From Catajapyx aquilonaris (Eukaryota): a stretch of DNA of 44,605 nt. The notes beneath the pieces are model-generated. The model made no database searches, was not told the origin of the DNA, and saw only the letters and a program-made list of their open reading frames with translations. The stretch is taken from NCBI GenBank assembly GCA_000934665.2, contig KZ538188.1, positions 62,001-106,605 of the forward strand. The letters are read 5' to 3'. Shown here piece after piece: positions 1 to 44,605 of this stretch. Within the stretch, counting starts at the first letter, position 1, and every line of letters starts with the position of its first letter. Position numbers and translations under genes: made by a program.

Positions 1-39
1 TTCCTAATCATAAGCCATGCTTGGTAAATTGGTTCTCAC

Positions 40-2767
40 CTCGTCCAGTTCATTTCCTCCCGTATGCTCTTCTCTCTCATGCTCCTTCAATTCCTCCTTT
101 GTCAAAAATGGCTCGGAGCATTTTGGGCAGAACACAACGGGACCCACCACAATCGAAAAGTGCCTCAGTTCTACCTGCAATTTAAATTACGTTGTAAATT
201 AATTGCGTAATATCATGGCACCATTTCCCAGCATCCAATCACATTGTAACTCAATGGCTTACTCACCCCTTGCACAAAGTAGTGTGATGAAGTAATTGCC
301 ATTTTGATGGCAGGATAGGGAAGATGTTGCTCCTAAAAAATAAAATAAAATAAAAACATGCGAACATGTTACCTTGCGAATGTTAAATATGAACTGCAAC
401 TACAACTGCCTCTTCCGTCTCACAAAGGGAGGCACTACCAGTGTGCTCACAAATTTTCAGATGTGGTCACAGGGAGAAAGCCAATATAATTATCTTGCTC
501 TATTCATCTGTGCAAATTTCATTCAAGCTATCATAAAATGTCTCCAAATATTTCAACACACCTGTTCTTTTGGATTTGTGAACACACTTTTAGGAGCGTA
601 ACTTCACACTAATGATTTACAAAGAAGCACAATATATAACAGGCTTTCCAAGTTCTTGTGTCATTTTTTGGTTATCATTAATATTGCCCAAATGCAGTTA
701 TTTTTGTACAGCTGCTTGTATCAAGGTGCCCTATTACTCCAAGATGGTCGCAGAGAGCAGTTTCTATTATCACCTGGTCAAGGACTTGCAACAAGCTACT
801 AGAATAACAGTTTAGTGTGAAATTTCCTTTAACTGAAAGTATTAATATGTTAGGTGCAGTCAATAAAAAAACGAGCCGTATTTATTGTAGAAAACCTATG
901 GGACAGACGACGTGGAGGAAGGATTGCGGATATGGTTCCAGGAACAACCCAAGAACTTCTATGAGCAGACCATTGTATGCCTTGTGGCTCAGTGGGATAA
1001 TATTGTCTAAATCATCATGGGCAATACTTTTTTAAAATTATTAAATATTACATTGATATTGCCTTCCGCTTGGTTTTATTGACTGGACAGCTCTTTTGGC
1101 TGATTGCTTCCCTTTCAATCCCTCTAGCCGCACAGATACATACGCATAATTTTCTTTACGGTTGGAGCATTATCCCACCCATTCGGATTTATTGTTGGTC
1201 CCATATTTTTCCGAAAATATATATATACGGCTCGTTATTTATTGACTGAACCTATTACTTGGAACATGTACAGGGTGGGGCAAAAGTCATTGGCGGATTA
1301 AAAAGACGCAGCATGGCGTAAGTAACGAACAATTATATTTTTTTTAAATTACACTACACAGAGAAAGATATGCCATTTATGGATCGAGGTCCAAAAAAGT
1401 CATTTTTTGACAACAACACCGGATGGATGTCCACCTCTGCGGGCAACACATTATTTTCATAACGCGCTCCAGAATGTCCAGGGGAATGCTTCTCATGGCG
1501 TGTCTTATCTGATGCTCAATCTGATCTTATCTGATCAGCCAATGACTGAGGACATGAGGCGAACACCAAGCAAATTAAAAGTCAAGTGTTTCCTGGGTAG
1601 GTCATTTCGAGATTTGGGGCCATTTCATGGCAGCTGCGGTCGCCGGATTCGACCACCCCCGACTTATTATGGGTACCTGAAGAGCTTGGTGTTCGCCACA
1701 TGTCCTCAGTCATTGGCTGATCAGATCAGATCAGATTGAGGATCAGATAAGACACGCCATGAGAAACATTCCCCTGGACATGCTGGAGCGCGTTATGAAG
1801 GGTTTTGTCCGGCCCTTGGAGGAATAATGTGTTGCCCGCAGAGGTGGACATCCATCCGGTGTTGTTTTCAAAAAGTCACTTTTTTGGACCTCGATCCATA
1901 AATGGCATATCTTTCTCTGTGTAGTGTAATTTTTTTTAAATATAATTGTTCGTTACTTACGCCATGCTGCGTCTTTTAAATCCGCCAATGACTTTTGCCC
2001 CACCTTGCATATTCCTCCACAGGATTACATAACATCAAAATTAAGGAGGTGAACCACCACTTGCGAGTGACTCTCATGAATAATTTGTCAATGGTTGCAT
2101 GGGTGATAGGCAGTCTTGATGCTGTTAGTCCTAAAGTATGGTTGGGTTAATAATTTTGTAAGGATGAGCGATATTTGCAATGTGCAAAGTGCTCATATGT
2201 AATTTTAAAATGTGATTCGTAATCTGGTGCAATTTTCATTCCAGCTAGCTGCTGCTCAACTCCAATTTACTTACTTCAGGTGGTTCTTCCATGACCTTGT
2301 CGTCTGCCTCGGACTTGACACTCTGCAGTGATGAAAGGACACGTGTTTCAAGGGCTTCCCTGCCAACAAGGCCATCGTCAGTCGCCCCATCCCGACCTCC
2401 TCCTCCTTCTCCCTTGACGTGGCATATTGGCCACAGAGCTGGTCCTTCCTCCTGAAGAAGACAACAATTCGAATGATGAGAAGGGTGTCCATGGCCACCA
2501 TTTCCAATGCCCCCAATCCCCCTCCTCCCCAAACAACCGCAATGCCAAGTGGGGGCCAACCTCCACTTTGATGTCCATCTCCAGTCCTCCTCCTTCTTCT
2601 TCCTCCTTCACCTGGCCACCATCTCCTGGTCCATCCTTCTCTTCTGCATTCCTCCTGACCAGGTCCCACCTGCTGTGCGTGAAGCTGTGCACCAGGAGCT
2701 CCAGGTGCGTGGGGAATGTCTGGAGGCAGCAGCGACACTCGTGCAGGGCGCTGGAGGTCGGGTCCAT
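40..2767 (-). CDS. C2H2 zinc-finger cluster gene A, 5' coding exons only (finger-array exon expected beyond the window start)
   Basis: GT-AG bounded phase-0 exons 2767-2561 (MDPT..CRCCLQTFPTHLELLVHSFTH..IKVE), 2451-2275 (EEGPALW..EPPE), 332-267 (EQHL..YFVQG), 174-40 (VELRHF..CPKC..HEREEH..DE); all multiples of 3 and collinear with units B-F; leader-exon donor at 3220. Confidence 0.8.
850..1255 (+). mobile_element. Internally deleted mariner-like element
   Basis: Imperfect TIRs taggtgcagtcaataaaaaaacgagccgta / tacggctcgttatttattgactgaaccta; interior ~895-1035 translates DDVEEGLRIWFQEQPKNFYEQTIVCLVAQWDNIV, resembling a mariner transposase C-terminus. Confidence 0.7.
1271..2007 (+). mobile_element. 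Tc1/mariner-derived foldback element with ~300-bp inverted arms
   Basis: TA|CAGGGTG start; arms ~1271-1571 and ~1684-2007 are reverse complements; spacer carries a frameshifted remnant of the W..RSPD..PD..WGYLKSLVF transposase motif. Confidence 0.8.
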
Positions 2768-3220
2768 CACTGGGAAAAAAAAAGCAGTGTTTGTCCTGTG
2801 ATGAGTATGACAGTTGCAAATTGACGGTCATGTAACCATCTTTTGTCCTGCAGGCCAACAAACGTTATTTTCGCTTTATCAATTAATAAGGTACCGCAGT
2901 TGGTGCTCGGCAAAGTCCCATTAATGTTAGATGGCTTGCGGCACTACAAGATGGTCCCACATGAAGTGCTCAGCTTGCTATGGCTTGAAACGATCTAAAA
3001 TCATTCGGCCATTGCTCCAGACTGTGCCTGGCAGTGCCACAATACAAAACGGCCCTCGTGCAATCACTCCAAAGCCATACACATGACAACCAACAAAAGG
3101 AATGTTGTCCTGGATCCAAATCCATCTTTTCCCTGCGTAATTACCGAAATGCGGTGACCAAGCAGCAGGGGAAGAGCAAAAGGGGGCACACGAGCACCAC
3201 CCAGGCGGGAGGAGGCTTAC

Positions 3221-3315
3221 CGTTTGCATCCAAACGAAAGGGACCAAACCAGAACAGCAAGCTTCAGAGTTCGGCCATGTTGGGCCAGTCCGAATAGCAA
3301 CGGCTTGTCTGGCCC
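3221..3315 (-). promoter_or_regulatory. Conserved promoter/leader-exon cassette of gene A with uORF MAEL* (3278-3264)
   Basis: Minus-strand tattcggactggcccaacATGgccgaa is shared with 12064-12090, 21773-21799 and 27213-27239; splice donor acg|gtaagc at 3220. Confidence 0.65.
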
Positions 3316-3835
3316 TTAGACCATATATACCTGTAGACGCTCCCCTCCCGTTTACGAGCAAACGCAGAAGTGAAACCACCCACTCTGAGGGGGGATCACG
3401 TGACTTAGGGCAAAAGGGAGGCGGGAAGGCGAAATTAACATGGCGCCTTATGGGGATTACGACTATCTTTGCGCCGTCACTGGCAGGCGCCTATTGGGAC
3501 TAAAAATATGCAATGGGTACCAAATGATAGCTCCACTCATGCCCCGTCTCATGCCGTACATCTCCATCCGAGAGGTTGAGCGGGGAAGGCCATAAAAAAT
3601 CCTACACTTTGTCATTGTTTCTCGCCGGAAGTGCAGTTTGTGTCACTACATCACTCAAACAACCACATTGAAATGTTCCAAATTTTAATATGTTGTACAG
3701 ACAATCTTCCTCTGCATATTTCACCAACTCGGGGCCGATTATTGAGGTTGATTTAATTATTCGGAAATAAAAAAGTGATATCGGAACTTAGGGCAGCTTC
3801 AGTTAGGTACTGATTGATCAAAGTCTGTGCAAAAC

Positions 3836-3837
<2 letters not shown>

Positions 3838-3894
<57 letters not shown>

Positions 3895-3970
3895 GTAGTA
3901 GTAGTAGTAGTAGTAGCAGTAATAATAATAATTGTGCCTATTATTATTATTATTATTATTACATTATTAT
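3838..3970. repeat. Compound microsatellite (ATA)n(GTA)n...(TAT)n
   Basis: Directly visible trinucleotide runs. Confidence 0.95.
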
Positions 3971-3980
3971 CACATTCCTG

Positions 3981-4026
3981 CCAACAGATGGCAAGGGTGG
4001 TCCGGGTGGTGGCTGCCATCTTCGGG
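3981..4026. promoter_or_regulatory. Convergent pair of CTCF-like motifs upstream of gene A
   Basis: + CCAACAGATGGCA and - CCCGAAGATGGCAG, 46-bp span, same arrangement upstream of B, D and F. Confidence 0.5.
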
Positions 4027-4225
4027 CAAATGTTGGAACTAGGTGGACCGCTTCGCAATAGTGTTCAAATTTGAATGTGCACAAAATATTCACACAAAGG
4101 CAGTATGTCTGTCTGTTGGATTTTTGCCGTGTTAAGAGCCTCAATCTTGATGAATGACACACTGTGCATTTTGAAATGGCTGTAGTGATTCATCACATTT
4201 GTAAAATTGAAAAGAAAAAAAAATC

Positions 4226-4231
4226 TTTATT
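4226..4231 (-). terminator. Putative AATAAA poly(A) signal of gene B (equivalents at 12384-12389 for C and 27483-27488 for E)
   Basis: AATAAA on the minus strand ~110 nt after the stop, followed by a T-rich tract; position conserved between B and C. Confidence 0.5.
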
Positions 4232-4342
4232 CATCCTGGGTATACAAGATTATGAAGAGCACTGTGCTCAGCCACTGCCTCACTCCAGATTCAACTGTAT
4301 ACATGGCAGTACAATCATGAAGTGACAACATATCCAAACCAT

Positions 4343-7300
4343 TCAAGAAACAACGTTTTTTTCACCATTTTCAACCTGGCATTTGCGCAAATGACTTACA
4401 AGAACCACACGTTTCTTGAATACTTTACCACACCAATTACATTCAAATTGCTGCTCATCTGATTGTCCACATTTATGACTTTTCAATTTTGCAAGAGAAG
4501 TAAAACTCTTGGAGCAAAGGTCGCACTTGCAAGAGCTCCCTTGTGCATGTGTCAACATGTGTTTATGCAAATGAAGATGAGAAATAAAACCTTCACTGCA
4601 TTCAGTGCACCTGAATGGCCTCTCTCCTGTGCGATGTCGTAACATGTGAGTGTGAAACATTCCCTTAGACAGGAGCACTGAATGACAAATGGAACACTTA
4701 TATTCCTTACTCTTGTAACCATGAAACCTTTCCCTATGGAGTTGTAGAGATGATCGGTGCCCAGTTTTATATGAACAATCTGGGCAACTGTGGTGTGAAT
4801 TGTGCACACGCATGTGTGATCGAAGAGGGGCACCGGAAATAAAACCTTTACCACATTCGGTGCACCGGAATGGTGTCTCTCCTGTGTGACGTCTCACATG
4901 AATATCAAACTTGCTCTTCGAAAACAGCACTTCACTGCAAGTTGGACATTTATGTTCTCCATGTCGCCTGGTTTTGTACCCGTGAAACTTTCTTCTGTGA
5001 AGAATTAGAGCCGATGCACAGGGACATTTATATGAGCAATCAGGGCAACTGTGCTTGGACATGTCTGCCCCATGAAAACTTCTCATGTGATCCTGCAAAT
5101 TATATTTATTAGCCAAGACTTTAGGGCAGTGTTTGCAAGCATGCTGCTCCTTGCCTTTGTAACGTACACCACTTCCGTGTATGTTCATGTGAATTTTCAG
5201 ACCTTGCCTCAATTTGAACCCCTTTCCACATTTATCACAAATGAAAGGAGTCTCATCAGAATGCACCATTAGCTTGTGACGGCTCAGTGACGTCTTGCAA
5301 CTTAAGCTCATTGAACACAGGCTGCACTTGAATGGCTTCTCACCAGTGTGACTACGCTCATGAACAGCAAGGTTTGATTTGCAAAGGAAACCTTGCCCAC
5401 AATATTTGCAAGGGTGCATTTTACCTATGTTATGGGCTCTCATCTTGTGCAGACTCAAACTATTAAAAGAACTAAATTTCTCAGGACATAATTCACATGT
5501 CATTACCTCTTTGCTGACGTGGTATAACCTTATATGTTTAATTAAACCACGACTGGATGTCAAATTTTTTTCACAAAATGGACAGCAGATAGATGCCTCT
5601 GCACTGCTACTAGAAGGGAGAGAAATTTCCCCTTCACCAATAGCATTACCTATTCCATCTCCAAATAACTTACTGAGTGCTTCATTTAAACCTTCCCCTG
5701 TATGGTCCTTCCGATGTTGTTTCAAATATCGATGACGTTTGAAGCACTTATTGCACATGTCACACTTGAAGGGCTTATCATCAGAGTGAACCTCCATATG
5801 CCTAGCTAGGTACCACGCATTAGAAAATGACTTGTTGCACTGATCACAAGTTGACTTTTTACAGGTCTGTGCACGGACATGAACACTGAGACCGCTCTTG
5901 TATGAAAATACTCTCCCACAGTGTTCACACCTGTAAGATCCCTTCTGGGTGTGCACTCTCCTGTGAAGCTTTAAACTCTTCATCTCAGTGAAGGATTTCC
6001 CACAGTCAGCACAAGCTAGTGACCGTGGCTCTTCCTTCTTGACCTTCTTGCTTGGCAATGCACTATCCTGAAAAAGATGGAAACCACATCAGGATTTTGT
6101 CATAATTTTTCACGTTTTCAATCCCAGAGTTGCACGATTGTTCCACAGAGAGAGAAGAATGGTTTGAAAGAAATGAATACTCACAATAATAAAAATTTCA
6201 AGCCAGCAAGTACAGGTGTTATAACATTGTAAGATTCATGAAAGAGACGGTCCCAAACTGACAACTTGCAACATGGAAGTTCCCATTTCTAAATCTGTAG
6301 AACCCTGCCACAATGCACCACAAACAAACAAACAAAACAAAACAAAAAATCCCTACACTCTACAATTTTTTGTTTCAAATTTCTAATCCAAGGTACAATA
6401 AATTCCATAATAATATTCAAAGCAGCCTACCCATAATTTTAGAATTAACAAAAAAACAAAACAAAAAAAAGCCCAGGCCCTGCTGACGCAAATGGGCAGA
6501 ATATATTGCGCTATAAATTAATAGGGAGTACAGTGTAACTGCTAATCCCAGGTAAGCCTACATTTATTCCTCATCCAATCCATCCTTGGTAAATTGGTTC
6601 TCACCTCTTCTGGTTCATCTCCTCCCAAATGCTCTTCTCTCTCATGCTCCTTCAATTCCTGCTTCGTCACAAATGGCTTGGAGCATTTTGGGCAACACAT
6701 AATGGGATCCACCGCAATTGAGAAGTGCCTCAGTTCCACCTGCAATTTAAATTACGTTGTTATTTACTGCCACTACTATCCATGCATCAAATCAAATTGC
6801 AGCCCCGAGTGTAACTCACCCCTTGCACAAAGTAGAACGATGAAGTATCATCCTTTTTGATGGCAGGAATGAGATGTTGTTCCTAAATTTAAAAAATTAA
6901 AAAATTAGCCAACATGTTACTATGTAAATGTCTAATATGAACTTGATTTTCACTATTTTCCTAAATTTCGCGATTTTTTTTCCTCCCAACGGTATTGCGT
7001 AATTTGGCTGAAACTGGACATGCCGTGTTATGGCATAGTCATGTACAGCTGTGATATTTTTCAGCAAATTGCGAGATGGTCTAGCAACATTTCGGCTTAC
7101 TTGATTCGGAATGACCCCTATGCACTATTTCGAGGAATTTGGTTTCTTGACTGCAACTGCCCCAAGGTCAACAACAAATCCCAGACAAAATGAATGCTCA
7201 ATTATGAGTTACCAGTGACCTAAGCAACATGGAAATAGCGATGAATTTCCATGGACAAAAATCGTGTTGCATAATGTAACACGTGCTGCTCTCGCAAAAA

Positions 7301-8338
7301 TTGCAAAACTTGAAGGCTCTGGCGACAAATGAAGATGACGTACCAGTACGAAGATTCTAAAAAAAATCACCAGTGTTATACTTGTCCATACACAACTTTT
7401 GACAGCCCGTGCGATTGAATCTGACAACTTTCGTTTTTTTTTTTCGCTCCATCCTAATGGACAGTACTGTTGCGGTAACAAAAAGCCATACAGCATCACC
7501 AAGACAAAGAGTCTCCGCGTCTCTAGATGCAGATAATCGTTAGACTTTCCCAATTTTATTGTAGCCAAACGCATTCTTGAACAAGAGTGTTTGTTCATTA
7601 TCTAGCAGCATACCATTCAGCCTGAGAGACAACAATGATCCCGTCGGCATTCTGCTCCAGCTTGAGGAATTAATTCCAGGGTCCCTGGTCACTTCCCCCA
7701 CTTAAAACCCACACAAAGCAATGGTTCAAAGGGTCAGCAAGCGTGCAAGCAGCAGGTACTGTTTCCTAATTGAATCGGCGAATGTGCTGTAAACCCCACT
7801 TCAGCCCAATTTTCATTCCAGCTAACTGTTGCAAATACCCAATCTACTTACAGCAGGTGGTTCTTCCATGACCTTGTCCTCTGCTTCCAACTTGATACTC
7901 TGCAATGGTGAATCAACTGTCATGTCAAGGCCTTCGGTGTCAAGTGGTCCATCATCAGGTTCATCGTCAGTTGCCCCATCCTGACCTCCTCCTCCCTTGA
8001 CGTGGCATGGCCACAGAGCTGGCCCTTCCTCCTGAAGACAATTCGAATGATCAGAAGGGTGTCCATGGCCACCATTCCCTGTCCCCAATCCCCCCCAAAC
8101 AACCAGGACAAGTGGGGCCAACCTCAATTTTGATTTCCATCTTCAGTCCTCCATCTTCCAGACCTCCTTCTTCCTCCTTCACTTGGCCACCATCTCCTGG
8201 TCCATCCTTCTCTTCTGCATTCCTCCTGACCAGGTCCCACCTGCTGTGAGTGAAGCTGTGCACCAGTAGCTCCAGGTGCGTGGGGAATGTCTGGAGGCAG
8301 CAGCGACACTCGTGCAGGGCGATGGAGGTCGGATCCAT
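4343..8338 (-). CDS. C2H2 zinc-finger cluster gene B, ~772 aa, ~18 array fingers plus 2 isolated N-terminal fingers
   Basis: Exons 8338-8123, 8031-7852, 6882-6820, 6739-6605, 6067-4343; all GT-AG, phase 0, open; last exon contains ORF 4343..6058 with repeated CxxC-x12-Hx3-4H/C and TGEKPF-type linkers. Confidence 0.9.
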
Positions 8339-8686
8339 CACTGGGAAAAAAAATAGCAGTGTTTGTCATGTGATGAGTATGAAAGTTGCAAATTGATAGT
8401 CATGTAACCATCTTTTGTCCCGCAGGCCAACAAACGTTATTTTCGCTTTATCAATTAATAAGGTACCGCCGTTGGTGCTCGGCAAAGTCCCATTAATGTT
8501 CGATGGCTTGCGGCACTACAAGATGGTCCCACATGCAGTGCTCCGCTTGCTATGGCTTGAAACGATCTAAAATCATTCGTGCATTGCTCCAGACTGTGCC
8601 TGGCAGTGCCACAAGTGGAATTAAGTCATACAGGTTTAAAAGAACTCCAGGGAAGAATTCAACTAACAAGGTTTTAATTATGCTTA

Positions 8687-10164
8687 TCTAATACATATTT
8701 CAAGACCATTATCTGTCTGTCTGTCTGTCTTTCTGTCACCTAAACAGATCCATACGGAGGCCTCCACATATGCCCCAGGGGTATCACTAGGGGTAGTTTT
8801 TTTACCGGGAAGGTTCGTAGAGCATTGGAATTGACCTCCGAGGTCATCCTTGGCCACGGCAGGCGAAAGAACTTTGGACGTTGGCCGCCTGTTCTAATAA
8901 TGGGCCAATAATATGACCAACAACTGTTCTGTTTCTGGGGAAACAATAATCCTTCCTTTCCCTCAAGTCCGGAGGGGTCACATCACCCTCTCCTCATGCC
9001 GCCACCTCCAGACCTTTCATTATATTCTTCGTCCGCCAAAAAAGCCCCCGTCCGTCTCCCCCTTCCGATGGCCCCCTCCATCCGCCCGCCCCCTCCTGTT
9101 CCATGCTGGTTTCATGCCCCCACCCCCACNAAAAAAAACGTCGCCACGGCAGCAACGTTCCAGAGGTTGCTCTTAATGAACCAAAGTTGCTACCAGATCA
9201 GAGATCTGCTTATTCGACAAATGTAGACAATGTCCAGGGTCATCAGAAAGGTGGAGTTTTTTTCCTTGGTGCACCAGGAGGAACTGGTAAAACATTTGTG
9301 ACTAATAATCTGTTGTTGGCGAAAGTTCATCAGGATCAACAAATATTGCACGTGAGGTTGCCTCTTCTGGCATAGCATCTATACTCTTTTGCCTGGTGGG
9401 AGGACTGCCCATGCAGCTTTCAAACTTCCTCTAAATTTAGCTACACAGGAAAATGCAAGGTGCAACATCAGCAAGGGTACTGGGGTGGCACAACTTTTGA
9501 GTCAGTGCAGGTTAATTGTTTGGGATGAGTGTACCATGTCCCACAAAGCAGCTTTTGAAGCTCTGGACAGGACACTGCAGGATATCCGGGAATGCAAAAA
9601 GGTTATGGGTGGAGTAACTTTGGTTTTGGCTGGGGACTTCAGACAGACATTGCCTGTTGTTCCACGAGGCACACGAGTCGATGAGATAAAAGCTTGCCTA
9701 AAGTCTTCTTATCTCTGGACTCATGTTCGAAAATTCCATCTCTCTACGAACATGAGGGCCTATCTGCTTGGTGACTACTACTCAGAGGAATTTGCATGTG
9801 ACCTGTTGAAATTAGGAAATGTCCAATTTAGAACCGATGCCCTATAGGAAATGTTGACATGGGATTGATCGGTACGAAGGTGTCCTCTGTCGACGAATTA
9901 AAATTTAAGGTCGTTCCCAATCTTTGCCTCAACTACCAGAGACACAGTTGGTTGTGTGAGAGAGCAATATTAGCTCCGAAAAACAACACCGTCAATCTCA
10001 TCAACGCACAACTCCTCAACCAACTACCTGGTCCTTCCCATACTGTTCTGTGGACACAGTCCCAGACGAGGCCCAGGTTATGGTGTATTGCAAAGGTCCA
10101 AATCAATGAGTCACTCATATGGAAAAGTATTTCATAACCAGAGCAACGCCGGGTATCCGGCTAG
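8687..10164 (+). mobile_element. Defective Helitron
   Basis: A|TC 5' end, subterminal hairpin gccgggtatccggc, CTAG|T 3' end, internal PIF1-like helicase remnant; both ends shared with the copy at 19273-20518. Confidence 0.9.
9248..10075 (+). pseudogene. Helitron PIF1-family (SF1) helicase fragment, frameshifted
   Basis: Walker A GAPGGTGKT, GGRTAH, LIVWDECTM, LAGDFRQTLPVV, LSTNMR and RAILAPKN motifs spread over ORFs 9103..9375, 9389..9847 and 9859..10137. Confidence 0.9.
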
Positions 10165-10992
10165 TTTACTCTATTACTCAACATGAATGCACCCTACGTT
10201 TCTTTTCATGATACACTTTTCAGGACATAGCAACAATAAATCATTTCATATGCAATTAACCCTTAACTACTTAGATGGAGCCTGAGCGGCTTCAACCATA
10301 TTTAAACGTTCATGCATAGTATTGTTGATTATTTTATTATATAATGGGGCAGTTTCAACTCCATTGCCATTAGTTATCTGTCAGATGCAAATACCCTTGC
10401 AATTCCCCAGCACAAGTAGAAGCAAGAAAGGGTAGATTTCATGATAAACATGTGGGAGGCTAACAACCGATACACCTCGGCTAACCGAGGCCTACTCCCT
10501 CAGTTATGAAGTCAGCCCACTTTATCTACTATTCGGTCATGATAGTATAACTATCTTTGAGGTAAGTCACGAACAACCTAGACACCAAATTTCAATTTGC
10601 AATTTTAATTTGAAGGGAGAGACGAGTGGACAATATCCAAGAGTTTTACTGTGAATCCTATAAAAATTGAATGAGAGATGTGTGATGAGAGTTAAATGCA
10701 TTGTAATTATCTGCGAATTTAATATGCACCACTGTAGGGTGCATCCATGTTGAGTAAAGCATAACAATTAAAACCTTGTTAGTTGAATTCTTCCCTGGAG
10801 TTTCTTTTAAACCTGTATGACTTAATTCCACTTAAGTTCAACCACTACCGCTGTGATATGGCATGAATTGCATGACATCATTTATCAGCAGTATGAAGTG
10901 TTTGACCTATCCATTGTTAAGCACTTACGTGACATTTACGTCAGTATAATTAGAGCCAAACAAATAGCTTCCCTTTCGTTTCATTTTCCTTA

Positions 10993-11101
10993 GGGCCGGT
11001 TTCACCGAGCTCAGTATGATACAACCAGGGTATTTCTCAAAATCCCTATCTATTTGTATGGATTTTCCTCAAGAAACCTGGAAGCTCGGTGAAACCGGCC
11101 C
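10993..11101. mobile_element. PIF/Harbinger (Tourist-like) MITE
   Basis: 19-bp TIR gggccggtttcaccgagct / agctcggtgaaaccggccc flanked by TTA on both sides. Confidence 0.8.
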
Positions 11102-11352
11102 TTAGTAGCATGTAGCGTCAGCACTCGAAAGAGCCGGATACTTAACCTGTAGGCCTAATATAGATCATTTCTGATTTTTTGGTGCACGGGTCATGTACGT
11201 AAACGCTGTGAAATAATTAATTTAAATTGGAAAACATTGACGTATTTGCACTAGTGGCTGCGGGCTAACCACACCCCAAGCCAACAGATGGCGCGCGCGG
11301 CAGCTTCGCCAGTTTTCTGTAGAGGGAGTCCCATATTAGCGAAGCGCGTTAA

Positions 11353-11820
11353 CCCTTAACTACGTAGGTGGAGCCCGAGAGGCTCCAAGCACTATTTAAA
11401 CGCATGTAACTTTTTCATTGAATTTTATTTCCCCCTGTCCTTCCGTGACTTTGTCAGAAAAACCTTCCTAAGCATGAAAACGAAAGAAAATTTTTTTAGT
11501 CCCTATTCTTTGGTTAAAAAAAATTCGTAACGAGGAACAGGTCCCTCCTGGAACCGCTCAGGCTCTATATCTCGTAGGTGAAGCCTGAGCGGCTCGAACA
11601 CGTGATGTAACCTTTAAATTTTAAATTTGTCCCTGTCGGAATATGCTGACTCAGCGTGTGATTTTTACGTGTTCGGAAGCCTAATGATCTGAACTGCACT
11701 GTACGTGAAAAGTCCAATATAACAATTTAGTTGATAAGCAGAAATTGAAATATACCGTTGGAGCCTCTCAGGCTCCACCTACGTAGTTAAAGGTGTTTCA
11801 CCCACCTACGTAGTTAAGGG
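11353..11820. mobile_element. piggyBac-like MITE (a truncated left end of the same family starts at 10260)
   Basis: TTAA|CCCTTAACTACGTAGGTGG ... CCACCTACGTAGTTAAGGG|TTAA; internal ggagcc..aggctcc repeats; right terminus partly duplicated. Confidence 0.85.
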
Positions 11821-12014
11821 TTAATAGTATTTGACAAACGCGCCTCGTGCGGTCACTCCAAAGCCATACACATGACACCAACAGAAAGAATGTCTCCTGG
11901 ATCCAAATCAATCTTTTCTCTGCGTAATTACCGAAATGCGGTGACCAAGCAGCAGGGGAAGAGCAAAAGGGCAAAGGCGGCCCACGAGCACCGCCCAGGC
12001 AGGAGGAGGCTTAC

Positions 12015-12190
12015 CGTTTGCATCCAAACGAAAGGGACCAGACCAGAACAGCAAGCTTCAGAGTTCGGCCATGTTGGGCCAGTCCGAATAGCAACGGCTT
12101 CTCTGGCCTCGTCCGAACATGCCGTTTCGCAGTTCACATTCCTGCCAACAGATGGCGAGGATAGTGCGGGTGTGGGCTGTCACCTGGTGA
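12015..12190 (-). promoter_or_regulatory. Uninterrupted promoter cassette of gene B: leader exon, uORF MAEL* (12072-12058), GTCCGAA direct repeat, paired CTCF-like motifs (12145-12190)
   Basis: Homology with A, C and D cassettes; donor acg|gtaagc at 12014. Confidence 0.65.
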
Positions 12191-12578
12191 CAAACATCGG
12201 GACTAGTTGGACCTCTTCGCTCAATTTGAATGTGCACATATATTCACAGAAAAGCTGTATGTCTGTCTGTTGGATTTTTGCCGTGCTAAGAGCCTCAATC
12301 TTGATGAATGACACACTGTGCATTATTTTTGAAATGGCTGTAGTGATTGATCACATTTGTAAAGTTGAAAAATAAAAAAAATCTTTATTCATCCTGGGTA
12401 TACAAGAATATGAAGAGCACTTGCTCAGCCACTGCCTCACTCCAGATTCAACTGTACATGGCGGTACAATCATGAAGTGACAACATATCCAACAATTCAA
12501 GAAACAATGTTTTATTCACCATTCTCAACCTGGCATTTGCACAAATGACTTACGAGAACCACACGTTTCTTGAATACT

Positions 12579-15500
12579 TTACCGCACCAATTCAAATTGC
12601 CGCTCATCTGATTGTCCACATTTATGACTTTTCAATTTTGCAAGAGAAGTAAAACTCTTGGAGCAAAGGTCGCACTGGCAAGAGCTCCCTTGCGCATGTG
12701 TCAACATGTGCTTATGCAAATGAGGAAGAGAAATAAAACCTTCACTGCATTCAGTGCACCTGAACGGTCTCTCTCCTGTGCGATGTCGTAACATGTGAGT
12801 GTGAAACATTCCCTTAGACAGGAGCACTGAATGACAAATGGTACATTTATATTCCTTACTCTTGTAACCATGTAACCTTTCCCTATGGAGTTGTAGAGTT
12901 GATCGGTTCCCAGTTTTATATGAACAATCTGGGCAACTGTGCTGTGAATTGTGCACACGCATGTGTGTTCGAAGAGGGGCACGTGAAATAAAACCTTTAC
13001 CACATTCAATGCACCTGAAGGGTGTCTCTCCTGTGTGATGTCTCATATGAATATCAAACTTGCTCTTAGAAAACAGCACTTCACTGCAAGTTGGACATTT
13101 ATGTTCTCCATGATGCATGGTTTTGTAACTGTGAAACTTTCGTCTGTGACGAATTAGAGCCGATGCACAAGGACATTTACATGAGCAATCAGGGCAACTG
13201 TGCTTGGACATGTCTGCCCCATGAAAACTTCTCATGTGATCCTGCAAATTATATTTATTAGCCAAGACTTTAGGGCAGTGTTTGCAAGCATGCTGCTCCC
13301 TGTCTTTGTAACGTACACCACTTCCGTGAACGTTCATGTGAATTTTCAGGTCATTCCCCAATTTGAACCCCTTTCCACATTTATCACAAATGAAAGGAGT
13401 CTCATCAGAATGCACCCTTAGCTTGTGATTCTGCAATGACGTCTTGCAACTTAAGCTCATTGAACACAGGCTGCACTTGAATGGCTTCTCACCAGTGTGA
13501 GTCCGCTCGTGTGTAGCAAGTACAGATTTGAAAAGGAAACGCTGACCACAATATTTGCAGGGGTACATTTTACCAACATTATGGGCTCTCATCCTGTGCA
13601 GACTCAAACTATTAAAAGAACAAAATTTCTCAGGACATAATTCACATGTCAGTACCTCTTTGCTGACGTGGTGTAACTTTACATGTTTAACTAAACCATG
13701 ACTGGTTGTCATAATTTTTTCACAAAATGGACAGCGGAAAGATGCCTCTGCACTGCTACTAGAAGGGAGAGAAATTTCCCCTTCACCAATAGCATTACCC
13801 ATTCCATCTCCAAATAACTGACTGAGAGCTTCATTTAAACCTTCCCCTGTATGGTCCTTCTGATGTCGTTTCAAAGCGGCATCACGTTTGAAGCACTTAT
13901 TGCACTTATCGCACTTGAAGGGCCTGTTATCAGAGTGAACCTCCATATGTCTAGCTAGCTTTGAGGCATTACAAAATGATTTGTTGCACTGATCACAAGT
14001 TGACTTTTGACAGGTCTGTGCATGAACATGAACATTGAGACCGCTCTTGTATGAAAATACTCTCCCACAGTGTTCACACTTGTAAGATCCCTTCGGGGTG
14101 TGCGATAACCTGTGAAGCTTTAAATTCCTCATATTACCGAAGGCTTTTCCACAGTCAGCACAAGCTAGTGACCGTGGCTCTTCCATCTTGACCTTCTTTC
14201 TTGGCAATGCACCATCCTGAAAAAGATAGAAACCACGTAAGGATATTGTCAGAATTTTTCACGTTTACAATCCCAGAGTTGCACGGTTGTTCCACAGAGA
14301 GAGAATGGTTTGAAAGAAATGAATACTCACAAAAATAAAAATTTCAAGCTAGCAAGTACAGGTTTTACGACATTGTTAGATTCATACAAGAGAGGGTCGC
14401 AAACTGACAACTTGCAACATGGAAGTTCCCATTTCTAAATCTGTAGAACCTTGCCACAATGCACTACAAACAAACAAACAAACCAACCAACCAAAAAAAA
14501 AAAATCCCTACACTCTACAATTTTTTGTTTCAAATTTCTAATCTGAGGTACAATAAATTCCGTAATAATAATCAAAGCAGCCTACCCATAATTTCAGAAC
14601 TAAAAAAAAAAAAAAACCAGGCCCTGTGCATACAAATGGGCAGTATATATTGAACTATGAGTAATTGTCACACAAGTTTGAAAAGTAGGTGCTCCTAGAT
14701 TATTATTATTCATCCCTAACTTGAATAATAATAGGTAACCCAACCCATGATAGGCCTGGAATCGTCCCTAATCCAATCCATACTTGGTAATTGATCCTCA
14801 CCTTTTCTAGTTCATTTCCTCCCAAATGCTCTTCCCTCTCATGCTCCTTCAATTCCTGCTGTGTCAGAAATGGCTTGGAGCATTTTGCGCAAAATATAAT
14901 TCGATCAACCACAATAGAAAAGCGCCTCAGTTCCACCTGCAATTTAAATTGCAAATTCATGCATAATATATGTCACTGCATCAAATTACATTTCAACTCA
15001 ATGTCTGACTCACCCCCTGCACAAAATAGTGTGACGAAGGAATTTCCTTTTTGATGTCATGCGTCTGGAGGCGTTGCGCCTAAAAAAAGGGAGGAAAAAA
15101 GGTGTCAATGGCTGGGATGTGACCTTACAAATGCCAAACATGAACTTAAACTACATTTCATCTCACATACATTGTATTCACAAACGTTACAAGATTGACT
15201 TTATTCTTATGAGTGATTCCTCAACTCATTCATCACCCTGCCAGGTAAAGTGGACTCATTTTTGCCACATGCAAGTGCTCCGTCATACATCACAATTGAT
15301 CCAGACTATGGACAGTCGGAGAAATCGCAAAATTCATTGTCAAAATTCATAATTATGATTGGAGTAGCGTGATACGTAGTATTTGGGGGTCACTCCAGCA
15401 GGTGATATCAAATGCGCAAATAAAATTCGACAAAATATAAACTTATAATTTTGCCATATAACTCGTAAGGAGTTGGTGCACTACCCGGATTATAAAAAAA

Positions 15501-17455
15501 TAAAAAATAAAAATTATTGAAACCGCCAATCAATATTGTTGTAGGGGAAAGAGCAAAGCCTCCAAAAGCCAGTTGCGCAAGCTCAAGTCTTTGCGACTAG
15601 TTTAACCAACTTTCAAAAGTGGATCTAATCAGCTTACTATGAAAGTGCTCCATCGTAAAGAAATAGTCGCTTCAAGCATTTAGGCTCAGAATGTGACATA
15701 CACCAGTATGTTACTACACTTCAAAAACAGATGTGCAAACGCACGCAGCACTTTGTAGGTGAAAAGAGAATGTGACCTACACTTGTTCTTATCCTTACTT
15801 TTCATTTTTCTCTGTCATCATACTAAGAATATTGAGAATATATCTGTGACCGGATGAAGTATGTGTCAACGTTTCAATTTATTTGTTAATGTTTCTTATT
15901 TTCAAATTGTTAGGTTTTTAAAGGGACACTCCACTCAAAATACAAGTTGGGTTCTAAAAATCGGGCAAAAAATCCTGATTCCGAGGGTATAAGCAGTTTT
16001 TCTTAGAGACGAACGGTAAGGCCAGTGTGAAAGCTGGAAGTGCTTCGTTCGAAAACCGCGCGCGGGGCAGGTGGCGCAGGTAGCGACACAGCCAGAGTGG
16101 AACCGGGCGGAACTAGAGAATGTGCCTGGCGCGGCCAGGGTCCCCTACATGGTTGCCTGCCCCACCCTAACTGTCTAACTGTCTAGGTGGGGGAGGCACT
16201 CATGTAGGTGACCCTGGGCGGGGCACAGCCTCTACTTCTCCAGTTTGCCGCGAGATGGTGTTGTATCGCCCTTCTTAGCAAACGACGTGTGTAGATATAT
16301 TATTTTCCGTGTTACCGTTGGGCGTAGGAAAAAACCGATTGCACGTTCGGAATCAGGATTTTTTGCCCAATTTTTGGGGGCAAACTTTTACTTTGAGTGG
16401 AGTGTCCCTTTAAATTTTCTGTAACATTATCCTCCATATGCCCACAAACGTAACATTTCTGTGGCTATTTGCTATTTTGTTCGTGCCTATTTAAGTCCCT
16501 ATTTCACGGTTTTTTCGTGCCTATTTCAAGTTTTTTTGTGCCTAAAAATCTGGACTCTAGTGATCAAACATAATCAAAAAATGTGATCAAGAACTATGCT
16601 GCAATTTTCATTCCAGCTAACTGTTGCTAATACCCAATATACTTACTTCAGGTGCTTCTTCCATGACCTTGTCCCCTGCCTCCAACTCGACACTCTGCAA
16701 TGGTGAATCCACTGGCGTCTCAAGGCCTTCCCTCTCCACATGTCCATTGCCAAGTTCAGTCACCCCATCCTGACCTCCTGCTCCTCCCTTGACGTGGCAT
16801 ATTGGCCACAGAGCTGGTCCTTCCTCCTGAAGAAGACAACAATTCGAATGATCAGGAGGGTGTCCATGGCCACCATTTCCAATGCCCCCAATCCCCCCTC
16901 CCCAAACAACCCATGCCAAGTGGGGGCCAACCTCCACTTTGATGTCCATCTCCAGTCCCCCTTCTCCATCCTCCAGACCTCCTTCCTCCTCCTTCACCTG
17001 GCCACCATCTCCTGGTCCATCCTCCTCCTCCTCCTCCTCCTCTCTCTTGTGGGTCTCAAGTGGTCCATCCCCAGGTTCAGTCACCCCATCCTGACCTCCC
17101 TCTCCTCTGACGTGGCATGGCCACAGAGCTGGTCCTTCCTCCTGAAGAACAACAATTAGAATGATCAGAAGGGTGTCCATGGCCACCATTCCATATCCCC
17201 AATCCCAAAACAACCATGTCAAGTGTGGCCAACCTCAACTTTGATTTCCATCTTCAGCCCTCCATCCTCCAGACCTTCCTCCTTCACTTGGTCATCTCCT
17301 GGTCCATCTGGCTCATCCTCCTCCTCCTCCTCCTCCTCTCTTATCCTGACCTGGTCCCATCTGCTGTGGGTGAAGCTGTGGACTAGAAGCTCCAAGTGAG
17401 TGGGGAATGTTTGGACACAGCAACGACACTTGTGCAGGGTGGATGTTGGATCCAT
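12579..17455 (-). CDS. C2H2 zinc-finger cluster gene C, ~816 aa, with one extra chimeric exon; last finger lost by a 5-nt deletion
   Basis: Exons 17455-17234, 17141-16932, 16826-16647, 15079-15014, 14936-14802, 14216-12579; phase 0, GT-AG; close paralog of B; ends QFELVR* where B reads QFECNWC. Confidence 0.85.
15922..16409. mobile_element. Kolobok/T2-like MITE
   Basis: TTAA|AGGGACACTCCACTCAAA ... TTTGAGTGGAGTGTCCCT|TTAA with longer imperfect subterminal inverted repeats. Confidence 0.8.
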
Positions 17456-17704
17456 CACTGGAAAAAAATTGCACCTGGTTAGTGAACCCCATATGAGAAA
17501 CATTCACAGAAAGCAAGGGAACAACAAGAGGCAAAGAGAGAACACTAATGTCCGGAAAATGAAAGAACGATCCGATGTCATCAATGTTTCCATGGAAATA
17601 CCTCCACAGAACAATATGAGTAAACAGTGTCAACAGAAGAAACGATGACGTCAGAGCATTCCCTCGTTTTCCGTACCTTAGTGTAGCCTAGTATGGCAGA
17701 TCCA

Positions 17705-18052
17705 GGGGAGGTGTGGTGGCCGAGATGGTAACGTCTCGGCTTGCTGAGTGAAAGGCCCCAGGTTCGATCCCCGCCTGGGGAACTTTCCTTTCACCTGCGT
17801 CAGGAGGGTCTCTGACCTGCACCAAGGAGGTGTCTGGCAACCTAACCTCCTGGGGAACAGCACATGACCCCTTTACCGACATTGCACTTGCACCAATGTT
17901 CCCTCCCCAAGAAATCCCTATATCCTTACCCCATGTCCTTTCATCCTTGCACCGGAGTTAGAAGAAAAAGATCAGAAAATTGAAGGAAAAATGGTGGTAT
18001 TCCACTCCCCATAAGGGCCCATGGCCCTATCACGGGGTATATATAAAAAAAA
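17705..18052 (+). mobile_element. tRNA-derived SINE
   Basis: A box TGGCCGAGATGG, B box GGTTCGATCCC, A-rich tail, perfect 16-bp TSD tagtatggcagatcca (17689-17704, 18053-18068). Confidence 0.85.
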
Positions 18053-19272
18053 TAGTATGGCAGATCCATACTCCTTCGTGAATCCAGTGCATGAGACATT
18101 ATACCACAGTTCCACACCACCAAGTTTTACAAACTGACCTTGTCCGATTGATACACAGGGACTTGCTAGCTAGTTATTAATGCTGGTGAGAACATGTAGA
18201 GAAATCAACCTTCTCTATGTAGTTTGTCCCTCGTGTTCTGCTTAACTCTTTGTCTCCCACTGGATCCTGCACGGTTTGGGAGGGGGTTTAAAAATAGCGC
18301 CCTAGGTGAAAACGAGGGTGAAAATCACTGGATCTGACACCATTGGTTTCGCTCTTGATTCATGCACAAGATGGGGCTGAAGCGTCCGAGACCTTCAAAC
18401 CTGAGTTGCATCTTGAGAGAGCCATATACAACCTTATATGCTATGCATGAGAAGGTGACATCACCCTACTGCAACATCTACGCGGGTTTGTAAAGGCGAC
18501 TTCCACCCCTCGAAAAACTCCAAGATAATTCTATAGGATTGCCCAGTCCCTCTGATGGATCATGCAAACATTAAGTGTCCATTAAAAATGAGGTAATGTG
18601 TATCACCAGGTGCAACAACAGGTGACTCAGGTGGCAAGCGGCCACCGCCTAGAGCTTGGAGCAGTCCATCCGGCCAATTAGGAGCAAGGACACTTTTTAT
18701 AACAGAAATGGCGGCAGCGGAGCTTGCCTACTCTTGACGGATCTTTTTTATTTTTTCCCCAGAGAAAATTTCAGAATTTTTAAAATGATTTTCAGCTCCA
18801 TGTCCACTTACCGGGAAATATGCAGCAGGGAGCCATGTCTATTTAAATTCCTGCAGTTTGTTTACAATGAATGAGACCCTTGGCCTATGACATCATGCCA
18901 TTAAAAGTATCACACCAGTGGCTTAAATACTTATGAACATAGATACTGAAAGAGTTACCTAAGTGAAAGAAATATCAATCGGGGTTATACCAGTGAATTT
19001 AAAAAAACAACAACAACTAGAAAAACCCACATTTTTCTACGGTGCAGGCCAAGAAGACCCCTCGCTTCATTCGCTTTTTCTAGGCCTGCAGCCTGGGGTG
19101 GTGGAGGCCATATTGTTAATCCCTCCAGATTTACAGCCAGTGATGACGCCCACCCCCCTATCATATGCAACCACCCCCACCCCCATCCGTACCTTCATTT
19201 TAAGGTGCATTCACATACACATGATTCTATAAAATTAGAAGCCGTTCAAAATTCGACCACAATTATTGATTA

Positions 19273-20518
19273 CTAGCAGGATACCCGGCGTTGCTCGGGT
19301 TATGAAATACTTTTCCATGTAGGTCATTGATTTGGTAGTAACCTTTGAAATAATTAAGGCTATACAATGTTGGCATACCTGTTACATGGACTCCTGGAGC
19401 ATATTGCATGACTGTGCATGAAGTCCAAACACCGAACTGCGGATGTCAGATTGTAAGAGAGAGTACACAATACGCCTTAAAAATCCAGCAAAAGTATGTC
19501 ATGAAAAATTGAAGGTTGTGCAGTAAATGTAGAATAGCATTGAAAGACTGGCACCTCTCTTAGTCATTCCCCAACCCCAAAATGGCCAATCTGGCCTGGA
19601 TGACTGTGCCAGCAGGCAGCTATGGGGTCGCTGGAGAACTCAAGGCCCACCACCACATTAAGGTTAAGGGGGCGCATTAGTAAAAATACGGTAGGTGAAT
19701 TTTTGAGGGAATTTTATATTTTTGTGGCGAAACGCACCGTTAATCGGAAAAATCACGAAGAAGGTGCCCTGGGCCCCGCAAAGGTTTGGCCTTTACTATA
19801 TGGTTCCATACTCGATATGATTGCATTAAAATTGTGGACATATGGACGCAGAAGCGTTCCCGACTTTGTCGCGTTTCCTGCCGCATGTTATTCAAATGGA
19901 CTTTTGGGGAACGCCATTTTCCTCTCACTTCAACTCGATGAAAAGGTCACTTCTAGGCCGAAAATGGTCAAATGACGACGAAAGTGCCCTGCGCCTGATC
20001 ATGTCCTATTTTTTGGTGCAATTTCTGTGTCCATTTCACCATTTTTGCGCCCGTACGGCCGCAGAAGCGTGGCCATGTTGAATCCCCATAATTATGCTGC
20101 CCATGCATAAGCGAGTTTGTTTAGGTCGTCTCCAAGGGCTTCATTGTTACCCTTTTTTTTTAGCTAATGCGCCGCTGTAGATTATGGAACAGCTTGCTGA
20201 CCGCGATGGACCGTCGTTGCCGTGGGAACGTGTTTTTTTGTTGTGTTTGTAATATAATGAAATTGGGCATTCAGTGGTTGCCTCGGTAACCCAAGACAGG
20301 TGATGTTTACAGCCAATTGCTCATTATTAGAAGAGTGTTCCAAAGTCCTTTTCGCCTCCTGTGGCCAAGGATGACCTCGGAGGTCAATTCCAATGTGCTT
20401 ATGTCATTCCCGGTAAAAAACTACCCCTGGTGATACCCCTGGGGCATATGTGGAGGCCTCCGTATGGATCTGTTTAGGTGACAGACAGACAGATATAGGT
20501 CTTGAAATATGTATTAGA
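19273..20518 (-). mobile_element. Non-autonomous Helitron of the same family as 8687-10164, carrying a nested TIR element (~19668-20175)
   Basis: Minus-strand A|TCTAATACATATTTCAAGACC start and gagcaacgccgggtatcctgCTAG|T end; nested ggcgcattag..ctaatgcgcc inverted ends. Confidence 0.85.
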
Positions 20519-20539
20519 TGCAATTGAATTTTCCATTAT

Positions 20540-20958
20540 AGCAACGTTCCAAACAAAAGGTCACCAACACACAGCAATGTTCCACACAAAGGGTCACCAA
20601 CACTCAGCAACGTTCCAAACAAAGGGTCACCAACACACAGCACTGTTCCAAACAAAGGGTCACCAACACTCAGCAACGTTCCAAACAAAGGGTTGCCAAC
20701 CCACAGCAACGTTTCCAAACAAAGGGTTACCAACACACTACAGTAACGTTCCAAACAAAGGGTTGCCAACACACTGTTCCAAACAAAGGGTCACCAACAC
20801 AGCAACGCTCCAAACAAAGGGTCGCCAACACACTGCTCCAAACAAAGGGTCGCCAACACACAGCACTGTTCCAAACAAAGGGTCACCAACACACAGCAAC
20901 GTTCCAAACAAAGGGTTGCCAACCCACAGCAACGTTTCCAAACAAAGGGTTGCCAACA
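20540..20958. repeat. Minisatellite, ~33-bp unit ACACAGCAACGTTCCAAACAAAGGGTCACCAAC, ~13 copies
   Basis: Directly visible tandem units with small variants. Confidence 0.9.
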
Positions 20959-21647
20959 TTTTTTTCCACATGTGCACGTGCATGATTAGCATTGGACATG
21001 TTCATCGTGATTATCCAAATGTCTGATTAATGTGACCATTGACACTCTGAGTAATAGAAGGAAGTGCTAATTAATTATCACGAATATTAACATACTGTGG
21101 TAACATTCGAAAGGGCATACATTTCTTCACCCGCGCATACCACAATTTTTTTTTAGATACGCAGTGACCGATGTTAACTCATCGGAAGTCAGCTGACAAC
21201 TGAGGGGCTACTTCCCCCATTGTGCACGCTTGGACCAGTGGCCAATTAATAACATAATAATAAAGTAATAATTAGAGCTGTCATGGTCATGTCGCAGTAA
21301 CAATGAAGGGAGGGGGGGGGGGGGCAATAGGAAGAGTGCGGTAACAACAATGAAGTGGCTGACCTATCAGAGGGCTTACACATAGTCCACAAGCATTTTA
21401 ATATTATAGGTATAGGTATTTTGTGTGGCCGTATGATCATACGAGCAACAGGGCTGCGGGAAACAAAGGGTTAAAGTGGGGAAGGTCTGGCCCTAGGAAA
21501 TGACCTCTGTAGCCTTACTGTTACTGCTCATTTTGATCAAAGGTCATCAACCAAGTCTTCCACCAACCCACACTGTGGCCTGCAGTTTTACAACAGACAA
21601 AATGATTCTGAGGCAGAGTGTTGACCTCCCTGCACTGTTCTCATTAC

Positions 21648-21810
21648 CTCCTCCGTAGTGGACGTGTCTTCTTCCCTATTTCCCCTGCTTCATATCCAAA
21701 AGGGGCAGGACCCGAGGCCCCCTTCTTCTTTCCCAACCAGAGGAGAAGAGGACGAGAAAATCCTCCTTCTCATTCGGCCATGTTGGGCCAGTCCGAATAG
21801 CAACGGATTC
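21648..21810 (-). promoter_or_regulatory. Promoter/leader exon of gene C with uORF MAE* (21781-21770)
   Basis: Collinear with 27060-27245 of gene D; donor gag|gtaatg at 21647. Confidence 0.65.
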
Positions 21811-21814
21811 CCTG

Positions 21815-22036
21815 CAGCGTTGCCAACCTGACCCGTAGAAACCACAAGACCACATGAGTCAAAATTACCGGATTTCGCCTAAAAAATTACCATAAAAATA
21901 CCGTTTACAGTTTTACCGTATCCATACATGCCATTACATCGTACTAAATTACTGTATTCCCCATAACAGCCCACGGACACTACCCCTTATCTTCTGGGCT
22001 CATGCCCCATAATAACCGTATAGGTTGGCAACACTG
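21815..22036. mobile_element. MITE inserted inside the gene C promoter cassette
   Basis: TIR cagcgttgccaacct / aggttggcaacactg; internal (t/a)taccg-type repeats; the flanks rejoin to give the cassette seen in B and D; no clean TSD. Confidence 0.75.
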
Positions 22037-22319
22037 CCCCGTGGCCTCGTCCGAATAGATGTAACAGAAGGAACGGACTGGAAGCGGCGACAACCGGAAC
22101 GCACCAAAGAATCATCATAATTATTTTGCAGTTTATTTCGAGCTGTAATTGACTTTATTTCTCTGCCCAATTGTTGCTGGAAATTATCGTGCAACAGAGA
22201 GAGGTCACGACATGAGGCGGAGAGGGTGATCCTTAATCTCTGTGTGACTGGCAACTCCTTCGACAGTGTACTATGGTGTCTTGTGCGACAGTTTGATTTT
22301 TTGGCTAAAAGTTGAATGA

Positions 22320-23206
22320 ATGAAGATGAGGCATGTGCAGTGCCAAGTCAACGGATGTCGGAGCAACGGGGCGTCAAAGGGAATCCGTTTCTTCCGATTC
22401 CCTGTTAAGGACAAAAGCAGGTTGGTTTTGCACAGTGCAAAAGATGCGGCAATAATGAGAGTTGTAGACTGTGGAACACTAATAATTGTACTTGCAGGTG
22501 CTTGGATTGGATTGTGGCTTGCGGGAAGGAAGCGATCCTGACGGAACTGGATGACTCCAAGCTTCAGGCGAGATACGTGTGCTCCGTGCACTTTGACACG
22601 GAAGACTTCATGGATCCTGTCTCCCGAGAGAAGCTCATGCCTGGAGCTCGCCCAAAGGCACCACTTCCCGCAAGCTCTGAAATGCTGGATGAGACCACCA
22701 CCGAAGCAGACGCATCACCCGAGGGCAACTGGCAGGAGAGCATTGCGAGTCATCACATGCATTTGGAGCCCAGCAGCACTTCTGCGGCGGTGAGAGAGGA
22801 AATGTCGGAGCAAGCGGCCAGGATTGGCAGACAAGTCATCCCACCAGACAAGAAGCAGAAGAACAGACCGTCTCCTGACGTGTCCAAGTTGCGCCAGCTG
22901 TTGAGGAAGAAGACGGACAGGATCCGATACCTGGAGAAGAGGTGCGCCATGCTGTCCAAGCCCTCCAGCAGCAAGAAGTCCCGCTTGCAAGAACTGGTGT
23001 CTCTGATGGGCCAACACCTGACCGGCGACCCACTCCTGATGTTCTGCATGCAGTTGACGCACAAGGGGGGGTCGCCGTACACCACCGACGAGAAGAGGAT
23101 GGCAAAGTCCTTTTTCCACCATGGCCCGGAGCTGTACCGCTTCCTGTTGGAGAGAGGCTTCATCTTGCCAGCGGAGAGCACGATCCGCAAGGGGGTCAAC
23201 GAGTAG
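22320..23206 (+). CDS. THAP-domain protein, 269 aa, resembling the N-terminal part of a P-element/THAP9-type transposase
   Basis: Exons 22320-22420 and 22498-23206 with a 77-nt GT-AG intron join in frame: CQVNGC..FFRFP..R/CLDWIVAC..VCSVHF..LMPGARP (C2CH THAP signature); coiled-coil-like LRQLLRKKTDRIRYLEKR; C-terminal PYTTDEKRMAKSFFHHGPELYRFLLERGFILPAESTIRK. Confidence 0.85.
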
Positions 23207-23712
23207 TATGGTGAAAAATACACAACCTAAGAAAATAACACTGACCATGAAAACAATATAACCACCGATGGTCTCGAAAGACATTTTAGTGACAATATCC
23301 AAGGGATGCTTTGATTATTCCTCAAAACAGTTCATTAAAATCCTATTTCCTGCAGTTCATAATTCTGAAGTCGTATCCTGCAAGAAGTTGTTTGGGGGGG
23401 AAAAAAAACTGTTACCTGTTGGAAATAGAACGACAGGGTCAAGAGAAGGGAACTCTGTCAGAAATTATTTTATTTACCAGAGGTTTCACATTCAGCACAT
23501 TCTAATCAATATCTCGTAGGTTGACTCTTACGTTAGCCAAAGTACATGGTAATGGCCCTGTGCTATGGAACCTTTTCCCTCCTCATATCTGGCTATCAGA
23601 GGCCATTAGACGAATTGGGAATGGTTTTCGTAAGTCCAGTACGTGCAAAAATAAAACGTGACTGTACAACATGATTTTCAGGTGTGACTGGAATAGACAT
23701 GATCACCAGTTG

Positions 23713-26700
23713 TTATTTGTCATTTTTAACCTGGCATTTACGCAAATGTAGCACAAGACGGCTACGTCTCTTGAGTACTTTACCGCACCAATTACATCCA
23801 AATTGCCGCTCATCTGAGCGTTTACATTTGTGATTTTTCAAATCGGCAAGAGATGTAAAACTCTTGGAGCATTTGCTCCACTTGCAAAAGTATCCAGGCT
23901 GATGCATCATCCTGTGTTTGCGCAAATAATAGAAAGAAACAAATCCCTCATTACATTCAGTGCACTTGAATGGTCTCTCTCCCGCATGACATCGCATATG
24001 CGTATCAAACTTTTTCTTATAATAGAACGCAAGATTGCAAATTGAACACTCATGGTCCTTTTGTCCCCTTCTTTGGCCCCTTGTTTTGTATCCATGAAAC
24101 TTTTGTCTGTGAAGAATTAGGGTACCTCTACTTGTGCATTTATACGAGCAATCAGGGCAACTGAACGTGGACTTGGGCGCCCCATGATAACTTCTCATAT
24201 GATACTGCAAAGACTTTTTATCAACTAAGATCTTAGGGCAGTGTTTGCAAGCAGCCCGCTTCCTGTCTTTGTCGTGTACTTTCATGTGATCCTTCAGACA
24301 TTCCCTCAGTTTGAATCCCTTCCCACATTTATCACAAATGAAAGGAGTCGCATCTGAATGCACCAATAACTTGTGATGCTGCAATGATGTCTTTGAACCC
24401 AAGCTCTTTGAACACAGGCTACACTTGAATGGCTTCTCACCAGTGTGACTGCGCTCATGTCTAGCAAGAGAGAATTTGGTAGGACAAACTTTTCCACAAT
24501 AGTTGCAGGGGAACATTTTCCCAATGTAATGGACTCGCTTCTTGTGCAAATTCAAATCAGATGTAGAATAAAATTTCTTGGAACATACTTCACAAGTGAA
24601 TACCTGGTCACGGACATGGGAAACTCTTACATGATTAATTAAGCCACTTCTGGATTCCATATTTTTTGCACAAATTGGACAGCAGAGAAATGTCCCTGTC
24701 TCACTGTTTGAAGAGAGAGAATTTTCACCTTCATCAATAGCATGGCCTATTCTGTCTCCAAGTAATTTTTTGAGAGCTTCCTTCAAACCTTCCCCTGTAT
24801 GGTCCCTCTGATGTTTTTTCAAATTTCCATGACGTTTGAAGCGCCTACTGCACATGTCACACTTGAAGGGCCTGTCGTCAGAGTGAACTGCCATATGGTG
24901 AGAGAGGTTCCACTGGTCACGAAATGATTTGTTGCACTGATCACAAGTGAATGACCTCTGACATATCTGCGCATGAAGATGCCTACTGAGATGGCCCTTG
25001 TGTGAAAATACTCTCCCACAGTGTTCACATTTGAAGGATTCCTCCTTGGTGTGCTCTGTATTGTGAAGCTTCAGCTTGCTAAAGCTGTTCCCCTGGTCAC
25101 GAGTAGCTTGTAACTGTTTCTCTTTCTTCTTGATCTTCCTCCTTAGCGATGCACAATCCTGAATAAAAAGGAAACCATATAAGGATCCTCTCAGTAGGAT
25201 TAATTTGACTGCGAGCAGGGTGGCATTGTGGTCCATGCAAACATAAAATGTTTTGAAAAAAAAAAAAGAAAAAAGAAAAAACACTTGGAAAAATAAAAAT
25301 TACATATATAATCCCCAGCTAGTATACAGCGTGTATCGGAACTCTACCATAAGCCATGTACCAATGGCATAAGGGGCACCAGAGCATCATTATATCTAGA
25401 GGGGTCATCATGTCTAGGCAGCCCCATCACGTAGATAATTGATCATTTGCGAAGTAGCGATTGAGCTTAAGCGTGATTGTAGAATAGCAGTGCATCTGGG
25501 GGGAACTGCATTCTAAGAGACCCTTAGGCCCGTATTCATAATGGAATTCGAACGCGGGGTCGGGGTAGAACCTGGGGTTGAGGCGGAGTTGACCCCGGGT
25601 TCGTATTCATAATGGCCTTGAAACCCCGCGATCCGGGGGGGTAGTTGAAGACTGGAAAGGGACTCCCAAGATATTTGTAATTGGTGGTAATTACTAGCGG
25701 TCTTCCGTTCCAGAAAAACTTCTTTTTCGCAGAGAGAACCCCACCCTTTCTAAAAATCAGAACCTGTGTTTTCCCCACATTGACAGACAGGCCAATTTCA
25801 TCCAAGTACTGAGCCAGGGCTATTTGACGCTGTAAAAACCTGAATGAGAGCTGACGGCAGAGCTATATGTCAGAAAGAGTAATAAAGAATTCGTTACTTC
25901 ATGACAATCCTGTGCGCATTAATCACTAATCCAATCGACGCTTGATAATATTGATCCTCACCTCTTCCAGTTCATTTCCTCCCAAATGCTCTTCTCTCTC
26001 ATGCACCTTCAATTCCAGCTTGGTCACAAATGGCTTGGAGCATTTTGGGCAGAACACAATGCGATCCACCCCAATAGAGAAGTGTCTCAGTTCTATCTGC
26101 AATTTCAATTACAAGGTCATTGCAATCAAATCACACTGCAACACAAAGTGTGACTCACCCCCTGCACAAAGTAGTGCGATGAAGTATTTTCCCGTTTGAT
26201 GACAGGATGGAGATGATGTTGCCCCTAGAAAATAGAAATATTGTAATTTTATTGTTACGCTTTAATTTGTTTTGCTGCCGCAGCTGCTGAGTTTAACAAC
26301 GTACTCTATGCAAAGAAAATAAAAATATTTTCCAACATTCTGTTCCATAAACTCGACATAAAGAAAAGAAAAGTAGTCGGTTACTTGAGTAGAGAGCCCA
26401 GAATGTTCCCATCCGTTGTCGTGATTCAGACGATATCAACGAGTGACTTTAGTTCTATAAAAATGGCAGGCAAGCACCTGGACTGGTCTGTCAAATTTTA
26501 ATGTGGCTGATGAGAGTGGGGGAAATTCATGGTTCTCTCCCTAACAGATTGCAATTTACTTACTGCAGGGTCTTCTTCCATGACCTTGTCCTCTGCCTCC
26601 GGCTTGACCCTGTGCAGTGGTGAATCCACAGGTGTTTCAAGGCCTCCCCTGTCCAGTGGTCCATCGCCAGGTTCAGTTGCTCCATCCTGACCTCCTTCTC

Positions 26701-27078
26701 CTTTGACATATGGCCACAGAGCTGGCCCTTCCTCCTGAAGAAGACAACAATTATTCGAATGATTAGAAGGGTGTCCATGGACACCATTTCCAATGCCCCC
26801 AATCCCCCTCCCCAAACAACCCATGCCAAGTGGGGGCCAACCTCCACTTTGATGTCCATCTCCAGTCCTCCTCCTTCTTCCTCCTTCACCTGGCCACCAT
26901 CTCCTGGTCCATCCTCCTCCTTCTCTTCTGCATTCCTCCTGACCAGGTCCCACCTGCTGTGGGAGAAGCTGTGCACCAGGAGCTCCAGGTGCGTGGGGAA
27001 TGTCTGGAGGCAGCAGCGACACTCGTGCAGGGTGCAGCTGGAGGTCGGATCCTCCTCCTCCTCCTCCCGAGTGGACAT
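23713..27078 (-). CDS. C2H2 zinc-finger cluster gene D, ~684 aa, ~14 array fingers
   Basis: Exons 27078-26842, 26734-26564, 26224-26159, 26096-25962, 25158-23713; phase 0, GT-AG, open; first array finger degenerate; an in-frame upstream ATG at 27213 is an alternative start. Confidence 0.85.
25655..25810 (-). mobile_element. Non-LTR retrotransposon reverse-transcriptase fragment in an intron of D
   Basis: GLSVNVGKTQVLIFRKGG..WNGRPLVITTNYKYLG matches the late RT motifs (L.VN..KT / YKYLG) of LINEs. Confidence 0.7.
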
Positions 27079-27209
27079 GGCCTGTTGTTCCTCCTCCAGC
27101 CCTGGCCTCCCCACCAGATCCCAAAAGAGGGAAGGAGGATCCGAGGCCCCCTTCTTCTTCCTTTTCCCAACCAGAGGAGAAGAGCTGAAGAGGACGAGAA
27201 GAAGGCTTC

Positions 27210-27344
27210 TCATTCGGCCATGTTGGGCCAGTCCGAATAGAGCAACGGGCTTCCCCCTGGCCTCGTCCGAATATCCTCTTTGGCAGTTCACATTCCTGCC
27301 AACAGATGGCGACAGTAGTGCAGGTGGTGGCTGCTACCTGGTGG
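27210..27344 (-). promoter_or_regulatory. Promoter cassette of gene D: uORF MAE* (27221-27210), GTCCGAA direct repeat, paired CTCF-like motifs (27299-27344)
   Basis: + CCAACAGATGGCG and - CCACCAGGTAGCAG, 46-bp span; core identical to A/B/C. Confidence 0.65.
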
Positions 27345-27689
27345 CACATATTAGAACTAGTTCTAAATTGTGGCGGGAAGACATGTTTTCCTTTGAGTTA
27401 TTTCCAGACATGCTAAACGATCATGTTAAGGCCCACCAGTCTCCCGGGGAGTCACACCAGAAGTCATGGGTAAGTTTCAGTCTTTATTCACCATAGTAGG
27501 CTACAGACTTGCTCACTGGACAAAATAATCAAACAGACTTTTTCCTTCTTTTTTATGACACATTCAACCGGCCATACCCTCAATACAAATTATGTACAAA
27601 AATTCCTGTGCCCCTCATGAGCTAGCTGTACCACAACAATTACATTCATACTGCCCACACTACTAGTGTTTTCAATTATTATTTTTCAC

Positions 27690-28356
27690 ATTTGCAGGAG
27701 AGGCAAGACTATTGGTGCAAATTGCTGCACTTGCAAATATCTATTCTTGTTCTTATAACGATGTAACATTTCCCTACAGTGTTTTAGAGCCGATATGTGG
27801 GCACTCTCACATGAATAATCTGGGTAACTTGGTCATCTCATATCTAAACAGTAGAAGGAGGTGTCCAATCATCTCAGATTTTTTCATTGCAAAAATAATG
27901 TCACTCTGTGCACACATAAGAGTTGTAGCCAAAAATGCAATTAGAAACACCCAGGTGAAAATACGACGTAAGTTACGCCCCTGGACGTAACATGCAACAA
28001 AAAAATAACACTGTTTACTCCTATTGTTGTGTGAGGGCATCTCCTTGGAAACTTGAAAAGTGTGAGGTTCCAGGGGTGCCTTTGGCAGATTTCCGTAGCG
28101 TACAAGAGGTTACTTTTCATGAGGAATTTAATGCCGCATGTTTCAGCTTCCAAAACACAACACCCGTAACTCCTCTCCCTGCTCCTCTCAACAATAACCA
28201 ACATAACAATATCAACAATATCCCCTCCACAATCTCCCCATGGAGATGCCCTCACGCACCAATAGCATGCCAGGGGGTACTTCATTTACTTCGATACATC
28301 AATTATACATCGATTTCCTTTACTGTAATTATTATTCTGCAAACTATTTCGACCAG
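27690..28356 (-). pseudogene. Decayed distal fingers of gene E with an intervening insertion
   Basis: Out-of-frame CPKILAGRNSLQ overlapping the E stop, and degenerate homology to the CPDCS..ASAL..HGYK..CSIC fingers at ~27710-27830. Confidence 0.5.
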
Positions 28357-30261
28357 CTAAGATTTTAGGACAGAGTTCTTGTCTTTGTCATGTTCTTTCA
28401 TGTGATTTTTCAGAGTGTTCTTCCATTTGAATCGCTGTCCACATTTATCACAAATGAAAGCATTATCAGCAGAGTGCAACATTAGCCTGTGACACTTCAA
28501 TGATTTAGTTGAACTCAAGTTCTTTGAACACACGGTACACTTGTATGGCTTCTCACCAGTGTGGCTACGCACATGTCTAACAAGTTCAGATTTGTCAAGG
28601 CAAACTTTACCACAATATTTGCAGGGGTGCATTTCCCCCATGTTATGGGTTCGCTTCTTGTGCGCATACAACTGAAACATAGAATTAAATTTCTCAGGAC
28701 ATAATTTGCAAGCATATACATGGCCAGAGACATGGTAATATTTTATGTGACTAATTAAGCCACTACTGGATTCCAGATTTTTTGCACAATATGGACAGCA
28801 CAGCGCAGCCTTTGAACTGCCGCTAGAACGGAGATCCTTTTTACCTTTACCAATAGCAACAACTATTCCATCTCGAAGTAATTTTTTGCGTGCTATATTC
28901 AAACCTTCCCCTGTATGCACCTTCTGATGTTGTTGCAAAGTGGACAGAAACTTGAAGGACTTAGTGCACTTGTCACACTTGAAGGATCTATCATCAGAGT
29001 GAACTGCCATATGTCTGGACAGGTACCTGTAATAATCATATGATTTGTTGCACTTATTACAAGTGAATGGCATTTGACATGCCTGTGAGAGAACATGACT
29101 CCTGAGATTGCCCGTGTGTGAAAATAGCCTCCCACAGCGTTTGCATTTGAGAGAGTCCTCCTCGGCGTGCTCCTTCCCGTGACGCTTTAAATGCCTCTTA
29201 TTGCTAAAGGTTTTCCCACAGTCATCACAGGCATGTAACCGTTTCATCTTTCTTGGCAATGCATGATCCTGAAAAAAAAAAGGAATCCATACTAGTAACC
29301 TTGCAATGGGGCCACGTTAAATGTGAGTGGCACACTCTGATCCTTACCTTTTCTAGTTCATTTCCACCCGTATGCTCCTCTCTCTCATGCTCCTTCAATT
29401 CCTGCTTGGTCACAAATGGCTCGGAGCATTTTGGGCAAAACAAAATGGGATCCACCGCAATAGAGAAGCGCCTCAGTTCTACCTGCAATTTAAATTACAT
29501 AGTTAATTACTGAATAATATCATGACAACATTTCACTTCATCAAATCACATTGTAACGCAAAGGGTGACTTACTCCCTGCACAAAATAGTACGATGAAGC
29601 AATTTTCTTCTCCTGGGTAAGACTGCCTGGCTGTTGTTCCTAAGGAAAAAAAAAAAGAAGGTGCAAACCATTGGTAATAATCACTGCTTATTAGACACCA
29701 TACCAGAAATAGTAAATTTTAATGTACGAATGTTCTCGTAATTGAAGTCACAATGAAGCATTAGTGTAATGCTGTAAAGTGAAGTACATTGTGAAATTTA
29801 CTTACTTCATCTACATTTTCAGTAATAATGTCCTCCACCTTCATATTTGCATCTAGTAACTGGGAATTCAAGGAAAGATCCTGCGATGCCACGTCAGAAT
29901 GTCCACTAACATCAGACTGTACGTCCCGACCTTCTGCTCTTTCCAAATTCCAAGCTGGGCCCTCCTCCTAAAACAATCAGCAATAAAAAGCGATTATTAC
30001 CATTTAAGTTTCCAAACCAACAACCATGCATGTACAGCCAACCTCCACTTTGAAATCCATCACAAGCTCTTCCGTATCCTCCACTTCTTCCTTCACTTGA
30101 ACACCGTCAATTCCACCAACTCCTTCTCCTTCCTCCTCCGTCTCTTCCTCCTTGATCTGGTCCAATCCTCCATGTGTTAAGCTGTGGGCAAGAAGCTCCA
30201 AATGTGTCCTAAATATCTGCAGACAGCAACGGCATTTGTGCTTCTCACAAGCATAATCCAT
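28357..30261 (-). CDS. C2H2 zinc-finger cluster gene E, ~497 aa, 9 array fingers, 3'-truncated by a frameshifting deletion
   Basis: Exons 30261-30043, 29967-29806, 29639-29574, 29482-29348, 29268-28357; phase 0, GT-AG, open; no promoter cassette seen upstream. Confidence 0.7.
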
Positions 30262-33243
30262 CCCTGGAAAAAATAATCAATTTTTATTAATCATAGTTAA
30301 TATTTGTAATTGACTCTGTGCTGAGCCCCATTGCAAGAGAAAAATTAAAATTCACATTATGCCAAAAAGAAAATAGGTGCAGGAAGTCCCCAATTTACGA
30401 ACGACCCGATTCATGCCGATCCGTCCTTACTAACTGGGTCCCAAGGCTCGACATAAAGGTTCGACATAAATACTGTGTAATTCATAAACACAGCACAGGT
30501 ACTTTTCCCCAATGTCATGGGCTCTCTTCTTGTGCACATTCAAACTATACATAGAATAAAACATCTCGGAACATAATTCACAAGTGAATACCTTGTCATG
30601 GACATGGTGTGACCTTACATCATTAATTAAGCCACGACTGGTTTTGAGAATTTTTTCACAAAATCGGCAGCAGGTAGATGCAACTGTACCAGTGCTAGGT
30701 GAGTGATCACGAAATGATTTGTTGCACTGATCACAAGTGAATGACTTTTGACATGCCTTTGCATGAACAGGAGTACTAACACTGCCCTTGATTGAAAACA
30801 CTCTTGCCACATTGTTCACTACTGCTAGATTCCTCCTTGGTGTGCTCTTCCCTGTGAAGTTTCAGAAGCTTCTGCTTACCAAAAGTATTCCCATGATCAG
30901 TGCAAGCTAGGAACTGATTCCCTTTCCTCTTCATCTTATTCCTTGGCAATGCAAAATCCTGGACATGAAAAAAAGAAAATCATATCAAGATCCTGCTGTA
31001 GGGGAGTTGTACACACAGTGCTGAATCTACAGAATTTCGAAGGGAGGGGGCAGAAACATTTGCTGCCGCTCCTCACCCCGGCAATTTGAAAGGTTCACTT
31101 CATTTTTTTTATATGGATGTGTACTTCAGGCAATTAAATAAACTGCTTGCACCAGCATAATGCAAAATGTCTGTTTAGGGATGAATGCAAGTTACGATCC
31201 AGTGAAATACAAATGAAGTATGATACGGTATAAATAGATTGACACCTCAGTAGTCAACTCTGTATTTAAATTTTTATGCTAATTATCTCAGTAACTAGGC
31301 TGTGGAAGCACACAATCTTTGTACATAAAATGATAGCCTAGATCTCCACAATTGTTCCCCAAAGGAAAGGCACGTTACATTCCCACACCCTGGTGTATTA
31401 TAATGGACATTAGTCGACTATACTAAAAACTAGAGTACTAGACGATCGTAATTTCTCTGCAATGTACGCATTAACTACGCACCGGAGCCCAAAACTAATT
31501 GCACATCCCTACATCAGTTTTGTGAGTTCTATCAATCTACCTGGCGATTGGGTGCAAGTGTCCCTTCACCCTGTATACATATGCAGAGAACCTTGATTAG
31601 CATACGTTGTTGCAGAGCAAAATGATGACTTTCGCTTTATGTGACAAAATTAATATTCGTCTTTTAGCTACCACCAAAATTCTGAGAGTGAGTTCTTAGT
31701 TGCAAAATTGTATTTTATGGCATAATCATATGTCAAATGTCTCAAATCAGTCTAGCGCTCAATACTCCTACAATGTCAGCAGGACTTACTTTACTGACAC
31801 AGCAGAGAATGGGCTTAGAACCCAAAGGTTTTCTTCAATTTTTTTTCCCCCGTGAAGTTCTTCAAGAAAATAACAGTTAAAATTATCAAGAAAACTTGTG
31901 GAGGAAAGTAAAACTAATTTAGTATATCTCCGGGTATGTCGGATTCTATAGAATCTCTTCAAATTATTTCGCTGTTTGGAAGCTTGGGACTAGCCTTTCC
32001 AGATCATTGTAACCGAAAGTCTGTTGTAGCCAAGGCTGTAATATCCGGATTCAACTGTATAAGGTCACGAGCCAGAGCAAAAACCGAATAACAAGGATAA
32101 ACTGACAGGAAATCACAAAACTTGGGCAAAAGACACAAAGCAAGTATTACTTCCTCTGGACTATCCAGCTTATAGCCCGTTTCCACTTGCACAGTGCGTT
32201 ATCATATATTTTTCTACATGCTTGGAGCCCACCCAGCCGCCCCAACCCGCCCACTTTGCTAAGGTGCGGATAAGCTATATACTTTCCCCGTTTTTTATAT
32301 TTTAAAAATTCACGCAATGACTTTTGTCTCAATCCATGTAATTTGATCCTCACCTTATCTACTTCATTTCCAACCAAATGCTCTTCTCTTTCATGCTCCT
32401 TCATTTCCTGCTTTGTCACCAACGGCTTTGAGCATTTTTGACAAAATATAATGGGATCCACCACAATCGAAAAGTGCCTCAGTTGTATCTGCAATTTAAA
32501 ATTACATTGTCATTAACTGCATAATATCATGACAACATTTCACTGCATCTTATAGTGCAACCAAAATGTCACTTACTCCCTGCACAGAGTAGTTTGATGA
32601 AGCAATTTTCTTCTCCTGGGGATGGTCGCCTAGCTGTTGTTCCTAAGGGAAACAAAGTGCAAACCCAATGATAAGAGTCGCTGCTAATTACACACCATTT
32701 AAATTATCAGTATAATTCTCTGCAATACATTATGTAAATTATCACTCGCTGATGTCCACATGCACCACAAGGTCAATGAAAGTGCCGAAAACAATAAACG
32801 TGAGCATAATTGAAGCACAAAATGAGCAAAATGTTGTTCATTCATTCATTCATAACATCACGGCCTAATCCCAGACATGGGGTAGCCAGCGACGACTAGT
32901 TTGTGCCCAGCCGTCTCATATGACCATTACAATGACTCTTCTGGTGACTGGTCAGGCCACGCAGAAGATAATGTTGTAAAGCACCATAAAACAAAGTACC
33001 ACATTTACCTTACATAAGGCATTATCCGGTATAAAAAGAGGTCAACCAGCATGCCGGTATAAACCAGGGCGTAGCTGGCATGTCGCAATAACCGAGGCAG
33101 CTTTCCGTAATATTTTGGTCCATGTCAATTATTTTTTTTAATGCTTCTGTTACTGCGCTCAAATAATGTTACAGTGAAAAATGTGCTTGTACAGGGCTAT
33201 GAGAATATGCAAGATCATCTGTTGCACAGGTCATAGAGTGTGT

Positions 33244-33597
33244 AATAATTCTAGAATAATTTTAGTAATAATTCTTGGGTAGTGCCTGACCCTGTATAGG
33301 GTATGCGGCACAGACCTTTTTGTAACTTTTAGTACATAGACCATACTGTTGAAATGCCCGGGCCCACGGGCAGTATGACAGGAGGGGATGTGCAAGGAGC
33401 AGTGCAATGTCTTAATGTGGCCATTTTTAGTGAACTCCTCCGGGTGGTTTAGTATGTTGGAAATACCACCCGAGACGAAGCCAGATGTGACCCTGAACTC
33501 TGCACAAGATGAAGGGGGTGTCCCCGGGCAGGGATCGAACCCGGGACCTTAACATCCGTGGGCGCATACGTTACCGCAGCACCGCCCTGCCTCCCCT
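33244..33597 (-). mobile_element. tRNA-derived SINE
   Basis: Minus-strand B box GGTTCGATCCC, (TTA)-rich tail, TSD caggtcatag(a/t)gtgtgt at 33227-33243 and 33598-33614. Confidence 0.75.
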
Positions 33598-33618
33598 CAG
33601 GTCATAGTGTGTGTGATG

Positions 33619-33731
33619 CAAGAGGTTAACCACTCGACTGTAAATTGTACACTGGAGTACCCAGGAGTACCAAAGCTAGGGTACCTAAGGGCTAAGGAGT
33701 ACTTTGGAGTACCGAAGTGGTTAACCTCTTG
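33619..33731. mobile_element. Short MITE with CA...TG termini
   Basis: 16-bp TIR caagaggttaaccact / agtggttaacctcttg; flanks gtgtgatg / gtgtgacc (6 of 8 match); internal ggagtac repeats. Confidence 0.65.
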
Positions 33732-34236
33732 GTGTGACCAATTTCATATTGCTCAATTTCATTGCCCTTACTTCACCTACATTTTCTGTCATAATGTCCT
33801 CCACCTTCACATCTGCACCTAGTAACTGTGAGTGCATCGAAATATCCTTGTCACAACGCCCAATAACATCAGGTTGTACGTCCCGACATGCTCCTCCTTC
33901 GAAATACCATGCCCCATCAGCAGGGCCCTCCTCCTAAAGCAATATTAGCAATGAAAAGTGATTCCCAATTCCTTCCAAACCAACAACCATGCATGTGCAG
34001 CCAACCTCCACTTTGAAATCCAGCACCAGCTCCTCCGCACCCTCCACTTCTTCCTTCACCTGAACATCACCCACTCCTTCCCACTGGCCAATCTCTCCTT
34101 CCTCCTCTTCCCCCGATCCCTTCATCTGGTCCTATTTATCCCAAACCCAGGGGCCAGACCGTGGGCGAAACAGGGGGCGAAAAAAGACACGTGGTCTCCA
34201 AAGAGCGGCATGGGTCTCAATTGATTCCGAATTTTG

Positions 34237-34285
34237 CCTACAGATGGCAGCAGCATACAAGCGCTACACTGCTGTCCTCTGACGG
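34237..34285. promoter_or_regulatory. Convergent CTCF-like motif pair upstream of unit F
   Basis: + CCTACAGATGGCAG and - CCGTCAGAGGACAG, 49-bp span, ~110 bp upstream of the first F exon. Confidence 0.45.
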
Positions 34286-35540
34286 GGAAAATATGAACTA
34301 CAGATTTTTGTTAATCAAGCGCCAGAATTCAAACGTGAAATTGTGACAAGTAGAATGATTCATACTGTAGCTCTATTACATACTTTTAATTTGACCAAAA
34401 ATAATAATAATAATAATTTAAATAAGTTTATCACCCCTTCAGGCAATTCTCCACTAAAATAATCCCATCTCCCCATCTCATGTCCCATCTCCCCTTCCTA
34501 CCCACCCACCTCCTTTCTGTCCAGTCTTCATTCCTGCCAAAGAGTAGGTGAGGCTGGTTGTACTCCACAATAAGAGTTGACTAGGTTCTGCAAACATACG
34601 GGAGGGACTGGCCAACTAACCCAGACCATTATTCCTCTTTTGGGTAAGGAGAGAACACAGGAAATGGTGGTAGTGGGCTGTCTGAAGTATGGACTAATGG
34701 GCTGAGATAGCTACCTCACCATAATTACATCATGAGTGAAATTACCCATGCTGTCCAGACTCCAGACTATGGGCCTAAAATAATCTGGCTGGCTGACTGA
34801 AAAGCCAAGAGGCACATTGACCTTTCTCCACAACATACATTTAAAAAGACAGCAGCTTATGTCAAGAGATTTATTTAATACAATAAAGACTAAATAAACG
34901 GTACATTTATGCTAATAAACCTTAATGAATTTGCCATCACCACACCCCAAGTCTCTCCCCTAGTGTGCTACGCAAATGTAATGATCAAATCTCACACCAT
35001 GGTCACTCTTTTCCCATTCTTCTTTTTTCCCTTCCCCAGTTTCTGCAACAGTCTTTCCACACAAAAGACTCCTGCCACACACCCAGCCATCTGTGGGTAT
35101 CACTCACTTTGTGCACATCCTCACTGGCTGCTCTTCAAAACCTTAAAATGCTACAACTATTTTGCCTACAATAAGCATACAACTAGTTCACCAATGATAC
35201 AGCATGATCCTAAACCAAGGCCCAATAGATTCCAGTTGCATTACAGAGATAAGATTAGTAAGCCTATAGCAATTAATGTGTTGATGTGGTGTTTGATTTA
35301 CCCTATCACTCTTACAAGTTTGGAGAAGTATACCACAGCCCTAGTAAATACGCTCTCTTCGTGGGCATCTGCAGTCTCCAGGTCTCTATCAACGTACTCT
35401 CATTCCCACACTGTCACACAGTTCGGCATACATCCCCTTTGCTGAGTACTACAAAATTGGAGGATATAAGGGCATGAATTACTCCAGACACACACTTGTA
35501 TACCTAATGGGAAGGCTACAAAACTCACAACCAAAGTTAA

Positions 35541-36105
35541 CTCTTTTTACCCTCCTGAATGTTGAAAATTTTCGGATTTTCTCATTCTGCCTATTAGTGT
35601 TGAGAAAACATCGCCTCCGCTGCTAATTTCCCCGTTAGTAGGGTGAAAATACAGCCAAAATGCGAAGTTCCGAATCTGCAACACCTGCATCTGGTCGCGA
35701 GTCGCCGCTCGCGGTCGCCTTTCACCGCGTCTGTAGCGCTCCGGTGCCGCGAAGGAGAAGGGTCATCTCGCACGCTTTGAAGTCGAAGGCGATAATAATG
35801 ATGGAGAGCCTTGGAGTCCTGGCTCTCCATTATTATAATCGCCTTCGACTTCAAACCGTGCGAGATGACCCTTCTCCTTCGCGGCACTGGAGCGCTACAG
35901 ACGCGGTGAAAGGCGACCGCGACCGGGCAGCCGGGACAGGTCACTCGCGACCGGATGCAGGTGTTGTGACTTCGGAACATCACATTATAGCTGCACTTTT
36001 CACCCTGCTAGTGGAAATTAGCAGCGGAGGCGATGTTTTCTCAACACTATAGGCCAAGCAGATTTAGAAAATCCACAAAATTTCAACTCAGGAGGGTAAG
36101 AAGAG
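35541..36105. mobile_element. Foldback (almost fully palindromic) element
   Basis: ~280-bp arms reverse-complementary about ~35823; flanked by ttaa / ttac. Confidence 0.8.
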
Positions 36106-36321
36106 TTACTTCGGTTGTCAGTTCCCATGTCTGGCTTTCCTGCTGTTTGTCATCCCTCACACCTCCTGTACACCTGCCTTTCCTTTGACTGTCTGCATTC
36201 GTCCTTCCAATTAATCCTCCATCATAAAAATAAAAAGTTAAAAACTGAGAGTGGCCAACATGGTGTGTAAATAACTTGACTAATGCATTGCCTGTGTGAA
36301 TGGGGGTCTTAAACAAATAAA

Positions 36322-37647
36322 TCACTTGTTTCCTCTGTGGGTTCTAACATGTCTTTTCAAGTGTCCTGATGAACTGAACATCTTCTTGCAAATGATGCAA
36401 CTGAATGGCTTCTCGCCTGTGTGAGTCCTCATGTGGGTTCGAAAGTTTCCCGATTTACTGAACCTTTTGTTACAAACCTTACATGTGAAAGGTCTCTCAT
36501 CTGTGTGTTTTATCATATGTTGCAACAAAGACGATGTGTGACTGAATCTCATCTTGCAAATCAGGCAACTAAATGGCTTCTCCCCTGTGTGAGTCCTCAT
36601 ATGGCTACTCAAATGTCCTGACCGACTAAATTTTCTCTTGCAAATCAAGCAACTGAATGGCTTCTCCCCTGTGTGAGTCCTCATGTGCATTTTCACTGAA
36701 TGACTAAACTTTTTCTTGCAAATTGAGCAACTGAATGGCTTCTCCCCTGTGTGAGTCCTCATGTGTAAATTCAAACTTAATGAATGACTAAACTTTCTCT
36801 TGCAAACTTTGCAATGGAATGGCTTCTCCCCTGTGTGGGTCCTCATATGGGTATTCAAATTTCCTGATTGATTAAACTTTCTCGCACAAACCTTGCAACT
36901 GAATGGCTTCTCCCCTGCGTGGGTTCTCATGTGAATATTCAAATGTCCTGACTGACTAAATTTTCTCTTGCAAACTTTGCAATGAAATGGCTTCTCCCCT
37001 GTGTGGGTTCGCATATGCCCATTCAAATGTCCTGACTGATTAAACTTTCTCTTGCAAATTGTGCAACTGAATGGCTTCTCCCCTGTGTGAGTCCTCATGT
37101 GTGTATTCAAACTTACTGAATGACTAAACTTTCTCTCACAAACCTTGCAACTGAATGGCTTCTCCCCTGTGTGGGTCCTCATATGGCTATTCAATTGTCC
37201 TGAACTACTAAACTTTCTCCTGCAAACTTTGCAATGAAATGGCTTCTCCCCTGTGTGGGTTCGCATATGCCCATTCAAATGTTCTGACCGCCTAAACCTT
37301 CTCTCACAAACCTTGCAACTGAATGGCTTCTCATCTGTGTGGGACCTCATGTGGCCATTCAAACTTCCTGACTGCCTAAACTTTCTCTCACAAACCTGGC
37401 AACTGAATGGCTTCTCCCCTGTGTGAGTCCTCATGTGTGTCTTCAAATTTCCTGACCACACAAACTTTTTCTTGCAAACCTGGCAGCTGAATGGCTTTTC
37501 TTGGGAATGGCTTCTCATGTGACGCTGCAAATTCATCCAGGAACTAAACTTCTTCTTGCAAATCTGACAACCATTCTCCACCAAGTGTTTCTTCCTCTGC
37601 TTGTCTTGCTGGATCCCATTCATCTTATTCTCTTGGGCACATATTTT
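36322..37647 (-). CDS. C2H2 zinc-finger gene G, terminal exon with 15 tandem fingers (upstream exons not identified)
   Basis: ORF 36322..37623 of 84-bp repeats with HTGEKPF linkers; in-frame acceptor tttcag| at 37648; finger 11 has a 2-aa deletion. Confidence 0.9.
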   Translation of the reverse strand, partial: KICAQENKMNGIQQDKQRKKHLVENGCQICKKKFSSWMNLQRHMRSHSQEKPFSCQVCKKKFVWSGNLKTHMRTHTGEKPFSCQVCERKFRQSGSLNGHMRSHTDEKPFSCKVCERRFRRSEHLNGHMRTHTGEKPFHCKVCRRKFSSSGQLNSHMRTHTGEKPFSCKVCERKFSHSVSLNTHMRTHTGEKPFSCTICKRKFNQSGHLNGHMRTHTGEKPFHCKVCKRKFSQSGHLNIHMRTHAGEKPFSCKVCARKFNQSGNLNTHMRTHTGEKPFHCKVCKRKFSHSLSLNLHMRTHTGEKPFSCSICKKKFSHSVKMHMRTHTGEKPFSCLICKRKFSRSGHLSSHMRTHTGEKPFSCLICKMRFSHTSSLLQHMIKHTDERPFTCKVCNKRFSKSGNFRTHMRTHTGEKPFSCIICKKMFSSSGHLKRHVRTHRGNK

Positions 37648-37864
37648 CTGAAATTAATGGCAGCTCATGAAATAATGCAGGTGTATTTGAAAGGATCATG
37701 TAGGGCGGGGGATGCTTGCCATGCAATGTTACTGGGTGGCCCAAGAGTTCTGTTACAAATCTCAAAAGCTAATTTTTCTTAATTTAAAGCAAATATGCAG
37801 AATCCATGTTAACAAATTAGGATACTAATTTAGAAGTGAAACAAATATTTTTTTGTCTGCAAAA

Positions 37865-38245
37865 TGTTCGCCCCCTGGCTTCTGCATCGATGCAGAACTT
37901 CAGGCACTTTGAGAAGTTGTAAACCACTTGGTTGACTGTGTCCAGAGAAAGAGCATGCCCTTCTTCTCATTGCATTTACGGCAATCCTTCAGAGCCTCAT
38001 TTGTTTTGTGAGCAGTAGAGCATGATTCTGACTCTATAAACTAGAATGTACCAGTTCGAATGGTCCGTTGGATTGAAATCTTGCGCGTAAACAGGCCATT
38101 CTCGACGAGTGGTGAAATTGGGAAATATAAGTTTTAATCCAGTTTTGAGTATTCCTTGCCCTGTGGACATGAGTCGAATCTTGTTGATAAGTCCAACCAT
38201 CTTCACCAAAATGCTCTGGAGCCCAAGGGAGCAGAATTGACCCCA
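37865..38245 (-). mobile_element. Tc1/mariner transposase remnant
   Basis: LLPWAPEHFGEDGWTYQQDSTHVHRARNTQNW and, frameshifted, EWPVYAQDFNPTDHSNW: the QQD and WP..SPDLNP catalytic motifs. Confidence 0.75.
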
Positions 38246-38525
38246 AAATTTGCCATTGGCAGCTCATTTGCTTGCTTGTAAGACGAGTGGTTGCAAAACT
38301 ACAGTGTGTCAAATGTGCCATTTCTGGCATTTTTGCTCCCCACACTGTCACTTGGAGGAGTAGAACTCCAAGAAAGTCAGACTGTCAAATCTTACATTTG
38401 GTGTGTGCATTTGAAAGGTTGCTCTATGAGATGGTCATCCCCTCATTCTTAAGAAATGCAAAAATTTGAAATCAAAGATTGCTGCCAAATTTTTCATTTT
38501 GATATTGATCAATAATCGACCCTTA

Positions 38526-38652
38526 TGCCTGGTTGCATCAACAAAATTACCGGTCCGATAGCTCCTAATGGACAGATAGGTAGACCTTTTAACATGTGCT
38601 ATCGGTCCGTTAGGAGCTATCGGACCGGTAATTTTGTTGGTGCAACCAGGCA
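38526..38652. mobile_element. Palindromic MITE, probably Harbinger-type
   Basis: ~54-bp arms tgcctggttgcatcaacaaaattaccggtccgatagctcc.. and its reverse complement; flanks tta / cta. Confidence 0.7.
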
Positions 38653-38735
38653 CTAATATCTCTTTTGGATGTCACTTAAAATGACAGGAGCAAATTTAAT
38701 TTAGATTCCCGCAAAATCTGGCGAACTATCTATAA

Positions 38736-39175
38736 CTAGCGCACCCGTAGCCAAAATTTGGCAAAACCTGCAATGAGGAAGACAATGGTAATGAAAAAAT
38801 TGAATGAGAGGGCTCGCGGAGTGACAACTAAGAAATAGAGTATAGCTGGTCGTAAGACGGGGTTGAGAAAATGAGTGGCATTGACTCAATGGACATACTG
38901 TACACGTCCTGAATCGGACGTGAGAGAAGTTTTCATAAAACCTCCCGATATACAACATTGTGTGCAAACACTCTGTTGTTGGAGAGCGATGTTCCGTGTT
39001 GAGCAGTAGGAGTAGTGAACACTTTGACCTGACTTGGGTTGCGAGACCGGGACAGTGCCACATGCAGCTGGCCATGATTGGGAGAAGACAGGTTCATCCC
39101 AGGGAAATGATAACGTGCTGATCTGGCCGTGCGAGTTATTGTTCATCGTCATGGCATAGGCTGGGATGACATTAT
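38736..39175 (-). mobile_element. 3' remnant of a second Helitron family (helicase C-terminus)
   Basis: VIPAYAMTMNNNSHGQ..DEPVFS / HGQLHVALSRSR..THNVVYREVL* match PIF1 motifs V-VI; minus-strand CTAG|T end at 38736. Confidence 0.8.
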
Positions 39176-39188
39176 GTTAATGAACATA

Positions 39189-39806
39189 CAGTAAAACTTC
39201 TATAAGTCGAATCTCCATGGGACCGGGAAAAAACTTCGAGTTATAGAAGATTCGAGTTAGAGAAGCTTGGCTTTTTTTGAGCACATAACTCTATAAGGAA
39301 GCCTACCTTTATATCCACAGCGACAAAAGGTGTTCAAAACTTGAAAATAACTGTCACTATCGCACTTACAATGTTCCTCATTGTTTTGTTGTGAAAAAAT
39401 GTACTTTATGGACATTTTGCCTACTCTTAGATTCAAGGATTCAATTGTCACAATCGAGTCAAACACTTCTTTCGGTACATCTGGTAGACGGAGATGAGGA
39501 AATTGAGCCTTTCTGTACATGTGGCCTACTCTGTACCCTTCGGCTGGGAAATGAGAAAATTTTCCGTACTCGCCAACATGAACTTGGACTTACGGAGACT
39601 GAAAATGCATTGATATCCCATCGTAATGGGCCTTACGATGGGATATCAATGCAATCGAGTTATGGAGAAATTCGAGTTGTAGGAATTCGAGCTAGGGGAG
39701 TTTAATAGTTCCTATTATTTTACATTGTCACCAACCAAGCCCATCATTTTCTTCGACTTATAGAGATCTTCGACTTAGGGAAGTTCGACTGATAGAAGTT
39801 TTACTG
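39189..39806. mobile_element. pogo/Tigger-like MITE
   Basis: TA|CAGTAAAACTTCTAT(A/C)AGTCGAA TIRs with TA at both ends; repeated ttcgagttatag-type subterminal motifs; small nested palindrome ~39606-39652. Confidence 0.8.
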
Positions 39807-39960
39807 TATAAGACGTTTGGATCCGGATCCAGCAGGCTATGATTAAGGCTAATAATAATAGCTGATACGGGCATATTTGAGTGACGGGGCAACATGAGGG
39901 ATGGAGTTGCCCTTTGTGTAGGTAATAATGCTGTATGGCTTTATGATACTGTCATCTGTT

Positions 39961-40219
39961 ATTGGGCGCAGTGGTTAGCGCCGCAGCCTTTCACCTCTAA
40001 GGTCCCGAGTTCGATCCCCGGATCGGACAGAGTATATGCTTATGTGGATATAGTTTCAATGGGTTCTCTCCGTGTTCGCGTGGGTTTTCTCAGGGGTTCT
40101 CCCGTTTCCTCTCACAATCAAAATCCATCACAGCAAAGGCAATGATTAAAGTCAGTCAATTAAAAGATGATCCCCTAAAAAAGCTGAAGGAGGCTTGTCA
40201 CGGGGTATCCATTATCTCC
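39961..40219 (+). mobile_element. tRNA-derived SINE with a V-domain-like core
   Basis: A box GGCGCAGTGG, B box GAGTTCGATCCC, core gttctctccgtgttcgcgtgggttttctcaggggttctcccgtttcctctcaca; 13-bp TSD actgtcatctgtt (39948-39960, 40220-40232). Confidence 0.8.
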
Positions 40220-40529
40220 ACTGTCATCTGTTGTTATGGCCCCGCCAGGCAGGGTTCGTCGCCCTGCAGGATATTTTTAGGTAATGCGGAGAGGAAGCGG
40301 AGCTGGGCGATTATTGTGGGTTTCGTATCCGCAACATTTACAGTACTGTCCGTCTTGTGGCGGCGGAGGCCAACGGACGTTATATTGTGGCTTTGCCAAC
40401 CTCCAATCCCCTGCTGATCCCACCGCTGATATCTTGTTTGCTTGCTGCGGGAGGTTCATGCTACGCCGCCAAATAAGTCGCAATGGTTTACTCTAAGCCA
40501 CGGTCTTAGAAGGATAGGTCGGGAAACTC

Positions 40530-40638
40530 CCCGCCATCTTGCGATCCGTTACTGGTTACTCAATCCCGCCGTGGCGCTGACTGGAGGTGGCCATGATGTG
40601 AACTGGATCGTGAACATCTCCATATTGCGGCCATCTTG
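40530..40638 (-). promoter_or_regulatory. CpG-rich segment with two YY1-like motifs, candidate promoter for gene G
   Basis: Minus-strand CAAGATGGCGGG (40541-40530) and CAAGATGGCCGC (40638-40627); the link to G is inferred only. Confidence 0.3.
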
Positions 40639-41095
40639 GTATACGCTATCGGTAGTAATCGGGAGGGGAATCGTCCACGGACCGCCAATTCAAATCGAGT
40701 GTTCTCCAGGGTCGCGAGACGCCGGGGCATGATCTATTTGCGTGCTCATACCTCATAGATAGTACTTACTGCTTTGTGCCTTCAAACCGGCTTCCACTTC
40801 TGTTCCACCTCCCGATACCGATCACAACGGATACCGATGGATACCTATCGGCTATCGATACCTGCCGATGGTGATACCGGTATGCAAAATCGATTCCGTA
40901 AGTGCTGTTGATGAGTTGTACCGACAGGGTCGCTAGTTGTTATGGCGAATGAACGACACGCACAGCGAGATTCCATTGTTTTTACTAGCGCCGCTGCGGG
41001 AAGGAATAACGGATCGGCCGTTTCTATTGCGCTGGGATCAGGCTGGGATAGAAGTGTCCAGGGGCTGCTCTAAGCTAAGCTATCCGCTGAAAATG

Positions 41096-41183
41096 ATAAG
41101 TTGCTAGATCCGGATCCAAGATGGCGGCATAGTTAGAAAATAAGTTGCTAGATCCGGATCCAAGATGACGGCATAGTTAGAAA
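41096..41183. repeat. 44-bp tandem duplication containing CAAGATGGCGGC
   Basis: Two adjacent copies, one mismatch. Confidence 0.85.
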
Positions 41184-41327
41184 GTGGGGCTGAAAGTAGC
41201 AGCGTATATGACAGCTTTCTGAATATTCTGAGGCTCATATTGAATCAGTTGGCAGACCTGTATTGGCGGGAAAGGAAATAGGTGGCGGTTAGGACTTTTG
41301 GCGGGAAGGGGAAAAGGCGGCCAGATT

Positions 41328-41421
41328 AATTAGTGCCGTGAACCAAAGGTGGCAGCACTCCCTTGGCGGCCGCCAAAGGCTGCCAAGGGAGTGCTGCCAC
41401 CTTTGGGTCACGGGACTAATT
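41328..41421. repeat. Near-perfect 94-nt hairpin
   Basis: aattagtgccgtgaaccaaaggtggcagcactcccttggcggcc / ggctgccaagggagtgctgccacctttgggtcacgggactaatt. Confidence 0.85.
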
Positions 41422-41747
41422 TCTTCAGGCCGTGACATCTGGAGCGTTCCAAGATCGTTCTAGACAAGGCTATTATTATAGGGGGGAATATTATATATCA
41501 TTAATACCCGACAGACGACACGACTCCTCCTGCAACGTACGTCCTGCAGCTTTGGGGGGGACCTCGTGTCTAAATAGTAAATTTTGCCCGTGTTTTCTGT
41601 ATTTGCAAAGCGCGTTTGTTTTTTTGTTTTTGGAAAAAGTGCCCAGGAAATTAGTAAAACTGGGAAAACGCCTAACCCCCCCCCCCCCCCCAAGGGACAA
41701 CGGAGTTCCCTTCTCTGCCGCTACAGGCTGGGTGGCCTAGTCTGAAC

Positions 41748-42476
41748 CTAGTCTGAAGCCACTATGGTGTTGAAAGTCAATCTTTTATAGAAACTGTAGG
41801 ATTTCCAGGGTCCTTTTTATGGAAAAAATTCCGTTTTTTGGTACTTTTTCGTCAATTTTTGGGGAACAGTGTATGGACTTTTTTTAAAAAAATTGTAGCG
41901 TAATGGGCTCTTTAGAGACCCTACAATCAAGGAATAATAGTAGAACTTTCCTATGCAACCCTAGTACGCGTGTGCAAAAGCCTAATCTTGGGTAAAATCG
42001 CGTTTTTTCGCATTTTTGGTGCTTCGACTTTTTTCAACATTTAAAACCATATATTCCTCGACTTTAAAAAAAGTGTAGCGTAATGGGCTACGATTTCCCT
42101 ACTATGGGGGTCCCTGACAGTTTGTTAGACTAACTTGTAAGAAGAATTCATTTATTTTAAAGTCGAGGAATATATGGTTTTAAATGTTGAAAAAAGTCGA
42201 ATCACCAAAAATGCGAAAAAACGCGATTTTACCCAAGATTTGGCTTTTGCACACGCGTACTAGGGTTGCATAGGAAAGTTCTACTATTATTCCTTGATTG
42301 TAGGGTCTCTAAAGAGCCCATTACGCTACAATTTTTTAAAAAAAAGTCCATACACTGTTCCCCAAAAATTGACGAAAAAGTACCAAAAAACGGAATTTTT
42401 TCCATAAAAAGGACCCTGGAAATCCTACAGTTTCTATAAAAGATTGACTTTCAACACCATAGTGGCTTCAGACTAG
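41748..42476. repeat. Long, almost perfect inverted repeat (~320-bp arms, ~85-bp spacer), probably transposon-derived
   Basis: Arms ~41748-42069 and ~42155-42476 differ at only a couple of positions that I could find. Confidence 0.9.
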
Positions 42477-42587
42477 TCCCAGGTAACACCTACTGCCTGC
42501 AAAAACAAAATCCGAAACTTACAGTGGTTGCCAGACCTTGAAATAGGCCAAAAAACGTCAATATTTTGAATTTTTCGGATTTTTGGT

Positions 42588-42717
42588 CACCCTGACCGAC
42601 TGCACATTTTGGGAGAGAAATCCCGGGCGTTTCCCAGCTACTTTGGATCCTACTAACATGATCTACATAATGGTTTCCGAGTAACACGCCGAAAGTTTTT
42701 TTTTTTGTTGCGCTGTG
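42588..42717 (-). mobile_element. Terminus of a CAC-ended DNA transposon-like repeat (copy 1)
   Basis: Reverse complement of 44036-44156; end reads CACAGCGCAACAAAAAAA on the minus strand. Confidence 0.55.
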
Positions 42718-42739
42718 TCATCTACCGAATTTAGAGATT

Positions 42740-43653
42740 TTGCAAATTAGTCAGGTAAAGGGTCTTTTGTCATTATGTCAACATCCATTTCCTTCCTTGA
42801 AGGTCTTTGCCCAAGACACTGATTCACACATATACACACACGCACGCATCAATGCACAGGATCCGGGCATACTTGATAAGGTGGCTACCTATTTCCCAAA
42901 CTTGGAGCAGATTGACGTAGGCACATGAGTGGTGGGGTAGATCTAAGGGATTTAAACAGATTGACTAATCTGAAAAGTTTGCATTTTGTAGGAGGATCAG
43001 CAACTAGCCTGCACTGTCTTTTGGATAACTGCTTGAGGCATATTACGAGGTTAACTCTGTTTCAGATGTATGAGCTCAATTCAATTTTCGGAAAGGAAAC
43101 AAATATTCCCTTCCCTAAACTGGAGTATCTGAATGTATCTCTATGCATGGGGTTGAACTTGCCAGCTATAGAGAAGATTATGCCAAATCTAAAGTCACTA
43201 GGTATCACTTCAAATCAGTGCATAGGATATAATCTGTCTCTAAGTCCCTGTGCATTTCAACATATAGACAAATTTCATTATAAAAAATGTTACCCTATGC
43301 CATTGAGATATCTTAGACAAATCTTGACTAGCAATCACTTGAAGATAGTCGAAATGAACCTATTTTCTGGCTTTTACTTTTTTTGCACCCAAATTTTAAA
43401 GTACATGAAATTTGACAATCTGCACACACTAATGCTAACTGACAACAACTTAACAAAAGATGTAATTCCTGTTATTTTGGGTTCAAGTAGTAAGTATTTA
43501 CAGTTTGTCTCTTTGAAAAGCAACAAGCAATTTATGACAAGAAATAATGAACCTGATGATTTGATAAATGCATTACAAAAATTTGACATGAATTTTGAAA
43601 TTAGAGATGGTATTGGTTTTGCCACAAATATCAGGTACGATTCCCGTATGTAA
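42740..43653 (+). pseudogene. Intronless leucine-rich-repeat protein, probably 5'-truncated and frameshifted (ORF 42925..43653, 242 aa, remains open)
   Basis: Repeated LxxLxL units: FPSLKVF, FPNLEQIDV | LTNLKSLHF, LRHITRLTL, FPKLEYLNVSLC, MPNLKSLGI, FDNLHTLMLTDNNL, LQFVSLKSN; the two ORFs overlap at ATGA 42925-42928. Confidence 0.65.
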
Positions 43654-43871
43654 TTACTCCTGACATGTTACTGCCCCCAACTTCCCGTTTCCCTATATCC
43701 CGCAATATCCCAATTGTTTGAACATTGTTGCTTGCATTGTTGCAACATTGAAAAAATGTTTGAATTGTTTGAATTGTTGTTTGAAATAAAATGAGTATTT
43801 GCCACATGGTTTCATTCCCATTGTCATCCTGATAGTATTATGTTTTGCCAAATTTTGTCTACGGGTCCACT

Positions 43872-43874
<3 letters not shown>

Positions 43875-43953
<79 letters not shown>
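43875..43953. repeat. (TAA)n microsatellite
   Basis: Uninterrupted trinucleotide run. Confidence 0.97.
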
Positions 43954-44035
43954 TGGGTGATAGGCGTACCCGTAGGGGTTTTCAGCCAGACCTTTATTTT
44001 AACATTGGTACTGTACAACTTTGGGAATCCTATTA

Positions 44036-44156
44036 CACAGCGCAACAAAAAAAAATTTGACGTGTTACTCGGAAACCAATGTTAGTAGGACCCAAAGTAC
44101 TCGTAGCGGGGAAACACCCAGGATTTCTCTCCCAAAATGTGCAGGGGGTCAGGGTG
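44036..44156 (+). mobile_element. Terminus of a CAC-ended DNA transposon-like repeat (copy 2), probably continuing rightwards
   Basis: CACAGCGCAACAAAAAAAA..cgtgttactcggaaacca..gatttctctcccaaaatgtgcag, inverted relative to 42588-42717. Confidence 0.55.
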
Positions 44157-44605
44157 TAAATCAGGCCTGCGATGAAATTTTTTTCTTGAAAGTGAGAGGT
44201 GTTTCTTATGTATTTTTTAAATGCTGATTTCGGTAAAAATTCGCAAAATCATCCATCACCCACAGTTTTTGAGATATATCGTTTTAAAACTTGGAACGAT
44301 TTACAAGTGAGGGGTCTTTCCGAATCAAGTAGTCCTAGCGGTTCGCTAAAAAAAACTGCATTTTATGATAGAAGCAAGCCGCTTGGCACAGCGATACTTT
44401 AGACGATTTAGAAAATATTTGCCCGTAGCAGTCACATTTACATCCCTTAGGGGGAGCAGGGGGGGCAAATTCCCAAAAAAAGGGGGCAATTTTTTAAAAA
44501 TTAAATATCAGCCGATTTTTAAAATTTAGGTGTCCATTTCATACGTCTTGACGTCCCAAAGATGATTGCCGAAGGACACGAAATTTCGTCTCAGAGGGGG
44601 GGCAG

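Follow-up and report, generated by a model that had tools for sequence, protein, structure and literature searches.

KRAB-ZNF genes lie in head-to-tail clusters and encode a conserved N-terminus on small exons and their fingers in one large exon, with DNA-contact residues that change fast; KRAB itself, a helical domain, binds TRIM28. Insect ZAD-ZNFs, which form lineage-specific tandem clusters, place a zinc-binding N-terminal element before the C2H2 array, ZAD being a C4 zinc-coordinating dimerisation fold. In proteins of the ZFX/ZFY/ZNF711 type, a multi-exon acidic N-terminus and a basic patch precede a single terminal exon that encodes all the fingers; many of the linkers are non-TGEKP and many of the fingers are H-x4-H. 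ZFX, an activator, is conserved, exists as a single copy and has no isolated N-terminal fingers. In the FiNZ-ZNFs, a 28-aa sequence occupies a single exon immediately 5' of the array exon, and the family is cyprinid-specific, with ~700 copies in zebrafish (Wells et al. 2023, PMC10547256).

The window, that is, the whole 44,605-nt stretch of Catajapyx aquilonaris DNA analysed here, holds a cluster of C2H2 zinc-finger (ZNF) genes that shares with KRAB-ZNFs the head-to-tail order, the conserved N-terminus on small exons before a single finger exon and the fast-changing contact residues; its folded N-terminal parts, however, are C2H2 fingers, and the acidic tail of exon 1 is predicted to be disordered. 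The tandem arrangement and the zinc-binding element ahead of the array recall ZAD-ZNFs, but here the two zinc sites of the N-terminus are of the canonical C2H2 type, and Pfam gave no zf-AD match. Although the acidic multi-exon N-terminus, basic patch, terminal finger exon and types of linker and H-x4-H finger recall the ZFX/ZFY/ZNF711 layout, this is a tandem family with isolated N-terminal fingers whose array matches are generic. The likeness to FiNZ-ZNFs extends to tandemly amplified C2H2 genes, a conserved Glu-rich N-terminus without a known domain before the finger exon, fingers that diversify between paralogs, and repression of transposable elements (TEs) as the proposed role of both; the present family is set apart, by description, by an N-terminal module of ~195 aa on four phase-0 exons with two C2H2 fingers, as well as by the six copies seen, their co-linear arrays and their few TGEKP linkers. 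On balance, we favour the reading that the window contains a section of a tandem cluster whose genes belong to a lineage-restricted, multi-exon C2H2 ZNF family with a regulatory front end. Taken by itself, it is quite probable that the genes are real and their family lineage-restricted.

Results

Structure of the cluster

The minus strand, to which all features below belong, carries six head-to-tail ZNF copies, numbered g0 to g5 in order of increasing coordinate. The sequence-only reading had described six paralogs, each with four small exons ahead of a variable finger array. Six copies do exist, and four of them (g1-g4) are intact, with predicted products of 497-816 aa. The small exons of g2, however, number five; the array of g0 falls outside the window, past its start, so that five arrays are visible, four of them intact, and that of g5 is degenerate.

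In g0, the coding part of exon 1 (2561..2767, 207 nt) opens with an ATG that follows a polypyrimidine-CAG and encodes finger 1 and a QVKEE/IKVE tract; exon 2 (2275..2451, 177 nt) is acidic (EEGPALWP...VKSE), exon 3 (267..332, 66 nt) ends in SSHYFVQG, and exon 4 (40..174) encodes a hydrophobic strand and the second C2H2 finger. The corresponding exons of g1 (exon 1 coding part 8123..8338, 216 nt; exon 2 7852..8031, 180 nt; exon 3 6820..6882, 63 nt; exon 4 6605..6739) precede an exon 5 (4346..6067) that encodes a basic patch and 17 fingers in 574 aa. In g2 (exon 1 coding part 17234..17455, 222 nt; exon 2 16647..16826, 180 nt; exon 3 15014..15079, 66 nt; exon 4 14802..14936), exon 5 (12582..14216, 545 aa) has 16 fingers, the final one being absent, and an extra in-frame exon (16932..17141, 210 nt), a chimera of the 5' half of exon 2 and the 3' half of exon 1, supplies a second QVKEE/IKVE tract. 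The 5' end of g3 exon 1 (26842..27078, 237 nt) has been replaced and lacks an acceptor, with an alternative ATG giving MSTREEEEE; exons 2 (26564..26734, 171 nt), 3 (26159..26224, 66 nt) and 4 (25962..26096) follow, and exon 5 (23716..25158, 481 aa) has 13 fingers, an internal deletion and a first array finger without cysteines. The array of g4 is short (exon 5 28360..29268; 9 fingers, 303 aa) and is preceded by four small exons (exon 4 29348..29482; exon 3 29574..29639, 66 nt; exon 2 29806..29967, 162 nt; exon 1 coding part 30043..30261, 219 nt). We regard g5 as a pseudogene, since exon 1 has kept only its 3' half (34006..34122, 117 nt), the finger-1 part being degenerate and containing stops, and the array remnant (30433..30958) is truncated and frameshifted and has lost cysteines; its exons 2 (33772..33933, 162 nt), 3 (32577..32642, 66 nt; SSNYSVQG) and 4 (32354..32488) are present. 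Exon 4 is 135 nt in all six copies, as the sequence-only reading had noted, and its HEREEH motif is invariant.

AG is found at 23/23 acceptors and GT at 25/25 donors. All 28 listed exons have lengths that are multiples of 3 nt, so that all introns are phase 0, and every difference in exon length between copies is 3n. Intron 1 (109, 91, 105, 107, 75 and 72 nt from g0 to g5) and intron 3 (92, 80, 77, 62, 91 and 88 nt) are under no multiple-of-3 constraint. By sequence logic, exons 1-4 would be joined to the finger exon; reads of two sequencing runs, neither recorded as RNA, show no exon-exon joints. It is very improbable that the small exons lie outside the finger genes, whether mis-modelled, in separate transcripts or untranslated. 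While the GA-rich exon 1-2 region is largely open in all three frames, making openness alone weak evidence, and the protein databases hold nothing that resembles exon 1 or exon 4, this explanation runs against canonical, phase-compatible splice sites, 3n indels confined to exons, dN/dS below 1, a polypyrimidine-AG immediately 5' of the ATG in g0, g1, g2 and g4, and small exons that keep the same order, strand and spacing relative to the array in all five visible cases.

The summed depth of seven DNA contigs is ~1227 over g4 exon 4, against ~32 in single-copy bins; this depth is not a copy number, and on the strength of it further copies probably exist elsewhere. The DNA flanking the genes is repeat-rich, in agreement with the TE-dense surroundings proposed earlier.

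The N-terminal module

The first isolated finger (C[RK]CC..THLELL) occurs in five of the six copies and is absent from g5. Both of the isolated fingers that had been proposed are there, but, as read from the sequence, both follow the canonical pattern C-x2-C-x3-F-x5-L-x2-H-x3/4-H. The predicted fold of exon 1 is a beta-beta-alpha finger (block pLDDT 87) whose helix extends to residue 44, followed by residues 46-72 at pLDDT <50; the acidic tract of exon 1, the sole part of the acidic tract that was folded, is thus predicted to be disordered. Exon 4 was likewise predicted to form a beta-beta-alpha finger (block pLDDT 84-91), and the best PDB matches of its model are C2H2 fingers (rmsd 0.5-0.8 over 27-29 residues). 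Between the two subfamilies, no other part of the protein is conserved as well as the second finger. Across copies, exon 4 is 71-80% identical to that of g1, and 22 of its 45 columns are invariant. The hydrophobic stretch across the exon 3/4 junction, SSxY[FS]VQG / [VI][EQ]LR[RH]FSI, was recovered in six of six copies.

Module searches used single exons as queries and returned neither a described domain nor a single conserved orthologue, the two outcomes named earlier as telling against a new module. Against Pfam, exons 1 and 2 matched only a sub-threshold DUF (PF24446; E 0.043; 14.7 bits, where the cut-off is 27.1) and exon 4 only C2H2, also below threshold. Word-index protein searches with exon 1 and exon 4 found no relatives, nor did an exon-1 profile search of 1.84 billion protein representatives, whose five matches at E<=0.001 resemble, without exception, single C2H2 fingers of a generic kind. 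The idea of an undescribed domain holds only in part: no described domain was matched, but what folds with confidence is a pair of ordinary C2H2 fingers rather than a new fold.

That the module is a diverged FiNZ, actinopterygian KRAB-like, KRAB, SCAN or ZAD element is extremely unlikely. KRAB (PF01352), SCAN and ZAD (zf-AD, PF07776) are absent from exons 1, 2 and 4 by Pfam, and the exon-1 profile matched no fish ZNF family among the same 1.84 billion representatives. The module is Glu-rich, like FiNZ and KRAB, yet FiNZ has 28 aa on a single exon (PMC10547256), against the ~195 aa, four exons and two fingers found here. Acidic psi-KEE motifs, such as PPQIKEEQEE, do occur in N-termini of fish ZNFs: the teleost proteins P0002, P0048, P0078 and P0112 combine a 'LREFI..RLTAAAEEIF' N-terminus with PPxIKEE(Q/E)EE motifs and so resemble the module in having psi-KEE acidic tracts between an N-terminal element and the fingers. 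Their N-terminal element, however, is a different one and they lack isolated fingers; the LREFI/AAAEEI motif is found in no frame of the window, and the exon-1 profile search gave no significant similarity to ZNFs of this type.

The psi-K-x-E motifs listed in the sequence-only reading were largely borne out: QVKEE and [IF]K[VI]E occur in all six copies and a third, in exon 2, in five of six, but g2 has VELE at that place. Modules contain 3-6 psi-K-x-[ED] motifs, compared with a shuffle mean of 0.64-1.13, and the observed count was matched in 4, 4, 0, 1, 14 and 77 of 2000 shuffles from g0 to g5. QVKEE and xKxE are among the few invariant residues of the exon-1 acidic tract (invariant columns of exon 1: E43, G46, D49, Q52, V53, K54, E55, E56, L65, K70 and E72), and their sequence agrees with a SUMO consensus that has acidic residues after it. 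Matches to the SUMO consensus are frequent in acidic regions. With D+E at 21-26% of the module, interspersed hydrophobic residues and an exon-1 acidic tail predicted to be disordered, the front end might also be a transcriptional activation domain and the proteins activators with a ZFX/ZFY-like layout, to which the basic patch at the start of the finger exon and the many non-TGEKP linkers and H-x4-H fingers would belong. We consider this improbable, as the best 120 array matches (identity <=36%) include no ZFX-like protein and the invariant lysine motifs are more in keeping with a modification site than with a nonspecific acidic stretch.

Arrays, selection and duplication history

The finger exon opens with a basic, NLS-like patch (KKVKKEE, RKKVKMEE, RRKIKKKEK). 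The arrays, which have 17, 16, 13 and 9 fingers (g1 to g4), are variable, as had been claimed, but represent one positionally orthologous, unshuffled set of fingers that differs by deletion and truncation only. They contain only 1-3 TGEKP-type linkers each, unlike typical TE-targeting poly-ZNFs, and the best 120 matches in an array search were generic. Because a single ancestor gave rise to all six copies by whole-gene duplication and the arrays are co-linear, the plan of one effector with many different arrays is not demonstrated.

Over exons 1-4, dN/dS is 0.30-0.43 for g0-g3 against g4 and 0.28-0.59 over ten pairs; exon 1 alone gives 0.17-0.18 (g1-g4, g2-g4), and exon 2 is weakly constrained (0.37-0.83 against g4). 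Within the arrays, non-contact finger positions have an omega of 0.36-0.63 and the contact positions (-1, 2, 3, 6) one of 0.93-2.69, the values above 1 being mere point estimates from 34-64 contact codons per pair. Between g1 and g2, 21/64 contact columns are variable against 32/280 framework columns (OR 3.8, p 8e-5), and across all four genes the figures are 31/34 and 78/157. The front end and finger framework are thus under purifying selection, with fast change at the DNA contacts. Whole array exons have a dN/dS of 0.54-0.84, which, with the finger losses and truncations, would also be expected if constraint were relaxed and the arrays were decaying, not diversifying adaptively.

Across 2.97 kb, g1 and g2 are 87% identical, introns included, and the 93-98% identity of exon 1 and intron 1 among g0-g3 indicates gene conversion, which inflates apparent conservation. 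With a single ancestor behind all copies and co-linear arrays throughout, the module may look conserved simply because the whole-gene duplications are young. Such observations could mean that the copies arose by recent segmental duplication of an ordinary multi-exon C2H2 gene and are mostly decaying, the module being the N-terminus of that gene and not an autonomous effector; length differences that are deletions or truncations (g2 and g4 are truncated), a pseudogene in g5, the cysteine-less finger of g3, the whole-array dN/dS and the lack of relatives elsewhere in database searches would all agree. We judge this somewhat unlikely, because all five exons are open and splice sites intact in four copies, and because constraint on the framework and not on the contact positions is unlike uniform decay. 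It is also at odds with the g4/g5 lineage, which is older (array dS ~0.4 against g1, long introns not alignable) and has retained the module, with a dN/dS of 0.30-0.43 and 80% identity in exon 4.

Discussion

The comparison with KRAB- and ZAD-ZNFs made in the sequence-only reading survives as a pattern, in that front end and framework are conserved and contacts change fast, as in KRAB- and FiNZ-type families, but the arrays are co-linear and stem from one ancestor. Under the reading that we favour, a tandem cluster with a regulatory front end, each protein would consist of a canonical C2H2 finger whose helix is extended, an acidic tract whose exon-1 part is predicted to be disordered, a short hydrophobic stretch spanning the exon 3/4 junction, a second canonical C2H2 finger, a basic NLS-like patch and, on one exon, 9 to 17 more fingers. 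The front end would most likely be a region of short linear motifs rather than a new globular domain. It may recruit corepressors in a SUMO-dependent manner, with one or both isolated fingers helping as protein-contact surfaces; from the motifs, SUMO-linked repression is a tentative candidate for the mechanism, and it is doubtful that TEs are the targets. The paralogs would then be sequence-specific DNA-binding regulators whose targets diversify while they keep a regulatory front end in common.

The front end of six tandem zinc-finger genes

A six-frame scan placed every motif of the sequence-only reading on the minus strand, where they recur in the same order in six head-to-tail gene copies (g0–g5, numbered from low to high coordinates; g4 and g5 belong to an older paralog lineage than g0–g3). 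To build exon models, we aligned the 5' parts as DNA, viewed the sequence in three frames and anchored the boundaries by regular expressions. Contigs of two sequencing runs, X1 and X5, cover non-exonic DNA as well and showed no exon-exon joints, which has no bearing on expression. In these sequence-based models, exons 1–4 encode a shared front end, or module, of about 195 amino acids. The coding part of exon 1 measures 207–237 nt, exon 2 162–180 nt, exon 3 63–66 nt and exon 4, just as had been read, 135 nt in all six copies; the terminal finger exon (exon 5, the array) measures 909–1722 nt. Predicted splice sites carry AG at all 23 acceptors and GT at all 25 donors listed, and the lengths of all 28 exons are divisible by three, so that every intron lies in phase 0. 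Since intron 1 (109, 91, 105, 107, 75 and 72 nt) and intron 3 (92, 80, 77, 62, 91 and 88 nt) show no such restriction in length, the filtering of indels by frame is confined to the exons. The frame is open across all exons in g1 (772 amino acids), g2 (816), g3 (684) and g4 (497), and we consider it very unlikely that the exons have simply been mis-joined; in g3 the 5' end has been replaced and a different ATG is used. A polypyrimidine tract and CAG directly precede the ATG in g0, g1, g2 and g4, which suggests that a non-coding exon lies upstream of exon 1.

The copies differ in their state of preservation. The array of g0 lies beyond the window edge. An extra in-frame exon of 210 nt (16932–17141, minus strand) with AG/GT borders is present in g2. 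It is chimeric, with the first (5') half of exon 2 joined to the second (3') half of exon 1; it doubles the acidic QVKEE/IKVE tract and probably originated by intragenic unequal recombination. The copy g5 is a pseudogene. Its exon 1 has degenerated, with stops, over the half that would encode the finger, and its truncated array is frameshifted, with cysteines lost. Between this array remnant and the g4 start codon lie only about 170 bp (30262–30432), which leaves g4 almost without a private upstream region; the g4 promoter may lie inside or beyond the g5 pseudogene.

Two canonical fingers joined by an acidic linker

The module had been proposed to be a new domain. What we found instead were two canonical C2H2 fingers and an acidic linker. 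Read directly, exon 1 contains CRCCLQTFPTHLELLVHSFTH, with the spacing C-x2-C-x3-F-x5-L-x2-H-x3-H, and exon 4 contains CPKCSKPFVTKQELKEHEREEH, with the spacing C-x2-C-x3-F-x5-L-x2-H-x4-H. In sequence pattern and predicted fold, both isolated fingers have the features that define the C2H2 class (PF00096 / PF13894), namely C-x2-4-C-x12-H-x3-5-H, a conserved phenylalanine and leucine, and a beta-beta-alpha fold. When six-row alignments of exon 1 and exon 4 were submitted separately to AlphaFold2, each was modelled as a beta-beta-alpha finger. The exon 1 finger block has a pLDDT of 87 and its helix extends to residue 44, while residues 46–72, the exon-1 tail, fall below 50; the exon 4 finger block reaches 84–91, with a less confident N-terminal stretch (66). 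A Foldseek search of the PDB returned only C2H2 fingers (rmsd 0.5–0.8 over 27–29 residues) and no match at E<=0.001, as is expected for so small a fold.

Recognition of the fingers by sequence searches was weaker. In Pfam, exon 4 gave sub-threshold C2H2 matches (23.0–23.5 bits against cut-offs of 25.2–27) and exon 1 no C2H2 match at E<=0.1. A sequence-profile search of the PDB with exon 1 gave weak matches to SALL4 and ZNF268 fingers only (E 0.03–0.07), and in the ESM Atlas exon 1 was matched to small C2H2 clusters alone, at a level of recognition under the usual mark. A conserved hydrophobic stretch had also been described at the exon 3/4 junction, and it is indeed there: exon 3 ends in an invariant SS.Y.VQG and exon 4 begins with.[EQ]LR.FSI.V.

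The linker that separates the two fingers is acidic, and D and E make up 21–26% of the module. The columns of exon 1 that are invariant in all six copies are E43, G46, D49, Q52, V53, K54, E55, E56, L65, K70 and E72, and thus include the QVKEE and xKxE motifs. The SUMO consensus, in its negatively-charged-residue-dependent form, is psi-K-x-E followed by acidic residues, and such motifs, as previously claimed, are present in the acidic tract at the sequence level: QVKEE(E/V) and [IF]K[VI]E each occur in all six copies in the exon-1 tail, and a third psi-K-x-E occurs in exon 2 of five of the six. Each module holds 3–6 psi-K-x-[ED] motifs, against a mean of 0.64–1.13 in composition-preserving shuffles, and between 0 and 77 of 2000 shuffles attained the observed count. 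Acidic PPxIKEE(Q/E)EE motifs are also found in other ZNFs retrieved, from fish, where the N-terminal element is different, so the psi-KEE tract may be a general feature of fish ZNFs rather than one unique to the module; these ZNFs are presumably typical of teleosts. A rival reading, which we regard as unlikely, takes the acidic region for an activation domain, with a layout resembling that of ZFX.

Searches for known domains and relatives

Pfam hmmscan at E<=0.1 was run on 11 proteins, which included four array exons and, of the g1 module, exons 1, 2 and 4 only. KRAB (PF01352) had no match in the three g1 exons or the four array exons, and SCAN (PF02023), ZAD (PF07776) and BTB had none in any of the 11 proteins. 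The only Pfam match of exon 1 was a sub-threshold one to DUF7565 (E 0.043; 14.7 bits against 27.1), and exon 2 had none. A word-index search of 5.8 billion clusters for longer proteins yielded no relative of exon 1, and gave no match to a profile of exon 4 at a limit as loose as E<=10. Searching with the g1 array against a database that clearly includes vertebrate proteomes returned only generic poly-ZNFs among the best 120 matches, at 24–36% identity. An HMMER search of 1.84 billion representatives with an exon-1 profile gave five proteins at E<=0.001, of which none reached 1e-10. On reading, these five look like unrelated proteins that share one generic finger, and no cyprinid ZNF is apparent among them. 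Three peptide motifs of the module had no occurrence in the papers searched, and a keyword search was likewise without anything relevant. These searches, made with single exons, bear out the earlier view that the module corresponds to no described domain, and that it belongs to a described family after all seems extremely unlikely. The finding itself is real, and the lack of matches is well documented.

The module was also compared with two published systems. FiNZ is described as a cyprinid-specific sequence of 28 amino acids, encoded by one exon that immediately precedes the array exon (PMC10547256); compared by that description, the architecture here differs, with four coding exons, about 195 amino acids and two fingers. 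The KRAB-like domain of the KRAB-like/TRIM33 system is described as helical (PMC11603059 and PMC9101882), and in this it differs from the module.

Conserved front ends and diverging arrays

The arrays are positionally orthologous, with 86% (g2), 62% (g3) and 55% (g4) identity to that of g1. They also share a basic patch at their start and a conserved linker outside the fingers (HTGEGLNEAL...), and TGEKP-type linkers number only 1–3 per array. The sequence-only reading had called the arrays variable. Finger numbers do differ (17, 16, 13 and 9 in g1 to g4), but this variation consists of deletions and truncations of positionally orthologous arrays.

In a self-BLAST, g1 and g2 were 87% identical over 2.97 kb, introns included, while older pairs were 72–79% identical over finger exons and up to 86% over small exons with short introns. 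Such similarity, together with the degenerate g5, would also be seen if the locus held young duplicates of one ordinary gene, now in decay. This explanation, which we consider somewhat unlikely, has to be weighed with the substitution rates. For exons 1–4, dN/dS was 0.30–0.43 between g0–g3 and g4 and 0.28–0.59 over all ten pairs; by exon, it was 0.17–0.18 for exon 1 (g1–g4 and g2–g4), 0.37–0.83 for exon 2 and 0.25–0.56 for exon 4 (both against g4). The whole array exon gave 0.54–0.84. Within the fingers of five pairs, the DNA-contact codons (positions -1, 2, 3 and 6) had point estimates of 0.93–2.69, from small codon samples, and the other finger codons had 0.36–0.63, a framework that includes structurally fixed residues. 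Contact columns varied more often than framework columns (odds ratios 3.8–10.5, p 3e-4 to 1e-9). Contact residues change faster than the framework, as would be expected of a TE-controlling poly-ZNF family in a KZNF-like arms race, and KRAB- and FiNZ-type families have been reported to show such a pattern.

The 5' end of the younger copies may have a history of its own. Exon 1 with its intron of about 100 nt is 93–98% identical among g0–g3 (minus-strand spans compared: 2452–2767, 8032–8338, 16827–17455 and 26735–27078), whereas the adjacent exon 2 has a dS of 0.22–0.38, a difference that would suggest gene conversion limited to the 5' part of these copies.

Repeats and other reading frames

Fragments of a PIF1-like helicase ORF lie between g1 and g2 (8950–10137, plus strand; PF05970, E 1.4e-43 for 9356–9847), suggesting part of a Helitron-type element; position 9130 is the only N in the window. 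Between g2 and g3, an ORF of 265 amino acids (22409–23206, plus strand) has an N-terminal THAP domain just above the cut-off (PF05485, E 5e-5). No Pfam family was found in 14 further ORFs between the genes. In DNA run X1, single-copy bins sum to a depth of about 31–37, and depth exceeds 350 in 9 of 30 bins between 21100 and 34400. Intron 2 of g5 contains a very high-copy repeat (33088–33975; summed contig depth 82,000–125,000), and further high-depth bins lie at 25096–25539, 27760–28203, 31312–32199 and 32644–33087. Because of these bins and the PIF1-like and THAP ORFs, the TE-dense setting previously proposed is plausible. Over exon 4 of g4, seven DNA contigs sum to a depth of about 1227 which, although depth is not copy number, hints at tens of further module copies elsewhere in the genome.

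Several other features were seen. A tandem repeat at 20540–20958 (33-bp unit, 12.9 copies, 83% matches) translates as KQRVTNTQ-like repeated ORFs on both strands. Upstream of the cluster, a separate classical poly-ZNF ORF of 443 amino acids (36322–37653, minus strand) has 14 C2H2 stretches in Pfam, HTGEKPF linkers and an 84/168-bp DNA periodicity; the DNA upstream of this ORF showed no exons like those of the module. ORF fragments at 37997–38384 (minus strand) contain ..YQQDS..H and ..DFNPTDH..W, motifs that we take to resemble Tc1/mariner transposases, and matched no Pfam family. An open frame of 245 amino acids at 42916–43653 (plus strand) has a weak leucine-rich-repeat signal below the cut-off (PF12799, E 0.0017) and no relation to the ZNF genes. 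Neither Rfam nor a tRNA scan gave any match in the window. Linker style and intron size might suggest a teleost-like vertebrate as the source.

A candidate effector built from short motifs

Taken at the level of sequence, the locus most likely represents a real, lineage-restricted C2H2 family, in which a shared front end has been kept while the DNA-contact residues diversify. The front end runs from a finger through an acidic SUMO-consensus linker and a hydrophobic stretch to a second finger. It might act via short linear motifs, with SUMO-dependent recruitment of corepressors and the isolated fingers serving as contact surfaces. We favour this mechanism over a new globular domain, and hold it as a tentative possibility. 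A bolder proposal, which we think rather improbable, is that the front end of about 195 amino acids would be a new ZNF effector, pairing the acidic linker and its SUMO-consensus motifs with two C2H2 fingers for protein contact, of which that of exon 4, the exon best conserved between the two subfamilies, would be a cofactor docking site; it would define tens of genes with contact residues under diversifying selection, silencing transposons in a lineage without KRAB-TRIM28. The analogy to KRAB, ZAD and FiNZ is one of evolutionary pattern alone.

The present value of the finding is modest, as the case is built on one window. KRAB, ZAD, SCAN and FiNZ families are lineage-specific, carry N-terminal regions of their own and are the main examples of arms races between genomes and transposons. 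The means by which non-KRAB families bring in silencing machinery are still an open question, as Wells et al. state for FiNZ (PMC10547256). A family with a common front end assembled from isolated fingers and short linear motifs would provide one more independent case, and the conserved lysines of QVKEE and IKVE offer a directly testable handle. If the bolder proposal were true, this front end would be an independent, convergent solution beside KRAB, ZAD and FiNZ.

Follow-up and report, generated by a model that had tools for sequence, protein, structure and literature searches.

A catalytically truncated THAP gene related to P-element transposases in a zinc-finger gene cluster of Catajapyx aquilonaris

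What is the THAP gene that occupies one spacer of a tandem zinc-finger (ZNF) gene array in Catajapyx aquilonaris, and has it been kept as a gene or merely left behind by a transposon? The locus lies in a window of 44,605 nucleotides, which is the whole stretch of DNA analyzed here. We propose that the locus is a stationary, single-copy remnant of a DNA transposon of the P/THAP9 superfamily that has been stripped of its terminal repeats and of all domains from RNase H to the C-terminus but still has an intact, intron-containing gene of 269 codons, and we give this reading a probability of roughly one half. From its N-terminus, the product comprises a THAP zinc finger, a linker predicted to be disordered, a long helix and a P-type helix-turn-helix (HTH). 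The features of the locus are collected in Table 1.

Table 1. Coordinates of the THAP gene and of the adjoining segments in the window.
Feature	Position	Strand	Description and evidence
ZNF-unit conserved upstream module, orphan copy, interrupted by a MITE-like insert of 224 nt	21647..22058	-	Module alignment
1.65-kb segment present in a single spacer of the tandem ZNF array	22059..23712	.	ZNF-unit similarity stops at ~22057 on the left and resumes at 23713 on the right
Exon 1	22320..22420	+	Residues 1-33 and 2 bases of codon 34; start codon and initial third of the THAP finger; zinc ligands C8 and C13; relatives align to 22323-22418
Intron (predicted), 77 nt, GT..AG, phase 2, within the THAP domain	22421..22497	+	Splice models, alignments of relatives, GC of 0.40 like the flanks
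Start of exon 2, remainder of THAP (residues 34 to ~90)	22498..22666	+	W38, C62-x2-H65 and F66; ARP in place of the AVP motif; pLDDT 90-97
Linker, acidic, Ser-rich, predicted to be disordered (residues ~91-159)	22667..22873	+	Contains a basic KKQKNRP stretch; pLDDT 42-54 (exon-2 residues 60-120); relatives align poorly
Long helix (exon-2 residues 126-153, protein residues 160-187)	22874..22957	+	pLDDT 85-97; aligns with the 6p5a region from residue 78
P-transposase-type helix-turn-helix (exon-2 residues 157-235), ending in ...LPAESTIRKGVNE	22967..23203	+	PF12017 of relatives, profile against 6p5a, fold match
Stop codon TAG	23204..23206	+	3-6 residues ahead of the start of the RNase H N-terminal domain in relatives

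The reading frame becomes visible only after splicing. A script that joined 22320-22420 to 22498-23206 by coordinates produced 810 nt, corresponding to 269 codons and a stop in an intact frame. The ATG at 22320 directly follows an in-frame TGA, and the frame closes with the TAG at 23204-23206. The predicted intron at 22421-22497, which splits the THAP domain, has two intact splice sites, the donor AG/GTTGGT at 22420/22421 and the acceptor ttgcag/G at 22497/22498. In tblastn alignments, relatives span the junction with exactly one residue absent, which is the split codon (46-77 and 79-128 in P0033; 14-41 and 43-286 in P0023). When splice models were scored against a profile of 21 relatives from which the query had been left out, the 22420/22498 junction ranked at the top of the 24 in-frame, stop-free GT..AG models, with 160.8 bits versus 148.2 bits for the next model and 135.6 bits for exon 2 alone. 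A preliminary description of this DNA had proposed that a 77-nt intron splits the THAP domain and that the spliced 269-aa frame is intact, and both proposals are borne out by the sequence and by the splice-model scores. The same description placed the end of the frame ~500 bp before the convergent gene D, in agreement with the 506 nt that separate the stop codon from the end of the ZNF frame at 23713.

The window protein is homologous to P-element/THAP9-type transposases. This relationship, which had been suggested in advance, is carried by a sequence match, a profile match and a fold match. An exhaustive phmmer search found 67 relatives at E <=0.001, and the best match (E 2e-16, 29% identity over residues 1-234) is a 724-aa protein with HTH, RNase H N-terminal, GTP-binding and RNase H C-terminal Pfam domains. 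Among the 29 of the 67 relatives that were scanned with Pfam, the P-type HTH domain PF12017 was detected in 24 and the RNase H N-terminal domain in 21 (E <=0.001). A profile built from 21 short relatives and the query matches 6p5a, a structure of the Drosophila P transposase, at E 4.8e-15 over chain residues 78-213. The AlphaFold model of the exon-2 product has a mean pLDDT of 81, with values above 90 for the helix and the HTH. Foldseek ranked 6pe2 and 6p5a as the top two of 350,542 chains at weak E-values (0.16 and 0.24), and VIA-align superimposed model residues 165-235 on 6p5a residues 128-198 with a Z-score of 7.3 and an rmsd of 3.0 over 67 aligned residues, the next unrelated row having a Z-score of 2.7.

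The two DNA-binding modules are preserved to different degrees. Pfam assigns exon 1 to positions 1-27 (17.7 bits) and exon 2 to positions 32-84 (20.8 bits) of the THAP profile, each half alone falling under the cut-off of 23.9 bits. All four zinc ligands (C8, C13, C62 and H65) are present, as are P28, W38, F66 and the ARP motif, and the C, H, F, A and P residues of THAP are conserved among the relatives that cover those columns. The HTH is the best conserved part of the window protein and keeps the consensus residue in 11 of the 13 columns in which at least 41 of 63 relatives agree. A Y..EK..A..P..YRFL..LP..STIR segment that had been pointed out earlier is found there and forms the core of the P-type HTH domain. 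In the Pfam scan, THAP was thus matched in both exon halves below the cut-off, whereas PF12017 itself had no match to the exon-2 product at E <=1. The assignment of a P-type HTH is therefore made through the relatives and the predicted fold and not via the Pfam model. The same scan returned DASH_Spc34 and DUF7825 at E 0.04-0.05, and we took these weak matches as noise. A single-sequence search of solved structures gave only chance-level rows (E >=0.19). The word-indexed protein search with the exon-2 product yielded 529 candidates of near length and 3874 longer ones, none of them at E <=0.001; we attribute these blanks to the word filter because the exhaustive search did find relatives.

The long helix is a candidate coiled-coil dimerization helix and the putative counterpart of the leucine zipper of the P transposase. 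A homodimer predicted for exon-2 residues 118-235 scored 0.63, compared with 0.14 for the best of three controls. The predicted contacts repeat every 3-4 residues and include the same-residue pairs 135:135 and 142:142, and the runs showed at least 90% contact agreement with a partner pLDDT of at least 74. The mark set for this score was passed by 21 of 30 proteins whose solved structures are pairs of one and the same chain and by 0 of 23 whose solved structures are single chains. Among eukaryotic proteins, 17 of 29 passed, but only 1 of the 7 that have no older solved relative. The pass of the window protein may come from model memory because the P transposase dimer has already been solved. 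The homodimer model supports a pairing of the helix-HTH region at the level of a structure prediction.

Is the intact frame maintained by selection, or is it intact by chance? The copy number and the state of the locus in other material bear on this question. In the DNA runs, one contig covers 21971-24252 at a flat, single-copy depth (33.9 and 20.7), and the flanking repeats reach hundreds to thousands. No further copies at >=90% likeness were found in the DNA runs, and no second copy of the THAP gene occurs within the window. Identical pieces of the gene are also present in a second sample, X5, a run of unrecorded kind whose contigs cover parts of the gene and intergenic DNA, with the junction outside them.

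The composition of the gene differs from that of its surroundings. The GC content is 0.57 in the coding sequence, compared with 0.44 in the 5' flank, 0.39 in the 3' flank and 0.40 in the intron, as expected from the preliminary description, in which the frame was GC-richer than its flanks. GC3 is 0.75 in the THAP gene and 0.90 in its helix-HTH part versus 0.44 in the neighboring genes, and GC2 is 0.43. Given that the high GC3 is set against a background level at second positions, in the intron and in the flanks, the bias is at the codon level and not regional. This excess can be read either way, as the property of a kept gene or as that of a newcomer whose composition has yet to approach the local one.

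The latter possibility leads to the best surviving alternative, in which a 5' piece of a P-type element landed at this site, or was trimmed here by deletion, fairly recently and has remained unselected, its product being incidental. We hold this explanation to be less than evenly probable and nevertheless a serious one. It accounts for third positions that, at 0.75-0.90, are still far from the local 0.40-0.44 and show no drift toward the local value; it is less at ease with an intron and flanks that lie at background GC when the third positions do not, which is unlike a uniformly foreign piece. In a simulation of a frame of the same composition, the probability of remaining stop-free was 0.27-0.59 at 2-5% divergence, with 0.27 reached at 5%, and 0.09 at 10%, so that an intact frame would be common in a young relic. 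Two observations at the end of the frame also favor this alternative. The last HTH helix carries a Gly three residues before the stop codon at a position where 54 of 63 relatives have Trp and none of the listed relatives has Gly. Read on past the stop codon, the frame gives YGEK, opposite YGMKPGF in one relative. This possible trace of a longer frame is a hint that a nonsense change may have created the stop recently; two tblastn alignments extend beyond the stop codon, to 23278 and 23320, through further stops and with little identity, the YGEK/YGMK match being their only part of note. A neutral origin also suits a segment that is private to one spacer of the array and lies near a decayed unit, satellite DNA and a MITE. 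An orthologue of the gene is not known, a point that would favor a young relic; this absence carries no weight because even the neighboring ZNF D protein has a best database match of only 36% identity. Against neutrality, the lack of a sister copy at >=90% likeness in the DNA runs means that the source family must be absent, very diverged or a one-time arrival. Moreover, the losses comprise both terminal repeats and the 3' two thirds but spare the frame, the intron and all the zinc ligands, and the gene is found identical in the second sample. On balance, we regard preservation of the frame by selection as the somewhat likelier course compared with a relic that is intact by chance. The preliminary description went further and saw a host-captured P repressor or transcription factor among ZNF genes that might repress transposons; the capture by the host is a possibility, and the repression by the neighboring ZNF genes is a conjecture of that description.

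The surroundings of the THAP gene indicate how it may have come to its present position. The spacer in the ZNF unit at 27273-27614 measures ~340 nt, and the 1.65-kb private segment at 22059..23712 is likely to mark the extent of the inserted P-derived piece together with its flanks. The orphan upstream module and the THAP gene point away from each other, with ~260 nt between the module and the ATG, and the module may act as the promoter from which the gene would be transcribed. Neither an acidic exon nor a finger array was found to the left of this module. P elements are described as preferring insertion upstream of genes (PMC6719617), and the place of the THAP gene beside a gene-upstream module fits this preference. 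The neighborhood as a whole is a repeat-rich, fast-changing ZNF cluster, with a decayed ZNF unit, satellite DNA and a MITE adjacent to the gene. tRNA and Rfam scans of the window returned nothing.

A bolder version of the selected gene can be built on this arrangement. In this version, a KP-like THAP-zipper-HTH repressor module was captured beside the orphan ZNF promoter module and has become a selected, fixed host gene, and the ~270-aa THAP-zipper-HTH proteins that are common in arthropod protein sets form a recurrent, convergently tamed class of regulators and are not annotation debris. We consider this more specific scenario unlikely as it stands.

Does the protein really end where its frame ends? 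The last residue of the window protein corresponds to residue 197 of the Drosophila P transposase (DmTNP) by sequence and to residue 198 by structure, and 41 of 63 relatives run at least 30 residues beyond the position of its stop codon. Those longer relatives, the occurrence of introns in P-type genes and a GT two bases ahead of the stop codon raise the alternative that the THAP exons are spliced onward, for example from GA/GTAGTA at 23202/23203, to catalytic exons or to exons for unrelated host domains. We judge such a longer gene improbable. In tblastn searches with all 67 relatives across the 44.6-kb window, of which 21 kb lie downstream of the gene, no match to a catalytic domain was obtained at E <=1. 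Furthermore, the next gene downstream is a convergent ZNF frame, the GC content falls at the stop from 0.59 to 0.37 and is at background directly past it, and the candidate donor reads as weak against the consensus. An AATAAA motif is present near 23650, between the stop codon and the end of the convergent frame. The catalytic truncation that was claimed in the preliminary description, of the kind seen in KP and the P-neogenes, accordingly holds throughout the window, with a KP-like domain content and an end near residue 199.

The least probable alternative, a KP-kind non-autonomous P-type element that is present in many dispersed copies, retains its terminal repeats and is movable by a full-length element, has in its favor a coding content equal to that of KP and, as a lead only, many ~270-aa arthropod proteins with THAP and PF12017 in the nearest-cluster lists, but it is largely refuted by single-copy depth on a single contig at >=90% likeness, by the want of a second copy in the window and by flanks whose inverted repeats are at chance level. 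A repeat search of 19000-26000 and a local alignment of the flanks against their reverse complement detected no terminal inverted repeats beyond chance. The best inverted pair, 22278-22293 and 23744-23759, matches at 14 of 16 positions and was equalled in 17 of 200 shuffles. Its right arm falls in sequence common to the paralogous ZNF genes, and the 8 bases outside the two arms differ, so that the pair is not accompanied by a matching 8-bp duplication. Terminal inverted repeats had not been noticed in the preliminary description either, and the many dispersed copies with such repeats that it named as evidence against a captured gene were not found at >=90% likeness in the DNA runs.

What could such a protein do? 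The reading of the locus as P-derived, catalytically truncated and KP-like is supported. Lacking the catalytic, GTP-binding and C-terminal domains, the product is unable to cut or join DNA. If made, it would pair via the helix and HTH region and would bind DNA via the THAP domain and the HTH, acting as a sequence-specific DNA binder that has no enzyme activity. By analogy with KP, it might take up the binding sites that related P-type transposases use, or combine with those enzymes into inactive mixed dimers; it might instead serve as an ordinary transcription regulator. The truncated leftover may have a role as a regulator. Transposases reduced to DNA binding and pairing represent a classic route, first to the self-restraint of transposons, as in KP and the 66-kDa repressor, and then to new host regulators, as in the P-neogenes. 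The window locus is a clean case outside Drosophila, being intact, single-copy, devoid of element ends and cut almost exactly at the end of KP, and it is arranged divergently to a promoter-like module from a zinc-finger array that evolves fast. Should the gene prove to be expressed and conserved, it would show that not only the longer 66-kDa form but also the KP architecture can become a fixed gene; as a neutral relic, the locus would be an ordinary transposon leftover.

A gene for the truncated front end of a P-type transposase is an already known kind of leftover, and the known systems differ in how far they resemble the window protein. DmTNP (6p5a and 6pe2) and vertebrate THAP9 are homologous to it over THAP, helix and HTH, and it follows the domain order given for the P transposase in PMC7776569. 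Unlike these enzymes, the window protein does not have the catalytic core, that is, the split RNase H fold, the GTP-binding insertion and the C-terminal domain. The 66-kDa P repressor, a product of third-intron retention, binds P DNA and represses transposition, and it is without the C-terminal third only, as reported in PMC7776569. In comparison, the window protein is without approximately two thirds, and its truncation is written in the DNA instead of arising from alternative splicing. THAP1-type host proteins are not known to carry a P-type HTH (PF12017). These proteins resemble the window protein in the order of their THAP finger and coiled coil, the finger being N-terminal and followed by the coiled coil according to PMC6402169.

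The closest counterpart in domain content is KP of Drosophila melanogaster, the type II P repressor, which has the same THAP domain, dimerizing helix and HTH and likewise stops short of the RNase H, GTP-binding and C-terminal domains. The source of KP is a mobile, multi-copy P element that has an internal deletion but retains the terminal repeats at its two ends. The window locus, unlike the KP element, is devoid of such repeats and present in a single copy. According to bioRxiv 10.1101/2020.10.06.328815, residues 1-199 are common to KP and the transposase, and KP binds the sites of the transposase and may assemble into mixed multimers; KP is named as a self-encoded repressor in PMC8700633 and given a length of 207 aa in PMC7776569. 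Measured on the transposase, KP ends at residue 199 and the window protein at the equivalent of residues 197-198, and the two are co-linear to within 1-2 residues. They differ in that KP is identical to its transposase, whereas the window protein is at most ~30% identical to any known P-type protein, has a linker ~60 residues longer than that of KP and is encoded with an intron that splits its THAP domain.

In its genomic state, the window gene resembles the P-neogenes, which are also P-derived, immobile and TIR-less and have kept the DNA-binding front end of the transposase but no transposase activity. P-neogenes occur in the obscura group as well and are documented to be expressed and to be conserved between species. 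Stationary truncated P elements of the Drosophila montium subgroup are named in the title of Nouaud and Anxolabehere 1997, as cited in PMC8434751, and that source also describes a domesticated P element in D. serrata. The proteins of P-neogenes have been proposed to act as repressor-like or DNA-binding proteins of the host. The window gene belongs to a host lineage different from that of the Drosophila P-neogenes and, as they are, is stationary, confined to one locus and free of terminal inverted repeats.

The window DNA is eukaryotic, and its THAP gene has a coding sequence of 810 nt (269 codons and a stop), assembled by a script from the exon coordinates. The preliminary description had placed a 77-nt intron within the THAP domain and read an intact spliced frame of 269 aa, and both are borne out by the frame itself, by the Pfam THAP profile and by a comparison of splice models. 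Exon 1 matches profile positions 1-27 (17.7 bits) and exon 2 positions 32-84 (20.8 bits), and thus the intron splits one domain into two collinear halves. In tblastn, relatives span the junction with exactly the split codon omitted (P0033, 46-77 and 79-128; P0023, 14-41 and 43-286). Every GT..AG pair near the junction with an in-frame, stop-free product (n=24) was scored with a profile of 21 relatives from which the query was left out. The 22420/22498 splice ranked first with 160.8 bits, followed by the runner-up with 148.2 bits, and exon 2 alone scored 135.6 bits. We infer the 22420/22498 splice from this protein-level comparison.

Features of the THAP gene, its product and the surrounding zinc-finger (ZNF) genes
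Feature	Position	Strand	Remark
ATG of THAP gene	22320	+	in-frame TGA directly 5' of it (sequence)
Donor AG/GT	22420/22421	+	end of exon 1
Acceptor ttgcag/G	22497/22498	+	closes 77-nt intron; exon 2 begins
Stop TAG	23204-23206	+	end of exon-2 frame
THAP part	exon-2 residues 1-55		confident in AlphaFold model
Acidic, Ser-rich linker, predicted disordered	exon-2 residues 60-120		pLDDT 42-54
Long helix	exon-2 residues 126-153		AlphaFold model
Compact helical domain	exon-2 residues 157-235		pLDDT 93-98
Long ZNF frame	4343-6088	-	tandem C2H2 array
Long ZNF frame	12579-14258	-	tandem C2H2 array
Long ZNF frame (gene D)	23713-25299	-	tandem C2H2 array
Long ZNF frame	28357-29316	-	tandem C2H2 array
~40-nt core copies	3270-3306; 12064-12105; 21773-21814; about 27210-27250		four ZNF units

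Two word-indexed protein searches with the exon-2 product gave no relatives, whereas an exhaustive phmmer search of 1.84 billion representatives yielded 67 proteins at E 0.001 or better, the top match being a 724-aa protein that is 29% identical over query residues 1-234 (E 2e-16). A Pfam scan took in 29 of the 67 matches and found the P-transposase HTH (PF12017) in 24, the TNP-like RNase H N-terminal domain in 21 and THAP in 17; most of the long ones also contain the GTP-binding insertion and the RNase H C-terminal domain. Judged by sequence, the relatives are P-element/THAP9-type transposases and fragments thereof, and those that are named come from insects. A profile of 21 short relatives and the query matches the Drosophila P transposase structure 6p5a (E 4.8e-15, chain residues 78-213) and also THAP1 and THAP2 structures (about 1e-9). 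The nearest ESM Atlas clusters, a lead rather than a test, are arthropod proteins of ~270 aa with THAP and PF12017 (score 0.93). In the databases used to seek THAP-gene orthologues, a neighbouring ZNF gene has no relative above 36% identity.

The alignments of the relatives to the THAP gene all end at 23185-23203, and in the relatives the RNase H N-terminal domain starts 3-6 residues past that end. Beyond the position of the THAP gene's stop, where GC drops from 0.59 to 0.37, 41 of the 63 aligned relatives run on for at least 30 residues. A tblastn search with all 67 relatives gave no catalytic-domain match at E 1 or better across the whole 44.6-kb window. Both the P-transposase homology and the catalytic truncation proposed in the preliminary description thus hold, and the reading of the THAP gene as P-derived, catalytically truncated and KP-like is supported.

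The lack of terminal inverted repeats noted at the outset is likewise upheld. The best inverted pair flanking the THAP gene (22278-22293 / 23744-23759, 14/16) was equalled in 17 of 200 shuffles, has no matching 8-bp target duplication beside it, and has its right arm in sequence common to the ZNF paralogues. Copy number was read from two DNA runs, possibly the source of the assembly, at a likeness cut-off of 90%. One contig (21971-24252) spans the THAP gene at a flat depth of 33.9 and 20.7, with no further contigs on the gene at or above this cut-off; the many dispersed copies envisaged as the contrary case were thus not found in these runs, and the window holds no second copy. Flanking repeats reach depths of 140-200 and, from 25228 onward, thousands. 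Identical pieces of the THAP gene, and of the sequence 3' to it, occur in a run of another sample (X5). At about 23235-23305, ~30 nt beyond the stop codon, is a short low-copy repeat. Here the second sample's contigs break off, and an additional contig with roughly double the single-copy depth terminates with A>G at 23244. This repeat may mark the end of the P-derived sequence.

Is the THAP gene a kept gene or a transposon leftover? Its four zinc ligands, splice sites and frame are all intact, and in the HTH, 11 of the 13 columns with one residue common to at least 41 of the 63 relatives retain that residue. Over the whole coding sequence GC3 is 0.75, rising to 0.90 in the helix-HTH portion, a strong codon-level bias relative to GC2 (0.43) and to the intron and flanks (0.39-0.44). 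All these features count for a kept gene, as does the lack of sister copies at 90% likeness or above in the DNA runs. However, this GC3 departs widely from that of neighbouring host genes (0.44), as might be expected of a relic that has perhaps had too little time to drift. A relic would also accord with the last HTH helix, where 54 of the 63 relatives have a Trp but the window protein has Gly, three residues short of the stop, and with the frame past the stop, which reads YGEK where one relative has YGMKPGF. Moreover, a stop-free frame survives in simulation with a probability of 0.59, 0.27 and 0.09 at 2, 5 and 10% divergence, respectively. Host capture of the THAP gene is plausible, if unproven.

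The THAP gene lies among C2H2 zinc-finger genes arrayed in tandem on the minus strand. Likeness to other ZNF units stops at ~22057 on its left and restarts at 23713 on its right, and the corresponding spacer in the unit at 27273-27614 is ~340 nt; therefore, the 1.65 kb that contain the THAP gene are private to one spacer. On the left, this private sequence adjoins a conserved ZNF-unit module, present as an orphan copy (21647-22058), to the left of which there is neither an acidic exon nor a finger array. The ~40-nt module core (TTCGGCCATGTTGGGCCAGTCCGAATAGCAACGG) is 95-97% identical across four ZNF units, the other sequence of these units being ~75% alike, and is followed in the ZNF units by a second motif (GTCCGAATA); the core is a candidate for a ZNF-gene promoter or 5' regulatory module. 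The orphan module, ~260 nt from the ATG of the THAP gene, points in the opposite direction to that gene, and we suggest that it could work as a two-way promoter. One account reports a preference of P elements for insertion upstream of genes (PMC6719617).

Repeats of several kinds accompany this part of the array. The orphan module is interrupted by a 224-nt MITE-like insert (21815-22037) with terminal inverted repeats of 15-16 nt (CAGCGTTGCCAACCT / AGGTTGGCAACACTG), which is missing at the equivalent place in other ZNF units and is repeated in the genome (DNA-run depth 140-200 versus ~34 for single-copy sequence). Between the orphan module and a decayed ZNF unit is a tandem array with at least 13 copies of a 33-nt unit (20515-20991), and a very high-copy repeat (25228-25500; summed contig depth in thousands versus ~34) begins just upstream of the finger exon of ZNF gene D. 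Elsewhere in the window, two adjacent open frames at 8950-9847 (+), in different frames and with one N in the first, carry a P-loop (GAPGGTGKTF); they presumably resemble a PIF1/Helitron-type helicase and are probably the decayed remains of a Helitron-type piece. At 36322-37653 (-) there is a separate tandem C2H2 array of classical type, 443 aa long, which has HTGEKPF linkers throughout and is unlike the cluster's four paralogous ZNF genes, from which it differs in composition (CpG observed/expected 0.19, GC3 0.52).

AlphaFold with a 64-row alignment models the exon-2 product at a mean pLDDT of 81. Among 350,542 chains, Foldseek placed both P-transposase complexes at the top, with weak E-values of 0.16 and 0.24, and VIA-align superimposed model residues 165-235 onto 6p5a 128-198 (Z 7.3, rmsd 3.0, 67 residues aligned; unrelated runner-up, Z 2.7). 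Modelled as a homodimer, exon-2 residues 118-235 scored 0.63 versus 0.14 for the best of three controls; as the P transposase dimer is a solved structure, this pass may reflect no more than likeness to it. Of 30 proteins solved as one-chain pairs, 21 attained the pairing mark, compared with 0 of 23 solved as single chains; among eukaryotic proteins, 17 of 29 attained it, but only 1 of the 7 that lack an older solved relative. Homodimer runs share at least 90% of their contacts, with a partner pLDDT of at least 74. The modelled contacts extend into the HTH domain and, along helix 127-153, show a periodicity of three to four residues that includes same-residue pairs (135:135, 142:142), resembling a parallel coiled coil. 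The model supports pairing of the window protein and does not show it.

The domain order described for P transposase is THAP, coiled coil, HTH, RNase H with a GTP-binding insertion and a C-terminal domain (PMC7776569). In a sequence alignment, LPA of the window protein falls on LPS 185-187 of the transposase, and thus its last residue corresponds to transposase residue 197. KP, the 207-aa type II P repressor of Drosophila melanogaster, is described as having the first 199 transposase residues in common (bioRxiv 10.1101/2020.10.06.328815). Given an end at transposase residue 197-198, the window protein is co-linear with KP, the two differing by no more than one or two residues in where the match ends.
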